Virus record (IMG/VR): IMGVR_UViG_3300027704_003324
Span: 75,241 to 139,240 of that record
Source: a virus
Length of the DNA stretch: 64,000 nucleotides
Direction: 5' to 3' (one strand)
The position numbers and the translations under genes are program-made. Within the stretch, counting starts at the first letter, position 1; each line of letters starts with the position of its first letter. The notes under the pieces were generated by a model. That model worked only from the letters and a program-made list of their open reading frames with translations. It ran no database searches and had not been told where the DNA came from. Of this stretch, positions 1 to 64,000 are shown piece by piece.

Positions 1-3000
1 ATCTTTAAGACGGTCAAACATAAAGCCGCCTACTTTACCTAATGCTTCTTTAGTACCCTCCCAAGCAGTACTTGCAAAGCCTGTAATAGACTCCGCTACT
101 GCAGTTCCTACTTGTTTTGCTTTTTCCCATGCTCCTTTAGCTCCATCGGCTATTTTTTGTCCAAATTCTGCTACTCCTTGTCTTAGTTTAGAGTTAGGGT
201 CTGAGAATACTTTAAATCCTTCTGCTGCAGTACCTATTAATCCACCTACGGCTGCTCCAACTGCTGTACCTATACCAGGTATTATTGAACCAATTGCTGC
301 TCCAACTCCTGCTCCTCTAGCTCCTGCGGCTGCAATACCCATTGCTTCATCTCCTGCACTACCTTCTTTTATTCCGACCATGCTACTTAGCATTGATCCT
401 TTATTTGCATTTCCGGTTAAAGCTCCAAGTATACCACCTTCGGTAGCACCCATATCTTCTCTAATACCAGCTGTTTTCTTTTCTTCTGATGTTTTTCCGG
501 CTACTTGACTAGCTCCAGTAAAAGCACCCATGGCAAGTTCTAAAGGAGCTAATAATTTTCCTCCTATACCTTTTAAAGCAGGTCCAACGAATTTACCTAC
601 TCCTCCTAAGGATGTAGCTATTTTTGGTCCAACACCAGTAAATACTTTTGTTAATCCTCCTCCAGTTTTAGTAATACCGCTAAATACTTTCGAAAGCATA
701 TTAGATTTACTACCCAAATTCTTGAATACTTGACCGGCAAAAGATTGATTTTTACCCATCATGGCAGCAACATTTCTCAGTTGCTTACCAACTATAGTAG
801 ATTTTCCACCAAATACTTTTGATAAACCTTTAAAGCCTTTTAGCCATTTAGGGCTTTTAGTACTTAGTTTCATTACATCGCCCAATCCGCTGCTTTTCCC
901 ACCTGTAGTGTGTAGAGGGTTAAGTGAACTACTACCTTTTTTACCGAAAAGCATATCCTTTATGCCGGATGCTGCTTTAATTGCTATTGTTGCACCTCCT
1001 GCTGCTATTGCGAGAGAGCCTAATAGTTTACCCATTAGAGAGCCACTAATAGCTTTATCGTCAAAGATGTTTGTAAACCCTTCTTTAATACCTGTCCATA
1101 CTTTGGTAAAGAGGTTTTTCATACCATCGATAAACCCATCTTTTTTAAATCCATTAAGAATATCCATAGCAAAGCTTCCAGCTCCAAGAGCCATGTTCTC
1201 TTTAAACTTAGCCATTGCATCTGATAAGCCAGTCATTTTAGATATTGATTTATCTATTCCTGCTTGTAGTTCGGCATCTGATTTCTTTGCGTTTGCTGCA
1301 TTCTTTGCTGCAGTTTCACCTGATTCAGCGGTCATGGTTTTTAAAGCATCACCTGAATCTCTAGCTTTTATGTATTGGTCTCTGGTTAATCCAATAGATT
1401 TAGCAAAGGCATCTTGAGCCATTACATTATCTCCAATTGAATCTTTATTTTCAGAAACTAATCTGTTTATCTCAGCTGCTTGACTTGCAACATCTCCATT
1501 TGCTGCTGCTGCTCTAAGCTTATCTAAGTTTAATTCTTTTCCAAGCATTAACTCTGCTTCCATTTCTTTAGCAAGAGATGATTCAAAGTCTAATGTACTT
1601 TCTGCTGCAGATGCTATATCGTCCATTTCTAGACCTAACATTCTGGCTTGAGTAGCTGCTTGTATTAATGCGTTTTTGTTCTTACCTATATTGGCTAATA
1701 CTGAGTCTGATGCATTAGCTATTCCTTCGTATATTACTTTACTAGATATTGCTACTTTGTTATTGGCATTGAATCTTTCAGTACCTACTGCAATACTATC
1801 TACAAAATCTTTATAATTATTACCGGTTTTAGCAGAAATGATCTGAAGTTTAGATGCATCTCCTGCTGCTACTCCGAATTTTTTAGTTAACTTACCGAAT
1901 GAAAGTACATTTTCTCTTGTCTGTACAAGGCTCATTCCTAAGCCGTTATTCATTTCACCTATCAGAGCGGCTGCTTCTTGTAAAGGTATCTTAAGTTTGC
2001 TTGCTGCTGCAGTTACAGCTCCCATTTGGGATGCTGCACTTAATGATGTTGCTCCTAAACTTTTCTGTACTGCTGCTGCTGCATCAGACATTTTAAAGAT
2101 ACCATCAACTGCTAATTTTACAAAAGCAGTTAATGACGCTACTGCTATTGCCTGTATTGAACCAGCTAAAGCTTTATACCTAGCTTTAGTTTTACTGATT
2201 CCTTTTGCTACAGCGTCTTGGTATGCTTTATTTGCACTTGTTAATTGTCCAAATATTGCTCCTACTGCATCTCCAAGTATAGGTATTCCACCCATTACTT
2301 TAGAGATATTCTCTATTGATCGAAGAAAGCCTCCTCCAGCTTCATCAATCTTTTTCATCTCAGCTTGAAGAGCTTCTGCTGAATTTACTTGTCCGTCTAT
2401 CTCCTCTTTTGCAATCTTGTGTAAACCTACTAAGTCTTTAACAGCGTTTTCCTGAGCTACTAATGTTGTGAGTGTTTGAGAAGCAGCTTCTTGTACAATA
2501 CCTGCTTTATCTGCTTCTTGTTGTTTTTCTTTTGTTTTCTTTATTGCAAGCTCTACCTCTTTCTCCATGCTCGCCACCATATTGGTGTTTTGAGCCATTT
2601 GAGCGTTTTGGAGGTCTATTAAGGCTTCTGCTTCTTCAACCCCTTTTTGTGCTTGTTTAATTCGATCATCTTGATGATCAAGTCCTTTCTTTTGTAATTC
2701 TTCAAGTTTTATACTTGCTGAAATAGCTGCGTCATTAGATCCTGCTAATTTAGCATATATTTTAGCATTTTCTTCTCCTAATTGTTTTGCATTTGCTGCA
2801 AGTCCTGCTGAAGCATCAGATTCCTGTTGTTTTAGTTCAACTAGTTCTTTAGCTATTTGCTTTGATTCTGCTGAAAGTCTAGTGTTGGTTTCTGCTGCGA
2901 TTAGAGAAGCTGCTGTGATGTTTTCTCCTTCTTCTTGTAATGCTAGTAGTTGGGCAGCAATAGCTGCTTGTTCAGACTGTATACCTAATACTTTTCTTTC

Positions 3001-3291
3001 AAAGGACGCTCTTTCTTTGGTACTAGATAGATGGTTAGTGGTAAGGCCACTTAATTCTTTAGCAAAGTCTGTGTTCTTTTTATAGCTTTTGGCTAATGAT
3101 TCAGCAAATCCGGTTAAAGATTGAGAACTTTTAACTCCTTCTTTACTAAACTCACCAATATCCTTAAAAGCAGCTGCAACTCCTCTAAGTTTTGCTTCTA
3201 CTTTTGCAGCTTCTAAGTTAATTTGCTTTAATTCAGCAACTCTTTCTTTTGAAGCTCCTTCGTTTCCTTTATTTGGTTGAGTCTCAGCCAT
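1..3291 (-). CDS. Tape measure protein (C-terminus beyond left edge of window)
   Basis: Not in ORF track because no stop falls in the window. ATG at 3291 reads MAETQPNKGNEGASKERVAELKQINLEAAKVEAKL..., a long Ala/Lys/Glu helical region followed by Gly/Ala-rich amphipathic segments. Lies downstream of sheath, tube and chaperone genes, with TATTTATA ~19 nt upstream. Confidence 0.85.
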   Translation of the reverse strand, partial: MAETQPNKGNEGASKERVAELKQINLEAAKVEAKLRGVAAAFKDIGEFSKEGVKSSQSLTGFAESLAKSYKKNTDFAKELSGLTTNHLSSTKERASFERKVLGIQSEQAAIAAQLLALQEEGENITAASLIAAETNTRLSAESKQIAKELVELKQQESDASAGLAANAKQLGEENAKIYAKLAGSNDAAISASIKLEELQKKGLDHQDDRIKQAQKGVEEAEALIDLQNAQMAQNTNMVASMEKEVELAIKKTKEKQQEADKAGIVQEAASQTLTTLVAQENAVKDLVGLHKIAKEEIDGQVNSAEALQAEMKKIDEAGGGFLRSIENISKVMGGIPILGDAVGAIFGQLTSANKAYQDAVAKGISKTKARYKALAGSIQAIAVASLTAFVKLAVDGIFKMSDAAAAVQKSLGATSLSAASQMGAVTAAASKLKIPLQEAAALIGEMNNGLGMSLVQTRENVLSFGKLTKKFGVAAGDASKLQIISAKTGNNYKDFVDSIAVGTERFNANNKVAISSKVIYEGIANASDSVLANIGKNKNALIQAATQARMLGLEMDDIASAAESTLDFESSLAKEMEAELMLGKELNLDKLRAAAANGDVASQAAEINRLVSENKDSIGDNVMAQDAFAKSIGLTRDQYIKARDSGDALKTMTAESGETAAKNAANAKKSDAELQAGIDKSISKMTGLSDAMAKFKENMALGAGSFAMDILNGFKKDGFIDGMKNLFTKVWTGIKEGFTNIFDDKAISGSLMGKLLGSLAIAAGGATIAIKAASGIKDMLFGKKGSSSLNPLHTTGGKSSGLGDVMKLSTKSPKWLKGFKGLSKVFGGKSTIVGKQLRNVAAMMGKNQSFAGQVFKNLGSKSNMLSKVFSGITKTGGGLTKVFTGVGPKIATSLGGVGKFVGPALKGIGGKLLAPLELAMGAFTGASQVAGKTSEEKKTAGIREDMGATEGGILGALTGNANKGSMLSSMVGIKEGSAGDEAMGIAAAGARGAGVGAAIGSIIPGIGTAVGAAVGGLIGTAAEGFKVFSDPNSKLRQGVAEFGQKIADGAKGAWEKAKQVGTAVAESITGFASTAWEGTKEALGKVGGFMFDRLKD

Positions 3292-3309
3292 TTATTACTT
3301 TACGTTTAG

Positions 3310-3317
3310 TATAAATA
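3310..3317 (-). promoter_or_regulatory. TATTTATA putative late promoter (tape measure gene)
   Basis: Recurrent intergenic motif; reads tataaata on +. Confidence 0.6.
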
Positions 3318-3330
3318 GTAAAGGCTTCCA

Positions 3331-3645
3331 TTAGTTGGAAGCCGTAGTACTATAATCTGGAGATATATTAGGACCTTTAGGTCTGGTGCTTTGAGTAGGT
3401 TGAGCATCCTCTGCTGCTTCGTTCTTTTTTTCAAAATAATCATTAATATAATTGAACGTTAAACGTCTCAACCATATAGGCATATTATAAACTGTATGCC
3501 AGTCGTACCCACCTTTACTATGAAAACAAATTTCGTGTATCTGTCTAAATAAACTAGTCCTGTAGTCTCTTGCTTGACTAGGCGTCAGGCCAAAAAAAGT
3601 TGATCCCAATAGGGACATCAACCTCCTCCCCTCGACCGTCTTCAT
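3331..3645 (-). CDS. gp51-like baseplate hub/tail assembly protein; probably the frameshifted C-terminal extension of the upstream gene
   Basis: YDWHTVYNMPIWLRR resembles the T4 gp51-family motif; overlaps the end of the upstream ORF at a T7 run; sits between tube and tape measure genes. Confidence 0.65.
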   Translation of the reverse strand: MKTVEGRRLMSLLGSTFFGLTPSQARDYRTSLFRQIHEICFHSKGGYDWHTVYNMPIWLRRLTFNYINDYFEKKNEAAEDAQPTQSTRPKGPNISPDYSTTASN

Positions 3646-4318
3646 CTATATTATAGAATTTGAAGTCTACATCAGGCTGAAGTCTTGTATATTCATTCCT
3701 TAATGCTCTAGCATCTTGAGCTAATAGACCTTGGTCTACAAACTGTCGAATAGTTCCTTGTTCTCTTTCTCCGTTTACTGAGGTAATCATGTACTTAAGT
3801 CTTGTTGACATTGTAGCACTACTCTCTTTATTGATCTTTTTTAACCCGGTAACTTCTCTTTCTATGTTAGTATCGTCTCCATGGGTTAATAATTTAAAAG
3901 TAACTTGGTTACCACTTTTTGGTAGTGAGAAGGTAAATTCATTCTCTCCCGGCTTGTAGTCATCAAGGTTGATATCTTTATCTTTCAACTCTGTTAAGTC
4001 AATCGTAACGTCTTTTCCCTCTATAGTAACGTCGTAATCCTTACCATACGATAAGATTCGTGCTGCTACCATAATTGCGTTCTTATCCCCGATTAATAAT
4101 TCGTTATAAGGGAAATCTGTAACAATTAAGGATTTAAGTAATTTATCTATTACTACTCCTTTAGCGATATAATTTTGATTGGTTAAGATATCTTCTTCTT
4201 TAGCTGTCATATACTTCATCTCTATTGTTCCAGATGAAAGTGCATGGTCAGCAGGATAAAGTCGTCCTTTTGATGGTAAATCTACCTGTTCGGTAGGTAT
4301 TGAAAATTTTGGTTCCAT
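3578..4318 (-). CDS. gp26-like baseplate hub / tail assembly chaperone
   Basis: LPSKG...MTAKEEDIL...ARILSYG...NFFWP; start reassigned to MEPKF (4318) because the longer start overlaps promoter motifs. Confidence 0.75.
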   Translation of the reverse strand: MEPKFSIPTEQVDLPSKGRLYPADHALSSGTIEMKYMTAKEEDILTNQNYIAKGVVIDKLLKSLIVTDFPYNELLIGDKNAIMVAARILSYGKDYDVTIEGKDVTIDLTELKDKDINLDDYKPGENEFTFSLPKSGNQVTFKLLTHGDDTNIEREVTGLKKINKESSATMSTRLKYMITSVNGEREQGTIRQFVDQGLLAQDARALRNEYTRLQPDVDFKFYNIDEDGRGEEVDVPIGINFFWPDA

Positions 4319-4348
4319 AAATTTTATTTGTTTGTAACTTATTCTACA

Positions 4349-4382
4349 TATAAATATACGAAGAATATATTCTCTAGGCAAC
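4349..4382 (-). promoter_or_regulatory. Composite promoter: GTTG-N18-CGTATATT overlapping TATTTATA
   Basis: Minus strand GTTGCCTAGAGAATATATTCTTCGTATATTTATA, directly after a terminator. Confidence 0.65.
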
Positions 4383-4390
4383 TTCTACAC

Positions 4391-4419
4391 AAAAAAAAAG
4401 CCCAACCTAAGTTGAGCTC
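4391..4419 (-). terminator. Rho-independent terminator after tail tube gene
   Basis: AGCTCAAC-TTAG-GTTGGGCT stem-loop followed by a long T run. Confidence 0.85.
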
Positions 4420-4439
4420 TCTTGTATATAAAAAGATCC

Positions 4440-4925
4440 TTAGAAGTTTAGTACACAGTAATCCATGTTAATAGTGATTCCTAAATCAACTACTGCATCA
4501 GAAGACCAGTCAAATTGACCGAAATCTCCATTGGTTACAAATGCGCCTTTAATTAACCACTCTCCTACAATATCACCTACTGGTCCTAAGACGTTAAGAG
4601 TAATATCTTTTTTGTAGAAGTCTGAATAACCAGCTCTTCCTGTTACTGATTCGTATCCTAGTCTTGCCCATTCCATTACGGCTTGTGCTCCACTTGGAGT
4701 TATTGGGTCATATAGAGTCATAGTCATTTCTGCCCATTCTCTTTTCCCTCTAATCTTACGATAAGAGTTCATATGATCTAATTTTACTACATTGTCTGTA
4801 AAAGTAGGTGCTTTTACATTTTTTATCATGAATGATGGAATACCATCTATAAGCATGATGAATCTGTTTTGGACTTTCGGTTCGAAAGCTCTGAACATTA
4901 TTTCGTTAGGATCTAATACTGCCAT
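4440..4925 (-). CDS. Tail tube protein (T4 gp19-like)
   Basis: 161 aa; EPKVQNRF, TLYDPI, YKKDITL, EWLIKGAF; immediately downstream of sheath. Confidence 0.9.
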   Translation of the reverse strand: MAVLDPNEIMFRAFEPKVQNRFIMLIDGIPSFMIKNVKAPTFTDNVVKLDHMNSYRKIRGKREWAEMTMTLYDPITPSGAQAVMEWARLGYESVTGRAGYSDFYKKDITLNVLGPVGDIVGEWLIKGAFVTNGDFGQFDWSSDAVVDLGITINMDYCVLNF

Positions 4926-4941
4926 GTTTGTTTATCTTTTA

Positions 4942-4949
4942 TATAAATA
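4942..4949 (-). promoter_or_regulatory. TATTTATA putative late promoter (tail tube)
   Basis: Recurrent motif ~17 nt upstream of ATG. Confidence 0.6.
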
Positions 4950-4964
4950 TTCTGTTATTATAAA

Positions 4965-6707
4965 TTATGCTCCAAAAGTTGCTCCAGTAGGCATAATTAC
5001 GAAATCTAGAGAAATAAATTCTGCTGTTTTAGCTGGTTGGATGAAAATCTGACCAATTAATTGATTTCTGTCAATTACGTCTGCTGTGTTGTTAGTGTCG
5101 TCCATTACTACTCTAAAAGCATAAAGACCTTGTCTTTGTACTACTGATTCTAAGTAAGGATTCACTGAGCTCAAGAAGCTATTTCTTGTTGCTATAGTAT
5201 TTTGTTCGAATACTATATTTTTCGCTGCATCTCCTAAGAATTTCTTAAGATCAATTAGCAATCGTCTAACATTTACTCTATCAAGAGCTGATTTCTTTTT
5301 CTGCAATGTTTTTTGACCGAATACTGATATTCCACTTCCAGGGAATGTAGCGATTGGGTTAACGTTAGCTGCATATAAAGTATCTCTTTGAGATCTAGTT
5401 AATTTTCTTTCTGCTTGGATTACATTAGGAATACCTCCTCTAGTAAGACCTGCTGGTGCAAACCATGGAGCTGCTGCATTGTCTGTAAATACATATACAC
5501 CTGGTATAACAACACCTGCTGGTACAAATTCGTTTCTTCCTGTAGCTGAACCTACTTGCAACCAAGGCCAGTAAGTAGCTGCATAAGAACTGTTAACTGT
5601 TCCTGCATTTCCTGCTGCATTAGAGACCATTGATCCGTAAGGACTTAAATCTACTACTGCGATATTGTCTCCTCTATTAGAAGATAAAGACATCATTGAA
5701 TCTAACTGTACTTTGTGATCTCCGTAGCTATAAATAAGACCTGGAGCTGATACGATGTTAAATACGTACTCATCTTCGTTAGATAAGATTGAAATAGCAT
5801 CTGCGTAATCTGCTGCATCTAATCCTTGAATGTTAGTAGCGTTTATTTCGCTAAACATTTTGTTAGGTCCGCTAGACTTCCATAAGTTTCCTGAAGCACC
5901 GTGGAAAGATCCAGATGATACAGCTGGAAGTGATCCAGAATAAGCTCCTGTTCTAATATTGATACCATCATTAGATAAATAATCTAAAGTTGCTCTGTCT
6001 ACAGATGATACTCTAATGTATCTAGATCTGTTAACATAAGAACCAACTGATGCTAAGTATACTGAAGAACCATCGCTTGCTTTAGTCTTATATTGATCAC
6101 CAATTACTTTAGCAATATATCCTTCTGAGTTAGGATCTAAACTTAAGTCATTAAATGATTCTAATATTGTTTTTTCTTTTGTACTATCATCTCCTCTACG
6201 AACTAGTAAAGAGAAAGTTCCGTTAGCCTTGCTTACGTTTCCGATTTCCCATCTTACATTGTCTGATGATCCAGATACTAAAGATCCATCACTGTTTTGT
6301 GATCCTGCATCTCCTGCTCCTGTAGAGTTATTGAATAAAGCTCCTTTTCCTAAAGATGTTAGTGTAAAAGGGGCTGCTCCTGCATCCGCTGCAGCTATTG
6401 TACTGTTACTAGCGCCAGAAAAACTTCCGTCTACTACTCTAGTAATTAATGCCGATGAACCACCTTGTTCAAAGTAGGATTTAACAGCTATTGAAGTCAA
6501 AAATTCTGACTTAGCTGATCCTGATTGAAAAGTTGTTCCAAAAAGTCGTTGGTAAGCACCATATGAGGTTACTACAGTTGGTTCTTCAACTGGTCCTAAT
6601 ACTGTTGGTCCTATAAAGGCTGCTCCAGCCGCTAAAGGTGATGGTGCAATAAATGATTTATCCTGCTCGCGTGATAAAACACCTGGTGAGATTAAAGTTT
6701 CTGCCAT
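4965..6707 (-). CDS. Tail sheath protein (T4 gp18-like)
   Basis: N-terminal SPGVLSRE; PWFAPAG, NVNPI, VFGQKT, DRVNVRRL, QPAKTAEFI. Confidence 0.95.
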   Translation of the reverse strand: MAETLISPGVLSREQDKSFIAPSPLAAGAAFIGPTVLGPVEEPTVVTSYGAYQRLFGTTFQSGSAKSEFLTSIAVKSYFEQGGSSALITRVVDGSFSGASNSTIAAADAGAAPFTLTSLGKGALFNNSTGAGDAGSQNSDGSLVSGSSDNVRWEIGNVSKANGTFSLLVRRGDDSTKEKTILESFNDLSLDPNSEGYIAKVIGDQYKTKASDGSSVYLASVGSYVNRSRYIRVSSVDRATLDYLSNDGINIRTGAYSGSLPAVSSGSFHGASGNLWKSSGPNKMFSEINATNIQGLDAADYADAISILSNEDEYVFNIVSAPGLIYSYGDHKVQLDSMMSLSSNRGDNIAVVDLSPYGSMVSNAAGNAGTVNSSYAATYWPWLQVGSATGRNEFVPAGVVIPGVYVFTDNAAAPWFAPAGLTRGGIPNVIQAERKLTRSQRDTLYAANVNPIATFPGSGISVFGQKTLQKKKSALDRVNVRRLLIDLKKFLGDAAKNIVFEQNTIATRNSFLSSVNPYLESVVQRQGLYAFRVVMDDTNNTADVIDRNQLIGQIFIQPAKTAEFISLDFVIMPTGATFGA

Positions 6708-6794
6708 GTTATCTTAAAATTAGATTATTCGTTCTATAATAAATATCGTTAGTAAATCGAAACAGTTTGATATAGTTGCTGTTCTATTAACATT

Positions 6795-6802
6795 TATAAA
6801 TA
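6795..6802 (-). promoter_or_regulatory. TATTTATA putative late promoter (sheath); variant TATTTATT at 6738-6745
   Basis: Recurrent motif right after a hairpin terminator. Confidence 0.55.
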
Positions 6803-6829
6803 GGAAAAGAGGTCCTAAAACCTCCCTTC
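6803..6829 (-). terminator. Probable terminator closing the modification island transcript
   Basis: GAAGGGAGGT-TTTAGG-ACCTCTTTTC hairpin on minus strand. Confidence 0.55.
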
Positions 6830-6853
6830 TTTAAATAATATATAAGATCTTTT

Positions 6854-7129
6854 TTATTTTACGGCTGTAAACTCTCCGGTTGTAGTATTAACTGTACCTT
6901 TACCGTACTTTTCTTCAAGGGCTTTTGCTAATGTAACTTCGCTCTCTTTTAATTGAACTAAGTAATTCTGTGCTCTTTCTTTACGTTCAGATAAACTTAA
7001 CTCTGATAAGCTAATTTTACCGAACTCTACTACTACGGCTTCATTGTTACTTTGAATGCTCTTAAGTTGGTTTATTTCTTCCTCACTTAATTTTGTTGTA
7101 GTTACTTTTGTTGTTTCTTTTTTTGCCAT
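6854..7129 (-). CDS. Small coiled-coil hypothetical phage protein
   Basis: 91 aa, heptad-like helix, C-terminal LEEKYGKGTVN..TGEF; preceded by an internal promoter at 7291-7320. Confidence 0.75.
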   Translation of the reverse strand: MAKKETTKVTTTKLSEEEINQLKSIQSNNEAVVVEFGKISLSELSLSERKERAQNYLVQLKESEVTLAKALEEKYGKGTVNTTTGEFTAVK

Positions 7130-7130
7130 T

Positions 7131-7763
7131 TTATATACAATTAGGAATTTTTAATGTTAAATCTTGAATAAGTTTAATTTCTTGTTGTTTAATTAATTCT
7201 GTCCATAGAATACTTCCTTCATATTGATCTCCATACTTTTTAATTAGTACTTTATCTAGAGAGTAGATATTATCTATATACTTATTATACAATATACGAA
7301 AAAGTTTCTTAAAAACCAACGGATGTGCAGAAAAAAATCTTTCGTCTATAGTTTCATGCAGAATCCTACCAAATATACAGTCACTATATTTAACTCCTTT
7401 CAATAAAGGGTAAGTATGTCTGTATGCTTCATTATAGTATTGTTTGACATTACTATCGAACGCTATACTGTCTATATCTAAATCTGGTTTACCTTTAATA
7501 ATTAAATCATATTCTTCTAAGTCTTTGATTAAGTTAACTGCTCTGTATGTAGAATGTAGTATTGAAAATTTTTTAGGTAGCTCTGAAAGATCTTGTACCT
7601 CTATGTTAGTATCCACTCCTCTAAGTTTACCTAGCCATCTTTTATTCTCTTTTGTGTTCCAAGTATGTATATATACGTCACAGTCATTATTATGTATAAA
7701 CTCTACAATGTTATCTTGTAATTTTTCAATATGGCCTGATAAGATCAGGGCTATTTTACTCAT
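7131..7763 (-). CDS. Putative glycosyltransferase-like protein
   Basis: KIALILSG...DVYIHTW...YDLIIKGKPD pattern of uncharacterised GT-A-like proteins seen in viral glycan clusters. Confidence 0.5.
   Translation of the reverse strand: MSKIALILSGHIEKLQDNIVEFIHNNDCDVYIHTWNTKENKRWLGKLRGVDTNIEVQDLSELPKKFSILHSTYRAVNLIKDLEEYDLIIKGKPDLDIDSIAFDSNVKQYYNEAYRHTYPLLKGVKYSDCIFGRILHETIDERFFSAHPLVFKKLFRILYNKYIDNIYSLDKVLIKKYGDQYEGSILWTELIKQQEIKLIQDLTLKIPNCI
7291..7320 (-). promoter_or_regulatory. Intragenic GTTG-N18-CGTATATT promoter
   Basis: GTTGGTTTTTAAGAAACTTTTTCGTATATT; same spacing as four other copies. Confidence 0.6.
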
Positions 7764-8848
7764 AATAGTGTTCTGGTACTTTTTGTACGGAATCTATCTA
7801 ATACGAAATTATTAAATTTCTTAAGTAGTAAGGTCTTGATATTAAACTCTTCTACACCGTGCTTAGTCCAAGGAGAATCTAAATGGAATTTTTCGATATA
7901 GCTATTATCAAAATAATGTTCTTTGTTTAGTAGTTTAGCTGGTTTAATAGCAGTGATATGTTTAGTACACATAGGATGATGCTCAAAGTGGATTTCAGCT
8001 GGTTTACAATCATCAGAAGATAAGTACATATACGGTTCATGTAGCAGGTTAGGAAGATTGGTAAACCAATATTCTATCTGTTCTACATAGTTAATAATTA
8101 GAGGTACCTTTATTTCCGTTGTATCTATATTCCATTCTATACCTATCTGTAAACTAATTTCATAATGCTCAAGGGGATGTGGATGGTTATCCAAATTTGG
8201 TTCCGGTAAAGATCCGTCTCGATTAGGGTAACTACAGTAGACTGAAGGCCATTTTCTTTTGTCTTCTATTCTTCTCATTTCAATACTCTTATCTAGAAAA
8301 TAGGGACTGTTGTAAAAGTTTTTTAGTTGAAAAAAAAGATCTGTCTCATTAACAATAGGATCAAAATTACTAATACCAAAATTATGATCTACTGGTTCAC
8401 CTAAAAAGGTTCCTATCCATGGTTCAAACATATGAATCATTTTCAGGTTAATCTTTTTTTGTTCTGATAATGCGATTGCACTCTTGATATAGCTTACTAA
8501 TTCTAATGCAGATTGAAGGGGAGAATGCCCTTTAATTATTTCATCTGGTATTTCTTCTTGACTAGACATAAGTCCATGTACTGAGTAGTCGCCTGCACTC
8601 TCTACTATTCTATCAAATCTACATAGGCTGCTCCATTGAATAATAACTGAATCTCCTTCTTTAATATCATGTTTTGTGATAGCATGTACAAACGTATTAA
8701 AAATAAATTGATTACCTCCGCCACATTTAGCGTAGTTATAACTCTCATCAAAAGTAGCTGCTAAGTAGTCTGCATATGTCGGCCATAGGTAATTTGTATA
8801 GCTACATCCGAATGCAAAAAATCTACTGTTTGAATCTTGTGTTTCCAT
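7760..8848 (-). CDS. SGNH/GDSL-like protein (putative acyltransferase/esterase)
   Basis: AFGCSYT block I, NYAKCGGGN block II, IIQWS, DNHP block V. Confidence 0.65.
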   Translation of the reverse strand: METQDSNSRFFAFGCSYTNYLWPTYADYLAATFDESYNYAKCGGGNQFIFNTFVHAITKHDIKEGDSVIIQWSSLCRFDRIVESAGDYSVHGLMSSQEEIPDEIIKGHSPLQSALELVSYIKSAIALSEQKKINLKMIHMFEPWIGTFLGEPVDHNFGISNFDPIVNETDLFFQLKNFYNSPYFLDKSIEMRRIEDKRKWPSVYCSYPNRDGSLPEPNLDNHPHPLEHYEISLQIGIEWNIDTTEIKVPLIINYVEQIEYWFTNLPNLLHEPYMYLSSDDCKPAEIHFEHHPMCTKHITAIKPAKLLNKEHYFDNSYIEKFHLDSPWTKHGVEEFNIKTLLLKKFNNFVLDRFRTKSTRTLL

Positions 8849-10001
8849 AATGTATTACTTTGATATCTTTATTAGTAGAATAAGATCTCCATGGGTCAAC
8901 TATAACAGATCCTTCCGGAAAGTCGTAATCATGATGTTTCCCCATATGTCCTAAAAGGTACACTGCTTTGTAAGGTTTTGTAGGGTCGTACTCTACTTTA
9001 TATTTCGAACCATAAGAAGATTCACAGAAATGTCCTGTAAGTATTGATGTTGATCCATCCTCGTAGTTTACATCTGGTTTATATGCTTTGCCTAATATAA
9101 CGATAGGTAAGTTTACTTTATTAGATTCTATTACTAATCGTTGTGCTAAGTTCTTAGCTTGTTTCTCTCTAGCATTCATTATAGCATCAAATAGATCGTA
9201 ACCTACATCTAACTTTTCAGCCATATACCGTAAAGCAATATTATCTCTTGGATGACATCCTCCACCGTCTCCCATTCCTGCTTTCATATAAGCCGGACCT
9301 AGTATCCTTTGAGTTGATCTTTCTAATGCTCCTGTAATAACGTCTACATTAATATTACCTGATTTCTCAGCAACGTCCTGTATCATATTAACTAAGGCTA
9401 CTTTAGTAGAGATAAAGGTATTGTAGAATATCTTTATACCTTCTGCTTCGTCCCAAGTACCTAATTCATATCTAGTGCCTTCAGTAATAAACGTTTCGTA
9501 AAATTCCAATAGTAATTTAGCATCTCCTGTTGTAGAACCGTCTTCTGTTCCTATAATAATCATTTCCGGATTAACCATGTCCCATTTTACTGTTCCCATT
9601 GCTATTAAGTAGGGGTTATAAATAAACCTTCCATTAGGTATTAAGTCAATAAATTCTCTACGGATTGTACCTGGTAGAACTGTTGATATTAATACTATGA
9701 GTTGGTCTTTAGAGACGTATTTGTTTGTTTCTTCGAGTACCTCTTTAACTATGTTATAATTAAAATCTTTATTAGGTAAATGAGCAGTAGGGTATCTACC
9801 GTCATAGTCTGGGTGATGAGGTGTTGGAACAGCGATAAAAATTATTTCTCTTCCTTTGCAGGCTTCTTCTATTGAAGCTACCATTTTAAAATTTTCTGGC
9901 TCTATGTTGCTAACGTCGTAACCAACTATATCATGCTTTTCAGCCATAACTTCAGCTGCCTCTTTTCCGAGCTTGCCTACTCCTATAAATCCTATTTTCA
10001 T
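8823..10001 (-). CDS. ugd: UDP-glucose/GDP-mannose 6-dehydrogenase family
   Basis: GFIGVGKLG Rossmann motif, FIAVPTP, STVLPGT, KIFYNTF, GDGGGCHPRD catalytic Cys, GKAYKP. Confidence 0.88.
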   Translation of the reverse strand: MKIGFIGVGKLGKEAAEVMAEKHDIVGYDVSNIEPENFKMVASIEEACKGREIIFIAVPTPHHPDYDGRYPTAHLPNKDFNYNIVKEVLEETNKYVSKDQLIVLISTVLPGTIRREFIDLIPNGRFIYNPYLIAMGTVKWDMVNPEMIIIGTEDGSTTGDAKLLLEFYETFITEGTRYELGTWDEAEGIKIFYNTFISTKVALVNMIQDVAEKSGNINVDVITGALERSTQRILGPAYMKAGMGDGGGCHPRDNIALRYMAEKLDVGYDLFDAIMNAREKQAKNLAQRLVIESNKVNLPIVILGKAYKPDVNYEDGSTSILTGHFCESSYGSKYKVEYDPTKPYKAVYLLGHMGKHHDYDFPEGSVIVDPWRSYSTNKDIKVIHYGNTRFKQ

Positions 10002-10031
10002 AAACTTCTTTTATCTATTATTAATATATGA

Positions 10032-10039
10032 TATAAATA
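10032..10039 (-). promoter_or_regulatory. TATTTATA putative late promoter inside modification island
   Basis: In the only sizeable intergenic gap of the island, ~31 nt upstream of the ugd ATG. Confidence 0.55.
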
Positions 10040-10060
10040 TCAATTTTACAACTTTAGTTA

Positions 10061-11206
10061 TTATTCTTTTATTATTGCGTTATCGATTGTCCCGAACTTT
10101 AAATCTAACATATCCCAATCATTATCATGTTTACCGTACTGTTTTACTAATCGTTTAAGAATTTCAGGAATGAATTTATGTTCTTTTAAAATTCTTTGGT
10201 AATTTTTTCTATTTCTTATTACCTTTTCTTCTGTAAGCTTTTTAATTTCATTAAAGTTATTAAAGTTATCTGAGTACAGGTATTTATCGTTAAGATTTTT
10301 TAGTTGAGCAGAGATTCCGTTTATCCTTCGTGAATATGGAGAATAAGCATCAAAAGTGTAATCAAATAATTCGTCATAAAGTTCAAAACCGTATGTTGTT
10401 AACATTTTATTAATATGTCTTCCTCCTGCTATAACAAAAGGAACTGCCCAATTAATAGCATTAAAAGTTTTTTCTGTCCAAAAAATTCCATCTGGTTGGG
10501 ATTCACTTATAATATGAATAGCCCCTTTCCATATCTCTTCTGGTGGAGAAGTTGAATATTGATTTACACTACCTTTAAATTTATCTCCGGGAAATGAATA
10601 TACCTTATTGTTATCTTCCCAGTGTTTAAATTTATATTCTCCTTCTGTAGTATCTCTATCGTTATGCCAGGTGTAGTGTAGAGCATTATCCAGTAAAGAA
10701 TCTTTAGCAAAAGTATCCATAAGTTCCATTCTATGATTATGTGCTCTGTTTATCATACAGGTACCTATCTTGTTTGGAACTATATTAGTACCTAATCTTG
10801 GGTTCAAAATATTACTTTCATTATCTCTATGGTATAGTAAACTGCCGTATAACCAGAACATAGGCCAGTAATGTGTAGTTGTATTTTCAACAGGTATAGG
10901 TTTAGGTACTATTTGCCCTCTACTTCCGTATACAATGTGAAGCTGTATATCTCTATCAATCAAAAGTTTTTCCATCTCCCTAATTGAATTTAAATCTGCA
11001 TCTTCTGCAAATCTAGGTTGGCTAGGATCTGTTTTGATATCGCTCCAGTTAAACTCCCATTCTTCAGCATTAAAAAATAGTATTTCTTTAACAGAGCTCC
11101 TATTGTGTTTAATTGAATTATAAATAGTGTCAAACAACGTACCTGATGTATATAACTTATTGTCTTGCCATTGTCTGAGTATTAAGAGTCCATTAATGTT
11201 TTTCAT
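10061..11206 (-). CDS. Uncharacterised GT-B-like protein (TEK family paralog 1)
   Basis: INRAHNHR, IISES, WTEKTF, PFVIAG, GFELYDELFDYTFD shared with 11775-13073 and 13970-15298. Confidence 0.55.
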   Translation of the reverse strand: MKNINGLLILRQWQDNKLYTSGTLFDTIYNSIKHNRSSVKEILFFNAEEWEFNWSDIKTDPSQPRFAEDADLNSIREMEKLLIDRDIQLHIVYGSRGQIVPKPIPVENTTTHYWPMFWLYGSLLYHRDNESNILNPRLGTNIVPNKIGTCMINRAHNHRMELMDTFAKDSLLDNALHYTWHNDRDTTEGEYKFKHWEDNNKVYSFPGDKFKGSVNQYSTSPPEEIWKGAIHIISESQPDGIFWTEKTFNAINWAVPFVIAGGRHINKMLTTYGFELYDELFDYTFDAYSPYSRRINGISAQLKNLNDKYLYSDNFNNFNEIKKLTEEKVIRNRKNYQRILKEHKFIPEILKRLVKQYGKHDNDWDMLDLKFGTIDNAIIKE

Positions 11207-11775
11207 AAAGTAGCGTATAAAGAATTTAGTATTTCTGTTGATGCACTATAGTCTTTAATCTCATAGTAAAGAGAAGTATATTCTTTGCTTTGTAGGTATT
11301 GTCTATCTACTCTACCTCCAAATAGTACTGCTACTCTATTATTATGTATATTAACTTCATTACTCCATTTGTTAATTAAATCATACATTAAATGGTTATT
11401 TTTCACATAAGTTACTTCTTTAGTTAAATCTAGTACTAATTTACATCTTCCGTCTCTGATGTCTTGTAGTACTTTCTCGGATATAACTTTAAATCCGCTA
11501 TTAATATTATTATAGAAGTAGGTGGGAGTTAGTACTTTTATTACATATAAATGTTTACTATCTACTATGTCCTTTATTTCTATATACTCTTGTGACTTTA
11601 AATCCGTAAGTAAATCAGAAGAACGGGTTCCATATCTAAAATAATCTTTCGGCAAAGTATGAAGCATAGTCATTTTATTGGATTCTTTTAGATTCCAGGT
11701 TTCAGATGTACCATTAGGCCTATTGAAGCCTAAAAGTGTATCGTACGATTCTATACTAAATTTAATTTTATCCAT
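11203..11775 (-). CDS. Stand-alone N-terminal domain of the TEK/SEK family
   Basis: KHLYVIKVLTPTYFYNNINSGFKVISEKVLQDIRDGRCKLV aligns with KHIYLVNVFNPEFFKLNIDIGFDLMHERFKKDVIEKRCKVV of the adjacent gene. Confidence 0.55.
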   Translation of the reverse strand: MDKIKFSIESYDTLLGFNRPNGTSETWNLKESNKMTMLHTLPKDYFRYGTRSSDLLTDLKSQEYIEIKDIVDSKHLYVIKVLTPTYFYNNINSGFKVISEKVLQDIRDGRCKLVLDLTKEVTYVKNNHLMYDLINKWSNEVNIHNNRVAVLFGGRVDRQYLQSKEYTSLYYEIKDYSASTEILNSLYATL

Positions 11776-13073
11776 TATAACAAAGGAGTATTAACTGCTT
11801 TTAACTGGTTTATAAGGCAATGCTGCGGTTCATAGTCTTCTCCATGTCCCCAGTTTAGTCTAATTTTGTATTCAAAATGACTTCTATTATGTGCAAGTAT
11901 TTCTTGCATGTCTTTTCTCATCTCATGTAACTCAAGAGTCGACAGTAGTGAGAGTTTTTTTAATTCTTTAGCAATATGTTCTGATCTATTAGTCCAATCT
12001 TCAAACTGATCATATTCTTCATTAAACCATTTACTAAACGTTTTATACCCTTCACATTTTAAATATTGAAGAGTACCTACAGAACCTAACACAAAAAATG
12101 GATGTCCCATAATAATAGGTTTCCATATTTTTTCAGATACAAATAATGTCCCTTTATTAACTAATGTTTCTGTTATTACTGAGCAAAATGTAGACTCGTA
12201 ATCTTGTATTTCTATATTACATGCTAAGTTAAAAAAAGTATTTTTATTATCTATTTGCAAAGGTAGTTGTTTTGCTACTTCTCTCCAATCTCTATCATAG
12301 ACTCCATGTTGCCTTATAGGATTAGAGTGGTGTGCATCTACAGGTTTACCTAAACTTGCTCTTCCTCTATCTAAAATACCGTACTCTTGTAGTTTAGCTA
12401 TGAAATGTAAACGTGAAGGTCTAGGTGCTCTATTATAGGTAAGAAAAAGTTGTTTATTATCTACAGGTTTAAACTTACTTACGGGGTTTACTACTTCATT
12501 TTTATTCCAAGCACTAAATGCTTCATAGTGGTGTACTCTAATGCCGTTGTTTCTAACTTTAATGTGTTCACTAGCAATAGCATTACCTGTAATAAAATGA
12601 ACACTGTTTTTAGGAAAACCTGCTTTTATTCTCCAATTTTCTACTATTTCAATATCGTTATTACCCTCCATTTGAGAATACCCTTCAAATACATACCAGA
12701 TAACAACTTTGCATCTCTTTTCTATGACATCCTTCTTAAACCTTTCATGCATTAAATCGAAACCTATATCAATATTAAGTTTGAAGAATTCTGGGTTGAA
12801 TACGTTAACTAGGTATATGTGTTTTTCGTTATGCTCTAATGTTTCGCTATCTTTCCAAATAATCTCTTCTGAATAAAATGTATGAGGGTAAGCATCGTTG
12901 TTAAGCTTACCGTGATCAAAAAATTCTCCTGTTTCACCAAATATGTTCCATGTACCTAAAGTATAAGGTATGTGAAATTTACCTGTTTCTTTCATATACC
13001 ATGAAGGAGACGATAGATTTGGTCTAGGTCCTTTATATATAGAATCGTAATTTTCTCTAGATAATGTTATCAT
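11775..13073 (-). CDS. Uncharacterised GT-B-like protein (SEK family paralog 2)
   Basis: FLTYNRAPRPSR, SVITET, FVSEKIWKPI, HPFFVLG, GYKTF. Confidence 0.55.
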   Translation of the reverse strand: MITLSRENYDSIYKGPRPNLSSPSWYMKETGKFHIPYTLGTWNIFGETGEFFDHGKLNNDAYPHTFYSEEIIWKDSETLEHNEKHIYLVNVFNPEFFKLNIDIGFDLMHERFKKDVIEKRCKVVIWYVFEGYSQMEGNNDIEIVENWRIKAGFPKNSVHFITGNAIASEHIKVRNNGIRVHHYEAFSAWNKNEVVNPVSKFKPVDNKQLFLTYNRAPRPSRLHFIAKLQEYGILDRGRASLGKPVDAHHSNPIRQHGVYDRDWREVAKQLPLQIDNKNTFFNLACNIEIQDYESTFCSVITETLVNKGTLFVSEKIWKPIIMGHPFFVLGSVGTLQYLKCEGYKTFSKWFNEEYDQFEDWTNRSEHIAKELKKLSLLSTLELHEMRKDMQEILAHNRSHFEYKIRLNWGHGEDYEPQHCLINQLKAVNTPLL

Positions 13074-13963
13074 ACGTACTCTTTCTTTACTAAGTATTCA
13101 TATACTATTTTTGCCAGTACTTTGTGTCCGTATTTAGTCGGATGAGAACAAGGAGTCCAGTATTTATTTTCTTTACCTATATATTGTCCATACCAAGCAT
13201 AATTACGTTTCTTTCTTAACTTTGGTTGTTTATTAAGGATAAGGAGTTGATCTATTAACTGTATGTCTTCTTCTCCGTACATCCAATTATTAAAATCTAT
13301 CTGATCTATAATCTTGCTTTGTCTATTTTGGTCGTCCTCAGTTGTATCGGACATAATATTTTTAATCATTAAGCTTTTATAGCCCAGGTCTTCCATTTGA
13401 TTAATAACTACTAAGTTTGCGTTATTGAGCTTACACCAGTTCTGCAGTTCAACTAAAGTAGAAATGAATTCTAAAGTAGTAGATTTATCATTAAATATTG
13501 CTGTTCCATATCCTATCCATAAGTCTTTATGCCCTAATCTATCTTTGTCATCGAAATCCGGATCTTGAGGCCAAATAGTTTCAAATAGATTACCTGAGGC
13601 TAGGTTTGTATCTGGAGCTATAAATTCATATCTACAAAACTGAGTAAAGGAAAATACAATGGTTATCTCAGAAGCTAAAGTAGCATCAAATTGAGGAGAA
13701 AATGTAGTTAGTTTTTTCACAGCATTACGGTTACCTTTGCCTCTATTACCTAGATTTATTATATTATAATCTTTTAAATGATTTTTCTTTAGTTGACTGG
13801 GCCATGAGTTGTTTCTCTCCATTTCAGTAAAGGTATTAATTACGCTTTGCTTAGTAGGTTCCATCCATTCTAATGTTTCCCAGATACCGTCATCATAGGC
13901 ACCTTGTCCTTCAGTAAATGAATCTCCTATAGCGATAATAACTTTATCTCCTCTCTTAATCAT
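13070..13963 (-). CDS. SGNH/GDSL hydrolase-like protein
   Basis: AIGDSFTEG, SWP, NLGNRGKGN, C-terminal SHPT..GH. Confidence 0.75.
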   Translation of the reverse strand: MIKRGDKVIIAIGDSFTEGQGAYDDGIWETLEWMEPTKQSVINTFTEMERNNSWPSQLKKNHLKDYNIINLGNRGKGNRNAVKKLTTFSPQFDATLASEITIVFSFTQFCRYEFIAPDTNLASGNLFETIWPQDPDFDDKDRLGHKDLWIGYGTAIFNDKSTTLEFISTLVELQNWCKLNNANLVVINQMEDLGYKSLMIKNIMSDTTEDDQNRQSKIIDQIDFNNWMYGEEDIQLIDQLLILNKQPKLRKKRNYAWYGQYIGKENKYWTPCSHPTKYGHKVLAKIVYEYLVKKEYV

Positions 13964-13969
13964 CTTTAT

Positions 13970-15298
13970 TTATTTACAGTAATTGCAAAATGAATCAAAA
14001 TTAGTTGGCTTTTGAAATCTTACGTTATTCTCCATTACTAACTTATTATATTCTACAACTCCTCTTAATTGATTAAACCATTCTAACTTATCTTCAATAC
14101 TTCTTTTACTAAATGCTTCTATCCATTCTAAGATAGCATCCGTTCTTTGTATATCGTTTAATTTATCATACTCTTCTGGGATCATAGCATCAAAGGTTTG
14201 GTACCCGTATTTAGTATGTAAATACTCTAAGCTATCTCTACCTCCAAATACAATAAATGGATGATTTGCAGCTATTGGTTTAAATACTTTTTCACTTAAG
14301 AAAACTGCTTTATTTTTATCCTCAAATTGTGCTTCACTTACAATGGTAACAAAAGAATCTAACATAGGTTGTTCATTTAACCTGTTTATAAACTCTCCAG
14401 CGTCAATATTATCATTTTCTCCGAATGTAGGTACATTATCATAGAATAAAGGAAGAGTTTTTGCTGCAGGACCTAAATCAACTGTTGTAAGAACTTCTTC
14501 TCCCATATTGCATCTTTGGTCTAATTCATAACTAAACTTATTCATGCTAACTATTCCTTCTTTAAGTAAATCTTTCTTATGAAGCATAGTGTACATCCAT
14601 ATCCTATGTTGTCTAGGTCTTCGGTTTAAAAAATTGTATACTTTTATTTTTTCTTTATTAGCATGTTTATATTTTAAATGATCATCAAATGTAGGTGCAT
14701 AAACGTCTGGTTCTTTACTGTTAAGGTATATATCTGCTTCAAAATGACTATACCCTAGAACCTTAATAGTTTTAGTTTTATTGTCTCTCTCGTACTCTTC
14801 TTTATGTTTATGTATATTTAGATCACCTGTAATAAACATTATGCTCTCCACAGGGATATTAAGTCTATCACACTCCTCTTTGAAGAAATCAAACAGAGTA
14901 TCGTCGTAGTATCCCTCTAAAGAATTATCAAACACAATTAAAGCTTCTTTCTTTTGAGCTTTAAGTATATGTTTCATACTAATTGCTGAGAATATTGATG
15001 CTCCATTTTTTTTCATCCAATGATCTGGTGCTGCATGAACACCTATTGGGTATATGTATTTAATGTTCTGTATTTTAGAGTCAGTACCTAAGTACTTATT
15101 AATCCTATAGCTACTATTTAAACCAAAACAAATGTTATCCCGAGTATCTCTATCATCATACATTTCTGGTTTAAGAATAGGTGTGCTAAAGTTTTTTAAT
15201 ACATCCAAGTGTATGAAGTAAGGGGAAGATGTTAAATGCGTGCCTTTCCACGATCTATCTCCATTAAATCCGTCATGTGTATCAGTAACTATGTTCAT
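13970..15298 (-). CDS. Uncharacterised GT-B-like protein (SEK family paralog 3)
   Basis: NFLNRRPRQHR, TIVSE, FLSEKVFKPI, HPFIVFG, GYQTFD. Confidence 0.55.
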   Translation of the reverse strand: MNIVTDTHDGFNGDRSWKGTHLTSSPYFIHLDVLKNFSTPILKPEMYDDRDTRDNICFGLNSSYRINKYLGTDSKIQNIKYIYPIGVHAAPDHWMKKNGASIFSAISMKHILKAQKKEALIVFDNSLEGYYDDTLFDFFKEECDRLNIPVESIMFITGDLNIHKHKEEYERDNKTKTIKVLGYSHFEADIYLNSKEPDVYAPTFDDHLKYKHANKEKIKVYNFLNRRPRQHRIWMYTMLHKKDLLKEGIVSMNKFSYELDQRCNMGEEVLTTVDLGPAAKTLPLFYDNVPTFGENDNIDAGEFINRLNEQPMLDSFVTIVSEAQFEDKNKAVFLSEKVFKPIAANHPFIVFGGRDSLEYLHTKYGYQTFDAMIPEEYDKLNDIQRTDAILEWIEAFSKRSIEDKLEWFNQLRGVVEYNKLVMENNVRFQKPTNFDSFCNYCK

Positions 15299-15299
15299 C

Positions 15300-16304
15300 T
15301 TATTTTTTCCAAAAACTATACAATCCTTTATCTATTTCGTAACTATCCCAAACAAATCTTTCTCTATTTGGTTGCTTCTTAGCCCATTTCCACATTTTAG
15401 ATAAACCTTCATATAAGTCTGTCTTATATTCATATCCAAGAATATCAATAGATTTTTGATATGAGGGGTAAGCGTCTTTAACTTCATGTCTACCTTCTAA
15501 GTACTCAACTGTACCGTTTTTAATAACGTCTCTCAGAATTGCGTTTGCTTCATTTATAGAGTGAAACTTTGTACCGCCGAGGTTAATTGTTTCGCAACAA
15601 GCTTCTTTTAGTGTTGCGGCTTTCCATAATGGTTCCAAACAGTCATCTATAAAAGAGAAAGCTCTAGTCTGGGTTCCGTCACCAAATATTGTCATTGGTA
15701 AATCATTAATGTATTGGTACATCCAAATTCCTAATACATTTCTATATTTATCCCATATGTTTTGCCCTGTACCGAATACATTATGTGGTCTGATAATGCA
15801 GTACTCTAATCCGTGTTGTTCGTGAGCTACTTTTATATCCATTTCACAAGCGTATTTAGCAATACCGTAAGGGTCTATTGGTGAAGGTATATCAGACTCT
15901 TCAAAGGGTCTTTTTCCTTCCCATCCGTGTCCATATACAGCCATAGATGAAGTAAAGACTAATCTTTTTACATCGTGAATTATACATTCATTTACTATTG
16001 CAGCTGTTGCTATAGTATTATTAGTATAGTTGTATTTTCTTATAAAAGGAGATAAACCTTCTGCTGCATAGGCTGCAAAATGAAATACATATTCTGGTTT
16101 ATGGTATTCAAATATACCTGTTAGGTCTTCTTTTGCTATATCAGTTTCATAGAAAATGATTCTCTTGTCTATATTTTCTCTATAACCTCCTGAAAGGTTA
16201 TCGATTCCAACTACTGTGTATTCTGGTTTATTATCTAAAATCCATTTAGCTAACCTACTACCTAATAGCCCTGCAACACCAGTTATTACTATTTTTTTGT
16301 CCAT
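15300..16304 (-). CDS. NAD-dependent nucleotide-sugar epimerase/dehydratase (extended SDR)
   Basis: ITGVAGLLG, HFAA, FTSSMAVYG, YGIAK (YxxxK), RPHNVFG, GDGTQTRAF. Confidence 0.92.
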   Translation of the reverse strand: MDKKIVITGVAGLLGSRLAKWILDNKPEYTVVGIDNLSGGYRENIDKRIIFYETDIAKEDLTGIFEYHKPEYVFHFAAYAAEGLSPFIRKYNYTNNTIATAAIVNECIIHDVKRLVFTSSMAVYGHGWEGKRPFEESDIPSPIDPYGIAKYACEMDIKVAHEQHGLEYCIIRPHNVFGTGQNIWDKYRNVLGIWMYQYINDLPMTIFGDGTQTRAFSFIDDCLEPLWKAATLKEACCETINLGGTKFHSINEANAILRDVIKNGTVEYLEGRHEVKDAYPSYQKSIDILGYEYKTDLYEGLSKMWKWAKKQPNRERFVWDSYEIDKGLYSFWKK

Positions 16305-16807
16305 AATCCTGTTATTTGTAGAGTATATCTTGGTTCAATACCAATATTACTAGCAGCATGCTCTACATCTGTGCTATAAATTACATAATCTCCTCTTTTC
16401 CAATTTACTATAGCCTTTCCTTCTGCTTCAAAATAATGTCCAGGCTTCCAGTCTTCTATAAATATGATGGCTCTACATACTCTATCAATACTTCTTTCTA
16501 ATTTAAACCTTTTACAGTATGTCTGAAAGTGGTCAATATGTGGAGGCATAATTTCAAGCTGTACCATTTTATAGAAGGTATAACCACAATGTGTTAATCC
16601 TAATTCATTTGATACATCTTCTACCCATTCTGGCATTGGGTTTTTACTATTATAAAGAGCTCCTAGAAAAGTATCATGAGTGTATCCTTGATTTCTCCAG
16701 TTATTTAGTTCTTTTTTGTTTGTAAGATTCTGTTTTGTATAAGGAAAATGCAAATATTCATTTCCCATTACTGTGTTAATCTTACCTTGTTTAACCCAAT
16801 TATCCAT
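16289..16807 (-). CDS. 2OG-Fe(II) oxygenase/cupin-fold protein
   Basis: PPHID (HxD), WKRGD, HAASNIG, RYTLQITG. Confidence 0.7.
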   Translation of the reverse strand: MDNWVKQGKINTVMGNEYLHFPYTKQNLTNKKELNNWRNQGYTHDTFLGALYNSKNPMPEWVEDVSNELGLTHCGYTFYKMVQLEIMPPHIDHFQTYCKRFKLERSIDRVCRAIIFIEDWKPGHYFEAEGKAIVNWKRGDYVIYSTDVEHAASNIGIEPRYTLQITGLWTKK

Positions 16808-16809
16808 AT

Positions 16810-17820
16810 TTAATCTCTTACCATATCAGCAGTGCAGCAATGAAAAGAACCTCCTAATGTTCTGGAGTGTCTTATATTTAAGTCCAAAGCTTCAATCTTA
16901 TATTTTTTAAGTTGCTTAATTAATTCTGTTTGTCTATTATCTACACATACTGTATTTTCGTCTAACGAGATAAGATTTATTCCTACCCATTCTGATGCTC
17001 TTAGTACTCCTTTGTATCCTATATCTACCATTGGTGCTGCATATATAATATCCCACCCTTTAAAGAGTTTTGGCATATTCTTTTCGTTAATTCTAGATGG
17101 ATTAACTAATGCTAGTCCGTCTCTTAGAATGGCAATTGTAGAATCTATATGAGAATAGGAATACATATTTTCTAAGTAGTGTACATTGTATTTATCTCCT
17201 AATATATTTTTTAACCAGGTATGTCCTTTTTTATTACCTGTATTAGAGTTTAAATACAGAATGTCGTCGTTATGTCTTAGTATATTTGCTGCATCAAAGA
17301 CAGGTTCAACATTAGTTAATGTTAAATCCTTTAAATTAGTTCTTTGGTAAGAATCATCTGTTAATCTTGGTTTAGGTGCACATATCCATTTAGATCCTTT
17401 GTCATTATATTTTATAAAAAGGTCCCTATAAGCATCCGTTTCAAACTGTCTGGATCTTAACGTCATAGGTGATTCTATAAGGGTATCTCCTATTACTGTC
17501 ATAGTATCTCTAGGACAAAAGGTATAGTATTGATCTGTCTCCCAATATCCGTTAGATACGGTCTTAGTAGTATCTATTATATCAGGTCTGTGTACTATAG
17601 CTCCAAAATCCTGCAAAGCTTTTGTCAATAGGTCAAGATCTTCTATAGACTCTTCATAAACTTTAGGATCAAAGAATCCTAATTCCTTAGAAGGTATATT
17701 ATCTTTGTCCGCATAGTTAATAGCATGGAGATCAAAACCATGTCTAGGCATATTTGCATTGTCGACTCTTCCGACAATTACTTCTCTTAATTTACCGTAT
17801 TCATTTTTTACATTAACCAT
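16810..17820 (-). CDS. Amidinotransferase (glycine / inosamine-phosphate StrB1-like)
   Basis: LREVIVG, CPRD, FDAAN, HIDST, GGSFHCCT: complete Asp-His-Cys triad. Confidence 0.9.
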   Translation of the reverse strand: MVNVKNEYGKLREVIVGRVDNANMPRHGFDLHAINYADKDNIPSKELGFFDPKVYEESIEDLDLLTKALQDFGAIVHRPDIIDTTKTVSNGYWETDQYYTFCPRDTMTVIGDTLIESPMTLRSRQFETDAYRDLFIKYNDKGSKWICAPKPRLTDDSYQRTNLKDLTLTNVEPVFDAANILRHNDDILYLNSNTGNKKGHTWLKNILGDKYNVHYLENMYSYSHIDSTIAILRDGLALVNPSRINEKNMPKLFKGWDIIYAAPMVDIGYKGVLRASEWVGINLISLDENTVCVDNRQTELIKQLKKYKIEALDLNIRHSRTLGGSFHCCTADMVRD

Positions 17821-18412
17821 TTGAAAATACTTTATAGTTTGTTAAATCTGGGTAGTTCTTATATGACCACTCTTTAGGTTTAGTTGCTACTGCATCAGGT
17901 ATTTTATGAATACCCATTAGAGCAGTTTCAGGAGTCATATAATAATGATACCCTGCTGTATTAATTTCTTGTTTATCCCAAGGTAGTGGAGATTTAATAT
18001 CTCTACCATCGTAAGACATTCTCCTTAGTTCATCTGCTGCTTCTTCATTATCAGTTAAGATCATCCCTCCTCTTCCTAAGTTCAAATGCTTCTTAAATTG
18101 AAAACTTAGTACCATAAAGGTCCTATCAATATACGAACTTTCTTTCCAATACACTGCTGAATCTATAATATTTTCAGTTATATAGTAATAATCGTACCAA
18201 TTTTCATCTTTCCAGGTTAGTTCTAAGGTTAATTTACTAGCTAACATAGGAATAGATAGATACGTATGTTTTGGTACCTCAATTTTTTTAGCTTTTGTGT
18301 ATCTGAGAGCTAATTCTAAACCATGAGTACAACAGTCTACTGCTACTGCAAATGGAGCTCCATAATGACGAGCTATTTGTGATTCGAATATGTTTACAGT
18401 TGCAAATCCCAT
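17813..18412 (-). CDS. Short DegT/DnrJ/EryC1/StrS-family PLP aminotransferase
   Basis: AVAVDCCTHGLELAL, IDSA, LSFQFKKHL (PLP Lys), GRGGMILTD, GYHYYM. Confidence 0.82.
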   Translation of the reverse strand: MGFATVNIFESQIARHYGAPFAVAVDCCTHGLELALRYTKAKKIEVPKHTYLSIPMLASKLTLELTWKDENWYDYYYITENIIDSAVYWKESSYIDRTFMVLSFQFKKHLNLGRGGMILTDNEEAADELRRMSYDGRDIKSPLPWDKQEINTAGYHYYMTPETALMGIHKIPDAVATKPKEWSYKNYPDLTNYKVFSNG

Positions 18413-19452
18413 TAGTTAAGTTTTGATATACAATTAAATGCATGTTTTATGTTAACGAGTATTTTGTCTATAGGGTCAGTAATGTGGTAAGTTAGTAGGT
18501 CTGTGCTATATGCTGCTACCAAAGTCCAAGTTGATACCGGATGTCCTAATATAATTTTACAAGTTCTTAATGCTGATTGATCTATTACTGTTTCTAGACC
18601 TGTTCTTTCTAAGTTAGTAGATTCGTATAAGTGAGTACTGTGTATGTATTTAGGTACATGCTTATAAAAATCATCTCTAGTAAATACTTTAGTGCCTTCA
18701 GGTAATAGATCTGTAATCTTCTTAAGTTCTATAGTAGGTAGATCAGTAGAGATATAAAACTGTGCTTTTGGTCTTTCTGCTATGATGTCCTGAAGCAACC
18801 TAGTAACTTTTCTATCATTTACATACTTGTATATAGAATCTTTTGATCTGGGATTATTCTGGTTTAATAAATCATTATCCTGTAATGTTTCACTAAACTC
18901 TAACATTTCTTTTTTAGATTTAAATACTCCTGATCCTCTTCTCAAATGCACTCCTATAGTGTTAGTTCCAAGTACTTTCAAAAAACTTTTTCTAAATGTT
19001 GGATCTATAAGTTTTATTTCTCTACTTCCTTTACGTGTTTTATATTTAGTGTCTTCGAGTACTAAACCTACTTTGCTCCAATCGAATGCTGTATAGTAGT
19101 CAATATTATTTTTAAGCGTATCTTCTTTTCCGTCTAATATGTCATCAACCATTTTATTTGTAATAGGTAGAAGTTTTGTCCACTTCTCTTTATGGTGATC
19201 AAAATCCCATCTAGCTATTTTGCTTTGAATTTGAGGATCTGTATGCCATAACTGCCAGGTCATCATACCCGGAAAGTCTAGAAATTTCTTTTCATGCCAA
19301 AAGTGCTGTTCTACTTCTGTATTATGGTCTGTACCACAAATCATTTGTAATTTATATACTGTTTCCCAATGTTGTATTCTATTACCATATCCTGTATCAA
19401 ACTCATGGTGCCCACCTCCCCATGGTTCTAGTAATCTTATTTTATAATGCAA
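18412..19452 (-). CDS. Fucosyltransferase-like GT-B enzyme (GT11/GT23/NodZ-type motifs)
   Basis: GYGNRI, IGVHLRRG, FYISTD, STWT. Confidence 0.68.
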   Translation of the reverse strand: MHYKIRLLEPWGGGHHEFDTGYGNRIQHWETVYKLQMICGTDHNTEVEQHFWHEKKFLDFPGMMTWQLWHTDPQIQSKIARWDFDHHKEKWTKLLPITNKMVDDILDGKEDTLKNNIDYYTAFDWSKVGLVLEDTKYKTRKGSREIKLIDPTFRKSFLKVLGTNTIGVHLRRGSGVFKSKKEMLEFSETLQDNDLLNQNNPRSKDSIYKYVNDRKVTRLLQDIIAERPKAQFYISTDLPTIELKKITDLLPEGTKVFTRDDFYKHVPKYIHSTHLYESTNLERTGLETVIDQSALRTCKIILGHPVSTWTLVAAYSTDLLTYHITDPIDKILVNIKHAFNCISKLN

Positions 19453-19454
19453 GC

Positions 19455-21020
19455 CTATATAATTTTAGTCCATTTAGATTTTTTCTTCTCCACATCCGGT
19501 GCATATTCGCCTGCCGGGTCAGCCTTCTTCTTCTTAATGTTTACACTTTTCCATTTAGTTTTAATTTCATGTTTAGGTTTATCTATATCTGGTTGGTACT
19601 CACCTGATTCAAAATGAGTAATTGCTCCGTTATTAACTTTTACCTGTGGTATATTTTTATCTACTTCGATAGAGTCGTACCATTCTACCAGTTCTGGGAA
19701 TGTTTCTCTAAAGTTAAGGTTTTTTCTTACATCGTATTGTTCATAGAAACTTTTAAAGTCATGATAATGTTTAGTTTTATCTTCTTCTGTACTTGTATGT
19801 CCTTGCTCTACTACGTCTACATATTTAATCAACCTTTCGATTTGAGCTTTTTCATGATCCATCATCAATGGATGGTCTTTTTTACCCTCATACCATGTTG
19901 ATAACTTCTTATATACCTTAACTTTTTCAGAATCAACTAGATTTAATGGTGATTGAAATGCTGGCCATCTTAATATATTTAAGTCAATACCAGGTGAGTT
20001 CATTCCATATTTTTCTTTAAGAGAAAACATATCATCCATAAATTCAGTAATAGAATAGAGACATAGACTGTTAATAGTCATCATACATATAACTTGATTG
20101 TAATCTGCTTCTTCTATAAACTTAACTAAATTAGCTCTCCATTGATCGTAATCTAATCCTGATCTAATATAGTTTGCTGCTGGTCCATAAGCTTCACAAC
20201 TGGTATATAAATCAAAACCTTTAATATCTATGTCCTTTGTAGTGTCTATAAGCTTTTGTATAAGCTTAGGATGTACCATAAGGTTAGAATTTACTGCTAA
20301 AGTTAAGTCTGGAGCTGGGTGCTCTTTAACTGTCTCTAAGAATTTCCAAAAGTTATGAGATGCAGATGGCTCTCCTCCTGTAACTCTTAATTCTTGTAGG
20401 TGTTTTGATAATTCTGGCCACCATTCAACAAAAGCTTGAACGTATGGATTATTGTCATTATATTTACCAAATAAATCTGCCCATGACCCATCGGCATGAT
20501 ATGCTCCTGCAGAGGTAGTTTTAAAATCTTGGTAAGGTCCGTTTGTTTCAATATCTTTAGCCCAAGTTGTTGAGTACCCAGCATTACAGTATGAACAAGC
20601 TAAATTACAGGTCCTATCAAAAGATACTTCTACTGTTTTTAGCATAATATCAGCATCCCAAGGTGCATTAGCTGCATCTTCTATTTCTTGGTCTGTATAT
20701 ATTCTACTTTTGAAGATTCTATCTCCTGCTGTATTAGGGTCAATGTCTTCTACTTTCCAGCAATAAGAACATTCTGCTGGTCGAACACCTTCAAGCATCA
20801 TTTTTCTTATCTTCTTTTTAAACTGAGTATTATGAAGTGCTGATGGATTTTTTTTAATCTCTTCTAAGTCAATCGGGTGCGGTAAAGGTAAGTGACATGA
20901 ATTAGTGTACCCGTGACCTAAGTGGAGACTGGCATTGTACCATTTAGCTGCACAAAAACTTTTACTTACTGAGTCTAGGTGATCAGCTTTCCACTTTATT
21001 AATTTATCTGTATCTGACAT
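19455..21020 (-). CDS. Radical SAM protein with N-terminal Cys-rich (twitch-like) domain, paralog 1
   Basis: CNLACSYC (CxxxCxxC), TGGEP; N-terminal FCAAKW..SCH..CSYCW. Confidence 0.88.
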   Translation of the reverse strand: MSDTDKLIKWKADHLDSVSKSFCAAKWYNASLHLGHGYTNSCHLPLPHPIDLEEIKKNPSALHNTQFKKKIRKMMLEGVRPAECSYCWKVEDIDPNTAGDRIFKSRIYTDQEIEDAANAPWDADIMLKTVEVSFDRTCNLACSYCNAGYSTTWAKDIETNGPYQDFKTTSAGAYHADGSWADLFGKYNDNNPYVQAFVEWWPELSKHLQELRVTGGEPSASHNFWKFLETVKEHPAPDLTLAVNSNLMVHPKLIQKLIDTTKDIDIKGFDLYTSCEAYGPAANYIRSGLDYDQWRANLVKFIEEADYNQVICMMTINSLCLYSITEFMDDMFSLKEKYGMNSPGIDLNILRWPAFQSPLNLVDSEKVKVYKKLSTWYEGKKDHPLMMDHEKAQIERLIKYVDVVEQGHTSTEEDKTKHYHDFKSFYEQYDVRKNLNFRETFPELVEWYDSIEVDKNIPQVKVNNGAITHFESGEYQPDIDKPKHEIKTKWKSVNIKKKKADPAGEYAPDVEKKKSKWTKII

Positions 21021-21608
21021 TTATATTTTATTTATGAAATTACAATTACCTGTTATGTCTACTGATTTATCGAATATAAATTCTTCGAATAAATGATGAC
21101 AAAGCAGATTACCGTCTTGCTCTATTTTAAATTCTTGTAACGAAATGTCAGTGTAGTTGAGATTATAACCGTTTTTAGGAAAATTACCTGCTCCAAAAAT
21201 AATATGAGGATTATCTTCGATTGCAAAACCTTTTTCAGTTAGATCCAGACTAAGAACTAATCGTTGACTTATAAATATTTCAATTTTCTCTTTTGCTACG
21301 TGTTCTATACGAACTTTTAATTGAACTCCATCAAATATCGGATGAGGTAGTTCATCGTAGTTCGTTTCTCCTAGTTTATTCATTAAAGTAAACAGTAGTC
21401 TACCTTCGTATATGTCTAATGCTGTATAGTGTGGTAGAAGGGTAAACAGCGTACCTATCACACCTTCTACTTTATTAACTATCATATTAATAGACAGTAC
21501 AAAGTTGTTCTCTCCTGTTAATTGTTTTGTTGCTGGATTCTCAGGAAATGTATCACATATATGGTTTGGCCATAAGACCCATGGATTACCCTCTTTTATG
21601 TTTAGCAT
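21021..21608 (-). CDS. Hypothetical protein, possibly LamG/concanavalin-like beta-sandwich
   Basis: Beta-rich; HIIFGAG..ISLQEFKI..SVDITGNCN resembles LamG C-termini; lies between the two radical SAM genes. Confidence 0.45.
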   Translation of the reverse strand: MLNIKEGNPWVLWPNHICDTFPENPATKQLTGENNFVLSINMIVNKVEGVIGTLFTLLPHYTALDIYEGRLLFTLMNKLGETNYDELPHPIFDGVQLKVRIEHVAKEKIEIFISQRLVLSLDLTEKGFAIEDNPHIIFGAGNFPKNGYNLNYTDISLQEFKIEQDGNLLCHHLFEEFIFDKSVDITGNCNFINKI

Positions 21609-22965
21609 AGAATTCTTTTAGTTCTGGAAATGTTTCTTGAAAGTTTGTACCTCGTCTTTCGTCTAATTGGTCTACAAAGGTTACAAATTCCTTCCTAAAT
21701 TTATCTACGCTAAACATACTCTTGCCAATTGCGTAGTCATAGATTCTTTTTATCTTTTGTATTTCAACATTTGAAAAGCCGTAATTATCTTGATGATACT
21801 CTTTCATACCATAATATAGTGCTTTTTTGGCAGAATTCAAAATTAATTCCTTATCTTTATCCTCTAATATTTTAACAGATAAATGTGATGGCCACCTAAG
21901 GTAGGAAGTATCTAATGATACTGCTGATATTTTATATCTTTTACCGTTATGATGTTTCTTTTTCATCTCAAATATTCTATCTAGTAAGTGATCGTATGAA
22001 AATACTGATAGGGCATTAAAGGTAGCCATAATATTGATCGTAACTTTAGGTAACTCTGTAAGTATCTTGTCTACATTTTCCCAAAACTTCTCATAATCTA
22101 AACCGAATCTTGTATATTCTGCTTGTGCTCCTTTTGCTTCTACAGATGTATATACTACAAACTCTTTAACCTTGTCTTGGTCAGTAATTATCTTAGCTTT
22201 AGCAATAAACTTATCTATTAATGCGTCTGGTACTCCTAAGTTGGTGTTTATACCAATCGAAAGTTTAGTATTAGGATTTTCTTCTTCTATAATATAATCT
22301 AGTACTTTAAAGGTATCTTTTGATAATAAAGGTTCTCCTCCTGTAATACGGAATGTATGTAGATCTCTATATAATGAAGGCCACCATTTCCACCATGCTT
22401 CAACATAGGGATTATACTCTGATTGTAGCAATGGCATTTCATTTTTCTTTCGTAATGTTTCGATCTCATTAAATTGACCGTCTGCTGCTTTGTATGGTCC
22501 GTGTTTTTCTATTTCTTGTACCCAAGTAGATGAGTACTGAGGTCCGCAGTAAGCACATTTAAAATTGCATGTATTAGAAAAAGACACTTCTACATACTTT
22601 GGATTAATATCATCTCTCCAATTGGATTTTGCAATTTGATCGAATTGACCTATTGACCACTCTTCAGAAGACTTAAATACTCTATCAGAAAATGAGTTAG
22701 AATTATCTTCTACACTCCAACAGTAGTTGCATTCATCAGGTTTACCTCCCTCTAACATTTCCTTACGTTTTAATTTCTTAAAACGGGTATTATGTAGTGC
22801 AGATGGATTCCTTTTAATCTCTGCTATAGAAATTTTATGAGGAGTAGGATGGTGACATGAATGTGTCATCCCGAGTCCTAGATGTATAGTAACTTGTGTC
22901 CATTTTGCTAAACAAAATCCACATCCTACTTTATCTAATTTATCTTTTACTTGTTGTGAATTCAT
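21586..22965 (-). CDS. Radical SAM protein with N-terminal Cys-rich (twitch-like) domain, paralog 2
   Basis: CNFKCAYC, TGGEPLL; N-terminal FCLAKW..SCH..CNYCW. Confidence 0.88.
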   Translation of the reverse strand: MNSQQVKDKLDKVGCGFCLAKWTQVTIHLGLGMTHSCHHPTPHKISIAEIKRNPSALHNTRFKKLKRKEMLEGGKPDECNYCWSVEDNSNSFSDRVFKSSEEWSIGQFDQIAKSNWRDDINPKYVEVSFSNTCNFKCAYCGPQYSSTWVQEIEKHGPYKAADGQFNEIETLRKKNEMPLLQSEYNPYVEAWWKWWPSLYRDLHTFRITGGEPLLSKDTFKVLDYIIEEENPNTKLSIGINTNLGVPDALIDKFIAKAKIITDQDKVKEFVVYTSVEAKGAQAEYTRFGLDYEKFWENVDKILTELPKVTINIMATFNALSVFSYDHLLDRIFEMKKKHHNGKRYKISAVSLDTSYLRWPSHLSVKILEDKDKELILNSAKKALYYGMKEYHQDNYGFSNVEIQKIKRIYDYAIGKSMFSVDKFRKEFVTFVDQLDERRGTNFQETFPELKEFYAKHKRG

Positions 22966-24374
22966 AGTTTAATGTTTATCATCTTCGCCCAAGGAGTAAG
23001 TACGTCTTCTCCTAATAATTCATAATTCACTTGTTTTATTCCGTCTTGCTTATAATCTATTTTACCGTTTTGCATTTGTAATACATAACGTTTTTCATTC
23101 TCTGCTGTCGTTTCTCCTTTAACAAATTTACCTCCTATTATGCCTTCATCTTCATGTGGTAAACATCTAAATCTACCTTCCCTTCTAAAAGGTAAAATTG
23201 AGTTTGGAATTTCTATATCTTCTATTATAGTTTCGGTAGCATAATCATCAACCTTATCATGGTCTGGGTTATTAAAGTCTAAATTTATTTTAAGTTCATC
23301 TTGAGGTATATTGTTATGTAGGTCTGCAACCTCTTCTGGTCTTAAGTCTCTTCCCCAAGCAAATACTTTTGCTATATCTCCTTTGAAGTACTTAATAGTG
23401 CTTTCATCTTTTTCAGAAGGAGTAGTACCTAAGTACCAATCTGCTGATCCATACCCTTTCAATTTACCTTGCCATTTATAAGGCGATGGACTTCCAATTC
23501 CACCTCTAGAATCTACTTCACTGCCGTTTAAGTACATATGAGAGAGTTGCTCTCTATTAGAGAATACCATTGTTACCCAACTCCATTGTTCATCGTACCT
23601 CTTTACCCACATATAGTTATGTTGGTTAAACGAGTTCCAATATGTAGCTGATATAGCTCTAGAATTATTAAATCCTATACCATAATCATACCCTGGTATT
23701 CTTAGAACTGGGTATTCTACATATCTTCTGTCTTTCTGACCGATTAAGAATATAGGGTTCTTTTCAGGTTGCTGACGGGGTCTCATCAATACTGATATAG
23801 TGTGACTTTTAGAAGTTAGCCCTCTTAATTTTCTTTCAAAAGGAATTTTAATGAAAGAATTATTTCCGTTAAATCTCCTATAAGTTTGTTCTTGAGGAGT
23901 TTTAGTTATAAAAGTATTATTAGTAAGCCCTTCTTCATGGCATCGCCAAAATAAATCATCATCTTCCATACCCCAATCCCAATAATTATTAGAATATCCG
24001 TTTGTTTTCTCTAAATGCTCTTTAGTAAATACAACTGCACCTCCAAAATATTCATGATATTTAAGTTGGTAATTCATTTGAGATATCTTAGTAGCAATAT
24101 GTCTTGGTCCTTCTGTAGGGTAAGAGTAATCTGCTCCTTGTTCTGGTATCATGTCTATATCATGAAACACTACATAGTCGCATCCTTCTTCAAAAGCTAC
24201 TTTAGCTGCAATATTCTTAGTAGCTCCTCTATTAAAAAGCTTATCGTCAGCTTGATGACAAAAGTACATATGAAATTCTATGCCCTGTTCTTTTAAGTAC
24301 TTACCTGTTTTAGGTATGAACTCATTTAGGTGTTCTTCTCTATTACGGTAAGGTACACATACTCCTAGTTTCAT
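22962..24374 (-). CDS. GT7 (beta-1,4-galactosyltransferase-like) with inserted LamG-like domain
   Basis: VPYRNR, FNRG, HDID, YFGG, NGYSNNYWDWGMEDDD; insert FNGNNSFI...YLNG...FKGDIAKV; C-terminal FRCLPH..DGIKQVNY. Confidence 0.85.
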   Translation of the reverse strand: MKLGVCVPYRNREEHLNEFIPKTGKYLKEQGIEFHMYFCHQADDKLFNRGATKNIAAKVAFEEGCDYVVFHDIDMIPEQGADYSYPTEGPRHIATKISQMNYQLKYHEYFGGAVVFTKEHLEKTNGYSNNYWDWGMEDDDLFWRCHEEGLTNNTFITKTPQEQTYRRFNGNNSFIKIPFERKLRGLTSKSHTISVLMRPRQQPEKNPIFLIGQKDRRYVEYPVLRIPGYDYGIGFNNSRAISATYWNSFNQHNYMWVKRYDEQWSWVTMVFSNREQLSHMYLNGSEVDSRGGIGSPSPYKWQGKLKGYGSADWYLGTTPSEKDESTIKYFKGDIAKVFAWGRDLRPEEVADLHNNIPQDELKINLDFNNPDHDKVDDYATETIIEDIEIPNSILPFRREGRFRCLPHEDEGIIGGKFVKGETTAENEKRYVLQMQNGKIDYKQDGIKQVNYELLGEDVLTPWAKMINIKL

Positions 24375-25771
24375 AATTTTACTGTTAAGTGGTGGAAATT
24401 AGCTACATCAATTATACTGTGTACCTTGTATTTTAAATTGTTGATTCCATCTTCTGATGTATCTCTATACCCTCGTTTAACTTCATTCATAAACTTAAGT
24501 TGATTATACCTTGTTGTAATATCTTTCCAACCGGTGTTTAGAAACCCATTTTCACCATGTTCTAGTTGTCTATATTTTGATGTTCTTCTAAATGGAATAC
24601 ATATAAAGTCTGTTATATCCTCCTTGTATGGCACTATTTCAACGTCATTTAATTCTCCTAAAATATGATCTTTACCTAAGTCTACTACTTTGTAATCTTT
24701 TACAGTTAAAGGTACAAAGTTATGTTGTAAATATTGTTGGCTCTTGTACGAACCAAATTGCATACCCAATGGAACTCCTTTATTAGTAGCAACAGAATGT
24801 ACTTCTTTCTGTGAAAGAGCTGAATTCCATATAGCTACTTGCTGTATTCTACCTTTAAAGAAATGTTCTTCTCCTTTACGTGCAGGGAATGAAGCTCCAA
24901 TATACGAGTGTTTTTGAGACTGGTAATTTCTTAAACCTGTAGGAATAATCTTAGAGCATTCTTTTACTCCATTAAAGTACAAAGTAAGTTCTTTTAGCTC
25001 AGTATCCCAGGTTACTGTTATATTAGACTGTAATGGTGGTTTAACTTTCGTATTTAAGTAGTGATGGTTTCTTTCTGAGTCAAATAATTCAACGGTAAAT
25101 CTACCAAAACTAGTGTACATTATATTGAAATCATATCCAGGTATACCAAATATAGTAAAATTATCTTTGTCTTTTAGGTGGTCATACGTTATCTCTTCTG
25201 GTTGAGCTGTTACTGTAATCGAAAAATCACCTCTAGTCCTAAGAGTATTAGGAACTTTAATATATGCTGAATTACCGTTAAACTTAAATGCTGAGGTATT
25301 ACCGGAAGCTGCTTTATAAGGTATTGTATCTAATTTAAGTCCGTTTAGTCTTGCTCTAAAAAGTAGATCATCATCTTCGAAACCCCATCCCCAGTATTCA
25401 TTAGAAAACCCATTAATACGTATAAAATCATTAATAGGAAATAATGTAATACCTCCGAAGTATTCAGGGAACGGTAAATTCTGTGTAGCTAAATGTATAG
25501 GGTATTTTGAATATTTATAATCTACGTTAGTAGGGAGCATATCAATATCATGCAATACTATGTATTCACATTCTAACTCTTTAGCTTTAAGTACACCTAT
25601 ATTTAATAACTTCCCTCTATTGAAAATCTTTTCATTGTCTTGTTCTACAATAACTAGTTCGTAAGGTATCTCTTGTTGAGATAATGCATAATGTATAGCT
25701 GTCTTAAACTTAAAGAGCTGTTCGTACCTATCTCTATATGGTACAATAACTCCTAGTTTAGGTTTACTCAT
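24371..25771 (-). CDS. GT7 (beta-1,4-galactosyltransferase-like) with inserted LamG-like domain
   Basis: VPYRDR, FNRGKLLNIG, HDID, YFGG, INGFSNEYWGWGFEDDD; insert FNGNSAYI...LYFNG...FKGRIQQVAIWNSALS; C-terminal DGINNLKY. Confidence 0.87.
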   Translation of the reverse strand: MSKPKLGVIVPYRDRYEQLFKFKTAIHYALSQQEIPYELVIVEQDNEKIFNRGKLLNIGVLKAKELECEYIVLHDIDMLPTNVDYKYSKYPIHLATQNLPFPEYFGGITLFPINDFIRINGFSNEYWGWGFEDDDLLFRARLNGLKLDTIPYKAASGNTSAFKFNGNSAYIKVPNTLRTRGDFSITVTAQPEEITYDHLKDKDNFTIFGIPGYDFNIMYTSFGRFTVELFDSERNHHYLNTKVKPPLQSNITVTWDTELKELTLYFNGVKECSKIIPTGLRNYQSQKHSYIGASFPARKGEEHFFKGRIQQVAIWNSALSQKEVHSVATNKGVPLGMQFGSYKSQQYLQHNFVPLTVKDYKVVDLGKDHILGELNDVEIVPYKEDITDFICIPFRRTSKYRQLEHGENGFLNTGWKDITTRYNQLKFMNEVKRGYRDTSEDGINNLKYKVHSIIDVANFHHLTVKL

Positions 25772-25976
25772 CTACATTCTTTGCTTTAGTTAGGTTAGTA
25801 TGCCATTCAGCTAAATAGAATTGAAGTCTATCTCCCCATTCGTCTTTATCTACTTCTTCAAACCACACAGTAAGTGCATCTAAACTCATTGCGATTTTTT
25901 CTAAGGCTTTAACTTTTCTTTCTTCTTGTATAACTTTTTCTTGAGCTATAACTTGTTCTTGTGTTTCCTTACTCAT
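25764..25976 (-). CDS. Hypothetical protein
   Basis: 70-aa helical ORF, translationally coupled, preceded by an internal promoter. Confidence 0.65.
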   Translation of the reverse strand: MSKETQEQVIAQEKVIQEERKVKALEKIAMSLDALTVWFEEVDKDEWGDRLQFYLAEWHTNLTKAKNVDE

Positions 25977-26815
25977 ATCTTAACTATTAATTTACGTAAT
26001 TTATTCCAGTGTTTATAATCTATATAATCAATATACGAACTTTCAGTTAAATTATCAACTAAAAATTCAGGTTTTTCAATGTCAATTTTCCAATCACTGC
26101 GTGCTATTGCTCTATACATTTTACTGTATTCTTTAGAAAATGCATATTCTTGTTTAATATCTGCTACTTCTTGTATTCTACTTAGACACGTACTATCCCA
26201 CTTAAAGTGGTGTACCTGAGTGAATACTTCTTCTATAGGCATTCTCTTAGGATGTGAATCTCCCCAGCTATTAGTACCGTCTTTGAATTGAGCATAATGC
26301 TGTCCAGATGTAACATCTTGATATCCTTTCATTAATGTACATTTATTGGGACATGCTCCAGACATCGGATATCTAAAGAAACCTGCTAAAGGAAAAGCTT
26401 CGTTAATATTAGTATCTCTCGTAACTAAGGGGAAAGTACCATTAGTACCTACTCTATCTATGAACCCACCTGTGACAAAGTCATAACCATGTCTCTCACA
26501 CTTCTCTATGATGTCTTCAATCGGTTCTGGGTATACTTGTAATTCATCATCATCTGATACTATCCACCAGTCGTTTGGGCGTTGGTTTTTTACATAATTA
26601 TAGAGCTCTGTTACTCTTTCCCAGTTGTACTTATCTTCTGTTACAACTAAATAAGGTTTTATCCCTAGTTCTTGTATTTCCTCTAAAATACCGTCATCTT
26701 CTGATGATCTATAAACTACTATATATGCTTTTTCAATATCGCGTTCATAGTGCTTTAACATATGGGGTAACATATGTGTATTTTTGCCGACTACTGTAAC
26801 TAAGTTAGGTTTCAT
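25973..26815 (-). CDS. GT2-like glycosyltransferase
   Basis: MLPHMLKHY, DWWIVSDDDEL (DxD), GQH, HHFKW. Confidence 0.7.
   Translation of the reverse strand: MKPNLVTVVGKNTHMLPHMLKHYERDIEKAYIVVYRSSEDDGILEEIQELGIKPYLVVTEDKYNWERVTELYNYVKNQRPNDWWIVSDDDELQVYPEPIEDIIEKCERHGYDFVTGGFIDRVGTNGTFPLVTRDTNINEAFPLAGFFRYPMSGACPNKCTLMKGYQDVTSGQHYAQFKDGTNSWGDSHPKRMPIEEVFTQVHHFKWDSTCLSRIQEVADIKQEYAFSKEYSKMYRAIARSDWKIDIEKPEFLVDNLTESSYIDYIDYKHWNKLRKLIVKI
26030..26059 (-). promoter_or_regulatory. Intragenic GTTG-N18-CGTATATT promoter
   Basis: GTTGATAATTTAACTGAAAGTTCGTATATT, upstream of the 70-aa ORF and GT7 genes. Confidence 0.6.
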
Positions 26816-27582
26816 TTTTTACGTAATATAGTTAATCCTGTTGAACTTGGTTTAGTAGGTAAGTTTCCTTCATTAAAAAAGTCGAATCTTTGCCATTCAT
26901 CTGATATCTCTTGTATAAATTTAGCTGGTCCGTTAGCGAACTCTTCGTGATGGTGTTGATCTGATACATCTTTGGTTACTATATGGTTGTTAGCATAAGT
27001 GATGTCTGTATCGTGTATTGATATAATAGCGTTAGGGTTAAGAATTTGACTATATAGTTCAAAATCTTCTTTTACGTTTTCGTATGAATGTCCTGCATCA
27101 ATATGTAAGTAGTCTACCTTTATATCTTCTTTTACGAAAAAGTTATGAAATGCTTTTACTGTTGTTGTATTAATTACTCTAGGATGAAAAGTTTTCCGTA
27201 GAAATGAGTCTTTATCTAACCAATCTACATTACCTCCTATTCCGTTTGCTGCGTCTACTAAGTAAGTAGCTCCTATATCTCCCCAGTTAAAGTCTTTATT
27301 GCCAGTAAAAATTTCTTGGTCATAAAGATCTATTCTAGCTTGAGTCATAATTCGGGGTATAAATCCAGCTCCTGAACCTAAACATACGCATACCTTAGCT
27401 CTCATATATTGAATAAAAGAGTATATAAGCATTCCATCTCCTAAATGGTACTTAGTAGCTCCATGAGTCCATCTGTAGTCTACAGGTTCATGCTTAACCT
27501 TAACGTTACCATCCTTATCTAAACTGTAAGTCTGGTTGTTAGTTATCTTGTCAAATATAAAACCTTTGTCAACTATGCTCAT
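26812..27582 (-). CDS. Class I SAM-dependent methyltransferase (Methyltransf_24-like)
   Basis: VCLGSGAG motif I, DYLHIDAGHSYENVKEDF, ISIHD. Confidence 0.82.
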   Translation of the reverse strand: MSIVDKGFIFDKITNNQTYSLDKDGNVKVKHEPVDYRWTHGATKYHLGDGMLIYSFIQYMRAKVCVCLGSGAGFIPRIMTQARIDLYDQEIFTGNKDFNWGDIGATYLVDAANGIGGNVDWLDKDSFLRKTFHPRVINTTTVKAFHNFFVKEDIKVDYLHIDAGHSYENVKEDFELYSQILNPNAIISIHDTDITYANNHIVTKDVSDQHHHEEFANGPAKFIQEISDEWQRFDFFNEGNLPTKPSSTGLTILRKK

Positions 27583-28440
27583 TTATTGTCTTTTTATGCT
27601 ACTTAGATCTATTAATTTATGAAAATTAATGCAATTAAGCAACATTTCTGTCTCTTCTTTATATGGATGGTCTGGGTCATCTTTTTTATACCATGCTTTT
27701 AGTGGCCCATAATGTCTAAAAGTATCCCAACTATCTTCAATAGATATAATACCTTCCCCAGGTTTTGATTCCCATTGCCATTTATCACAGTCCCAAGGAG
27801 TTGATATAACAGGAAGATAGTCTACTTTATTTTTGTCAAGTAAGTGTCTAAGAAGTAATTGTTCAGCAAATATAAGGTACTTGGAATGTGGAGCTTTGAG
27901 AAGAGTAAGTTCTTCCATTAATTTAATACTTAAATTTGCATATTTCTGAGTAAATATAGGATCTGGTAAATAAAGAAAGGATACGTTACATGATTCTGTT
28001 TGCCATCTTGCTCTATAAGATAATTTTCTTACGTATGGATCTAAGTTAGTAGGATAGTATCCTCTACCGTTTTCGTAGTTAGCTACTAAAACTCTGCCTT
28101 CTTTAAAGTTATGTTTGAAGGGCTTAAATACTAAAGTATCTCCGTCCATTATAACACATGGTTCAGTTTGAAGTGCTAAAACTTGAAGTTTAGTTCCGGC
28201 CCAAAATACTTCTTTATTGAAATTATGTTCAAAGTCAATAGATATGACTTCATCCCATAGTGAAAGAACCTCTAGTTTATTAAGGAGTTCATACGTCATA
28301 GGGTCGACGTATATTACAGTATGATCTTCTGGATGGTTCCGTTTCCATAAAGAAACAGAGGCAAACATAACGAGTAAATTAAATTTACTATAAGCTTGAG
28401 TATCTCTTTTTAGATTCTCGTGTACCCAAATTATTTTCAA
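27583..28440 (-). CDS. GT-A-like (DxD) protein of unknown function
   Basis: FWAGTKL..QTEPCVIMDGD, NVSFL, IFAEQ, HYG. Confidence 0.55.
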   Translation of the reverse strand: MKIIWVHENLKRDTQAYSKFNLLVMFASVSLWKRNHPEDHTVIYVDPMTYELLNKLEVLSLWDEVISIDFEHNFNKEVFWAGTKLQVLALQTEPCVIMDGDTLVFKPFKHNFKEGRVLVANYENGRGYYPTNLDPYVRKLSYRARWQTESCNVSFLYLPDPIFTQKYANLSIKLMEELTLLKAPHSKYLIFAEQLLLRHLLDKNKVDYLPVISTPWDCDKWQWESKPGEGIISIEDSWDTFRHYGPLKAWYKKDDPDHPYKEETEMLLNCINFHKLIDLSSIKRQ

Positions 28441-28460
28441 AACCTTTCATTTTTAAATTA

Positions 28461-28946
28461 TTATGTAGGATCAGAATGCGATGTGTCAAAGCACGCATAG
28501 AAATTAGTGACTCCTACATGAGTTGACGAAGTCAAGGTTATAGTACCAGTTGTAGTACCTGCTCCTGCTGTACTAAGTGCACTACCTGCTCCTCCTGCAG
28601 TATCTCTAAATGAGTGGAATACGTAGGGGTATGTTGCGGTTGCTGTAATAGTAATAGAAGCTAAAGATCCAAAGTTAACATTTTTGAGAGAATGTGCAGT
28701 AGTTTGAGCAGCTAAAGTATATCCTGAAGTAACAGAAATACTTCCTCCTGTTTCTGGTGTAACAGATCCGTATAAGAAATCATTCCCTCTAAGTTCTGAT
28801 AAACTATGTGGTTGTGAATCGGCTGGCTCTAATGTGCTAAATATACCATTCATACTCAAATTAGAGTTAGAAGAAAAATGATTATGCCAAGCATCTATTG
28901 TTGCCATTGAGACTGCTGCATTCGATGCGTATGAATATACTGCCAT
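28461..28946 (-). CDS. Small Ser/Thr/Gly-rich virion-associated protein
   Basis: PHSLSELRG motif typical of small fibre-associated proteins; beta-rich C-terminus. Confidence 0.55.
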   Translation of the reverse strand: MAVYSYASNAAVSMATIDAWHNHFSSNSNLSMNGIFSTLEPADSQPHSLSELRGNDFLYGSVTPETGGSISVTSGYTLAAQTTAHSLKNVNFGSLASITITATATYPYVFHSFRDTAGGAGSALSTAGAGTTTGTITLTSSTHVGVTNFYACFDTSHSDPT

Positions 28947-28950
28947 GTTA

Positions 28951-29499
28951 TTACTTTTTAATTATTTTATTAATAGGAAACATTTTACCTAACTCTACTT
29001 TTAAAGCTCCGTATGTAAATTCAAATAAATCACTAATTAATTCGTTATTTACTTTATTCTTAGTCTCCGTACTTTCACTTATTATTACTTTTTCGTTTTC
29101 AATTACATCTTTATATTTAGTAATTTCATCTCCATTATCGTCAAAGCTGATATAGGGTTTAGACTTTATTACTTCCCTATCTTCGTATTTTGGAATTGAA
29201 ACTTCCTGTAATTCTGCAACTTTGATTCTGAATTGATTAGGAATATTGATTTCTTGTCCTTCATCGTCTTTATCTTTATAGTAAATAATTTTAGATCCTA
29301 TAAGACCTTCAGCATTCTTTAAGTCGTCTTCCAGGTACTCCCTGTTAAACTCTTGTGCTCTCTTATAATCTAACCACGTTGTAGTAGTTATCAATACTTC
29401 AGATGTTACCTTATTGAAACGATAATTATCTATCCTAACATAAGCTTGCTCTGTAGGGCCACTACTTGTTTCTAAATCTATATTTAATATAAAACCCAT
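28951..29499 (-). CDS. Hypothetical protein, possible fibre assembly chaperone
   Basis: 182-aa ORF immediately downstream of the long fibre gene. Confidence 0.55.
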   Translation of the reverse strand: MGFILNIDLETSSGPTEQAYVRIDNYRFNKVTSEVLITTTTWLDYKRAQEFNREYLEDDLKNAEGLIGSKIIYYKDKDDEGQEINIPNQFRIKVAELQEVSIPKYEDREVIKSKPYISFDDNGDEITKYKDVIENEKVIISESTETKNKVNNELISDLFEFTYGALKVELGKMFPINKIIKK

Positions 29500-29507
29500 T
29501 CTATCCT

Positions 29508-32500
29508 TTATTTGTTTTCTAATTTTTCTACTTTAGCAGATAATTCTTTTACTGCTTCAATTAATAAACCTGTAATTTGTGCATAGTTAACAGACTTCAT
29601 ACCTTCGTCGTCAGTTAATACTAATTCTGGAAGTATTGCTTCTAATTCTTGTGCTACAACTCCAATTGATCTGCTGTTATCAGCTATCCTAGTAAATTCT
29701 ACACCTCTAAGAGCTTTTGTTTTGTCTAATGCTCCATCGATCGTTACGATATCTTTTTTAAGTCTTTCATCAGAGTAAGCAGTAATGTCACTATCAGCTA
29801 CTATTCTACCACTAACGTCTATACCTGAAGTATCTACTCTTAGTCTCTCAGTACCGTTTACTACTGTTCTAGTCCAAGCATTGTTAGAAAACTGAATATA
29901 GTCGCCTGAATTTAATCCTACGTGCGTAAGACCGTCTCTTAAATCTGCTTCAATACTAAATGCATTAGTGCCAGATAAATCAAGTCCTGCTCCAGCAGAA
30001 TAAGTTGTGTTCGTATCTGTATTAGTTGTATAAGAAGGTAATCCAAATGTACCATCATGTTTTAAGAAATGTCCACTTGTTCCTGCGGTTGGTACATGTC
30101 CATTATTACCACTCCCAATTTTAGTTCTTATTTGGGCTGCAGTATTCTGAGTGTTTGTATTTGTATTAGTTGTATAAGAAGGTATTCCAAATGTACCATC
30201 ATGCTTTAAGAAGTGTCCTGCTGTTCCTATTGATGGTACAACTCCGCTGTTACCAGTCCCTACTTTAGTTCTTATTTGGGCTGCAGTATTCTGAGTGTTT
30301 GTATTTGTATTAGTTGTATAAGAAGGTAATCCAAAAGTACCGTCATGCTTTAAGAAATGACCTGCTGTACCTGCAGTTGGTACGTGACCGTTATTACCAC
30401 TTCCAATTTTAGTTCTTATTGCTGCTGCATCATTCTGAGTGTTAGTATCTGTTGATGTAATAACACCTGTTGAACTATTGTATGATGAATTACCAGTTGC
30501 AGATATCTTGCCTCTAACTTGTGCTGTAGATAATTGAGTGTTAGTATCAGTATACGATGTTATGTATCCTGCACTATTTGCAATTTGACTGTTATCTGTT
30601 ATAATATCATCTGTTAAAGCAAGTGTTCCGCTTGCATTTGGTAATTTGATTGATCTATCAGCAGTTGGGTTTATAGCAACTAAGGTAGTTTCATTAGCAT
30701 CTGCTGTTGCTCCTTCAAATACTACTCCATTAGAAGTTTCGATTACAGATACGTTATTAGTAGTTGTAGTACCTGCTACAGTTAAGTTACCAGGAATTGT
30801 TACGGTATCTGTTGAATCACCAATTGATACTGCATTACTGCCAAATGAACTACCTAATCTTGTTTTAAGATTTGCAACTGAAACATCATCGTTTGTATCT
30901 GTATTGGTATCTGTTGAACTAATTGTTCCATCTGACGCTATTGATACGTTAGTACCTCCAGTAAATAAACCTATAACATAGTTATCAGACAATTGTGTGT
31001 TAGTATCTGTTGAAGTAATTACTCCTGTTGAATTATTGTATGATGAATTGCCGCTAGCTGATATCTTGCCTCTAACTTGTGCTGTAGATAATTGAGTGTT
31101 AGTATCAGTATTGGTATCAACAGAATTAATTTTAATAGTATTAGCTGCGTCATCAAATACTACAGTAGTGTTCGTTCCATTTATCCATTGTCCAGCTGCT
31201 AAGTCTCTAATTTCTTCATCAGAACGTTGAGTGTTAGTATCTGTGTTAGTATCAGTAGAAGATATTTCTCCATTAGTAATACTTACATTAGCTCCTGCTG
31301 TGAATTTACCTCTTACATCTGCTGTAGATAGTTGAGTGTTTGTATCGGTAGAGCTTATTGTTCCATCTGATCCTAGGGTTACATTAGTACCTCCAGAAAA
31401 TAATCCTATAACATAGTTATCAGATAATTGAGTGTTTGTATTTGTTGAAGTAATAACACCTGTTGAACTATTGTATGATGAATTACCAGTTGCAGATATC
31501 TTGCCTCTAACTTGTGCTGTAGATAGTTGAGTGTTGGTATCAGTTTTAATGTACCCCATCGCTGCAATTTGTGCATCACTTAACTGTGTATTCGTATTGG
31601 TTACTGTATTAGTAATAACACCTGTTGAATTGTTATAAGATATTCCAGTTCCAGCTGATACTTTACCTCTTACATCTGCTGTAGATAGCTGGGTGTTTGT
31701 ATCAGTTTTAATATATCCAAATGCTGCAATCTGAGCATCACTTAGCTGGGTGTTGGTATTTGTAACTGTATTAGTAATTACCCCTGTCGAACTATTATAA
31801 GATATACCTGTACCAGCTGATACTTTCCCTCTTACATCTCCTGTAGATAGTTGAGTGTTTGTATCTGTAGACGTAATAACCCCTGTTGAAGAGTTATACT
31901 GAGCGTTACCAGTAGCTGATATTTTACTTCTAACTTCTGCAGTTGATAATTGAGTGTTAGTAAAAGATGTTATATATCCTGAACTGTTAGAAATTTGATT
32001 GTTATCAGTTATAATGTCACTTGTTAAAGCAAGTGTTCCGCTTGCATTTGGTAATTTGATTGATCTATCAGCAGTTGGATTTTGTGCTATTAAAGTAGTT
32101 TCATTAGCATCTGCTGTTGTTCCTTCAAATACTACTCCATTAGAAGTTTCGATTACAGCTACATTATTAGTAGTTGTTGTTCCTGCTATTGTTAAGTTAC
32201 CAGGTATGCTAATAGTATCGTTTGCATCTCCAAATGTAGCACTACCTAATGATGCAGCTAAAGCTGATTTAACATTAGTTGTGTCTGTAACATCAGCCGA
32301 AGCTTCAATTGCATTTAATTTAGAATGGTCTGTATCTGTAAATACATTTGAGTCAGATGCCGCTTCAACTGCACTTCTTACTTGTGCATTATTTAGTTGT
32401 GTATTAGTATTCGTTACTGTATTAGTTATAGCTCCTGTTGTACTATTATAAGATATACCGGTACCTGCAGATAGTTTAGATCTTACTTGTGAATCACTTA

Positions 32501-34559
32501 ATTGAGTGTTAGTATCTGTTGATGTAATAACACCGGTTGAACTATTATACTGTGAATTGCCACTAGCTGATATTTTTCCTCTTACATCTGCCGTTGATAA
32601 CTGAGTGTTAGTGGTAGTATCGGTAGAACTTATTGTTCCGTCAGCAGCAATTTGTACGTTAGTTCCTGCTGTTAATGCACTTACTACGTTTACAGTATCT
32701 GTTACGTCTGCTGAAGCTTCTATTGCGTTTAATTTAGAATGATCTGCATCAGTGAATGTATTTGAATCAGTTGCTGCTTCTACAGCTGCTTTGATTTCAG
32801 CATTTGTTTGATCTGCAGTAGCACTTGCTTCGATTGCATTTAATTTACTATGATCAGCATTAGTAAAGTTGTTCTGTGACAACTCACCATCTTGAATTGA
32901 ATATGTTGTATTATTATCAGTTTGAGTTAGTGCTCCTCCTGCGAAAGATAAACCTCCTGCAAGTGTAATTTCATCTCCATTGTCTATATCTGTTCCTGCT
33001 AAAGTAAATGAATAGTTATTAGCACTATCTTCAATTGCATTTAATTTACTGTGATCAGCATTAGTAAAGCTATTTTGAGATAACTGTCCATCTTGTACTG
33101 AGTATGTTGTATTGGTATCAGTAGAAGATATTTCTCCTCCTGCTGAAATAGCTACGTTAGTTCCTGCTGTTAATGCACTTACTACATTGGCTGTGTCTGT
33201 TACATCAGCTGAAGCTTCTATTGCATTTAATTTAGAATGGTCAGCATTAGTAAAGTTGTTTTGTGACAACTCTCCATCTTGTATTGAATATGTTGTGTTA
33301 GTAAAGGATGTTATGTATCCTGCACCATTCGTAATTTGATTGTTGTTAGTTATAATGTCACTTGTTAAAGCAATTGTACCACTTGCATTTGGTAAGTTAA
33401 TTGATCTATCAGCAGTTGGGTCTATAGCAACTAAGGTAGTTTCATTAGCATCTGCCGTTGTTCCTTCAAATACAACTCCATTAGATGTCTCTATTACTGC
33501 TACATTGTTAGTAGTTGTAGTACCTGCTACTGTTATACTTCCTGGGAAAGTAATTGTATCTGATGAATCACCAAATGTAGCACTCCCTCCTAAAGAGGCA
33601 TTTAAAGAGCTTTTTACATTAGCTGTGTCTGTTACATCAGCTGAAGCTTCAATTGCATTTAATTTAGAATGATCTGTATTTGTAAAGTTGTTTTGTGACA
33701 ACTCACCATCTTGTACTGAATATGTTGTATTGGTGTCTGTTCCTGTTATTACCCCTGTTGTACTGTTGTACGATACAGCTCCTGCTCCACTTAATTTGGA
33801 CCTTACTTGTGCTGTTGATAGTTGTGTGTTAGTAGTAGTATCGGTAGAACTTACTGTTCCGTCAGCAGCAATTTGTACATTAGTACCTGCTGTTAGAGCT
33901 CCAACTACGTTTGCAGTATCTGTTACGTCTGCTGAAGCTTCAATACCTGTTAGTTTATTATTTAGTGCTGTTGTAAAGTTTTTCTGTGTTAATCCACCAT
34001 CTCCAACAGTATATGTTGTATTTGTATCTGTGTAGTTACCTGCATGAATATTTGTTCCTCCTTGGTCTGCTGTCCAATCTATATGTTCGTTAGCTTCAAA
34101 GTTTAAAAGAGCATCGTGATTAATCTCTGCGTCTTCCGTTGTTAGTGCATCTCCTGTAAGAGCTAGTCCAGTTCCAGCAGTTAAGTTAGTATCGGATGAG
34201 ATGTCGATACTATTTTTGACTGCCATTGAACCAAGTCCTAATGAAGTTCTAGCTGTTGCACCAGATTCAAGTACAAAGTCGTTTCCGTTACCTATGATAA
34301 AAGCGCCATCTGTAGCAGTCAGTGCTGCTATAGTATCTAGTGTATTATCATGTGCTTGTACGTCTGTACCAATCACCACCCCTAATTGATTTCTAGCTGC
34401 TGATGCAGATCCGGATATAATACCTGTAGGTGTGTTTAGGATGTTTGCATACTCTACTGAATCGGCTGTTAAACCTGTAAAATTACCAATACCGTGAAAA
34501 GACCCGGAAAAGGAACCTGTTATGGATGCGTTGTTTGAAATTGGACTATCTATTCTCAT
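29508..34559 (-). CDS. Long repeat-built tail fibre with C-terminal intramolecular chaperone (peptidase S74)
   Basis: 1683 aa; YSDERLKKDI...GVVAQELE...VNYAQITGLLIEAVKEL; several repeat families joined by DTNT/NTNT. Confidence 0.9.
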   Translation of the reverse strand: MRIDSPISNNASITGSFSGSFHGIGNFTGLTADSVEYANILNTPTGIISGSASAARNQLGVVIGTDVQAHDNTLDTIAALTATDGAFIIGNGNDFVLESGATARTSLGLGSMAVKNSIDISSDTNLTAGTGLALTGDALTTEDAEINHDALLNFEANEHIDWTADQGGTNIHAGNYTDTNTTYTVGDGGLTQKNFTTALNNKLTGIEASADVTDTANVVGALTAGTNVQIAADGTVSSTDTTTNTQLSTAQVRSKLSGAGAVSYNSTTGVITGTDTNTTYSVQDGELSQNNFTNTDHSKLNAIEASADVTDTANVKSSLNASLGGSATFGDSSDTITFPGSITVAGTTTTNNVAVIETSNGVVFEGTTADANETTLVAIDPTADRSINLPNASGTIALTSDIITNNNQITNGAGYITSFTNTTYSIQDGELSQNNFTNADHSKLNAIEASADVTDTANVVSALTAGTNVAISAGGEISSTDTNTTYSVQDGQLSQNSFTNADHSKLNAIEDSANNYSFTLAGTDIDNGDEITLAGGLSFAGGALTQTDNNTTYSIQDGELSQNNFTNADHSKLNAIEASATADQTNAEIKAAVEAATDSNTFTDADHSKLNAIEASADVTDTVNVVSALTAGTNVQIAADGTISSTDTTTNTQLSTADVRGKISASGNSQYNSSTGVITSTDTNTQLSDSQVRSKLSAGTGISYNSTTGAITNTVTNTNTQLNNAQVRSAVEAASDSNVFTDTDHSKLNAIEASADVTDTTNVKSALAASLGSATFGDANDTISIPGNLTIAGTTTTNNVAVIETSNGVVFEGTTADANETTLIAQNPTADRSIKLPNASGTLALTSDIITDNNQISNSSGYITSFTNTQLSTAEVRSKISATGNAQYNSSTGVITSTDTNTQLSTGDVRGKVSAGTGISYNSSTGVITNTVTNTNTQLSDAQIAAFGYIKTDTNTQLSTADVRGKVSAGTGISYNNSTGVITNTVTNTNTQLSDAQIAAMGYIKTDTNTQLSTAQVRGKISATGNSSYNSSTGVITSTNTNTQLSDNYVIGLFSGGTNVTLGSDGTISSTDTNTQLSTADVRGKFTAGANVSITNGEISSTDTNTDTNTQRSDEEIRDLAAGQWINGTNTTVVFDDAANTIKINSVDTNTDTNTQLSTAQVRGKISASGNSSYNNSTGVITSTDTNTQLSDNYVIGLFTGGTNVSIASDGTISSTDTNTDTNDDVSVANLKTRLGSSFGSNAVSIGDSTDTVTIPGNLTVAGTTTTNNVSVIETSNGVVFEGATADANETTLVAINPTADRSIKLPNASGTLALTDDIITDNSQIANSAGYITSYTDTNTQLSTAQVRGKISATGNSSYNSSTGVITSTDTNTQNDAAAIRTKIGSGNNGHVPTAGTAGHFLKHDGTFGLPSYTTNTNTNTQNTAAQIRTKVGTGNSGVVPSIGTAGHFLKHDGTFGIPSYTTNTNTNTQNTAAQIRTKIGSGNNGHVPTAGTSGHFLKHDGTFGLPSYTTNTDTNTTYSAGAGLDLSGTNAFSIEADLRDGLTHVGLNSGDYIQFSNNAWTRTVVNGTERLRVDTSGIDVSGRIVADSDITAYSDERLKKDIVTIDGALDKTKALRGVEFTRIADNSRSIGVVAQELEAILPELVLTDDEGMKSVNYAQITGLLIEAVKELSAKVEKLENK
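30457..31525. repeat. 76-bp perfect direct repeat within the fibre gene (30457-30532 and 31450-31525)
   Basis: Compared by eye; a 57-bp perfect pair also occurs at 30612-30668 and 32022-32078. Confidence 0.8.
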
Positions 34560-34589
34560 CTGTTATTATTGTATGAAATTATTGTTATG

Positions 34590-34597
34590 TATAAATA
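34590..34597 (-). promoter_or_regulatory. TATTTATA putative late promoter (long fibre)
   Basis: ~31 nt upstream of ATG. Confidence 0.6.
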
Positions 34598-34599
34598 TG

Positions 34600-35166
34600 T
34601 TACTTTTTAACTACCACGGTACCATTTAGTGGAGAATTAAAAGTGATTACTACTCTATTATTTGTTGTAGATTCTACGTCTTTTGGTATTACTTGTTTTT
34701 TATTAGTATCGTATACCTGTACTACAGGAAACTCTTCTGATAAGTTATGGTTTATTGTATATTGAGATGCACCAGAAATGGATTCTCTATGAGTGTATAA
34801 TTCTGCAGAGCCAGAAACTATATGACCTCCTTTAGCTACTATTGCTCGTCCTGAGGTAGGATAGTTAAATGTTACATCTACAGTGTTAAGGGTTGTTGTT
34901 GTGATTGTTGAAGGAATAATCACTTGATCGCTAGTATCGTATATTGATACTAAAACGTTTTTGCTATTAAAGTTGTGAGTTACGGTTTTAGATGTTACGT
35001 TAGTAAACGTATCTAGTTTTGTAGCAGTTTCTGCTATGTCCGCTGTTATACCGGTTAACTGTGACCCATTACCTACAAAGCTTGTAGCGGTCAAAGTATT
35101 ATCTACATTAAGATTTGATAGGTTTGCAGACGAGCCGCTTACTATCAGTTTTTTCCAATTTGGCAT
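34600..35166 (-). CDS. Virion/fibre-associated protein, WKKxxVSGS family
   Basis: MPNWKKLIVSGS; two copies of an HN[FL]..V..YD..Q.IP..VTF beta domain. Confidence 0.7.
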   Translation of the reverse strand: MPNWKKLIVSGSSANLSNLNVDNTLTATSFVGNGSQLTGITADIAETATKLDTFTNVTSKTVTHNFNSKNVLVSIYDTSDQVIIPSTITTTTLNTVDVTFNYPTSGRAIVAKGGHIVSGSAELYTHRESISGASQYTINHNLSEEFPVVQVYDTNKKQVIPKDVESTTNNRVVITFNSPLNGTVVVKK

Positions 35167-35241
35167 TTTCTTACTTACATTATGGTTGGTTACTCAAATG
35201 AGCCCACTTCCCTGTTAAAGGCCTATAATAGCTTTAATATA

Positions 35242-35271
35242 AATATACGGTAAATATGTTTACAATGCAAC
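35242..35271 (-). promoter_or_regulatory. Composite promoter GTTG-N18-CGTATATT overlapping TATTTATA (35238-35245)
   Basis: GTTGCATTGTAAACATATTTACCGTATATTTATA. Confidence 0.65.
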
Positions 35272-35273
35272 TT

Positions 35274-35513
35274 TTATTGCTTAATAAGTGCAGAAAGTTT
35301 AGAGAAAATAATAAATGAAGTTTCTAGTTCGACTCCCTTGTAGTCTGCTTGACGCATTTTACTAATAATGAATTGAACTTCCTCAGGAGAAAATATAGTA
35401 GGAGGGGCTTTCAGAGCCGATGTTTTAACAGCTTCTGCTTTTTCCTTTGCTTTTGTATTCTCTACCTTAGCTTCTTTTCCTGTTGTAATTTTACCTTTTG
35501 TAATTAATCCCAT
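35274..35513 (-). CDS. Hypothetical protein
   Basis: Start reassigned to MGLITKG (35513); TATTTATA at 35542-35549 lies ~29 nt upstream. Confidence 0.65.
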   Translation of the reverse strand: MGLITKGKITTGKEAKVENTKAKEKAEAVKTSALKAPPTIFSPEEVQFIISKMRQADYKGVELETSFIIFSKLSALIKQ

Positions 35514-35532
35514 AACTGTTAATTTTAATTTT

Positions 35533-36786
35533 TTAAGCATATATAAATATATTGCCAGTATCTACTTTAACATTACCGTTCTTTTGGTATTCTGATATGT
35601 CACTGTGTCCGGCATCTATATCTACTACTGCTGAAGCAAAGGCTTGAGGAGTTGCTGAGGTTGCTGTTGAGCTTAATGAATTATGAAAACCAAATCTTTC
35701 GGTAGCAGAATCGTATATGTATCCATGGCCATTGCCACTTCCTTCATCTATTACGATACCACCGTCTGCTGTTCCTGCTGATCCAGAGTTTAAAAGAATA
35801 AACTTGTCTTCGATTAATAGGTTAGCTGTAGATATTGTAGTTGTATCTCCCTGTACAATTAAATCACCTGATATTGTTAAGTCTGCAAAGGTTGGAGATG
35901 CTGATGTTACTAGACTTTGGTTAATTGCTTTTACAGCTGCTAAGTTACTTACTTCTGAATCCATTAATGCTCCTGCTGCGGTTACATTAGATGTATTAGC
36001 TGTTAATTTACTATTGTTAGTAGCTATGTTAGACTCCATTGAATCTAAGTTAACTGCTTGAGTTACTGTTATGCTTGATAACTTAGTACCTTGTGCATTT
36101 GAAATAGTTGTAGGTTTGTTTTGAATTGAATCAAAATCTACTTGAGTTGAACCAGATATTAGTGTTGGAATATCTGATATGGTTGAGTACGCTATTGATC
36201 CAGATATAATATGACCACCTTTAGCTACTACTATTCTACCTGATGTTGCTGTAGAAAAGGTTACTGTTACTCTATCGTTTAAGTTTGCTCTTACAGAAGC
36301 AGGTATAATTTGATACCCGTCTGCATCGTAAACTGTTGTATTAATGTTTGGAGAAGAGAAGTTATGTACTACCTCTACTGATGTTTGGTTAGTAAATGTA
36401 CTAGCAAGTGTTGCTGCTTGATCTACTGTTATACCAGATAATTGAGAGCCATTACCTACGAAGGCTGCGGCTGTTACTGTTCCTGTACCGAATGTTACAG
36501 TATTATTTAGTAATGTTGCTTCAACTTGTGCTGAAGATGATATAAGAGTGGGTTTATTTGCTATATCTCCAAAGTCTGTAGATATATTTGCTATGTCTGT
36601 AGCTATAGATGCAGATACTGCATTAAATGATCCAGATATATCAGATGCAATTTCACCAGAGTTGTGTACTACTCCTGTGATGCCTGCTCCACCTCCACTA
36701 AATGATGCGGCTGATAAGCCGTTGTCTACTGTTAATGAATCTAATATAGCTTGTGAACCACTAACAATTATTTTCTTCCAACCCAT
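35533..36786 (-). CDS. Virion/fibre protein, WKKxxVSGS family
   Basis: MGWKKIIVSGS; shares the HNF domain with 34600-35166 and the DKFILLNSGS..GGI.IDEG domain with 36891-38333. Confidence 0.75.
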   Translation of the reverse strand: MGWKKIIVSGSQAILDSLTVDNGLSAASFSGGGAGITGVVHNSGEIASDISGSFNAVSASIATDIANISTDFGDIANKPTLISSSAQVEATLLNNTVTFGTGTVTAAAFVGNGSQLSGITVDQAATLASTFTNQTSVEVVHNFSSPNINTTVYDADGYQIIPASVRANLNDRVTVTFSTATSGRIVVAKGGHIISGSIAYSTISDIPTLISGSTQVDFDSIQNKPTTISNAQGTKLSSITVTQAVNLDSMESNIATNNSKLTANTSNVTAAGALMDSEVSNLAAVKAINQSLVTSASPTFADLTISGDLIVQGDTTTISTANLLIEDKFILLNSGSAGTADGGIVIDEGSGNGHGYIYDSATERFGFHNSLSSTATSATPQAFASAVVDIDAGHSDISEYQKNGNVKVDTGNIFIYA

Positions 36787-36847
36787 GTCTTATTGTATTT
36801 TCTAATGATAATGTTAATCTTAACCTAATTTTTATAATATAATAGTA

Positions 36848-36874
36848 AGGGAGAGGTGGTTAAGTTCTCTCCCT
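36848..36874 (-). terminator. Intergenic hairpin (terminator or processing site)
   Basis: AGGGAGAG-N11-CTCTCCCT inverted repeat; weak U tract. Confidence 0.5.
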
Positions 36875-36890
36875 CATTATTAATAATCTA

Positions 36891-38333
36891 CTATACGTAG
36901 ATAAAGATATCGTCTGAAGAATTTACCTTCATGTTACCTCTTTTGTGGTATTCAGTATCTGCAATGTCGTGGGCTGAGTTATCCTCATCTACTACTAAAG
37001 CAACATATGCTTCATTAGCGGCTGTCCCGTTAACTTTTGAATCTACTGATTGATTAACACCGAATCTTGAATCTGAATTATCAAATACAAAACCGTGTCC
37101 TACTCCGTTTCCTTCATCAATTATAATACCACCTTCATCTGGGTTGGCAGATCCTGAGTTCAATAAGATAAACTTATCTGTTACTGCAAGGTTAGTCGTA
37201 TTAATGTATGTTAAGTCTCCACTAACAGATAAATTACCTGCTACTGTAGCATTTCCTGATAAAGTTAATCCAACGAATGTTGGAGAGTCAGTAGTTTGTA
37301 GACCTAAATCTACATCTGAGTTAACTCCGTTTAGTCCTGATCTCATTGTACCTTGTGAAGGTGCGCTGAAGTTAGAAGCTGAAACGATTCCGTTATCTAA
37401 TGCAAAAGAAACTTTGTTTGCTGATACTGTTGATGCGATACCACTTCCACCTTCGAAAGTTAATGTCTCGCCTCCTGCTACTAAATCTGTAGTTCCTGAA
37501 TCGGCTGCTACATTAAATGAAGTTGCAATAGTATTAGAAGATACACCTGTAATACGTCCTTGTGCATCAACTGTAATTCCTGGTACTACTGTTGTACTAC
37601 CATATGTACCTGGTGTTACTGCTGTATTTGCTAATTTAGCTGCTGTTACTGCATCATCAGCAATTCTATCTGTAACTACTGCACCGTTTGCTATTGTAAG
37701 TGTTCCGGCTCCTGTAACTTCACCTGAGTGAGTTGCATTTGTTAATTTATCACTGTTAGCTGTTATAGCGCTTGCTTGACCTGAACTAATTCCTGTCTTA
37801 GCAGTGTTTGCTGTAATTTCTGCATTGATTGAGTTAGCTAATTTTGCTGCTGTTACTGCATCATCAGCAAGATGTCCTTCTACAATACCGCCAGCTTTTA
37901 CTCTAACTGCTCCTGAACCGTCTGTTGCTGATAATTCAATACTTGAACCATCTACAGTTACTTCTAATTCGTCTGCATTAGCTGTGATACCGTCTCCGCC
38001 AATTACGTTAAGTGTTACGTCGCCTGATGATCCTCCACCAGTAAGTCCTGCTCCTGCTGCAACTCCCGTTACATCACCTGCTGGTACTGATAAGTCTAAT
38101 GTTCCTGCTGCATCGTTATATGTCAAAGTAACAGAACCGTCCGCACTTCCTAACACCGAATTAACTTGATCATCAATAGCCTCATTTAAGCCTGTTACAT
38201 TGCCTGCTGCTACTGAAGCTGCTGCAACGTTTGTTAATCCTGAACCGTTTCCTGTTGTTGTTAAGAAATTAGCATCATTCGCTAATTGGGCTAAACCACT
38301 CCCGGATACGACAATTTTTTTCCATTCTGCCAT
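36891..38333 (-). CDS. Virion/fibre protein, WKKxxVSGS family
   Basis: MAEWKKIVVSGS; DVTGVAAGAGLTGGG, ADDAVTAAKLA x2, VDAQGRIT fibre motifs. Confidence 0.78.
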   Translation of the reverse strand: MAEWKKIVVSGSGLAQLANDANFLTTTGNGSGLTNVAAASVAAGNVTGLNEAIDDQVNSVLGSADGSVTLTYNDAAGTLDLSVPAGDVTGVAAGAGLTGGGSSGDVTLNVIGGDGITANADELEVTVDGSSIELSATDGSGAVRVKAGGIVEGHLADDAVTAAKLANSINAEITANTAKTGISSGQASAITANSDKLTNATHSGEVTGAGTLTIANGAVVTDRIADDAVTAAKLANTAVTPGTYGSTTVVPGITVDAQGRITGVSSNTIATSFNVAADSGTTDLVAGGETLTFEGGSGIASTVSANKVSFALDNGIVSASNFSAPSQGTMRSGLNGVNSDVDLGLQTTDSPTFVGLTLSGNATVAGNLSVSGDLTYINTTNLAVTDKFILLNSGSANPDEGGIIIDEGNGVGHGFVFDNSDSRFGVNQSVDSKVNGTAANEAYVALVVDEDNSAHDIADTEYHKRGNMKVNSSDDIFIYV

Positions 38334-38393
38334 TTTGTTGTAATTATTTTATTGTTATTTGTTAGTAAAAATTTTATGCCTCATGGCACTGTT

Positions 38394-38401
38394 AATAAAT
38401 A
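38394..38401 (-). promoter_or_regulatory. TATTTATT putative late promoter, followed by a GTGCC-ATGA-GGCAT leader hairpin
   Basis: Variant of the recurrent motif. Confidence 0.5.
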
Positions 38402-38418
38402 GGCTATTTAGTTTAATA

Positions 38419-39225
38419 CTAAGAACCAAAATATAAGTTTTTATCAGAGTCAAAATACAATCCTCCGACTACTGGTGTTGGTGTAGTAGATTGAGATGTT
38501 AATAAAAGAACTCCGGTACTTGAAACCTTAAATAGTTCTTTAGATCCTGATGTAAGAGTGAAAGGATTTGTATTGCCTGTCATATTGATAGACATCGATC
38601 CTGTTACCTCTATATTTCTATTTGTTGAATGATATGATCCAGTTTGTGCAAATATACTGGATGCTCCAGCTAAAGTTGTAACTGCATTAATAAAATGTGA
38701 TGAACCTGTGTTAACATTTACACCGTTACTGTCTAAAGTGATACCTGAACCTGCATTTACATCTAATGATACAGAACCTTGAGTTCCTCCTCCTGAAAGT
38801 CCATCTCCTGCAAATACTGCTGCAATATCTCCAGTTCCTGATATATTCTGTGGTTCCCATCTATTATTTGATTGACTCCAAGCTAATACATCTCCATCGT
38901 CTAATGAACCAGTATTTACATCTGATAAGTCTCCTAATGTTGATGCTCCTCCACTTCCTCCAAAGCCATTAAATACACTCCATGTTACTGAATCGGCAAA
39001 GGTACTAACATAATCTGCTAATGTAACAGATGCTTGATATGTAGCTGAAGATCCTTCAACCCAAACTATTTGTCCGTCTGTTGCCCTGTTTGCTGGTATG
39101 TTATTAAGATCTGAGGTGTCTCTTACTGTATAGAATGCACCTTTTAGATACTGTATATCCGCAAACGCAACACCCGAACTACTGGCTGCTGATGTTAACT
39201 CTAATTTTGAAGTATATACTGGCAT
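38419..39225 (-). CDS. Virion structural/fibre-like protein
   Basis: LGDLSDV..GDVLAW..W and GDIAAVFAGDGLSGGG fibre motifs; TGS/SGS-rich. Confidence 0.7.
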   Translation of the reverse strand: MPVYTSKLELTSAASSSGVAFADIQYLKGAFYTVRDTSDLNNIPANRATDGQIVWVEGSSATYQASVTLADYVSTFADSVTWSVFNGFGGSGGASTLGDLSDVNTGSLDDGDVLAWSQSNNRWEPQNISGTGDIAAVFAGDGLSGGGTQGSVSLDVNAGSGITLDSNGVNVNTGSSHFINAVTTLAGASSIFAQTGSYHSTNRNIEVTGSMSINMTGNTNPFTLTSGSKELFKVSSTGVLLLTSQSTTPTPVVGGLYFDSDKNLYFGS

Positions 39226-39242
39226 ATTCTATCTTTATATTA

Positions 39243-42200
39243 TTATGTTGGTAGACTTCCGTTAGCTGCAACAAGTCTTATTTTAAAAGCTGTTGCTATT
39301 GCATTTTGTGACTTTCTACCAAATACAAACCATTCGTTATATCCTAAATGAGCAGTGTCAAGTACTATAGAATGTAATTCCCCTGTCTCTATTAAGAATC
39401 CTCCTCCATCTACATTCAAACAAGGGACTGCTCCTCCTGCTACACTGTTAAAGGTCTCTTGAATAGATGTCGGTAGGTTGCTCATATCTGATCCAGAAGG
39501 AAATAGAACTATTATCTGTCCAGTTGTAGCTGCAGAAATTAATCCTGCTGATGCTAATACTGTATCTAAGTTAGACCCACTAAGTGTTGCCTGTAATGTT
39601 GCTGATTGTGATCCTGCTAATGATATTGAACTGTCTCCTATCGCTCCTGCTTTAAATTTATAATAAGGTGATGCTGTATTTCCTGTATATGCTGTAACTT
39701 GTGGAGGAGTATCACCATTAAGAGTACTTGCTCCCATTACTGCATTATAATTACCTCCAAAACCAGCATCTGAACCATATGTGGAAGTATAAACATACAC
39801 TTTACCGTAGTCAGCTGATTGAGCTATAACTACATTACCTGTATCTGTACCTGTTTTCCCGAAAGCATCAGTGGCTGTAGCTGTAAAGCTATAAGTTCCT
39901 GCTGCTAAAGCACTATTTGCATTTATATTGAATGATGTTCCATTACCATTATTAGATACTGCAGTAAATGATGAAGCATGTGTACCGGATAGTGCTAAAG
40001 TAATCGGATAATCTGCTTCTGTATCTGATATACTAACAGTTGCTGTTAATACTCCTGCTGTTATGCTATCTGTTTCTAAAGAACCTTGTTCTGATATAGT
40101 AACTGATGGGTTATTATTTGTTGCTACATTAATAGTTATGTTTGAACTACCGTGATTGTTGTATTGGTCTTGGTACTGTATAGTACTTGTTATAGTATCT
40201 CCTGATCCAGTAGTAGAACCGCTAATATTAAGGTTAAGACTTAAATTACCGCTACTATTAACTGCTATTGCATCATTAGAAGAAGTAAAAGCTTGTACTA
40301 CTTGTGATCCATAGTTTGGACTATAATTAACTCCGACATCTCCCTGTGTTCCTGTTCTTCCATTGGTATTGGTTCTAATAATGTCACCAGTTCCTGCTGA
40401 TTCTATTATATAGTATGTACCGTTATTAGTTAATGTACCAGTTTGTGCTTGTGCAATTGTAAATGCATGACTAGATGTCCTAGTTTCAAAGCCATGTTCG
40501 TCGGCAATTGATGCTGTTACTGAATATACACCGGCTGTTAGAGGAGAAGTAGCTCTTATCAACCTAGAAGTACCAGATACAACTGATTCTAAGCTATCTC
40601 CATTAAATGATGCTGAATAAGAAGTGTAGTCTATTGTATTTCCTTCTGAGTCATTAAATGCTAATGCTACTAGGTTGTTTCCAGCGATTGCCTTGTTAGT
40701 ATTTAAGTTAGCATTAGTATTAGTAAATGTTATAGTAGGAGCTGTATTATCTGTTACGTTTAATGTAAAGTTCTGTGTTGAAGGTGTATTAAAAGCATTA
40801 GTTGCTGTTACTGTTCCGTTAATCTGTGTTCCTCCTACTTCAGATGATCCTGATACATTATAATTAACTGTTAGATAGCCTGAGCTATTAATTGCTAACT
40901 TACTGTTCGGTGTGACACCCCATGTTACTGATTGATTAGCTGTAAATTGTGATGTAGTACCGGAGTATCCATTTGAATTATCGTATAATGATGATCCATT
41001 AGTAGCTGATTCAATTACATATAAAGAAGTCTCTCCACTAATAGTAGGAGCACCATCATCAGATATCGGGATTGTTATTATACCTGTATCTGTACCGTTG
41101 TTATATGCATCAGTAACAGTAACTCGGTACTTATAGCTATTAACTATATCGGAGTTAAGGAAAACTGCTGCTTTTCTTGTTACTACTCCGGTTGATGATA
41201 TGTCAAAAGCATTTTCTGTTGGATCAGAGACACTAGTCCCAGTGTATGTACCTAACGAGATTGCTGATGAATCTAATTCTATACCAATTAATGTAACTGT
41301 TTTAAATACTATGGTATCTCCTTCTGGGTCAGTTGCTGTTATTGTTCCTGCAGCTGCATTACCTGCACTATTCTCACTTAATCCAGTAACTGTTTGAGCA
41401 TTGACAGTTGGCTGTGTATTATCTGTTACGTTAATAGTGATAGGAATCTGTACAAATGAATTGTTGTCATCTCCATCACTAAAATGTTGATCAGATGCTG
41501 TAATGCTTAGTGTATGTGTTGTTTTTGTTTCATAATCTAATGAACCAGTTACCTGATTGATAGTTACGTAGGTTGGTGACTTAACTATACTAAATAAATC
41601 ACCTGAATCTGATCCTGATGTGATTGTTATAGTGTCAGTTTCAGTATCTGTAAAATATATCTTTGTTATCTCTCCTGCTGCTGCGTTTTCATTTCTAGAT
41701 GTAGTGAAAGAGCTTATTACATTACCTCCAACGCTTGTTTCTCTAAATTGTGGTGCTGCATTTGCAGTTACTGTTACATATATAGTCTTTAATGTGAAAG
41801 CTCCTATAGTATCTGTTGCTCTTACGATTACAGGGTGTGCTAATGTATCATCTCCTCTATTAGCTGTATTAAATGCTGCTACTGTAGGTAATACTGCTAG
41901 TTTTAGTACTCCACTTACAATATTTACATAGCCATCTGTATAAGAACTATCTATTGTGAATGTAATTGCTTGAGATTCAGCATCTGTACCAGCTAATGTA
42001 ACTAAACTTGTTCCAATTGGTTCATACTCTGCTACTACTTGGTTACCTGTAGAGATAGTAGGTGCTGTATTGGGATAAAAGACTGCTTCTAAGAAATCTT
42101 CTATTGTATTTGCTGTTCCAGGGTTATATGAGTTAAATAAAGGGTGTTCTGTGTTAGATACTACTCTATTACCATCAAATTGGTTATTAAAAGCTGATTG

Positions 42201-43931
42201 TTGAGTTCCATCTTTGTTCATAAACTTAATAGACCCTGAGCTGATATATAAATGTTGCCAAGGTTTAACAGATGTACCTAAATCATTAGTAGATGAACCT
42301 GGTATTATGCTTCCGGTAACTATTTGGTTACCTATAAAGGTATTAGACCCTGTACTAGCGAAAGAACCGGTTTTATTATTTAATCCTGTTATATCACTAT
42401 GACTTCCTACAGCATATGAAGATGTAGCCTGTAAAAGACCTAGTACTGAGGCTTCTATTGAGCCTGTAAATGTGTTTAAGCCTGTTACATCTGCTTGAAC
42501 TGATGCTGTTATGTATCCTAATGCTTCTACTTGTAAAGAAGAGGATAATATACCTGCATTTAGTGAATTTAAGTAAGACCCTGTAGATGCTTTAAGAGCA
42601 TTAACTTCATTTTGTAAGGAACCAGTGCTTAAAGTCAAATTATCGACTTTAGATTGAATAGAACCTGTAAATAGGTTAATACTTGTTATATCACTATGAC
42701 TTCCTACAGCATATGATGAAGTAGCACTTAATAGCCCTTGAACTGTAGCTTCTATTGAGCTTGTAAAGGTATTAAGACCGGTAACATCAGATTGAACTGA
42801 AGAAGTGATGTATCCTAGTGTTTCTATTTGTAAAGATGATGATATAGTACCTTCTGGTATCTCTGTATGTGCAGAAGATAGAAATCCTAATGAGGATATC
42901 TGAGCTGATGAAGATATAATGCTATTAGGTAAAGAACTAAGGAATGAACCCGTTACAGCCTTAATAGAATTTACTTCTGTCTGTATAGATGATGTAAAAG
43001 TGTTTAGTCCTGCTACATCTGAACTTACTGATGCTGTTATGTATCCTAAAGCTGTTATTTGTGCTGATGAAGACAGTATACCTGCATTAATACCGGTAAG
43101 GTATGATCCAGAAGCTGATGTTAGGTTATCTACCTTAATTTCTATTGACCCAGTAAAGGTATTAAGCCCTTCTACGTCAGTAGATGCTGAAGATGTTACA
43201 AACCCTAGTGATTCAATCTGTAATGACGATGATACTGTACCAGAGTTAACTGTTCCAAAGCCTAATGCTGTAATTTGAGCAGAAGAAGAAACTATACCCG
43301 GTGGTTTGCTTGTAATCTCTTGATAAGTTGATCCTGTAATATATAATAAAGATTCTATTTGTGCAGAAGAGCTTATAATAGAAGATGGTATGTTACTTAG
43401 TTGGTTAAAACTTGCTATTCCTGAAGAGGTAACAAATCCTAAAGAAGCAATCTGTTGTGACCCGGATATTACATCTCTTTTAAATCCTAAGTTAAGTAAT
43501 TGTTGTGAACCGGATAAGGCATTCTTTATGAACCCTAATCCTTCTACTTGAATAGATGATGATACTATGTTACTAGCATCTACTCTACTAAAGTATGATG
43601 AAGTTAACTGTTCTAATGCTTCTACCTTAGTTTCTAGTGTTCCGGAAACAATTTCTATTGCTGCTAAACGCTTATCTACTGATCCAGTATAGGTATTTAT
43701 TGAGCTTGAGTGTAAGTTTAAAGGGAGTAACGAAGATCCAGTAGCACTTCCAGCTTCTAATGAAGCTATACGGTTAATTACATCAGATCCATTAAAAGTA
43801 AGTGAGGACCCTGTAATGTTCAACGAACCTGTTAAGTTCAAGGCATTCATCCCTGGTCTTAACTCGGTTTGCATCACGTTGTCTTTTCTAAAGACGAGTG
43901 ATCCTGATATTTCTCCTATGAACTTTGACAT
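39243..43931 (-). CDS. Giant virion appendage/adhesin with N-terminal SSSxQI repeats and cadherin/Ig-like domains
   Basis: 1562 aa; LDYE, ATDPEGD, NVTDNTxPT cadherin-like motifs; about 10 S[SG]SxQ[IVL]xxL[GL][FY] repeats. Confidence 0.75.
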   Translation of the reverse strand: MSKFIGEISGSLVFRKDNVMQTELRPGMNALNLTGSLNITGSSLTFNGSDVINRIASLEAGSATGSSLLPLNLHSSSINTYTGSVDKRLAAIEIVSGTLETKVEALEQLTSSYFSRVDASNIVSSSIQVEGLGFIKNALSGSQQLLNLGFKRDVISGSQQIASLGFVTSSGIASFNQLSNIPSSIISSSAQIESLLYITGSTYQEITSKPPGIVSSSAQITALGFGTVNSGTVSSSLQIESLGFVTSSASTDVEGLNTFTGSIEIKVDNLTSASGSYLTGINAGILSSSAQITALGYITASVSSDVAGLNTFTSSIQTEVNSIKAVTGSFLSSLPNSIISSSAQISSLGFLSSAHTEIPEGTISSSLQIETLGYITSSVQSDVTGLNTFTSSIEATVQGLLSATSSYAVGSHSDITSINLFTGSIQSKVDNLTLSTGSLQNEVNALKASTGSYLNSLNAGILSSSLQVEALGYITASVQADVTGLNTFTGSIEASVLGLLQATSSYAVGSHSDITGLNNKTGSFASTGSNTFIGNQIVTGSIIPGSSTNDLGTSVKPWQHLYISSGSIKFMNKDGTQQSAFNNQFDGNRVVSNTEHPLFNSYNPGTANTIEDFLEAVFYPNTAPTISTGNQVVAEYEPIGTSLVTLAGTDAESQAITFTIDSSYTDGYVNIVSGVLKLAVLPTVAAFNTANRGDDTLAHPVIVRATDTIGAFTLKTIYVTVTANAAPQFRETSVGGNVISSFTTSRNENAAAGEITKIYFTDTETDTITITSGSDSGDLFSIVKSPTYVTINQVTGSLDYETKTTHTLSITASDQHFSDGDDNNSFVQIPITINVTDNTQPTVNAQTVTGLSENSAGNAAAGTITATDPEGDTIVFKTVTLIGIELDSSAISLGTYTGTSVSDPTENAFDISSTGVVTRKAAVFLNSDIVNSYKYRVTVTDAYNNGTDTGIITIPISDDGAPTISGETSLYVIESATNGSSLYDNSNGYSGTTSQFTANQSVTWGVTPNSKLAINSSGYLTVNYNVSGSSEVGGTQINGTVTATNAFNTPSTQNFTLNVTDNTAPTITFTNTNANLNTNKAIAGNNLVALAFNDSEGNTIDYTSYSASFNGDSLESVVSGTSRLIRATSPLTAGVYSVTASIADEHGFETRTSSHAFTIAQAQTGTLTNNGTYYIIESAGTGDIIRTNTNGRTGTQGDVGVNYSPNYGSQVVQAFTSSNDAIAVNSSGNLSLNLNISGSTTGSGDTITSTIQYQDQYNNHGSSNITINVATNNNPSVTISEQGSLETDSITAGVLTATVSISDTEADYPITLALSGTHASSFTAVSNNGNGTSFNINANSALAAGTYSFTATATDAFGKTGTDTGNVVIAQSADYGKVYVYTSTYGSDAGFGGNYNAVMGASTLNGDTPPQVTAYTGNTASPYYKFKAGAIGDSSISLAGSQSATLQATLSGSNLDTVLASAGLISAATTGQIIVLFPSGSDMSNLPTSIQETFNSVAGGAVPCLNVDGGGFLIETGELHSIVLDTAHLGYNEWFVFGRKSQNAIATAFKIRLVAANGSLPT

Positions 43932-43985
43932 TAAAGCTTTGCTATTTTATAATATTAAGAAAACCGTCGTAGTTGCCCACTTTAG

Positions 43986-43993
43986 TATAAATA
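43986..43993 (-). promoter_or_regulatory. TATTTATA putative late promoter
   Basis: ~55 nt upstream of the 1562-aa gene. Confidence 0.55.
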
Positions 43994-44002
43994 GTCACCT
44001 GA

Positions 44003-44818
44003 TTAAAGGCTAGACTCATTTTCTGAAGTAAATTTGACCTCTGACTTGCTATATACTTTACGATTGTTATGCATATGTGCATTGATAGCATCTGATATTA
44101 TATGTCCTAGTAATGTAATGTTAAATTCTGTCTTAATCATCCTATCGCTACCTTGTACTATTTCTGCTGAAGTAGAGTAGGTGTCTATCTGTGCTCTAAA
44201 TCTATATTTATCTGGATCTCCCCAATAAGAGTCAGATGCAAAGTTTATTCCTTCGACAATTTTATTATTTTGTTCAACATAGTCGGTGTATATTATACAA
44301 GAGTATATTATATTAACATAATCTGGTATAGCTACTGCATAATACTCTTCTTGAGGTTTCCTATTGTTTAATATCCCAAAATTATCGTAAATATTGGTTT
44401 TAGAATAGGAAGTTTTAAACACTCCCATATTGTTTGGTCCGTTAGCATCTAATTTGTTTCCTAAGTTTCTGTTTTTTGAGATACTATCTCTTCTAAACAC
44501 TATTAAAGGTGCTTGCATCTTACCGTTCTTATCTCGGTAATACCCGTCTTTTTGCATTGCTGCCCATCGTTCAGGAGAACCATATACAAGAGGTACCTTT
44601 ATAGGTTTGCCGTTCTGTGTTACAGTTGGTTGCAGTACTTCATTAAAGTAATAGTAAATTGCTTCATCAATATCTTTTATACCTACGCTGAAGTTTTTAA
44701 CTGTATCGTTATCCCTTCTTATTTGCATAGCGCGATCTTTGCTTTTATCAATTGAAGCTCCTGTAAGGGCTGCAGATAATTGCTCTTGACTTTTCGGTAT
44801 AGGTTTCTTTCCAGCCAT
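44003..44818 (-). CDS. Tail completion/terminator protein (T4 gp15-like)
   Basis: KVPLVYGSPERW, APLIVF; follows the neck genes. Confidence 0.6.
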   Translation of the reverse strand: MAGKKPIPKSQEQLSAALTGASIDKSKDRAMQIRRDNDTVKNFSVGIKDIDEAIYYYFNEVLQPTVTQNGKPIKVPLVYGSPERWAAMQKDGYYRDKNGKMQAPLIVFRRDSISKNRNLGNKLDANGPNNMGVFKTSYSKTNIYDNFGILNNRKPQEEYYAVAIPDYVNIIYSCIIYTDYVEQNNKIVEGINFASDSYWGDPDKYRFRAQIDTYSTSAEIVQGSDRMIKTEFNITLLGHIISDAINAHMHNNRKVYSKSEVKFTSENESSL

Positions 44819-44819
44819 A

Positions 44820-45314
44820 TTATTCTCTATTTACTGCTTCTGTTATTCCTGCTCTGTCTGCTCTTGTTAAATGAGCATCAACTATAATCGACATAGATGA
44901 ACCGAATCCAGATGTACTGCTAGTAAGATTGTATGTATTATCTCTTCCTAGAAATAAGGTATTCTCTCTAACTGTATCAACTTCATAAAAATCATTATGC
45001 CATTGTACTATATCTCCTACCTCTGGAGGTAGTTCTGAGTCTATTAAGTCTTGTTTGATGAATGCAAAAGATGCTTCTCTTCCTAAATCAGGACCAAATT
45101 CTTTTATATCTATTACTTGATCTCCTCTAGTAATTAAACAGGCTATTTTAACTGCGTTCCAATAAGATTTCTGTAATGATTCTCCATATAGGTTCATACT
45201 AGAATCTTCTATACTCAATTTATGGTATAAAACTTCTTGCTCTACAATATCATGTAGCAGTTCCCTATTGATGTTAACCAATAAGTCAAAATCTCTGTTC
45301 GATCCAAATAGCAT
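44820..45314 (-). CDS. Neck/head-closure protein (T4 gp14-like)
   Basis: NLYGES, EFG, PEVGDIV, FYEVD; synteny. Confidence 0.65.
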   Translation of the reverse strand: MLFGSNRDFDLLVNINRELLHDIVEQEVLYHKLSIEDSSMNLYGESLQKSYWNAVKIACLITRGDQVIDIKEFGPDLGREASFAFIKQDLIDSELPPEVGDIVQWHNDFYEVDTVRENTLFLGRDNTYNLTSSTSGFGSSMSIIVDAHLTRADRAGITEAVNRE

Positions 45315-45614
45315 TTATTTCTCTTCTATTGTTTCTGTTCCTATTTCCATACTAACTATATTACTGTATTTAGTCATGGCATTTTTTTTAAAAGCTTCAT
45401 ATGCTTCAGTTCCTTCTTTTTGACTTATAAGTTTTACTTTATATGTAGCAACTAATGATTCTTGGTCTTGACTTGCTAATGTAACTGTTGTTACACCAGG
45501 TAATGCTCTAATAGCATCATCATATTTGCTAGGACCTTCATCACCAAAGGTAACTTTGATCATTGCTTCGAATGTTCTGAATGTAATTTCAGATATAATT
45601 TGTGATAGTTTCAT
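45315..45614 (-). CDS. Hypothetical protein with capsid-targeting-like N-terminus
   Basis: MKLSQIISE; IRALPGVTTV small alpha/beta fold. Confidence 0.65.
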   Translation of the reverse strand: MKLSQIISEITFRTFEAMIKVTFGDEGPSKYDDAIRALPGVTTVTLASQDQESLVATYKVKLISQKEGTEAYEAFKKNAMTKYSNIVSMEIGTETIEEK

Positions 45615-46762
45615 TAACCTACGTATATTACCATTGGTACAGACTTTAAAATGTTCTCTACATCTTCAGATTCTTTAGCCTGTGCTTCTAATTGTTTACT
45701 TCTAGATGTCATATCTAATAGCTCTCTTAAACTTAATAATAAAGCTCCTTTTTCACTTCTTGCATCTGCAAGCAGGTCAGCTTGGTTAAGAGTTGCTTCT
45801 GATCCCGGTACTGGTACTGTTGCATACTTCCCTCTGATATATCCTAATAGTTCTTTTGCTAATGCTAAAGTATATTGGAAAATCCACTGTCTACCAACAC
45901 TATTAGTTTGTTTGTACTGTATATTTTCATAAGGTACTTCAGAAACATTTGTAATTACTGAATTGTTAGAGTTAAAGTTAGTTGATGCTTTGTCTTCCAT
46001 CTTATAATACTCAAAATGTAAACTTCCTGATGCAGTAGGTATTGGGAATAACTTTAATTTATTATTTGTCATTTCAAACGAAAAAGCGGACTTTCTAATT
46101 TGATCATTAAATTCAATTGCTTGTGTCTTTAGTACATCATAAGATGTTGGCATTAATAAAAAGTTAACTCCAGGACTAAATTTTCCAAAGTCAAATGCTC
46201 CCATTAAAGACTGTACACCTGTACCTGTTCCAGCATAAGGGTCAAAATACCTTTGTATCGCTGGTGCAGCTTCATAAAAGATTTTTCTTACTTCAATCTT
46301 TCCTGTAATGTTATTTTCTGCTGACCATGCATCAAAATCATAATTTTGTACATTTCTATTGATCGTTATTGAACCAGTATGTTTAGTTACGTTTCCACCT
46401 ACTCCAGCTTCTGTTCCGTAGTGTTGAGATATTTGTATAATTCTACTTATGGTTGGATCAATTACTTGGTTGTTCAAAGAACCTCTACTACCAGTAGAAG
46501 AGCCTTCTAAACCTAAATAATTCTCTCTTATATTGTATTGAAATACTTCATTACCATATGTAGTTATAGCTTCTTCAAAACATGCATAAAAAGAGTTGTT
46601 ATTCAATTCTACATCCATTAGAGGGTACCCTAATCTGGTAGCACAGAATTTAGCAACTTTATCAGCATCTTGTTGAAAAGAGCTGTCAGCATCGTAAAAC
46701 CCGAATGGAGTATTACCTGGTGCAAAGGTAGAACTTCCGTTCCATATAGTTACATTTGCCAT
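45614..46762 (-). CDS. Neck/adaptor protein (T4 gp13-like)
   Basis: RLGYPLMDVEL, WIFQYTLALAKELLGYIRGKY, TLN; TATTTATT at 46776-46783. Confidence 0.75.
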   Translation of the reverse strand: MANVTIWNGSSTFAPGNTPFGFYDADSSFQQDADKVAKFCATRLGYPLMDVELNNNSFYACFEEAITTYGNEVFQYNIRENYLGLEGSSTGSRGSLNNQVIDPTISRIIQISQHYGTEAGVGGNVTKHTGSITINRNVQNYDFDAWSAENNITGKIEVRKIFYEAAPAIQRYFDPYAGTGTGVQSLMGAFDFGKFSPGVNFLLMPTSYDVLKTQAIEFNDQIRKSAFSFEMTNNKLKLFPIPTASGSLHFEYYKMEDKASTNFNSNNSVITNVSEVPYENIQYKQTNSVGRQWIFQYTLALAKELLGYIRGKYATVPVPGSEATLNQADLLADARSEKGALLLSLRELLDMTSRSKQLEAQAKESEDVENILKSVPMVIYVG

Positions 46763-46787
46763 ATATTAGTTTTCTAATAAATAGGGA

Positions 46788-47474
46788 CTAATCTCTGAAG
46801 GTTTGGTATACTTTCAAGATAGGTGCCACTATATCGTGTCTATGATTGGTTTCTAATGAAGCTGTTTGAAAACCTTCTACGTTCTCTTCAATTCTAGATA
46901 GAAAAGAAAATCCAGTTTCTCTTTTGTCTTTTAAGTCTATTTGAGCCATATCTCCACATATTACCATTTTAGAATTTTTCCCTAATCTTCCGATTACGGT
47001 TTCCATTTGAGTATGTGTTACGTTCTGAGCTTCGTCAACTATTACAAATGCATTTACAAAAGTCCTTCCTCTTAGAAAAGCAAAAGGAACTATTTCTATA
47101 ATTTCGTCGTCTATTAATTTTGTTACTTTTTCTTTGCTGTAAAGCATGTGTAAGTTATGATAGATAGGCGCTAACCAAGGGTCCATTTTTTCTCTTATAT
47201 CTCCTGGTAAAAAGCCTATATCTTCTTTAGACACAGTAGGTCTTGTTATAATAACCTTATCTACTTGTTTGGTAAATAACATATCTAAAGCTACTTGAGT
47301 TGCTATTAATGTCTTACCAGATCCTGCCATTCCTTTAATGACTGTTATTGGAGCAGTAAGAATTTTAGCTTTAGCTTCTTTTTGTTCTTCGTTTAATTGT
47401 ACTTTAAATTTAATTGGGTTCTTAGGCCTCTTCTTTACTGAAAATACCTCATCGGTATGGTGTCTTTGTGGCAT
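46788..47474 (-). CDS. phoH: PhoH-family ATPase
   Basis: GMAGSGKT, IGFLPG, FLRGRTF, DEAQN, RLG..SKMVICGD..Q; start reassigned to MPQRHH (47474), downstream of terminator and promoter. Confidence 0.92.
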   Translation of the reverse strand: MPQRHHTDEVFSVKKRPKNPIKFKVQLNEEQKEAKAKILTAPITVIKGMAGSGKTLIATQVALDMLFTKQVDKVIITRPTVSKEDIGFLPGDIREKMDPWLAPIYHNLHMLYSKEKVTKLIDDEIIEIVPFAFLRGRTFVNAFVIVDEAQNVTHTQMETVIGRLGKNSKMVICGDMAQIDLKDKRETGFSFLSRIEENVEGFQTASLETNHRHDIVAPILKVYQTFRD

Positions 47475-47500
47475 GTTTATAACTTTATTTGATTTATAAC

Positions 47501-47508
47501 TATAAATA
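47501..47508 (-). promoter_or_regulatory. TATTTATA putative late promoter (phoH)
   Basis: Directly after the capsid terminator, ~27 nt upstream of ATG. Confidence 0.6.
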
Positions 47509-47514
47509 GGACAT

Positions 47515-47538
47515 AAAAAAAGAGGCCCGAAGGCCTCT
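47515..47538 (-). terminator. Rho-independent terminator after major capsid gene
   Basis: AGAGGCC-TTCG-GGCCTCT (C-UUCG-G tetraloop) followed by a T run. Confidence 0.92.
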
Positions 47539-47563
47539 CTTAATAATTTAGTCAAGATATAGA

Positions 47564-49156
47564 CTATACTAACTCTAAGTCAGAAATAAAGATCTTACCA
47601 TAAAATTCTGGTCTGATCATTTTCTTAGCATAACGAGTCATTAAACCTTTTCTTGGAGTGAAGGTTTCTGGATCGTATACCATTGGAGTCATCATTAATG
47701 GTACATAAGGAGCATATACTGCACCAGCTTCTAAGAACTGTCCACCTCTGTAACCTAACAACATAATGTTCTCAGTCATATAAGGATTCTTGTAAACTTG
47801 GAAACGGTTAGCTAAGCTACCAATTTTCTGTACACCCATTGCAAATTTCTCTTGGTTACCGTCAGTTTGTGCAGCATATCCTGGAATTGATTCTAAGATT
47901 GTTGCTACTGAAGGAGAACATACTACGAAGTTTGCACCACCTCTTAAGGTCTTTTGGTGAATCTTGTTAGATACTTTCTGTACTTTAGTTCCTAATGTTT
48001 GGAACCATTGTCCTTGAGTATTGTAAAAATCTGAAGTTGCTGAAGACCAAGCACCGCCTTTAAAGACTTTGTTGTTCTCTGCAGACCATTTTTCAGTTGT
48101 TGTAGCGCCTTTGATCAACATATCTAAGATTTCTAAATCAATCTCCATAGAGATGTATTCAGATAACAAAGAAGTTAATTCAGCTTCTGCATCAATTGAA
48201 TGGTATGCGTTAAGATCTTGAGCAAATTCTGGAGTCCATTGTGCTTTTAACTTTCTAGTCTTAGCAACAATTGCCTCAGATTGTAATTGAACATCGATTT
48301 CTGGAATAGAAATAGAAGTATCAACTGCTACACCACCGTCAGCTTCAAAATCGCCTCTTGTGTTATCTGTTGGTTGTTTGTGATAAGTTACTTGAACGTT
48401 ATCTGCATCAGTAATATCTCCTGCTCCTACTGTTTGTACGAATACTAAGTTAGATCCTGAGATTTTAGTGAATTGCTTGTTGATTGCTACTGAACCAGAA
48501 GTTAATCCGAATGCACGAACTCCTTCTACGTCATAGTTAGGAATAGAAGATAAAGCGATAGATACAGTTTCGTATTCAGCTAATGTAATACCAGCATCGA
48601 ATCCTACATCTTTAAGCTTTGCAGCTCCTACTGCAGCTGCTGCTACAGTTCCAGATACACCGTTGATAGTGTAACCAAATTGACCTGCTCCGTATAATCC
48701 TCCTGAAGGATCTACATCAACACCCATTTTGTTAGCACCGTCAGTAACGTTACCGTACATATTTTCTCCATCAGCACGTCCGTTAGCGGCAGTACCATAT
48801 TTGAAATCTAGATAAAATACTAGACCTGAAGGTAAAGACATTGGTTGTACAGATACGAAATCCTGTGCACTAATTTGAGCAAATACTTTTCTTACCAAAG
48901 GTAATGCAACACCAGCCCATTGTTCTCCTGCGCCTGCTGTAAAGCCTGCTGAAGTACCAGATGCACCTGTGTTATTTGCTTCTGCTACGATTTGTTTAGC
49001 TTGGTTCTCTAAAATCATAGCCATGTTTGTAGCTACTCTTTCATCAGTGATCCCTTCTAACAAACCTGAAGCACTCCACTTCTCAGCTAATTTTGCTGAG
49101 TCTGCTTGTAAGCTTTTAAAGCTGTTTGAGCTTTCTAAAAGATTGTTAATTTCCAT
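47564..49156 (-). CDS. Major capsid protein (T4 gp23-like)
   Basis: LPLVRK, VQPMSLPSGLVF, AKTRKLKAQWTPEFAQDL, EIDLEI, YAPYVPL, PRKGLMTRY. Confidence 0.96.
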   Translation of the reverse strand: MEINNLLESSNSFKSLQADSAKLAEKWSASGLLEGITDERVATNMAMILENQAKQIVAEANNTGASGTSAGFTAGAGEQWAGVALPLVRKVFAQISAQDFVSVQPMSLPSGLVFYLDFKYGTAANGRADGENMYGNVTDGANKMGVDVDPSGGLYGAGQFGYTINGVSGTVAAAAVGAAKLKDVGFDAGITLAEYETVSIALSSIPNYDVEGVRAFGLTSGSVAINKQFTKISGSNLVFVQTVGAGDITDADNVQVTYHKQPTDNTRGDFEADGGVAVDTSISIPEIDVQLQSEAIVAKTRKLKAQWTPEFAQDLNAYHSIDAEAELTSLLSEYISMEIDLEILDMLIKGATTTEKWSAENNKVFKGGAWSSATSDFYNTQGQWFQTLGTKVQKVSNKIHQKTLRGGANFVVCSPSVATILESIPGYAAQTDGNQEKFAMGVQKIGSLANRFQVYKNPYMTENIMLLGYRGGQFLEAGAVYAPYVPLMMTPMVYDPETFTPRKGLMTRYAKKMIRPEFYGKIFISDLELV

Positions 49157-49189
49157 AATTGAAATTTTAATTTAAGTTTATATTTAATG

Positions 49190-50266
49190 TTATTTAATAA
49201 TACCTGCTAATTTCTGCATTCTTAATACTGCTTCTGATACTTGTCCTATTACTGGAGGATTACTTGCTGTAGTTCCTGTAGCTCTAGAAGCCATACCTCT
49301 ATGTTCTTTAAGATTGGTTTTAGCTGGTGCGACAATATTGTCTGATACTGTTTCGAAAACTAATTTTACTTCTTTAACTGTTTCAGCTTTATCGAATGCA
49401 GCGATTATGCTTACTTTCTGGCTTTCAGTTAATGAATTAGCTTTGAAAATTTTATTAACGTATAATAGTTTAGAGTTAAGAATGTTAACTTCGTTTAGTT
49501 CATGTCTTAAAGTCTCTACTGTTACAAGAGCTTCTTTAAGGTCTGCACTATTCTGTTTAGCTTCCTTCAAAGTATCATTAACGTTTTTCTCTTTAGTATC
49601 TGATTCTGCTGATACTTCGTTTTCTGTACTTTCTTCTACTGGCTTATCGTCTTTATCTGCTTCTTCACCTTCGGTAGTTAAACCTTCTAGTTCTGCAAGT
49701 AATTCGTCTAAGTCAATTTCTTCTTCACCTTCTCCGTCTTCTGGAGCCATTTCTGGTTCAGCTCCCATTTCTGGTTCTGCTTCCATTCCTGCATCCATAT
49801 CAGCTCCTAATTCATCTTCTCCTTCTAGACCTGCTTCAGCTCCCATTTCGGTTGCTATTACATCTCTAATAAGATCTTTAAATTGATCGACTGATAATTT
49901 AGATAAGTCTTCATCTCCGTCTATTTCGTCAGCAGCTTCTTCTGCTTCATCCTCCATAGGTGCGATTTCTTCTTCTCCGTCTAATTCTTCTTCTTCTGGA
50001 GCATCCTCATCGGATACTTCAGTATCTGCATCTTCCTCTTTTACTACTTCGTCTTTAGCCTCATAGTTACCTTCTTCTACCTCATCAGATTCAGTTACTG
50101 CTTCTTCTGTGGAAGAGTCTTCCATCTCTTGAAGTTTTGCAGCTAACATATCTTTTAAATGAGGAGTCAAAGACTCTTCTAGGGCTTCTTTCGCGTTAGC
50201 AATAGCAGCGGAACGTACAGATTTTGCTTCAGCAATTGCTTGCTTGAATAAATCTTTGTTTGCCAT
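49190..50266 (-). CDS. Prohead scaffolding/core protein (gp22-like position)
   Basis: Very acidic, coiled-coil, EVNILNSKLLY, C-terminal MQKLAGI; directly upstream of the capsid gene. Confidence 0.78.
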   Translation of the reverse strand: MANKDLFKQAIAEAKSVRSAAIANAKEALEESLTPHLKDMLAAKLQEMEDSSTEEAVTESDEVEEGNYEAKDEVVKEEDADTEVSDEDAPEEEELDGEEEIAPMEDEAEEAADEIDGDEDLSKLSVDQFKDLIRDVIATEMGAEAGLEGEDELGADMDAGMEAEPEMGAEPEMAPEDGEGEEEIDLDELLAELEGLTTEGEEADKDDKPVEESTENEVSAESDTKEKNVNDTLKEAKQNSADLKEALVTVETLRHELNEVNILNSKLLYVNKIFKANSLTESQKVSIIAAFDKAETVKEVKLVFETVSDNIVAPAKTNLKEHRGMASRATGTTASNPPVIGQVSEAVLRMQKLAGIIK

Positions 50267-50362
50267 TTTAATAAATGTTTGTTGTGGGTTTCTACGATTA
50301 TTATAAATCGTAATAGAAAATTATAAATTGTTGGAATCAGTATAGAGACTGATTATTATGTA

Positions 50363-50370
50363 TATAAATA
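50363..50370 (-). promoter_or_regulatory. TATTTATA putative late promoter (scaffold-capsid transcript)
   Basis: Follows a terminator; leader contains two hairpins. Confidence 0.55.
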
Positions 50371-50390
50371 TATACTTTTTACGAAAACAA

Positions 50391-50414
50391 GAAAACCACC
50401 TGTAAAAGATGGTT
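50391..50414 (-). terminator. Probable terminator
   Basis: AACCATCT-TTTAC-AGGTGGTT followed by TTCTTGTTTT. Confidence 0.6.
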
Positions 50415-50451
50415 AACTTTCCTGCCCGTCGGTAGCGTCCGAGGAATTACC

Positions 50452-51261
50452 TTATCCTAATAGCCCGATGTCTGATAAGACGTCTCTTACTAGGGTATGT
50501 ACTTCTTTTCCTTTAACTAGAGATTTTACTGAAGCGAATGCTGTTTGTCCCCATGCTGATTTTCTGATTGAAGCGATTACATCGCCTCCGTATTGACCTG
50601 CTAAGAAGAATATAAATAAAGCATATAGTCCTTTAGTAACTGGGTCAATGTATTTTTTAGTTGGTCCTATCATTACTACTGATAGTACTCTTTTAATTGG
50701 TGACATAAAAGCTGCTTCGTTCTTATGCGTCCAATCATAAATTTTTGTTGCTATATCATCTGTTTTCTGCCATCCTTGTTTCTTAGCTATCTTTTTAGCC
50801 ATAGAAGAAAGCATATTAGCTATTGTATTGGATAATAGTACGTAACTAAGTATTCCTAATACTCCAACTACTTCGTTAGCTTGATCATCTTGCTTAACCT
50901 CTTTACCTTCTAATTCTTTAGCCATTGCTGCAGCTAAAGCAGAAAAGTTTTCACCTTCATCTAACTCATAATTATCGTAATCATCTTCTTCTCTTCTATA
51001 TGCTTCATAATCTGATTCGTCAGTATCTTTTGCAGCGTCTAATAAGTTACCAAGTTCTACATCATCTTCCATATCCGGATTAAGTAGGGTAACAGAGTTT
51101 GGTAAGTCATCTCCTCTACCTATGTGTAGTTCATAATCTATTCCTTTTTCGTAATTCGCTTTTAAATAGTTCTCTACATTACCTATGTCTTGTAGATCAT
51201 AGCCAAAAGTAAATAAACTATCATCATCGTAATTCTCTAAGATTATTTTGGATAATTTCAT
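50452..51261 (-). CDS. Putative internal head protein (duplicated module plus hydrophobic C-terminal domain)
   Basis: MKLSKIILE; YELHIGRGDDLPNSVTL module shared with the ORF at the right edge. Confidence 0.7.
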   Translation of the reverse strand: MKLSKIILENYDDDSLFTFGYDLQDIGNVENYLKANYEKGIDYELHIGRGDDLPNSVTLLNPDMEDDVELGNLLDAAKDTDESDYEAYRREEDDYDNYELDEGENFSALAAAMAKELEGKEVKQDDQANEVVGVLGILSYVLLSNTIANMLSSMAKKIAKKQGWQKTDDIATKIYDWTHKNEAAFMSPIKRVLSVVMIGPTKKYIDPVTKGLYALFIFFLAGQYGGDVIASIRKSAWGQTAFASVKSLVKGKEVHTLVRDVLSDIGLLG

Positions 51262-51839
51262 TATGCTCTCAATATATCGTTAATTATTAAATTTAAGTTA
51301 CTGTATTTAGCAGGTCTTAATTTACTTTCTGATAATGCAACTGGGTTCATAAATGCTCCATGTGTAGAAGGATTAGATACGAAATCCCAACAAACTAATT
51401 CAAAATCGTTTTGTACTTCTAAAGTACCTTCGTTTGTCTGCTGTACTGATCCTGTTCCTCTAGAGGATATCCCTATAGTATGACCAGCCTTAATTATTTC
51501 TTTTACTATATTTCCTGATGGAGTATTAAGTAGTTCTACTCTTCCCATCAAATCATCTCCATCCCACCATAAGTCTTTGACTATGTGAGAAGCATTCTTT
51601 AATGACACTACAGGAGATTCTGGATGATCTAATTCACCAAAAGCATTCCCGTTTTTAACAAATTCTTCTGTGTATTTCTTAGATTCTCTTTCTAAAATTG
51701 GCTTAGCATATACTCTACCATTCTGGTTCTGTGCTTTTGCTCTTTGCATAACTCCTTCTACTTCAAAAACTCCAGGTCTCCCTTTCGCTTCTTTAAGTAC
51801 GGACTTAAACGGTGTTACATCTACTAGTAATTGTGCCAT
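51261..51839 (-). CDS. Prohead core protease (T4 gp21-like)
   Basis: NQNGRVY, FGELDHP, SH, GISSRGTGS, DFVSNPS. Confidence 0.93.
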   Translation of the reverse strand: MAQLLVDVTPFKSVLKEAKGRPGVFEVEGVMQRAKAQNQNGRVYAKPILERESKKYTEEFVKNGNAFGELDHPESPVVSLKNASHIVKDLWWDGDDLMGRVELLNTPSGNIVKEIIKAGHTIGISSRGTGSVQQTNEGTLEVQNDFELVCWDFVSNPSTHGAFMNPVALSESKLRPAKYSNLNLIINDILRA

Positions 51840-51842
51840 GTT

Positions 51843-54011
51843 TTATTTTCTTTTAGTGTACTTAGTCTTTCTTTCATTGATGTTAGGTGAAAAAACACTT
51901 TGTTTAGGAGTTTCATACATTTCTTCTTCTCCTAATGGTTTTGTACCGTTATTATTAGCATCAATTTCTGCTTTAGATATTGTACGTACTTTAGGTAAGT
52001 CCACATTCTTAGTAAGCCCTTGTTTTACTACTGGAGCTAGATCTTTTCTAAATGCTGCTTCTAATGATGGTGCGATAAATGCTCCAATCTTTAATCCCTC
52101 TTCGTTTCTAAATTCTGCTGTCTTAGCAAATGCTCCTTGGATCTTTCCTCTCATCTTATCATAGAAAGATTCTATCTCTGTTACAAGATTTTCCAGTTCA
52201 TTCACTACTGGTTTAATACCTTCAAAGCCTTCATAAGATTCTCCCCATTCTGCTAATTTAGCAGTAGCAGCTTCATTGATAGTAGCTTCTTTAAGCATAT
52301 TAACGATCATGCCTTTAACATTCTCTTTTAATGCTTTTTTAATTGCTATGTCTTTTGCAGCCATATAATCGTCTCCGTCTATATCTCCATCGTTATCATG
52401 ATCTGTGCCTTTCTCTTCTTGTAAGGAAGCTTCAAGTTTTTGATCTATATAAGCTATAACGTCTGATTTAGCATGAGGTATCATTCCTGGCTCTGTCATT
52501 GGACCAGCTTTCCATTCTCCAAACTCAGAAACTACTAAGTCTACTGCTTTATCAAATTGAGGACCCATAGACTCTACATACCCGCCAGTTTCATAATCAT
52601 TTTCTGTGACTATTTTACCGCCTTGTATTTTTTTTCTACGAGCTTCATATAATCCCTCTACTCTTTTTTCTCTCTTAACGTATCCTTCTTCTGCTTCTCT
52701 TATTGGAAATACTCCTTCAGCAATGTTAGTTAGTGTTTTACTAATAGCTGCTCTGAATTTCTTAAGACAATCTAATGCTTCTTCTCTATCTCCTTCTTCT
52801 ACTGAATCTATTACGTATGATAAGTGCATTCCTTCACTATGGTAGTTTACATCTTCGAAAGAATCAAAGATAGCTTGCATAGTCTTTAATGGAGTATTAA
52901 TTCTAACTTTAAGGCCTGTTTTAAGCATTCCTTCATAGTCAAAATCAACTGAGAATTTATCTCCTATTTTATAAGGTTTAATTTGTTCGTCTTTACCGTA
53001 AGATTTAACATCATCCATAAATTCGTCTGACATTGCTTCTTCTACTTCGTTTTCTTGCATGTCTGCTCCAGATTCATAGTTGACAGATATAAATTCTTCA
53101 AATTCATTTTGGATTTCTTCATCCGAAGCTCCTCTAATATCTTGTCTGTGTGTTTTTACAAAATCATATATCACTTGGTCATCATACCCTTTAAATAAGT
53201 GCCCAATTTCTTTTGCTCTGTGTGCACATTGCTCTGCTTCAAATTCATCATCATCGGGTGCGTACATAGCGTCTTGTTCTGAAAGGTGTTTAGCTTTTGC
53301 TGCTTCAATATCTCCTTTATAGAGTTGTTTAACAATCTTACGTCCTAATTCTTCTAATTGGTCTAAGCTTAAAGAGTGTTCTTTGTTAAATCCTGCCAAG
53401 TATGCTGCTCCAATGTCTCCGTAAACTGCTGGATCTACTGCTTCTTCTGAGCCTTCATCCTTTCTAGGATCATCGTGCCATCCTGTAGCATTATCCATAT
53501 CATTTTTAGCATCTTCTTCTGCATCTTCTGTATAAACACCTTCTTTTAGTGTTGCATTCTTTAAACCGTTAAATCCATCTACTTGCTTCTCTCCTCTTTT
53601 AACTTCAACTGCTTTATCGTGCTTGTCTACATTATTATCTTCTCCTGCTACTATATTAAGGTAGTGAAGCTGATCTTTCATTAAGTTAGATATAACAATC
53701 TTCTTAGCTGCTAAGTAATCTTCCTTATTAACGTTTGTAGTTGGATCAATTCCTTTAGCTTCTAATTCCATATCAATACCTCTTTCGACTATATTAATAT
53801 TAAAGTTAGCTTCTAACTGTTCAATTGATTTAGCTGGAGCTTTTATAGCCTCGTAAATCATTCCTTTGTTTTTAAGAATTTGTACAGTATCTGGATATGC
53901 ATTTACATTAGTAATGAATTGTGGAAATTCACTTCTCATCTGTTGAACAAATACTTGTTTGCTCAAAGTGCCCTCTAGGACTGCATTATATTTTTCGGTT
54001 GCTGTTCTCAT
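51843..54011 (-). CDS. Large acidic putative internal head polyprotein
   Basis: 722 aa; many [LIV]xE sites, DHDNDGDIDGDDY EF-hand-like loop, module shared with the right-edge ORF. Confidence 0.7.
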   Translation of the reverse strand: MRTATEKYNAVLEGTLSKQVFVQQMRSEFPQFITNVNAYPDTVQILKNKGMIYEAIKAPAKSIEQLEANFNINIVERGIDMELEAKGIDPTTNVNKEDYLAAKKIVISNLMKDQLHYLNIVAGEDNNVDKHDKAVEVKRGEKQVDGFNGLKNATLKEGVYTEDAEEDAKNDMDNATGWHDDPRKDEGSEEAVDPAVYGDIGAAYLAGFNKEHSLSLDQLEELGRKIVKQLYKGDIEAAKAKHLSEQDAMYAPDDDEFEAEQCAHRAKEIGHLFKGYDDQVIYDFVKTHRQDIRGASDEEIQNEFEEFISVNYESGADMQENEVEEAMSDEFMDDVKSYGKDEQIKPYKIGDKFSVDFDYEGMLKTGLKVRINTPLKTMQAIFDSFEDVNYHSEGMHLSYVIDSVEEGDREEALDCLKKFRAAISKTLTNIAEGVFPIREAEEGYVKREKRVEGLYEARRKKIQGGKIVTENDYETGGYVESMGPQFDKAVDLVVSEFGEWKAGPMTEPGMIPHAKSDVIAYIDQKLEASLQEEKGTDHDNDGDIDGDDYMAAKDIAIKKALKENVKGMIVNMLKEATINEAATAKLAEWGESYEGFEGIKPVVNELENLVTEIESFYDKMRGKIQGAFAKTAEFRNEEGLKIGAFIAPSLEAAFRKDLAPVVKQGLTKNVDLPKVRTISKAEIDANNNGTKPLGEEEMYETPKQSVFSPNINERKTKYTKRK

Positions 54012-54014
54012 TGA

Positions 54015-54191
54015 CTATATTTCTTTATATCCTTGTTTTTTTAATATCTTTTTTGCCTTAGTAGCTTTACCTAGAAAATTAGGAGTAGCGAACTGTTCTC
54101 CTGTACCAGGTGTAAACGTAGCTGTACCTCCTGTTACATTAGCCTCTTTCATTACCTCTTTAACTAATCTTGTAAGGTCTGATCTTTTCAT
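54015..54191 (-). CDS. Small hypothetical head-region protein (58 aa, below ORF-track cutoff)
   Basis: MKRSDLTRLVKEVMKEANVTGGTATFTPGTGEQFATPNFLGKATKAKKILKKQGYKEI; ATGA overlap with upstream stop; fills the gap exactly. Confidence 0.75.
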   Translation of the reverse strand: MKRSDLTRLVKEVMKEANVTGGTATFTPGTGEQFATPNFLGKATKAKKILKKQGYKEI

Positions 54192-55042
54192 AAGCTTCTT
54201 AACTCGTTAACTAAATCGTAATACTGCATAAGATTAACTAAATGAGTATCTTTTACAGTTTCTTTTTTATTAAGTGTAACTATACTCTTTGATACTTCTG
54301 CTAATTTTATTTTTACTACTTCGTCTTTAACGTTCTTAGATAAAGTATTTACTATTTTAGAAATTTTTGTAAGCTCTTCATTAACTACGTTTCTCAATCT
54401 TGCTGTTGAGTTTACAGACGTAATAAATTCCCTAAGGATATTTTTTTGTTCTGGAAGTAGGTCTTTATAGTTATCGTTGAATTTCTCTAATAGTATTTTA
54501 AATGTAAGTAGTTTTAGATCTTTATCGTATCCTGAGTATTCTTCTATAAGTGAATCTTTTACTTTGTTCTTATCTTGAGAATTATCAGTAAGGTGTTCTA
54601 ATATAGTCATCTTATTGTCTACTAAAGACTTAGGGTCTAATACCTTAGTTGAATTGTAAGACTCAAACAAACAATATAAAGCAGCTAATGGTTTATAGTT
54701 TCTAACTTGTATGCTAAAGAACTCTTCTACATCGTAGCTTTCTTTAATAGTAGAAATAAGGTCATACTTTTGTTTCTTTAAACTAGCTTGAGATATTTTT
54801 CTAGCTACTTCTGAAATAGAAGTAAGAATTGTCTCTGCTCTTTTTTGATTAATACCTTTAGAATTGATTACAAATTCGTAAAGTTTAAACTCAGCAGCTA
54901 ATGATGTTTTCCCGGTAAAGTACTTCTTTATAATAGATACGGCTGGTGAATCCTTCTTTGACAAAGTATCCGCAGCAATCTGCTTAACTAATAATTCGAA
55001 TATTAGTCCGGTATTTTTATACTTAGAGTGTTTTATCTTCAT
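54188..55042 (-). CDS. Hypothetical head-morphogenesis protein
   Basis: MKIKHSKYKNTGLIFELLVKQI; between portal and protease; TATTTATA at 55059-55066. Confidence 0.7.
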   Translation of the reverse strand: MKIKHSKYKNTGLIFELLVKQIAADTLSKKDSPAVSIIKKYFTGKTSLAAEFKLYEFVINSKGINQKRAETILTSISEVARKISQASLKKQKYDLISTIKESYDVEEFFSIQVRNYKPLAALYCLFESYNSTKVLDPKSLVDNKMTILEHLTDNSQDKNKVKDSLIEEYSGYDKDLKLLTFKILLEKFNDNYKDLLPEQKNILREFITSVNSTARLRNVVNEELTKISKIVNTLSKNVKDEVVKIKLAEVSKSIVTLNKKETVKDTHLVNLMQYYDLVNELRSL

Positions 55043-55070
55043 TCTATACGTTTACTATTATAAATATGGG

Positions 55071-56987
55071 CTACTTACCTAAATCTTTTATGTTTTCCTC
55101 CTTTAACAAGTCTCCATCGGTTGAATCGCTGTTTTTAGTAAATACAATGTGCTTTAACATATCTTCATTCCTGAGATACTCAAGCTTAGCTTTGGAAGTC
55201 CTTACCTCACTTACATTTTCATTATCGCTTGGAAATCCACCATGCATTCCGTGGCTACCTAGTGGGTCTCTGCCGCCCATTGCTTTAGTAGTACCATATA
55301 CAGAAGACTTTTCTTTAGGTCTGCCACCTTCAGGTCCAGGTTGTCCCCAGTCTGATATAGGTTCATCGTCTTTAACTTCAGCATATCCTGCTGGTAGCTC
55401 ATCTTGACCTCCTCCTTTTGGAGTAGATACTGATCGTCTACCGTACATAGAGGCTAAATCATGTGGTGTACCGTAAGTCATACCGGATTTAGCTGGATCG
55501 TTACCTTCGGCTTCGATTTGTGCTCTTCTAAATCCTCTTTTAGTATCCTCAAGTACTAGATCTCTCATTTCCATATAAGCATCTTCTGATAAATCGAATA
55601 TATTTTCGTAAATATAGTCTGAGGAGAATAGTTTAGTTTCTTGCATTTGTGATGCTAGATCTATCTTCTCTTTTAATAATGCTACTTTCTCTTGTTCAAA
55701 TATAATAGAAGGAGTAGTTAACTTAAGTTCAAAGTTAGTTAAACTTTCTCCTGTAAATCCTTGTGTATATAAATGTACTAGTGCAATTTTAGTTAATTCA
55801 GATTCTAATATCTTTTGAATTCTTTCAACTGTTCTTGCAAATCTTATATCTTCTGCTGCTAAAGTTGCTTTACCGCTCAAGTCTCCTTCATATCCGAAGT
55901 ATGCTTTAGGTATTTTTAATGCTGCAAATAACTTAGCTTGTAAGTACTGTACATCGTTAGTACCGTCGTATTCTAAACCTTTAGTAGTTTCTATTCTAGT
56001 TGATGTATCACCCCCTCTTACTGGTAGGTAATAATCTTCCATCATATTCTGCATATTAAACTTCAAGTTATATTGACCTGTTTGAGGATCAACATAAGGA
56101 GTTTTTTTCATAGTATTAACAGTCTTTTGCATAAACTGCTCTACTTCATTAGGAGGTATAGATCCAACATTAACATAGAACATTCTCTTTTCAGGTGCTC
56201 TCATTATACGATGTATTAACATCGCATCTTCCATTAATGTTGTTTGTTTAAATATCTTACGAGCTGGCTCTAGATAAGATCTTCCGTACGGTAAATAGTG
56301 AGTATCTGATATTAATCTAAAATGAGCCATTTCGTAATTCTCTAAAGTAATAGCAGAACTTTTCTGGTTAGGGAGGTAGGAAGTATCAGATGATGCTCCT
56401 ATACCGTCAGGATTTAGTTCAAATATTACTTTACTAGGATTTTCAGGATCTAGTCCTTCTTTTCTAGCTATATGGTAAACTGTATACGGAAGTACATTAT
56501 ACACTCCAAATTTCTCTGCTATTTCTAACTTTAAAAAGAAATCTCCATATTTACACATATTACGTGCCCAAGACCATAAGTTAAACTCAATGTTCATTAC
56601 ATCGTAGAATAAGTTATAAAGTACTCTCTGTATGTTTTCGTCTGAGGATTTAATCCCGAGTATTTCTCCGAAGTCGTTTTTTACTGTTGCTTCATCAGCT
56701 ATAATATCTAATGCTGAAGCTATAATAGGATCGCTGTCCATTGCTTCATAATCTGCATATAGTTGAATACGTAAGGTCTGGTAGTTTAGATTAGCACTAA
56801 ACATATTAGACTTATTGTACTGATATAATCTAGTAAATCTGTCAAGTAGAGAATTAGTCTCAAACTTACCAGTTTGTTGTATTTTGTTTATATCGGTAAC
56901 TTTTAATTCTTTTCCCCCAACATTACGTATTACTACGTCTGTTGCAAAGAGCCTTGTTAACCTACCGAAAAGAGTTTTATCAGCCAT
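55071..56987 (-). CDS. Portal protein (T4 gp20-like)
   Basis: YEAMDSDP, LMEDAMLIHRIMRAPEKRMFYVNVG, EDYYLPVRGG, ALKIPK, EDIRF; TATTTATA at 57003-57010. Confidence 0.95.
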   Translation of the reverse strand: MADKTLFGRLTRLFATDVVIRNVGGKELKVTDINKIQQTGKFETNSLLDRFTRLYQYNKSNMFSANLNYQTLRIQLYADYEAMDSDPIIASALDIIADEATVKNDFGEILGIKSSDENIQRVLYNLFYDVMNIEFNLWSWARNMCKYGDFFLKLEIAEKFGVYNVLPYTVYHIARKEGLDPENPSKVIFELNPDGIGASSDTSYLPNQKSSAITLENYEMAHFRLISDTHYLPYGRSYLEPARKIFKQTTLMEDAMLIHRIMRAPEKRMFYVNVGSIPPNEVEQFMQKTVNTMKKTPYVDPQTGQYNLKFNMQNMMEDYYLPVRGGDTSTRIETTKGLEYDGTNDVQYLQAKLFAALKIPKAYFGYEGDLSGKATLAAEDIRFARTVERIQKILESELTKIALVHLYTQGFTGESLTNFELKLTTPSIIFEQEKVALLKEKIDLASQMQETKLFSSDYIYENIFDLSEDAYMEMRDLVLEDTKRGFRRAQIEAEGNDPAKSGMTYGTPHDLASMYGRRSVSTPKGGGQDELPAGYAEVKDDEPISDWGQPGPEGGRPKEKSSVYGTTKAMGGRDPLGSHGMHGGFPSDNENVSEVRTSKAKLEYLRNEDMLKHIVFTKNSDSTDGDLLKEENIKDLGK

Positions 56988-57013
56988 CTAGTGTTCGTTT
57001 TTTATAAATAGTA

Positions 57014-58588
57014 TTAGTTTAGTAACCAGGATATATCTTCTTCAGTATGTCCATTATTAACAATATACGGATTATTTTGCATATTACCAACATTTTTTAG
57101 TATTGCTGGGTTTTTAGAGTTTAGGTTATGAAAAGAGGATAACTGTGCTCTGGCTAAGTCCATACCCTGCTGTCTCATTCTTAATGCCGTATCTCTAACA
57201 TATAGTGCAGTTGCACATGCTATAAGTAAATCATCGTTGTAGTTCACCTGTGCTTGAGGTTTACCGTTCTTCCATACGAATACTCTCATTTCAGCTACGA
57301 GTCTCTTAGACTGTATAGTAACTGCCTTCTCCCTAACGTATTCGATCATCTTAGCAATAACTAATGGTCTAGTTCTTACCGACATAGTGAATCCAGGTAC
57401 AAGTTTATCTCTTTCGTACTTAGACATATAAGATTCTACTGTCTCCATATTGCCTGTAGAACTGTAATATAGGTTCTTATACTCTCTCTCCATCACTTGT
57501 TCGATGGTTGCCCAACCTATGTTAGCATTTTCTACAACTAACAGAGCGTCGTTATATTCTGAGGCAATCCCTACTAGTACGTTACCGTAGTCTTTAGGTG
57601 AAAGTTTACCTTTGTATTCTGCTACTTGAGTACAAGTTTCTATATCAAATACATGAAATGCAGAGTAATCTGCAGAGTCTCCTCTAGCAACATCCGCTAC
57701 TACCATATATGATTTATTATAGTCAACTCCTTCCCATACCCATAAGTTACCGTCAACTCCTCTTCTTTCCATAGGGTCTTTGATATAACTCTGTTCTATG
57801 AACATCATGTCGTCTGGTTCAAATACTGTATCTCCGGAAGCTAAGAAATCACAGTCACATTCCTGTCCTGCCATTCTAGGTCCTAAATCAGCATCTTGTT
57901 GATCTCTCCATTTCTGATCTCTTTCAGGATGTACTGTCCAAGGTAGTCTTACAGCTACGAAAGAATTCTCTGCTGTTTCTGCTTTTTCCCATGTCTGGTG
58001 AAACCAGTTACCAATTCCGTTAGGGGTTGATAATGACATACACTGTCCACCTGTAGCTAATGTTTGTTGTGCTGCTGCGAATGTTTCGTCAATATTATCT
58101 ATAAATGCTGCTTCATCAATTAACAGTAACGATACTGCTTCAGAACGAGCTGCATCTGCATTAGATGATTTAGCTGTAATTTTAGACCCATTAGATAATC
58201 TTAGTGATAATTTGTTTTTCTCTAATGCCGGTAGTTTTAACCATTTAGGTAGCTGGTCGTACATAAACATCGTCTTTGTAACTAAGTTACGGGCTGTTGC
58301 TTGTGTAGTAGCTAATGCTAAAACGTTTTTATCTTTATGAAATAACATTAACCATAGAGAATATCCAGCTGCTAAAGTAGATATACCTAGCTGTCTAGAT
58401 TTCAAAACAATAAGAAATTGATTGTCTCTAAATAAATGAAGTACTTTTCCTTGAAAAGGGTATAAATTAAACAATATACGTCCTCTAGTGGGGTGCTGGA
58501 TGTAGCAATACTTTTTCATAAAGTATTCCGGATCCTTCGCACACTTAATATATTCCTGTGCTATTATCTTCTTTATGTCTTGTGCCAT
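57014..58588 (-). CDS. Terminase large subunit (T4 gp17-like)
   Basis: KSRQLGIST Walker A, LLLIDEAAF Walker B, STPNG, QECDCDF, ADVARG, VENANIG, NDDL. Confidence 0.95.
   Translation of the reverse strand: MAQDIKKIIAQEYIKCAKDPEYFMKKYCYIQHPTRGRILFNLYPFQGKVLHLFRDNQFLIVLKSRQLGISTLAAGYSLWLMLFHKDKNVLALATTQATARNLVTKTMFMYDQLPKWLKLPALEKNKLSLRLSNGSKITAKSSNADAARSEAVSLLLIDEAAFIDNIDETFAAAQQTLATGGQCMSLSTPNGIGNWFHQTWEKAETAENSFVAVRLPWTVHPERDQKWRDQQDADLGPRMAGQECDCDFLASGDTVFEPDDMMFIEQSYIKDPMERRGVDGNLWVWEGVDYNKSYMVVADVARGDSADYSAFHVFDIETCTQVAEYKGKLSPKDYGNVLVGIASEYNDALLVVENANIGWATIEQVMEREYKNLYYSSTGNMETVESYMSKYERDKLVPGFTMSVRTRPLVIAKMIEYVREKAVTIQSKRLVAEMRVFVWKNGKPQAQVNYNDDLLIACATALYVRDTALRMRQQGMDLARAQLSSFHNLNSKNPAILKNVGNMQNNPYIVNNGHTEEDISWLLN
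57062..57091 (-). promoter_or_regulatory. Intragenic GTTG-N18-CGTATATT promoter upstream of portal
   Basis: GTTGGTAATATGCAAAATAATCCGTATATT. Confidence 0.6.
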
Positions 58589-58591
58589 AAC

Positions 58592-59713
58592 TTATTTTAG
58601 ATCCTTATAATCTAGTTTTAAAACGTTTGCTCTTGAAGTAGTACTTAAAAAGCCTTTTATTGGTACGGTTCTAATTGTAATACCTCTTCCTGCGTGTCCT
58701 TCTGTATTTGTTGCTTTTGATGCATTTCTTTCAAATCGAATAATTGGCTTATCTTCTTTATCGAAATCTTCATCTTTTTCGTAGTTTCTAGATGATGTAA
58801 TAGTTAATGTGTCTTTATCAAATTTAAAGTCTAATTCTGTGAATGTTCTTTTGACTACTACTGCTTTATCTGATCCGAATGCTAATGCATCGTAACCCAT
58901 ACCTGGGGCATTTAGTACGTATATACTTCCGTAAGGTTTATTATTTTTAGGGTTTATCATATTTAATAGCTTTGGATTATTTTCATCCTGTACTAGCTTT
59001 AAATCTTCTGTGCCTTCTCCCATACCCGGTAATAGTACGTTATCGAATACGTCCCTATGAGTTGTCATTGCTGATGACCATCTAAATGGGCCGTCCTTTT
59101 TTATTGATATAGGAATTTCTCCAGAGCTATTATAAAGTCTAATGTCTGCTTTTTTATTATCTCCGGTTTCTCTTCCTACAGATGCTGCACTTTCAACATT
59201 AGGATATTGGAAAACTATATTTCCTTGAGATGGTTTTATTGTAACATTTATAGGACCTCCATGAACGTTAATTAATTCGTTTATTTTAGCAACTACTATA
59301 GCCTCGTTATCTAAGCCTGCATCTCCTACTGAGGTTTGATTCTTATGTATGATTTCTATCCCCTCTGGTGTTCTAAACCCTCCACCACTTGAACCTGTAA
59401 TCTGGTCTTTTTCATAACCTAAATTTTGAAGTGCTACGAAAATATCTGATCTCTTCTTATCTGTATATACGATAATACGATTTTTAGCATGAGCTATTAT
59501 CTCATCATCATCTAAGTTAAGCTTTAATATTAACTCTTTACCGAGTGCTTGTGCTTCTTTAGAAAGGTATTCAAATGGGTGCTTTGCTTCGTTTATTAAA
59601 TTAAAACCAAAAATAGATTCAAACAGAGCAATATCCTTAACACTATTAATGTCTGGATATCCTTTTTCGGTTCTGTATGACCATTCTAGTAAAACTTTAT
59701 CTATAAGACTCAT
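58592..59713 (-). CDS. Putative PD-(D/E)XK-like nuclease with head-targeting-like leader
   Basis: KKADIRL...PISIKK; N-terminal IDKVLLEWSYR..GYPD..LINE. Confidence 0.5.
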   Translation of the reverse strand: MSLIDKVLLEWSYRTEKGYPDINSVKDIALFESIFGFNLINEAKHPFEYLSKEAQALGKELILKLNLDDDEIIAHAKNRIIVYTDKKRSDIFVALQNLGYEKDQITGSSGGGFRTPEGIEIIHKNQTSVGDAGLDNEAIVVAKINELINVHGGPINVTIKPSQGNIVFQYPNVESAASVGRETGDNKKADIRLYNSSGEIPISIKKDGPFRWSSAMTTHRDVFDNVLLPGMGEGTEDLKLVQDENNPKLLNMINPKNNKPYGSIYVLNAPGMGYDALAFGSDKAVVVKRTFTELDFKFDKDTLTITSSRNYEKDEDFDKEDKPIIRFERNASKATNTEGHAGRGITIRTVPIKGFLSTTSRANVLKLDYKDLK

Positions 59714-59717
59714 ATAT

Positions 59718-60152
59718 TTACTCTTTTCTTTCTCCTATTATGCTTTGTGCTGCTGCTGTTAGTTGTTCAATTGCATCATGACACCAGTCATTTGAAGTTT
59801 GGTCATCCCATAGTTTAACATCCTCTATTTCTTCTAGCTCTCTTTGAAGACCTTCTACTACTTCAATTAAAAGTTTTCTATTTTTCCATTCTTTTCCTTG
59901 CCAATCTTCTTGTTCTTTCAAGTCTTCTTTATGGTATAGTTTTTCACTTTCACCATTAGGGCCACTACCGCCTTCATCATGGGGTTTACCTGACATTATT
60001 GAACCGTCAGGCATCTTATGAAGTTTACCTTTCCATTCTTTACCGTCTTTAGTATAATGTGGAACACCTTCTTCTTCATTTAATCCTTTCCTAGTATTAG
60101 TAGTAAGGTTATTCTCTGTTAAAAAGCTCTTAAGGTTAAAATTGTTTTTCAT
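59718..60152 (-). CDS. Putative internal head protein
   Basis: Start reassigned to MKNNFNLKSFLTE; PHYTKDG..HKMPDG..H module bounded by LNE and LKE. Confidence 0.65.
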   Translation of the reverse strand: MKNNFNLKSFLTENNLTTNTRKGLNEEEGVPHYTKDGKEWKGKLHKMPDGSIMSGKPHDEGGSGPNGESEKLYHKEDLKEQEDWQGKEWKNRKLLIEVVEGLQRELEEIEDVKLWDDQTSNDWCHDAIEQLTAAAQSIIGERKE

Positions 60153-60162
60153 ATCTTTATTA

Positions 60163-61239
60163 TTATGCTTCTGGTTCTGCTCCGTCTTCAAAGTCTATTT
60201 CTTCTCCTCCTAAATCTGCTGGTTCTGCTGGTGCATCATCTCCTGCTGGTATTTCTGCTTCTCCTTCTTCACCGCCTTCGGCTCCACCTTCTTCTCCAGG
60301 AAAGTCCCCGCCTCCGCCTCCGCCACCTCCGGTGTCTTCTGCTTCTGCTTCCCCTGCTCCTGACATTGGACCTTCTTGATAGAGTCTAGTCATTTTATCT
60401 AATGCCTGTTGGTAATCGTCTATTTTATCAATGTAGTACCTCTTTCCCATTATTTGAGCTTCAAAACCGGTACCAGTCCATTTTAGGATGTAGTGTTGTC
60501 CATTTTTAAGGTTAACCCTGAATGATGATGGTCTTGGTGATACCCAATCCACTGTGTCAACAAATTCTTTAAATTGCTTAGTTTGTAATTTAATGATTGC
60601 TTTAGATAGTGTTGGAAACTTACCTAAGATGGTATCAGTAGCATCTTCTAGGACTGTCTCTTTTGGAGCGTCCATGTCTGCTGGTTCTTCTGGTGCCGGT
60701 TCTTCTTTTTCAAGCTCTTTTAAGTATGCTGCTTCATTTAGATTATCATATTTTAGTCTCTTAAGTCCAGTAACTGCTTCTTCCATACTACGTCTCATTC
60801 TCATAAGTTCGTATTGCTCTGGTCTTTCAGTTCTTAAGTAAGATTGTAGTTTTCTAAAATTAGTTCTGATAAGCTCAAATAAGTCTTTTGCTTTTTGATC
60901 TCTTTGTATATCAGGGGAACGCATTAGTTCTTTTAAATCAGCGATTATGTCTGAGTAATCTTTATATAGTCCGTTAAAAGAAGGAAGAGAGATTATTTTA
61001 TGGCCTACTGATCCTGTGTTCTTATCTACACTTATAGTTCTGAATAAGGTTTTCATATCACTTGATAGAAAATCTCGTTCAGGATATTTCCCTACTCCGT
61101 ATCTTGCAGTGATTGATTTCTGCAAGGATTTAGGTAAACCTGTAATCTTATGAGTATCCGGTGAATCTGCTGTTTCTTTCTCTTCTCTTACTTCTCCGTA
61201 TGCTTCTAGAATTACGTTCTTTATATCTTCTATATTCAT
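60163..61239 (-). CDS. Putative internal head protein
   Basis: MNIEDIKNVILE; acidic Gly/Glu low-complexity tail. Confidence 0.65.
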   Translation of the reverse strand: MNIEDIKNVILEAYGEVREEKETADSPDTHKITGLPKSLQKSITARYGVGKYPERDFLSSDMKTLFRTISVDKNTGSVGHKIISLPSFNGLYKDYSDIIADLKELMRSPDIQRDQKAKDLFELIRTNFRKLQSYLRTERPEQYELMRMRRSMEEAVTGLKRLKYDNLNEAAYLKELEKEEPAPEEPADMDAPKETVLEDATDTILGKFPTLSKAIIKLQTKQFKEFVDTVDWVSPRPSSFRVNLKNGQHYILKWTGTGFEAQIMGKRYYIDKIDDYQQALDKMTRLYQEGPMSGAGEAEAEDTGGGGGGGGDFPGEEGGAEGGEEGEAEIPAGDDAPAEPADLGGEEIDFEDGAEPEA

Positions 61240-61242
61240 ATC

Positions 61243-64000
61243 TTACTTCTTTTTCTTTTTGTATCCTTTATGCCAATGTTCGTTAGTCGTTTTAATATCT
61301 AACTCCTTGACTGGTATATTTTCTACTGTTTTTCCATTTTCAAATAAAACATCATAATGGGTAACTATATACTTCTTACCTTCTTTAACTAAGGTATGTT
61401 TTTCTGGAATGCAAGTTCCTTTGCCGTATGCTTCATGTACTACCTTAGCAGCACAATCGTGAGCGAATCCAGGTCCAGCTTCTGTAGTGATATCCATGTT
61501 CTTATGTGTCTGTCCTACTTTTGCATCTAATAAAGACTCTACATGCTTCTTTTGTTTAGTTAAGTCTTTAAGTTGAGATACTACTGATTTATCTCCTGCT
61601 TTATATTTCTTAGCTAAATCTTTCATAACGCCTGTTATAACATCATGTGCTTTTTGTAATTTAGCAACCGAATATTTACCGTTGTTAAATTTCTTAGGTA
61701 ATTCTGCTTCTTCTATATCTTCATCTTCTGCATCATATCCATCTACATCGTGCAGACCAAAGTTTTCTAATTCATCTGTAGTATATTCGTTTGCTAATTT
61801 TTTAACAAATTCTGGTATAGATATAATCCAGTCTGCTATTATTTCTACTCCTCCAGGATTATCGTCAAAGAATTGATCAAAATCATCATATCCAATAGCA
61901 TCTAACATCCTATCCATAGAGGGACTATAGTCATCTTCAAATTGATCTTCTATTTTGCTTGCAAATTCTGGCACTGTTCTTAACCATTCGTCTAGTTCTT
62001 GATGTGCTCCAGGATTGTCTTCAAAAAAATGTTCTAAAGCTCTATATCCTATAGCTCCAATAAGTTCATCTATATCGCTACTTCCGTATTCATTTATAGA
62101 TTTCTTTACTTTTAAATCAGAATCAAGTTCAAACCTTGTGAATTTATTTAAATCGTTTAAACTTCTTAATTCAACTCTTTTACCGTCTGAATCCAATCCG
62201 TAGATATTAGCATCATACTTACCCATTCCATCAGAACGTGAACCTTTTAATTTTTGTTTTAATTCAGCTCCTGCTCTACGTTTTGATACTGATGAAGACA
62301 TTCCTAAATCTTGTCTATTTTCTTCTTCATCCATGTTACCAATTCCTGATACTGGGCCTCTTTTTCTGTAATAATCAGATTGTTTTTTTGATTCTACATC
62401 TCTTGAATCTTTAATTGCTTTAATAGCATCTCTTAGTATGTTAGAGGATAATAATGATATTTTTCCACTAGCATTCATTTGACCCATAGGGGTTAATGAG
62501 GATTTTGAATCATCTAAACCATAGGCTTTTGCTAAGTCTGATATGGGTCCTGAATCATACCCTTGAACTGTTGTGACATTATTACCATTTATTGCAATAT
62601 AACATTTATCTGGTCTTCTAACATCTGATTTTGATAGTGGATGAATTAAAATACTACCACCACCTCTTCGATCAACATACATTGTTTTTTCTAATTCATC
62701 AATGTAATCTTCAAAAGTTGAATGCATTTTATCACCCTCCTTTATATCTTTTGATTTGTTTCTTCTAAAGCCGCCTACAATATCATCATATGCCTTACCT
62801 ACATCTCCCTTATATAGTTGTTTTACAATTCTTTTACCTAAGTTTTCTAATTGATCATTAGTTAAAGTATACTCTTTACCAAATCCTTCCAAATAAAACA
62901 TTCCAATGTCTACATAGTCATCATAGTAATCTTTATGTTGAGGTGTAGGATTTTCATCTAATTCTGCTGCATCTTCTTTGCCCATTCCTCTTAACCTTAG
63001 AGCTTGCTTGATAGCGAAAACAGCATCTTGTTCGTCATACCCGTATCTCTTAGCCATTGCTTTAATAAACTGATTAACTTTTTTAGATACTTCTGGGTTT
63101 AGGTTTTCATTTACTGATTCTTCAACTTTCACAACATTTATAGATTTTAACTTATTGTCTTTTGCTAATTTCCAATGTTTGTCGTCTGCTTCTTTTTTAG
63201 TCTTGTAAACTCCACTTTTAAATTTCTCTCCTTCTTTAGTAAAGTATTCTACTCTGTATTTAACTTCATTTACTGATTCGTCATAAGCGTCGATAATGTA
63301 GGTATCCCTTAAAGCTTCTATTATTTCTAAAGCTGCTTCTTTGGGAGTTGTACCGTCTTCATTAGCCATATCAGTAACAATTTGTACGATAGCATCTAAA
63401 TCTCCTCTTCCTTCTTTAATTGATTCATTATAGTCATCGTCATCCTCTCCAAAGTAGAACCCTAAGTTCTCTAATTCATCATTACTAAATTCATCACCTA
63501 ATTTTTCTTGGAAGTCTGATATGCTACCAATCCATTCCATTATTACTTCTACACAGCCAGGATTATCTTCTATAAATTCATCAAATCCCTGTCTATATCC
63601 TAGAGCTCCAAATATCTCATCTAGGTTTCTAGCAGCAGACTCCTTTACTAACTTACCTAGGTATTTAGCTTGAGCTCCATGTCCTTTAACAGAGTTTTTT
63701 AATTGACCTACTATCTTTTTAACTTTTTTAACTTCCCCTTTATCTAACTCCTCTGGAAGTTCATTATTATCGTAGTCGTTTTCTTCTCTTCTGTAATCCT
63801 CATAATCTGTTTGATCACTTCCTTTGGCAGCGTCTAATATATCTCCTAATTCTGCATCTGCTTCCATTTCTGGATTAATTAACGTAACAGAGTTAGGTAA
63901 ATCATCTCCTCTTCCAATATGAAGTTCGTAATCTTGACCTTCTTTATATCTAGAAGCTAAATAATTAACAGCTGATTCGATATTGTCTAGATCAAATCCA
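61243..64000 (-). CDS. Large modular acidic polyprotein (N-terminus beyond right edge)
   Basis: Frame stays open upstream of 63867 to the window end (GFDLDNIESAVNYL...); 3 GY..DNPG..W repeats; modules bounded by xxE sites. Confidence 0.75.
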   Translation of the reverse strand, partial: GFDLDNIESAVNYLASRYKEGQDYELHIGRGDDLPNSVTLINPEMEADAELGDILDAAKGSDQTDYEDYRREENDYDNNELPEELDKGEVKKVKKIVGQLKNSVKGHGAQAKYLGKLVKESAARNLDEIFGALGYRQGFDEFIEDNPGCVEVIMEWIGSISDFQEKLGDEFSNDELENLGFYFGEDDDDYNESIKEGRGDLDAIVQIVTDMANEDGTTPKEAALEIIEALRDTYIIDAYDESVNEVKYRVEYFTKEGEKFKSGVYKTKKEADDKHWKLAKDNKLKSINVVKVEESVNENLNPEVSKKVNQFIKAMAKRYGYDEQDAVFAIKQALRLRGMGKEDAAELDENPTPQHKDYYDDYVDIGMFYLEGFGKEYTLTNDQLENLGKRIVKQLYKGDVGKAYDDIVGGFRRNKSKDIKEGDKMHSTFEDYIDELEKTMYVDRRGGGSILIHPLSKSDVRRPDKCYIAINGNNVTTVQGYDSGPISDLAKAYGLDDSKSSLTPMGQMNASGKISLLSSNILRDAIKAIKDSRDVESKKQSDYYRKRGPVSGIGNMDEEENRQDLGMSSSVSKRRAGAELKQKLKGSRSDGMGKYDANIYGLDSDGKRVELRSLNDLNKFTRFELDSDLKVKKSINEYGSSDIDELIGAIGYRALEHFFEDNPGAHQELDEWLRTVPEFASKIEDQFEDDYSPSMDRMLDAIGYDDFDQFFDDNPGGVEIIADWIISIPEFVKKLANEYTTDELENFGLHDVDGYDAEDEDIEEAELPKKFNNGKYSVAKLQKAHDVITGVMKDLAKKYKAGDKSVVSQLKDLTKQKKHVESLLDAKVGQTHKNMDITTEAGPGFAHDCAAKVVHEAYGKGTCIPEKHTLVKEGKKYIVTHYDVLFENGKTVENIPVKELDIKTTNEHWHKGYKKKKK

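Follow-up and report, generated by a model that had tools for sequence, protein, structure and literature searches.

A probable glycan-synthesis island with a conserved six-gene core between the tail fibre and tail sheath genes of an uncultured marine myophage

Why a tailed phage should carry some 21 kb of sugar-processing genes between its long tail fibre and its tail sheath, and on what their product would be placed, is the question raised by this locus. The source contig (139 kb, estimated to be 84% complete, so that absences from it are provisional) comes from an uncultured marine myophage, kin of Flavobacterium phage immuto, and the hosts of this immuto-like lineage are probably Flavobacteriia. 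In the window, i.e. the whole 64,000-nt stretch analysed, a preliminary description had placed a glycan island between fibre and sheath; this observation is confirmed, and the interpretation given there, glycosylation of the virion or of the host surface, is partly supported. The block has no counterpart in phage immuto, where the corresponding position is taken up by a 12-kb fibre region of quite another make-up, and the span from the neck genes to a conserved 91-aa ORF and the sheath is ∼37 kb here versus ∼12 kb in immuto. The surrounding features are as follows.

34590–34597, minus strand: promoter-like motif TATTTATA in the fibre gene leader.
29508–34559, minus strand: long tail fibre of 1683 aa with a Ser+Thr content of 28%; it opens the terminator-free run that includes the island.
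28951–29499, minus strand: 182-aa ORF that travels with fibre and cassette in the immuto-like clade.
28461–28946, minus strand: 161-aa Ser/Thr-rich (30%) ORF that likewise travels with fibre and cassette.
10032–10039, minus strand: promoter-like motif TATTTATA in a 59-nt gap, 30 nt upstream of the dehydrogenase start.
6854–7129, minus strand: 91-aa ORF marking the conserved right edge of the variable region; its immuto counterpart (43% identity) lies immediately upstream of the sheath gene.
6804–6829, minus strand: terminator-like hairpin closing the fibre-island run; the sheath-leader TATTTATA at 6795–6802 comes next.
4965–6707, minus strand: tail sheath (Pfam; 59% identity to the immuto sheath).

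The island (7131–28440) is made up of 22 co-oriented minus-strand ORFs of at least 70 aa, mostly overlapping, which are contiguous as had been reported but number one more than the 21 first counted, a 70-aa ORF (25764–25976) having been added. Fourteen of the 21 junctions are overlaps of 1–26 nt, six are gaps of 0–6 nt, and one is a 59-nt gap (10002–10060), the sole intergenic gap of at least 30 nt within the island; gaps of 8, 4 and 20 nt link the fibre gene, the two small ORFs and the island. As the preliminary description had it, no obvious terminator separates fibre genes and island: on the coding strand from 34559 to 6829 there is no terminator-like site except a weak 6-bp stem within the fibre ORF, and a second terminator-like hairpin, besides that at 6829–6804, lies at 4423–4394. 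The structural-gene motif noted at 10032 proved real. In the window, TATTTATA occurs 19 times on the coding strand and once on the opposite strand, a total that is not above chance (20 observed vs 14.7 ± 4.3 in shuffled sequence), but 10 of the 19 copies are wholly intergenic while intergenic DNA makes up 2.2% of the window (binomial P 2.5e-12). The motif, which is promoter-like, marks the leaders of structural genes. A single leader motif serves most of the fibre-island run, which, together with the 14 overlapping junctions, argues for co-expression. Four metatranscriptome runs, from two studies, yielded contigs that cover the island, and one of these contigs crosses the island-fibre junction (28332–29513) with zero mismatches, which is a weak hint; contigs from RNA libraries may be carried-over DNA.

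Six genes, in collinear order, form the core of the island, and a variable tail of sugar-tailoring genes comes after them.

26812–27582, minus strand: core gene 1, class I SAM methyltransferase (Methyltransf_24, Pfam E 2.3e-10), in 78 of 163 loci.
25973–26815, minus strand: core gene 2, GT-A glycosyltransferase (Glyco_tranf_2_4, Pfam 30.4 bits vs 27.5 cut-off).
25764–25976, minus strand: core gene 3, conserved 70-aa protein; start and stop overlap both neighbours.
24371–25771, minus strand: core gene 4, GT7 (beta4GalT-like) enzyme with LamG/ConA-like insert (Pfam GT7 and Laminin_G_3; PDB beta4GalT1, E 3e-28).
22962–24374, minus strand: core gene 5, paralogous GT7-LamG glycosyltransferase (Pfam GT7 and Laminin_G_3).
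21586–22965, minus strand: core gene 6, radical SAM enzyme with an N-terminal four-Cys (twitch-like) region (NF033640, 334 bits vs 170 cut-off).

The first reading of these genes as a methyltransferase, a GT2-like enzyme, two GT7 enzymes and one of two radical SAM proteins agrees with the family searches. In core gene 2 a DDDE stretch is invariant, with D88, D90 and E91 the same across 19 sequences, and in core gene 6 the invariant cysteines are C18, C37, C79 and C82, and C133, C137 and C140 (predicted structure, AF2 pLDDT 87.7). The 70-aa protein is virus-only, with 53 distinct homologs in related loci and nearest Atlas clusters that are 100% viral (906, 89 and 137 members). The catalytic N-part of the GT7 enzymes aligns with animal beta-1,4-galactosyltransferases (CAZy GT7; beta4GalT1, beta4GalT7), with an E value of 3e-28 when a single sequence is used and of 3e-47 with a profile, and the HDxD and WGWGxEDDD motifs are invariant; core gene 5 retains the invariant HDxD and WxWGxEDxD residues (alignment A3, both paralogs included). 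Unlike the animal enzymes, those of the phage have no membrane anchor and carry a ∼270-residue insert including the LamG/ConA-like domain. In core gene 4 this domain follows the WGxEDDD segment and precedes the C-terminal GT7 segment, and the profile matches beta4GalT1 in two collinear pieces, 2–151 and 421–470; in both enzymes the LamG domain replaces the acceptor-side loop region.

The full core is present in 55 of 80 related viral loci, a further 15 are short of only a detectable 70-aa gene, and the remaining 10 miss at least one core gene, mostly at contig ends (the 80 contain near-duplicates, so that these counts are not independent). Gene order is kept at 33–50% protein identity. As expected by the preliminary description, the core is linked to structural genes in relatives. 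The fibre in the window ends in a Peptidase_S74 intramolecular chaperone domain (Pfam PF13884, E 2e-13, residues 1596–1648), and a same-strand upstream ORF ending in this domain is found in 44 of the 80 loci. Where at least 6 kb of upstream DNA is available, a fibre-like gene precedes the core in 42 of 46 loci, 30 with an S74-ended ORF and 12 more with a long Ser/Thr-rich ORF (at least 1000 aa with at least 20% Ser+Thr). The 182-aa ORF has a tblastn match in 23 of 163 loci, each time between fibre and cassette. In three loci (L009, L045, L086) the core plus two or three genes lies directly between fibre and sheath, and the sheath comes after the island in three same-lineage relatives (G001, G028, G008); in two jumbo contigs the cassette is 55–74 kb away from the sheath. 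A tblastn search with three of the six core genes (the GT7-LamG and GT2_4 proteins), plus the SEK proteins described below, gave no match among 50,697 deposited phage records, while the GT7-LamG family has 2154 clusters in metagenomes.

The other sixteen genes of the island are listed here.

27583–28440, minus strand: DUF6734 protein, 285 aa (Pfam PF20508, E 7e-13, 49 bits vs 27 cut-off).
21021–21608, minus strand: 195-aa ORF between the two radical SAM genes, so placed in 20 related loci.
19455–21020, minus strand: second N-twitch radical SAM enzyme, 521 aa (NF033640, 302 bits, cut-off 170).
18412–19452, minus strand: 346-aa protein, O-FucT/FUT8/NodZ-like as a lead (nearest Atlas clusters, 0.95–0.97, with O-FucT, FUT8_N_cat or NodZ families).
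17813–18412, minus strand: half-size DegT/DnrJ/EryC1-type PLP aminotransferase, 199 aa (Pfam 59.2 bits).
16810–17820, minus strand: StrB1-type amidinotransferase (PDB 1bwd, E 1.8e-89, residues 1–335).
16289–16807, minus strand: 172-aa protein, possibly a cupin/2OG-Fe(II) oxygenase (Pfam Asp_Arg_Hydrox, E 0.06 only).
15300–16304, minus strand: extended SDR NDP-sugar epimerase/dehydratase (Pfam Epimerase, E 8.7e-43).
13970–15298, minus strand: SEK-motif GT-B-like paralog, 442 aa (in alignment A1, with the invariant E302, E314 and K315 columns).
13070–13963, minus strand: possible SGNH/GDSL-like protein (Pfam Lipase_GDSL, 22.9 bits, below the 23.6 cut-off).
11775–13073, minus strand: SEK-motif protein, GT-B fold (AF2 pLDDT 87.7).
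11203–11775, minus strand: free-standing N-domain of the SEK GT-B family, 190 aa (hhalign 99.5%, E 2.8e-22, columns 6–180 of A1).
10061–11206, minus strand: TEK-motif GT-B-like paralog, 381 aa (in A1 at 17% identity, invariant columns kept).
8823–10001, minus strand: NDP-sugar (UDP-glucose-type) dehydrogenase (Pfam PF00984 and PF03721).
7760–8848, minus strand: 362-aa ORF, homologs in 16 loci.
7131–7763, minus strand: 210-aa ORF, last island gene, adjoining the sheath in the short island versions L009, L045 and L086.

Family searches bear out the general picture of an island for nucleotide-sugar tailoring and transfer, with some losses in detail. The ugd, SDR epimerase, DegT, amidinotransferase and second radical SAM assignments stand. 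For the SDR protein, the top PDB match is UDP-glucose 4-epimerase (E 1.8e-43) and no NCBIfam equivalog cut-off is reached, while the dehydrogenase scores 140 bits against TIGR03026, below the cut-off of 189.8. The short DegT form is conserved (median homolog length 196 aa in 27 loci). The three proteins described as TEK/SEK GT-B-like, with a free domain, belong to one unnamed GT-B family. The member at 11775–13073 is structurally nearest to GT10-type fucosyltransferases (VIA Z 11.9 to 6eji; for FUT9, Z 11.4, rmsd 4.1, 267 aligned), and a fusion with an SDR epimerase is seen in 9 of 98 homologs. The fucosyltransferase-like label (18412–19452) keeps its Atlas lead but has no Pfam or PDB sequence match; of the two SGNH proteins, that at 13070–13963 is weak and that at 7760–8848 has no Pfam, PHROGs or NCBIfam match at E 0.01. 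The 2OG oxygenase and DxD GT-A-like calls are likewise weak, and the latter gene (27583–28440), with its DUF6734 match, is at most a possible glycosyltransferase. Family searches gave no assignment for 7131–7763, 21021–21608 and 25764–25976, and the 195-aa ORF has no detectable likeness to the LamG insert.

The reading that we favour, tentatively and at slightly less than an even chance, is a cytoplasmic glycan assembly line in a hypervariable fibre region, with the phage's own fibre or other virion proteins as the most likely acceptors. All 22 proteins appear soluble, and their genes follow the long fibre gene on its own strand as a single run that no terminator interrupts. Host UDP-sugars would be oxidised by the Ugd-like enzyme and epimerised by the SDR protein, the short DegT enzyme would aminate a sugar, the StrB1-type amidinotransferase would turn the amine into a guanidino group, and the radical SAM, methyltransferase and SGNH-like proteins could tailor the sugars further. 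Up to eight glycosyltransferases (GT2_4, two GT7-LamG, three GT10-like GT-B, one O-FucT-like and perhaps DUF6734) may then attach them to fibre proteins while the cell is still intact, the LamG inserts serving to select the acceptor. The sequences gave no sign of an acceptor site; the proposed [ST]GS 'sequon' is enriched to an equal degree in immuto, a phage without the cassette. Against this reading, a sub-module of short DegT, 2OG-like protein and amidinotransferase occurs in a non-structural region of the cultured cyanophage S-SCSM2R.

Rather unlikely, though the strongest of the alternatives, is late remodelling of the host envelope, in which O-antigen, capsule or surface glycoproteins would be altered via host lipid carriers and flippases; if true, superinfection would be blocked, or progeny kept from sticking to debris. 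Peripheral cytoplasmic glycosyltransferases that build lipid-linked O-antigen units likewise have no membrane spans, so the span-free island proteins are compatible with a host-surface target by way of host flippases. Ugd, SDR epimerase, aminotransferase and SGNH-like genes are also typical of polysaccharide loci. No membrane spans are predicted in any of the 22 proteins, however, nor is there a flippase or polymerase in the island or a Bac_transf initiating transferase in the contig. Among 185,579 prokaryote species genomes, 70 of the 80 loci kept have a bare GT7 domain only, which is in keeping with envelope remodelling, but the full cassette is in five, all phage-like MAG contigs, and on two of these (L165, L169) fibre, sheath or tube genes are matched as well; among these hits, no bona fide bacterial locus has the conserved core. 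This argues that the core was not copied from a host polysaccharide locus. The cassette's position behind a same-strand fibre gene across wide divergence, and behind a structural-gene leader motif with no terminator ahead, also speaks against a host-surface target. Envelope remodelling is nevertheless the published reading for glycosyltransferase-rich host recognition clusters, O-chain modification being favoured (PMC7029224), and similar cyanophage genes have been read as serving cell-wall modification (PMC12801897).

It is improbable that the island is mixed cargo at a recombination hot spot, the core, the guanidino-sugar module and the GT-B paralogs having no single product or acceptor. The fibre region is a known hot spot that collects cargo genes (PMC7029224), and the adjacency of island and fibre could be partly historical. 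Sub-modules do recombine freely: the core stands alone in L009, L045 and L086, the DegT, amidinotransferase and cupin genes have other partners in 19 loci within L090–L114, in L162 and in S-SCSM2R, the radical SAM gene is alone between sheath and terminase in eight loci, and immuto has its different fibre region. Overlap of most junctions, the one leader motif and the constant order of the six core genes point the other way.

Slimmer still is the chance that the product is a free small molecule, an aminoglycoside-like guanidino pseudo-oligosaccharide made by the twitch radical SAM, DegT, StrB1-type and glycosyltransferase enzymes. In the streptidine branch of streptomycin biosynthesis, an StsC-type aminotransferase is followed by the StrB1 amidinotransferase; in the island a DegT-family aminotransferase adjoins the StrB1-type enzyme, whose closest solved homolog, over its full length, is StrB1, and by analogy the pair suggests amine-to-guanidino conversion. 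The island aminotransferase is half-size, however, and the context is one of phage glycosyltransferases, with no inositol or cyclitol enzyme, kinase, exporter or resistance gene among the 22 ORFs. For the radical SAM enzymes, no solved enzyme, BtrN included, is matched in sequence at E 0.1, and peptide maturases and nucleotide enzymes are tied among their structural matches. A single small product, moreover, would not call for some eight transferases. The homologous genes of S-SCSM2R (ORF305–310) were called 'antibiotic synthesis genes', or cell-wall modification genes, in PMC12801897. They comprise a short DegT (ORF305, 195 aa, 52% identity), a 164-aa 2OG-like protein (ORF308, annotated 2OG-Fe(II) oxygenase family, 27.5%) and an inosamine-type amidinotransferase (41%), interleaved with glycosyltransferases; they lie among non-structural genes, and S-SCSM2R has no GT7-LamG, N-twitch radical SAM or SEK GT-B proteins, its radical SAM being a 266-aa enzyme of another family.

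Least probable by our estimate is DNA hypermodification, in which the transferases would decorate modified bases of the phage genome: the T4 alpha- and beta-glucosyltransferases match the GT-B paralog in structure (Z 11.3 and 10.1) but tie with many GT-B enzymes, amidinotransferase homologs are present in Campylobacter phages, a group with modified guanine, and the genome encodes the 7-deazaguanine precursor enzymes QueD and QueC (contig positions 52346–52768 and 58974–59648). Against it, the deazaguanine genes lie 16–23 kb outside the window, the island is in the morphogenesis region behind the fibre gene and the 139-kb contig has no ThyA-type hydroxymethylase and no TGT/DpdA match, which fits the original dismissal of DNA modification.

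Virion glycosylation, the favoured reading, has parallels elsewhere. In giant viruses (chlorovirus capsid glycans, mimivirus fibril glycans), autonomous glycosylation clusters decorate the virion surface, with virus-encoded nucleotide-sugar tailoring enzymes, soluble glycosyltransferases and methyltransferases as here, although these viruses belong to another realm and use other enzyme families. In mycobacteriophages, glycosyltransferases encoded by the phage act within the cytoplasm on structural proteins of the phage itself, and glycans were measured on capsid and tail-tube C-termini (Freeman et al. 2023, as described in PMC12619734); something similar is proposed here, with the fibre as the suspected acceptor and a far larger enzyme set drawn from different families, among them GT7-LamG and N-twitch radical SAM. 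Loci of this general kind are already in print as 'host recognition clusters' in pelagimyophages and cyanomyophages: according to Zaragoza-Solas et al. 2020, such a cluster is a large hypervariable part of the structural module that combines tail-fibre genes with UDP-glucose 6-dehydrogenase, numerous glycosyltransferases and radical SAM cassettes, and in the accessible part of that paper (PMC7029224) a conserved six-gene core, GT7-LamG insertion enzymes and a link to an S74-ended fibre are not dissected. The lineage here is immuto-like, unlike the phages of those clusters. What is new is the collinear six-gene core, conserved across distant uncultured phages, which may equip them to glycosylate their own fibres.

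The window is the final 64 kb of a 139,240-bp viral contig with an estimated completeness of 84%, and every long ORF in it lies on the minus strand. The nearest deposited phage is Flavobacterium phage immuto (59% identity in the sheath protein), and the stretch recurs in marine metagenomes from 13 studies. Because the head and fibre genes lie on one side of the glycan island (7131-28440) and the sheath, tube and baseplate genes on the other, the island is placed within the morphogenesis region.

Structural genes on either side of the island, in gene order (window positions; source of the assignment in brackets)
57014-58588, minus strand, terminase large subunit (PHROGs/Pfam)
55071-56987, minus strand, portal (PHROGs/Pfam)
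47564-49156, minus strand, major head protein (PHROGs/Pfam)
45614-46762, minus strand, head-tail adaptor (PHROGs/Pfam)
between the head-tail adaptor and the 1683-aa fibre, minus strand, several Ser/Thr-rich fibre-like proteins (PHROGs/Pfam)
29508-34559, minus strand, 1683-aa fibre with a C-terminal Peptidase_S74 chaperone domain in the last ~120 residues (Pfam)
4965-6707, minus strand, sheath, past the island (PHROGs/Pfam)
4440-4925, minus strand, tube, past the island (PHROGs/Pfam)
past the island and after the tube, minus strand, T4-type baseplate protein (PHROGs/Pfam)

The preliminary description had counted 21 co-oriented genes. The shared orientation holds, but 22 ORFs of at least 70 aa are present between 7131 and 28440. 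They are as tightly packed as described: 14 of the 21 junctions overlap, six have gaps of 0-6 nt, and one has a gap of 59 nt. Likewise, the run from fibre genes into island is free of terminators, the coding strand being clear from the fibre start to 6829 save for a weak stem of 6 bp within the fibre ORF. This run ends in a hairpin at 6829-6804, just ahead of the sheath leader. The borders are well defined relative to immuto, as both phages have neck genes on one flank and a 91-aa ORF, sheath and tube on the other; between these flanks there are 37 kb here versus a non-homologous 12-kb fibre region in immuto. The island is covered by contigs from RNA libraries, one of them running across its junction with the fibre, although strand, level and ends are not readable from them and DNA carry-over is uncontrolled.

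A motif of structural genes had been noted at 10032, and TATTTATA is found there. The coding strand carries 19 copies and the opposite strand one, and 10 of the 19 coding-strand copies are wholly intergenic, where intergenic sequence makes up 2.2% of the window (P 2.5e-12). The signal is positional, since the raw count is no higher than chance (20 vs 14.7 +/- 4.3). Genes with a copy in their leader include those for the tube, sheath, long fibre, portal and terminase.

Sites of the leader motif
3310, 4942, 6795, 10032, 34590, 35238, 43986, 50363, 55059 and 57003, minus strand, TATTTATA

The motif is frequently preceded by A or C, and with its strong strand and position bias towards structural-gene leaders it is probably a promoter element of the structural operons in this phage. 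It differs from the sigma-70 consensus and also from what we take to be the Bacteroidota promoter motif. Its "late" timing is inferred from the genes downstream of it.

Six genes of the island recur as a unit. A viral contig collection was searched with the GT7-LamG and radical SAM proteins, giving 80 and 79 loci from 93 and 113 confirmed matches, and gene order was obtained by tblastn of all window proteins against both sets of loci. The order is fixed: methyltransferase, GT2_4, 70-aa protein, GT7-LamG, GT7-LamG, radical SAM. All six genes are found in 55 of the 80 GT7-LamG loci, and 15 more lack only a detectable 70-aa gene, counts that overstate independence because the loci contain near-duplicates. 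The remaining 10 lack one or more core genes, mostly at contig ends. With identities to the core proteins of the window dropping to 33-50%, this order has been kept over long divergence. What follows the core is variable and can include a second radical SAM gene with a 195-aa ORF, SEK paralogs, an SDR epimerase, a dehydrogenase, and a DegT-amidinotransferase-cupin module. At three loci (L009, L045 and L086) the core and two or three further genes lie directly between fibre and sheath, which argues that the core is independent of the tailoring genes.

The core also keeps company with a fibre gene. In an iterated search, an S74 domain ends a same-strand upstream ORF in 44 of the 80 loci. Upstream sequence extends for 6 kb or more in 46 loci; of these, 30 show the S74 domain, another 12 an ORF of at least 1000 aa with at least 20% Ser+Thr, and four neither feature. 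Three immuto-like relatives have the sheath gene after the island, in the same orientation and 11-20 kb past the searched core gene. Sheath adjacency does not hold as a general rule, with a sheath match in 5 of 28 searched records and a distance of 55-74 kb in two jumbo contigs.

The long fibre is the fastest-changing gene and has a variable repeat content. In a near-identical contig (L005) most island genes are 97-100% identical (lowest 96%), and the long fibre, 1749 aa there, is 91% identical. RNA-library contigs include a fibre variant that skips 838 nt (32369 to 33208). The tripeptide [ST]GS was considered as a glycosylation sequon and rejected, being equally enriched in immuto, which has no cassette (gp056, 12 vs 1.3 expected; sheath, 7 vs 1.2 expected). 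In the window it is in excess in the 1562-aa fibre at 39243-43931 (26 vs 5.8 expected by composition) and in several other structural proteins, and shows no enrichment in the fibre adjoining the island (3 vs 4.6 expected). The excess is probably a structural repeat feature rather than a mark of the island.

Outside uncultured viruses the core is scarce. A tblastn search of 50,697 deposited phage records at E 1e-5 finds nothing for the GT7-LamG, GT2_4 or SEK proteins, and the radical SAM enzyme has one good match among deposited phages, in the Ralstonia jumbo phage RsoM2USA (41.5%). The 70-aa core protein falls in virus-only Atlas clusters. Prokaryotes were scanned with one genome per species (185,579 species) using two peptide patterns, which distant copies can escape, and 80 of 115 relatives were kept. 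The whole cassette is present in five of these 80 loci, all of them MAG contigs (Flavobacteriaceae, Flavobacteriales, Pelagibacterales and others), two of which (L165 and L169) also have fibre, sheath or tube matches. Another five have a full-length GT7-LamG alone, and 70 have only the ~150-residue GT7 domain. As the full cassette appears on those five MAG contigs only, the core would not be a borrowed host polysaccharide locus, within the limit of a two-pattern scan.

Both GT7 proteins (22962-24374 and 24371-25771) match Pfam Glyco_transf_7N and 7C above the cut-offs, and also Laminin_G_3. Homology to the catalytic domain of beta4GalT is significant (PDB beta4GalT1, E 3e-28 with a single sequence and E 3e-47 with a profile). 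All 22 aligned sequences, both paralogs among them, share H74, D75, D77, W127, W129, G130, E132, D133 and D135, and the HDxD and WxWGxEDxD motifs are kept without exception in the two; we take these to have the roles of the metal-binding DxD and the WGWGxEDDD. The 22-member profile aligns collinearly to beta4GalT1 over two separate pieces, 2-151 (E 7e-45) and 421-470, the latter 50 positions being collinear with the beta4GalT1 C-terminus in a weak match of only 8 bits. About 270 residues separate the pieces, including a LamG/ConA-like segment that matches a sialidase-type lectin domain (E 1.6e-8), and the LamG domain is a predicted insertion in the GT7 fold. The insert lies where, in animal GT7 enzymes, a mobile loop presumably closes over donor and acceptor, and this placement suggests that it may select the acceptor. 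The family comprises 2154 clusters in a metagenome protein collection; among the 120 listed, all have two GT7 domains and 111 also have Laminin_G_3. A third, weaker Glyco_transf_7C match (32 bits) lies outside the window and far from the island, in a 384-aa open frame (contig 11594-11710).

For the other sugar enzymes, the families proposed beforehand were largely recovered. The GT2_4, Methyltransf_24 and DUF6734 calls are solidly supported by Pfam, as are the family assignments of the extended SDR epimerase and the NDP-sugar dehydrogenase, and two GT7, two radical SAM and one amidinotransferase gene are present as described. The DegT/DnrJ/EryC1 protein (17813-18412; Pfam 59.2 bits vs a cut-off of 19.8) was also correctly named, but has 199 aa, short of the two-domain ~360 residues, and covers part of the 360-position profile; this reduced length is conserved, the median over 27 loci being 196 aa. 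Both SGNH calls are weak, one scoring 22.9 bits against a cut-off of 23.6 and the other having no match, and the reading of the DUF6734 protein as a DxD GT-A enzyme is weak or unsupported. The proposed 2OG oxygenase reaches Pfam E 0.06, a weak call, and its homolog in S-SCSM2R, a cultured cyanophage with a partly homologous cluster, is annotated as 2OG oxygenase at 27.5% identity. The fucosyltransferase-like protein (18412-19452) resembles O-FucT/FUT8/NodZ clusters of the ESM Atlas (scores 0.95-0.97), which is a lead. PHROGs, NCBIfam and permissive Pfam searches gave nothing usable for 7131-7763, 7760-8848, 10061-11206, 21021-21608 or 25764-25976, and three ORFs (7131-7763, 21021-21608 and 25764-25976) are left without an assignment. 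A free-standing LamG at 21021-21608 finds no support (hhalign probability 0.3%). Complex prediction of the 70-aa core protein with the GT7-LamG and GT2 proteins scored 0.00 in two runs, for which controls were not folded, and weighs neither way on binding.

The amidinotransferase (16810-17820) is homologous over its full length to the StrB1-type enzyme 1bwd (E 1.8e-89, residues 1-335) and also to GATM (E 1e-51). It ends in ...GGSFHCCT, a Cys of which we take to be catalytic. Full-length homologs at 26-29% identity are found in 12 Campylobacter phage records (H45-H56, the CP220/CPt10 group) and two Enterococcus phage records, where no role is annotated.

The two radical SAM enzymes (21586-22965 and 19455-21020) belong to NCBIfam NF033640, with an N-terminal twitch (334 and 302 bits vs a cut-off of 170). 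The CxxxCxxC cluster motif (C133, C137, C140) is invariant in 20 sequences, and so are N-terminal cysteines C18, C37, C79 and C82, candidate ligands of an auxiliary Fe-S cluster. Single-sequence searches found no solved homolog at E 0.1, and a profile search of solved proteins gave generic matches only (MoaA at E 6e-4). In structure comparison SkfB, BlsE, PFL-AE, viperin, anSME, MoaA and DesII are tied at Z 12-14, so that peptide maturases and sugar-nucleotide enzymes rank together. Eight loci (L116, L118, L121, L126, L127, L131, L132 and L136) have a lone N-twitch radical SAM gene between sheath and terminase large subunit, with no glycosyltransferase detected, and because it stands alone there the enzyme may have its own role in morphogenesis regions; L130 shows only radical SAM and terminase. 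RsoM2USA (L164) is the sole cultured phage with a close homolog; there a sheath-like gene and a homolog of the SDR epimerase lie ~8 kb upstream of the radical SAM gene, and the genes are annotated as hypothetical only.

The three SEK/TEK paralogs (10061-11206, 11775-13073 and 13970-15298) belong to a family without a Pfam model, none of whose 98 metagenomic homologs has a name beyond "hypothetical". SDR epimerase fusions account for nine of them (P0076, P0080 and P0083-P0089; 707-732 aa), and their NDP-sugar epimerase domain ties this unnamed family to nucleotide sugars. A GT10 assignment finds no sequence match, as no Pfam family is hit at E 0.01 by any of the three; 10061-11206 has none even at E 5, and 11775-13073 has no PDB sequence match at E 10. 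An AlphaFold (AF2) model of the SEK protein at 11775-13073 (pLDDT 87.7) has a GT-B fold with two Rossmann domains. It matches 45 chains at Z of at least 8, and the 50 matches listed are almost all GT-B glycosyltransferases. Among these the top Z is 11.9, with FUT9 at 11.4 (rmsd 4.1, 267 aligned), FUT11 at 11.0 and H. pylori FucT at 10.6; GT10 fucosyltransferases are in the top rows but tied with other GT-B transferases (Z 10-12). The free domain described alongside (11203-11775, 190 aa) is indeed a copy of the SEK family N-domain (hhalign 99.5%).

Together, the island enzymes cover nucleotide-sugar oxidation, epimerisation, amination, amidination and methylation, with up to eight transferases. 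None of the 22 proteins has a 19-residue hydrophobic window of at least 1.6, indicative of a membrane span, and the contig (84% complete) has no match to PF02397, the Bac_transf initiating transferase that is a hallmark of O-antigen and capsule loci. The simplest reading would be a cytoplasmic glycan assembly line expressed together with the fibres. Its acceptor may be the fibre or other virion proteins, to which we give a little under an even chance; four points favour it: the linkage to fibres persists, the core is phage-exclusive, the GT7 enzymes contain lectin inserts, and export genes are lacking. Against it, S-SCSM2R has its homologs of the DegT, the 2OG-like and the amidinotransferase gene among non-structural genes; the [ST]GS excess in cassette-less immuto and the tied structural matches of the radical SAM enzymes also weigh against it. 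The fuller proposal is more tentative: the six-gene core could be a widespread, phage-exclusive machine with which uncultured aquatic myophages glycosylate their giant tail fibres, here with a radical-SAM-tailored, methylated and guanidinylated (cationic) glycan.

The main rival, remodelling of the host envelope through host carriers and flippases, is possible, if on the unlikely side. According to the accessible part of PMC7029224, it is the published reading of the host recognition cluster (HRC) of pelagi- and cyanomyophages. Peripheral O-antigen transferases likewise have no membrane spans, and host genes could supply an initiating transferase and a flippase/polymerase or exporter. The absence of export genes from the island, the phage-exclusive core and the persistent linkage to fibres speak against it. 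It is improbable that the genes are mixed cargo in a recombination hot spot, and slightly more so that they make a free aminoglycoside-like product (compare the available portion of PMC12801897). DNA hypermodification is very improbable: homologs of QueD (PTPS) and QueC, of the 7-deazaguanine precursor pathway, are present (contig 52346-52768 and 58974-59648), but lie outside the island, 16-23 kb upstream of the window, and the contig has no ThyA-type hydroxymethylase and no match to the Pfam model for TGT/DpdA.

That aquatic myophages have glycan genes in their fibre region is already known in general. In the HRC, fibres occur with glycosyltransferases, a UDP-glucose dehydrogenase and cassettes of radical SAM genes, as far as the accessible text of PMC7029224 goes; the island likewise occupies a hypervariable fibre region between conserved structural genes and is loaded with glycosyltransferases and radical SAM enzymes. 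Virus-encoded glycosylation of virions is known in mycobacteriophages (described in the part of PMC12619734 that was available). The six-gene core, the pair of GT7 enzymes with inserted LamG and the link to S74-ended fibres were not found in the literature searched, which excluded subscription journals, and the genes may appear in supplementary files of PMC7029224 and PMC12801897; the Immutovirus papers, by their listing and abstracts, yielded nothing on the island genes.

What is new is the isolation of a conserved, phage-exclusive core that lies behind a fibre gene in distant lineages. In marine myophages, fibre regions rich in glycosyltransferases have so far been read, without experiments, as changing the host surface, and if the host is remodelled here too, the island would be a large, late-expressed surface-editing system without export genes of its own. 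If instead the six-gene core glycosylates fibres, it would be the first general fibre-glycosylation system in phages of Gram-negative hosts, and a hidden determinant of marine host range and particle stickiness. A cassette decorating fibres would provide new parts for glycoengineering (the lectin-inserted GT7, the N-twitch radical SAM enzyme and the half-size DegT/StrB1 pair), and a guanidino sugar on a biological surface would be unusual chemistry. How abundant ocean phages adsorb, which hosts they infect and how stable their virions are would then depend on a post-translational layer that genome-based host prediction misses.

Follow-up and report, generated by a model that had tools for sequence, protein, structure and literature searches.

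A StrB1-like amidinotransferase and a half-size DegT-family protein form a conserved pair in phage glycan islands and may produce a guanidino sugar

What does a marine tailed phage do with an L-arginine amidinotransferase whose gene overlaps that of a DegT-family sugar aminotransferase homolog? Amidinotransferases have so far been known for creatine, toxins, and aminoglycosides; the known acceptors of StrB1 are cyclitol phosphates, not sugars, and we know of no amidinotransferase of any kind with a sugar acceptor. The gene pair lies in the window analyzed here, a 64,000-nucleotide stretch (positions 75,241 to 139,240) of the virus record IMGVR_UViG_3300027704_003324, which is 139,240 bases long and 84% complete. 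Genes for a terminase, a portal protein, a major head protein, and a tail sheath mark it as a tailed phage, and the exact stretch is present in marine metagenome runs from 11 studies. Since the closest match of the capsid protein is to a Flavobacterium phage (64%), a cyanophage origin is not obvious from the sequence.

Four tightly packed genes

An earlier note on this DNA had described four consecutive genes, and the list of open reading frames bears this out: minus-strand frames of 199, 336, 172, and 334 amino acids run from position 18412 down to 15300, with junctions of -8, +2, and -16 bases. The flanking genes abut the block just as closely, at -1 upstream and +1 downstream. In order, the four encode a short DegT-family protein (mini-DegT), the amidinotransferase (AmT), a protein with an HxD...H motif, and an extended SDR.

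The amidinotransferase resembles StrB1

AmT (336 amino acids; 16810..17820, minus strand) has no Pfam match at E 0.01, and its family was called through PDB and PHROG matches. It aligns over its full length with StrB1, the L-arginine:inosamine-phosphate amidinotransferase of Streptomyces griseus (PDB 1bwd; residues 1-335 to 3-339, 303 bits, E 1.8e-89), a protein of the same length class with about 44% identity (148/335) and the same triad. Matches to AGAT, HsvA, and SxtG reach 175-179 bits (E 1e-51 to 1e-49). The intact Asp/His/Cys triad that had been read from the motifs FDAAN (175-179), HIDST (224-228), and FHCCT (326-330) is indeed there: D176, H224, and C328 align with the catalytic triad of AGAT and, together with D105, D226, R243, and S276, do not vary among 16 sequences that are 65-100% identical. 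The AGAT residues are D254, H303, and C407, as given in a portion of PMC3684758.

The surroundings of the active site also bear on which subtype AmT belongs to. The lid or flap of AGAT (the 300-flap and the helix-9 insertion) is described in passages of PMC4887976. The alignment of AmT with StrB1 is nearly gapless, and that with AGAT opens query gaps of 4 and 9 columns near position 160, where the residues inserted by AGAT are absent from both AmT and StrB1. Just before the catalytic histidine AmT reads YSYS, StrB1 YAST, and AGAT PNPM (PNPH in the mutant chain shown). Judged from these alignments, AmT fits the StrB1 subtype, whose active site is open, whose acceptor is bulky and phosphorylated, and in which the AGAT lid elements are absent. 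Fritsche et al. reportedly linked the missing lid to bulky acceptors in 1998.

Metagenome protein collections hold 669 homologs of AmT at E 1e-3 or better; the best 120 of these are 65-97% identical, several carry marine sample labels, and among the matches listed nearly all are 336 amino acids long. The clade itself (64-100% identical) occurred only in viral contigs among those scanned, 32 in all, two of them larger than 320 kb. The nearest cellular relatives, sampled at one genome per species, are 40-45% identical, and none in that sample has a mini-DegT neighbor.

A half-size member of the DegT family

The neighboring mini-DegT (199 amino acids; 17813..18412, minus strand) is assigned by PF01041 and Foldseek to the DegT/DnrJ/EryC1/StrS sugar aminotransferase family as a protein that retains only the PLP domain. 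Its PF01041 match scores 59.2 bits (cut-off 19.8; E 5.3e-16) and covers only profile positions 24-84 and 165-234 of 360. The usual DegT architecture consists of two domains and about 360-400 amino acids, of which mini-DegT has roughly 55%; the C-terminal domain is missing, as are about 45 residues from the large domain. An AF2 model (pLDDT 90.2) finds the sugar aminotransferases 7b0m, ArnB (1mdz), and GDP-perosamine synthase (3dr4) as its top Foldseek matches (TMq 0.63-0.71, E 1e-8), with alignments of about 220 columns to targets of about 365 amino acids. Because of its length, the partial profile, and the partial structural alignments, we file mini-DegT as a truncated variant and not as a standard member of the family, and because of the missing segments it may not be a competent aminotransferase. 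The PLP-lysine motif SFQFKK pointed out earlier is present at 103-108, and S103 and K108 are invariant in 18 sequences, as are D84 and a GYHYYMTPE block. From the PF01041 alignment and the motifs of the family, we take K108 to be the Schiff-base lysine (S-x4-K motif) and D84 to bind the pyridine nitrogen.

Short proteins of this kind are widespread in phages (at least 565 loci), where their usual neighbors are a GDP-mannose-4,6-dehydratase-type SDR and an N-acetyl-, N-formyl-, or methyl-transferase. In a set of 78 further viral mini-DegT loci the next gene encodes an SDR in 57, and the modifier genes, named by Pfam, are a hexapeptide acetyltransferase in 17, a formyltransferase in 9, a GNAT in 6, and a methyltransferase-like protein in 27. 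The one neighboring SDR that was tested belongs to the GDP-mannose-4,6-dehydratase family (E 8e-116).

The conserved unit is a pair

The four genes had been read as one pathway, with co-occurrence across phage genomes as a check. The mini-DegT/AmT pair is found in every one of the 32 viral loci with AmT, which comprise 22 distinct AmT sequences, and in Synechococcus phage S-SCSM2R, but all four genes are combined only in the phage of the window and in one contig, L002, that is nearly identical to it. The oxygenase-like gene is present in 7 of the 32 loci and the window's type of SDR likewise in 7; many of the 32 loci are closely related, and independent support is therefore smaller than the counts suggest. 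What is conserved is the two-gene unit of mini-DegT and AmT, and not all four genes. Among the surrounding genes, those for two twitch radical SAM proteins, a fucosyltransferase-like protein, and GT-like paralogs are conserved with it.

On a tree of 89 mini-DegTs (quick search, midpoint rooting), linkage to AmT needs 4 label changes, at least 2 of them forced by well-supported branches, and the AmT-linked proteins fall into at least two deeply separated lineages. In 7 related AmT loci, with flanks of ±5 kb, none of the tallied acetyl-, formyl-, or methyl-transferase clusters is found alongside AmT. Gene order follows the same pattern: Flavobacterium phage immuto has mini-DegT, a PglD-like acetyltransferase, and an SDR, and the AmT loci have mini-DegT, AmT, and then an SDR or HxD gene. 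Judged by this synteny, AmT takes the place of the acetyltransferase in mini-DegT modules. The earlier suggestion that an amine made by the DegT-like protein is converted by the amidinotransferase to a guanidino group thus gains support from the pairing in 32/32 loci and S-SCSM2R, from the two or more mini-DegT lineages involved, and from the occupied modifier slot.

These modules have known counterparts in the amino-sugar N-modification pathways of PglE/PglD for bacillosamine and GMD/Per/PerB for N-acetylperosamine. The immuto module and the IMG/VR modules of mini-DegT with a GMD-type SDR draw on one mini-DegT family with the window (30-63% identity to its protein) and share with it the gene order and the single slot for an N-modifier. 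In the AmT loci, by contrast, the modifier is an amidinotransferase and not an acyl- or methyl-transferase, epimerase-like or short SDRs or an HxD protein stand where the others have a dehydratase-type SDR, and two twitch radical SAM genes are added. S-SCSM2R (PQ898602.1), an isolated phage that can be cultured on Synechococcus WH7803, carries mini-DegT, HxD-like, and AmT proteins (ORF305, ORF308, and ORF309; 52%, 28%, and 41% identical) in one GT-rich cluster. Its gene order differs from that of the window, mini-DegT and AmT being separated by a radical SAM gene and a GT gene.

Two accessory proteins

The 172-amino-acid HxD protein (16289..16807, minus strand) has no match of its own in Pfam, NCBIfam, or PHROG. 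H90, D92, H150, and R160 are invariant in 7 close sequences, and the first three are conserved in at least 90% of the 86 members of its family, 32 of which match PF05118 (best E 6.6e-6). They form an HxD...H iron triad with a basic residue, R160, 10 residues past the distal histidine; 2OG/Fe(II) oxygenases typically have a basic residue about there. The Asp/Asn beta-hydroxylase family (PF05118) and the Pseudomonas putida prolyl-4-hydroxylase (4j25) have the same HxD...H...R pattern, and 4j25 is the top Foldseek match (E 5.8e-5) of an AF2 model with pLDDT 74 and a TM of only about 0.5; the leading matches of this model are 2OG oxygenases, and plain cupins match it too. We therefore regard the protein, which in contrast to PF05118 members has no direct Pfam match, as a probable 2OG/Fe(II) oxygenase from a family related to the Asp/Asn-hydroxylase type. 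The HxD domain is fused to GT-like proteins in other viruses, which points to a glycan-related substrate. The oxygenase of the proposed pathway is thus probable from motif, fold, and family, and its presence in only 7 of 32 AmT loci makes it an accessory.

The SDR (334 amino acids; 15300..16304, minus strand) matches PF01370 (E 8.7e-43), as does no other protein of the 139-kb record, and its best PDB match is the UDP-glucose 4-epimerase 4zrm (E 1.8e-43). Its motifs are GVAGLLG (9-15), YGIAK (146-150), and TSSMAVYG, the last without the glutamate that the GMD-type SDR beside mini-DegT in locus L058 has in SSSEMFG. We take the glutamate of this S/T-x-E motif before YxxxK to be the catalytic mark of 4,6-dehydratase-type SDRs. 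An assignment as an NDP-sugar 4,6-dehydratase was considered and rejected, the dehydratase glutamate being absent and the best solved relatives being 4-epimerases; from its sequence, the protein looks like an epimerase. The keto-sugar role given to it in the earlier note is therefore unsupported, since it is closest to UDP-hexose 4-epimerases, lacks the dehydratase glutamate, and occurs in only 7/32 loci. A motif search recognized no 4,6-dehydratase-type SDR in the AmT loci (10 SDR proteins were left unclassified), and the phage record has no NTP_transferase match, so no source of a keto sugar was found in the phage.

The surrounding glycan island

The block sits in an island with at least 8 GT or GT-like genes, placed inside the structural gene block next to the tail sheath gene. 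Just upstream of mini-DegT, a 346-amino-acid protein (18412..19452, minus strand) has no Pfam match; its neighbors by language-model features in the ESM Atlas include O-FucT, NodZ, and FUT8 clusters (scores 0.95-0.97), a lead to a fucosyltransferase/NodZ-like function only, and it is present in 30 of 32 AmT loci. Two twitch-domain radical SAM proteins follow (19455..21020 and 21586..22965, minus strand; NF033640 at E 6.5e-90 and 1.1e-99), the second without a PDB sequence relative at E 10. In 29/32 AmT loci the radical SAM cluster has at least one member. Between them lies a 195-amino-acid protein (21021..21608, minus strand) without a Pfam match, conserved in 6 loci and replaced in 19 by a different protein of about 245 amino acids (cluster c6). 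Further upstream are two GT7 (galactosyltransferase-type) paralogs, each fused to a LamG/ConA-like domain (22962..25771, minus strand; Glyco_transf_7N, 7C, and Laminin_G_3 in Pfam), and, at the upstream edge, a GT2-like protein, a methyltransferase, and a DUF6734 protein (25973..28440, minus strand; Pfam).

On the other side, 10061..15298 (minus strand) encodes three GT-like paralogs of 442, 432, and 381 amino acids, a 190-amino-acid protein, and an SGNH/GDSL-like protein (13070-13963, minus strand; GDSL match E 1e-4, below the cut-off). The paralogs have no Pfam family and were grouped by clustering into one cluster of 83 proteins from 30 loci, members of which are elsewhere fused to an SDR domain or an HxD domain. 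A nucleotide-sugar 6-dehydrogenase-like protein (8823..10001, minus strand) has the central and N-terminal UDPG_MGDP_dh domains of Pfam, matches TIGR03026 below its cut-off (E 8.5e-41) and PDB UDP-glucose dehydrogenases at E 5e-20, and is present in 19 of the 32 AmT loci.

Proposed function and alternatives

On balance we consider it probable, with modest confidence, that AmT amidinates an amine which mini-DegT has placed on a sugar and that the resulting guanidino sugar goes into a glycan encoded by the phage. What we observed is homology, conservation of the catalytic residues, synteny, modifiers that exclude one another, and fusions of domains; from these we infer acceptor, donor, step order, and product. 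The PLP-dependent mini-DegT would transaminate a keto sugar, most probably a 4-keto-6-deoxyhexose in nucleotide-activated form or a similar compound; Cys328 of AmT would accept the amidino group from L-arginine, and AmT would hand it to the new sugar amine, yielding the guanidino sugar and ornithine. AmT would play the part that N-acetyl-, N-formyl-, and methyl-transferases have in the commoner phage mini-DegT modules. The GT-like proteins of the island would build the product into a glycan, which may decorate the virion or the host envelope, with the 2OG-oxygenase-like protein and the epimerase-like SDR as accessory tailoring enzymes, each functionally tied to GT-like proteins. The keto sugar may be made by the host or by the pair of twitch radical SAM enzymes found alongside AmT. 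A more specific scheme, in which the virus-only StrB1-like clade makes a guanidino sugar such as 4-guanidino-4,6-dideoxyhexose from a keto precursor supplied by the radical SAM pair and not by an SDR dehydratase, and phage GTs attach it to virion proteins as a cationic coat, is tentative, and we would not expect it to hold in every part.

The acceptor could instead be a non-sugar amine (glycine, lysine, ornithine, a polyamine, a lipid head group, or a protein lysine), the link to mini-DegT reflecting co-regulation within the island and not consecutive steps. The lack of a known sugar acceptor for any amidinotransferase speaks for this, as does the annotation of distant AmT relatives in Campylobacter phages as glycine amidinotransferases. 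Passages of PMC4887976 give glycine as the acceptor of AGAT and CyrA and lysine or ornithine as that of AmtA. We nevertheless think it unlikely, because AmT matches StrB1 with a much better score than it does AGAT-type enzymes, lacks, like StrB1, the AGAT insertion near position 160, has a YSYS flap unlike the PNPM of AGAT, stays strictly syntenic with mini-DegT across two lineages of the latter, and fills the N-acyltransferase slot. Very improbable, in our view, is a main role as a hydrolase or reverse enzyme (like arginine deiminase or DDAH) that remodels host arginine or guanidino pools and builds no glycan. Some metagenome homologs are annotated as dimethylarginine dimethylaminohydrolase and AmT has a weak NCBIfam dimethylargininase match (E 8e-4, far below the cut-off), but this match is confined to the C-terminal third and scores 18.6 bits where the cut-off is 300, whereas the full-length matches are transferases (175-303 bits) and the synteny favors a glycan role.

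The kinship with StrB1 invites another comparison, in which the product is a small guanidino-aminocyclitol or other secreted metabolite of the streptidine/aminoglycoside kind: a radical SAM enzyme would oxidize a cyclitol, mini-DegT would aminate it, and AmT would amidinate it. AmT's best characterized relative is an inosamine-phosphate enzyme, twitch radical SAM genes accompany AmT in 29/32 loci, and DegT-type aminotransferases do cooperate with twitch radical SAM dehydrogenases in aminoglycoside pathways (StsC, BtrS/BtrN). The authors of S-SCSM2R label its genes "antibiotic synthesis genes," without experiments in the portion of PMC12801897 concerned. However, PF07994, PF01408, PF01761, and PF01636 had no match among the phage genes of the 139-kb record (84% complete), although control genomes matched; an inositol-phosphate synthase, a GFO/IDH-type dehydrogenase, a DHQ-synthase-type cyclase, and an APH-type kinase were thus not found there. 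This absence of streptomycin-type cyclitol genes and the restriction of the AmT clade to viral contigs set the locus apart from that of StrB1. Moreover, the module sits among GT-like genes and adjoins structural genes, outside the AmT loci the mini-DegT family goes with NDP-hexose dehydratases and N-acyl transferases, and a BtrN-like role is an analogy only, because the radical SAM proteins have no solved relative. We judge a cyclitol product distinctly unlikely.

Significance of the proposed guanidino sugar

Cationic sugars of a related kind do exist in bacterial surface glycans, where the acetamidino sugars Pse5Ac7Am, Leg5Am7Ac, and ManNAc3NAmA resemble the proposed guanidino sugar as amidine-type decorations of amino sugars. 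The groups they carry are N-acetimidoyl and come from amidotransferase-type enzymes, whereas the guanidino group proposed here would come from an arginine-dependent amidinotransferase. In the literature searched we found no report of a guanidino sugar as a sugar decoration. Because the enzymes are small and a cultured carrier exists in S-SCSM2R, the question is directly testable, and if the guanidino-sugar reading is true, the published antibiotic-synthesis reading of the S-SCSM2R genes would need revision. The AmT module is no one-off, with 669 homologs and 32 viral contigs, and its study exposes in phages a half-size sugar aminotransferase family (at least 565 loci) that merits biochemistry itself. 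A guanidino sugar, should it prove to be the product, would give natural glycans a new cationic building block and the amidinotransferases a new class of acceptor.

Genomic setting of the amidinotransferase gene

The window makes up the final 64 kb of a virus record that is 139,240 bases long and is rated 84% complete. It belongs to a tailed myophage with a recognized terminase, portal, major head protein and tail sheath; the capsid protein of this phage has its closest match in Flavobacterium phage immuto (64%). All large open reading frames (ORFs) of the window lie on the minus strand. A glycan island of ~21 kb (7131-28440), with the sheath gene at one end and a fibre-like ORF of 1683 aa at the other, contains all four genes that the earlier note had ordered into a guanidino-sugar pathway, in which an SDR would make a keto sugar, a DegT-family protein an amino sugar and an amidinotransferase a guanidino sugar, with possible hydroxylation by an oxygenase. 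The junctions between the four genes overlap or abut (-8, +2 and -16 bases), and every sequence motif described for them is present where it was placed. Megablast with the four genes against phage records returned no close DNA relatives. Contigs from four metatranscriptome runs in two studies partly cover each of the four genes and the genes around them; these carry neither strand nor level, such libraries can hold DNA, and they are not counted here as proof of transcription.

Other features of the window include two very large ORFs, the 1683-aa one (29508-34559) and one of 1562 aa (39243-43931), the former with short stretches of 73-80% DNA identity to Pelagibacter phage and Prochlorococcus podophage tail-fibre/baseplate genes. 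Two tandem GT7 paralogs of the eukaryote-type galactosyltransferase kind, both carrying a LamG/ConA-like lectin domain as a fusion, occupy 22962-25771. SGNH/GDSL-like paralogs are numerous in these islands (13070-13963 in the window, and several other loci; protein clusters c7, c8, c15, c18 and c27); they start with GDS(W/F)-type or GCS(F/Y)T-type motifs, and only some have a weak Pfam GDSL match.

A StrB1-like amidinotransferase

The amidinotransferase (AmT; 16810-17820, minus strand, 336 aa) has no Pfam match at an E value of 0.01; its alignment with StrB1 (PDB 1bwd; E 1.8e-89) spans both proteins from end to end. Compared with reference enzymes by bit score against PDB chains, it reaches 303 bits with StrB1 and 175-179 bits with AGAT, HsvA and SxtG, and its identity to StrB1, counted on the printed alignment, is 148 of 335 positions (~44%). 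Residues D176, H224 and C328 are the counterparts of the AGAT triad Asp254/His303/Cys407, as given in PMC3684758, and together with D105, D226, R243 and S276 they are invariant in 16 sequences of 65-100% identity. The lid of AGAT-type enzymes is described in PMC4887976. Like StrB1, AmT lacks the residues inserted in AGAT near query position 160, and ahead of the catalytic His it reads YSYS, where StrB1 has YAST and AGAT has PNPM (PNPH in the mutant chain printed). Metagenome collections hold 669 homologs, nearly all exactly 336 aa long among the matches listed. One fused form, a 925-aa protein with 40% identity and a PF01266 match, falls outside the AmT clade and was set aside as uninformative.

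Copies of AmT with 64-100% identity occur in 32 viral contigs, including ones of 326 kb and 333 kb. In one genome per prokaryote species, a single-sequence scan returned nothing and an alignment-based scan returned six relatives, 40-45% identical, from two Streptomyces, Nocardioides, Chloroflexota, Caldilineaceae and Acidobacteriaceae; both scans rely on short patterns, by which divergent cellular relatives can be missed. None of the six loci has a mini-DegT (described below) near the AmT relative. Within the limits of pattern-based scans, this distribution points to AmT as a viral clade. In the two Streptomyces loci (L019 and L021) the AmT relative, 43-45% identical, adjoins a ~1000-aa AMP-binding/citrate-synthase fusion, and a Chloroflexota metagenome-assembled genome (L017) has the same fusion, with AmT detected by tblastn at 44% and no AmT ORF called. 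This neighborhood looks like an uncharacterized natural-product context.

A half-size DegT protein and its modifier genes

The gene adjoining AmT (17813-18412, minus strand) encodes a 199-aa DegT-family protein, here called mini-DegT, which matches only positions 24-84 and 165-234 of the 360-position Pfam profile. An AF2 model from 18 sequences (pLDDT 90.2) can be superposed on sugar aminotransferases (chains of ~365 aa) in their PLP-binding domain (TMq 0.63-0.71), the matches being a metagenomic sugar transaminase, ArnB, GDP-perosamine synthase, DesI and PglE. Invariant in mini-DegT are D84, S103 and K108 (the lysine of S-x4-K), together with GRGG, YDGR and GYHYYMTPE. From the partial profile match, the PLP-domain-only fold and the invariant residues, mini-DegT is therefore a conserved half-size DegT, set apart from standard family members.

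The best NCBIfam matches of mini-DegT, LegC and PseC, are far under their cut-offs. A link to nonulosonic acid was rejected as a general explanation, as NeuB turned up in only 2 of the 9 further AmT-bearing records that were searched and is absent from the 326-kb AmT-bearing record rated 100% complete. The window's phage itself has a second glycan locus outside the window (L014; 11072-18778 of its record G000), with NeuB (nonulosonic acid synthase, E 1e-73), a CMP-type cytidylyltransferase, a polysaccharide pyruvyl transferase, two GT2 proteins, DUF6492 and an MptE-like protein.

An alignment scan with mini-DegT found at least 565 viral loci. The analysis took the best 80 of these; 78 have a called mini-DegT ORF, and L057 and L122, which lack one, were left out. 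Mini-DegT is followed by an SDR in 57 of these 78 loci and by AmT in 6, and the motif SSSEMFG is present in 57 SDRs. The one such SDR tested, from L058, belongs over its full length to the GDP-mannose-4,6-dehydratase family (E 8e-116). Candidate modifiers in the 78 loci comprise hexapeptide acetyltransferases (17), formyltransferases (9), GNAT proteins (6), methyltransferase-like proteins (27) and AmT (7), and none of the 7 AmT-bearing loci has a member of the acetyl-, formyl- or methyltransferase clusters. In this very large viral family a GMD-type 4,6-dehydratase is the usual next gene, and a 136-147 aa protein with no Pfam match (cluster c2) accompanies mini-DegT in 49 of the 78 loci (L048-L127 set).

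Classical amino-sugar pathways are laid out as a dehydratase, an aminotransferase and an N-modifier (PglF/E/D, GMD/Per/PerB). Flavobacterium phage immuto shares this layout, its gene order being mannosyltransferase, mini-DegT, PglD-like acetyltransferase (PglD_N and Hexapep), SDR and glycosyltransferase. Read against this layout, AmT takes the N-modifier slot of mini-DegT modules. In a quick-search tree of 89 mini-DegTs, with identical sequences collapsed for tree and alignments, the AmT-linked proteins form two deeply separated lineages, plus those of locus L026 and the isolate S-SCSM2R, and the AmT label needs 4 changes, at least 2 of them forced by supported branches. This separation suggests that the pairing of mini-DegT with AmT is more than a single inherited block.

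Conservation of the AmT gene cluster

The set of 32 viral AmT loci consists of the window, which replaced the near-identical L002, and 31 others, with 22 distinct AmT sequences. Mini-DegT is present in all 32, a conserved 346-aa protein encoded upstream of mini-DegT and GT-like (glycosyltransferase-like) paralogs in 30 each, twitch radical SAM proteins in 29, some SDR in 26 and a sugar dehydrogenase in 19. The 172-aa protein, the presumed oxygenase of the earlier note, is found in only 7 loci, as is the window's SDR type (TSSMAVYG-like, ~334-339 aa). The earlier note had looked to the four genes recurring together in other genomes; across these loci they are together only in this phage, the near-identical L002 aside.

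The gene directly after AmT falls into three classes: the 172-aa protein (7 loci), a free short SDR of ~290-303 aa (8 loci) and a protein of 707-760 aa (17 loci), which combines an N-terminal SDR with a GT-like remainder, as seen by Pfam in L036; 14 of these 17 proteins show an SDR motif. Likewise, 11 of the 12 long relatives tested join the 172-aa domain to a GT-like domain. The conserved core thus ends in an SDR or the HxD protein (the 172-aa one) followed by a GT-like protein, and its full order is radical SAM, radical SAM, 346-aa protein, mini-DegT, AmT, SDR or HxD, GT-like.

The GT-like family, for which there is no Pfam model, is represented by three paralogs in the window (10061-15298) and by 83 copies in 30 loci, with further examples at L036 8968-11178 and in proteins P0137-P0145; its N-terminal fusions are to a short SDR or to the 172-aa oxygenase-like domain, and one protein reads GT-like, HxD, GT-like. 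In L030, L036-L039 and L042 a ~639-aa B12-binding and radical SAM protein and a ~280-aa SGNH-like protein lie between mini-DegT and AmT.

An isolate, Synechococcus phage S-SCSM2R (PQ898602.1), has mini-DegT (52%), an HxD-like protein (28%) and AmT (41%) in a single glycosyltransferase cluster. PMC12801897 also reports a second 'glycine amidinotransferase', ORF266, in the virion proteome of this phage. Searched by tblastn against the S-SCSM2R genome, AmT matches ORF309 only, and ORF266 is therefore a more distant protein.

The SDR and the 172-aa protein

The SDR (15300-16304, minus strand) is an extended SDR (PF01370, E 8.7e-43), the only SDR of the 139-kb record. Among solved structures, its best matches are 4-epimerases acting on UDP-hexoses and UDP-GlcA. 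On the catalytic strand it has TSSMAVYG, whereas the dehydratase-type SDR beside mini-DegT in other phages has SSSEMFG. The role of keto-sugar maker that had been given to this protein is therefore not supported.

The 172-aa protein (16289-16807, minus strand) has no match in Pfam, NCBIfam or PHROGs. H90-x-D92, H150 and R160 are invariant in 7 close homologs. Searching 1.84 billion representatives with a profile yielded 673 relatives (E 1e-3 or better). Across 86 of these, conservation of H90, D92 and H150 is 90% or higher, and 32 of the 86 match PF05118, the Asp/Asn beta-hydroxylase family (best E 6.6e-6). For its AF2 model (pLDDT 74) the best fold matches, at TM ~0.5, are 2OG oxygenases, among them a bacterial prolyl-4-hydroxylase; plain cupins match too, and a language-model search also pointed to 2OG oxygenases. 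The conserved HxD and H, the PF05118 relatives and the moderate fold match make the protein a probable 2OG oxygenase, short of the certainty with which it had been named.

A predicted guanidino-sugar pathway

In the pathway that we propose, mini-DegT would aminate a keto sugar, AmT would move the amidino group of arginine onto the resulting amine to give a guanidino sugar, and the glycosyltransferases of the island would use that sugar; acceptor, donor and product are those that we infer. The keto sugar could be a 4-keto-6-deoxy sugar supplied by the host, or its keto group could be made by the two twitch radical SAM proteins. A motif search of the AmT loci recognized no dehydratase-type SDR and left 10 SDRs unclassified, and an NTP_transferase is missing from the window's phage. 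Within the set of 78 mini-DegT loci, only AmT-positive ones contain the twitch radical SAM proteins (4/4). These proteins have no sequence relative in the PDB, and their likeness to BtrN-type dehydrogenases is one of analogy only. Their only good isolate homolog, in Ralstonia phage RsoM2USA (41.5%), lies amid hypothetical proteins, and in the literature covered twitch domains appear only in the reference list of one paper.

The S-SCSM2R genes are labelled 'antibiotic synthesis' in PMC12801897, a reading that would make the product an aminocyclitol; it is weakened by the cyclitol-pathway families not being found in the 139-kb record. The StrB1-type architecture of AmT and its place in the N-modifier slot likewise weaken the case for a non-sugar acceptor, and a hydrolase role for AmT has as its sole support an NCBIfam match far under the cut-off. 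A guanidino sugar is the product that we favor. In the literature covered, which omits most subscription journals, PMC12801897 is the only relevant paper on phage amidinotransferases, PMC11360552 concerns GAMT and creatine, and guanidino-sugar decoration is not reported.

All four protein families were already known. Within this limited coverage, the novelty lies in the clade of viral AmTs, the family of half-size aminotransferases and the guanidino decoration predicted here. Because the island lies beside the sheath gene (in the window and in L007-L011) and contains the LamG-fused GT7 proteins, the virion proteins are a candidate target of the glycan.
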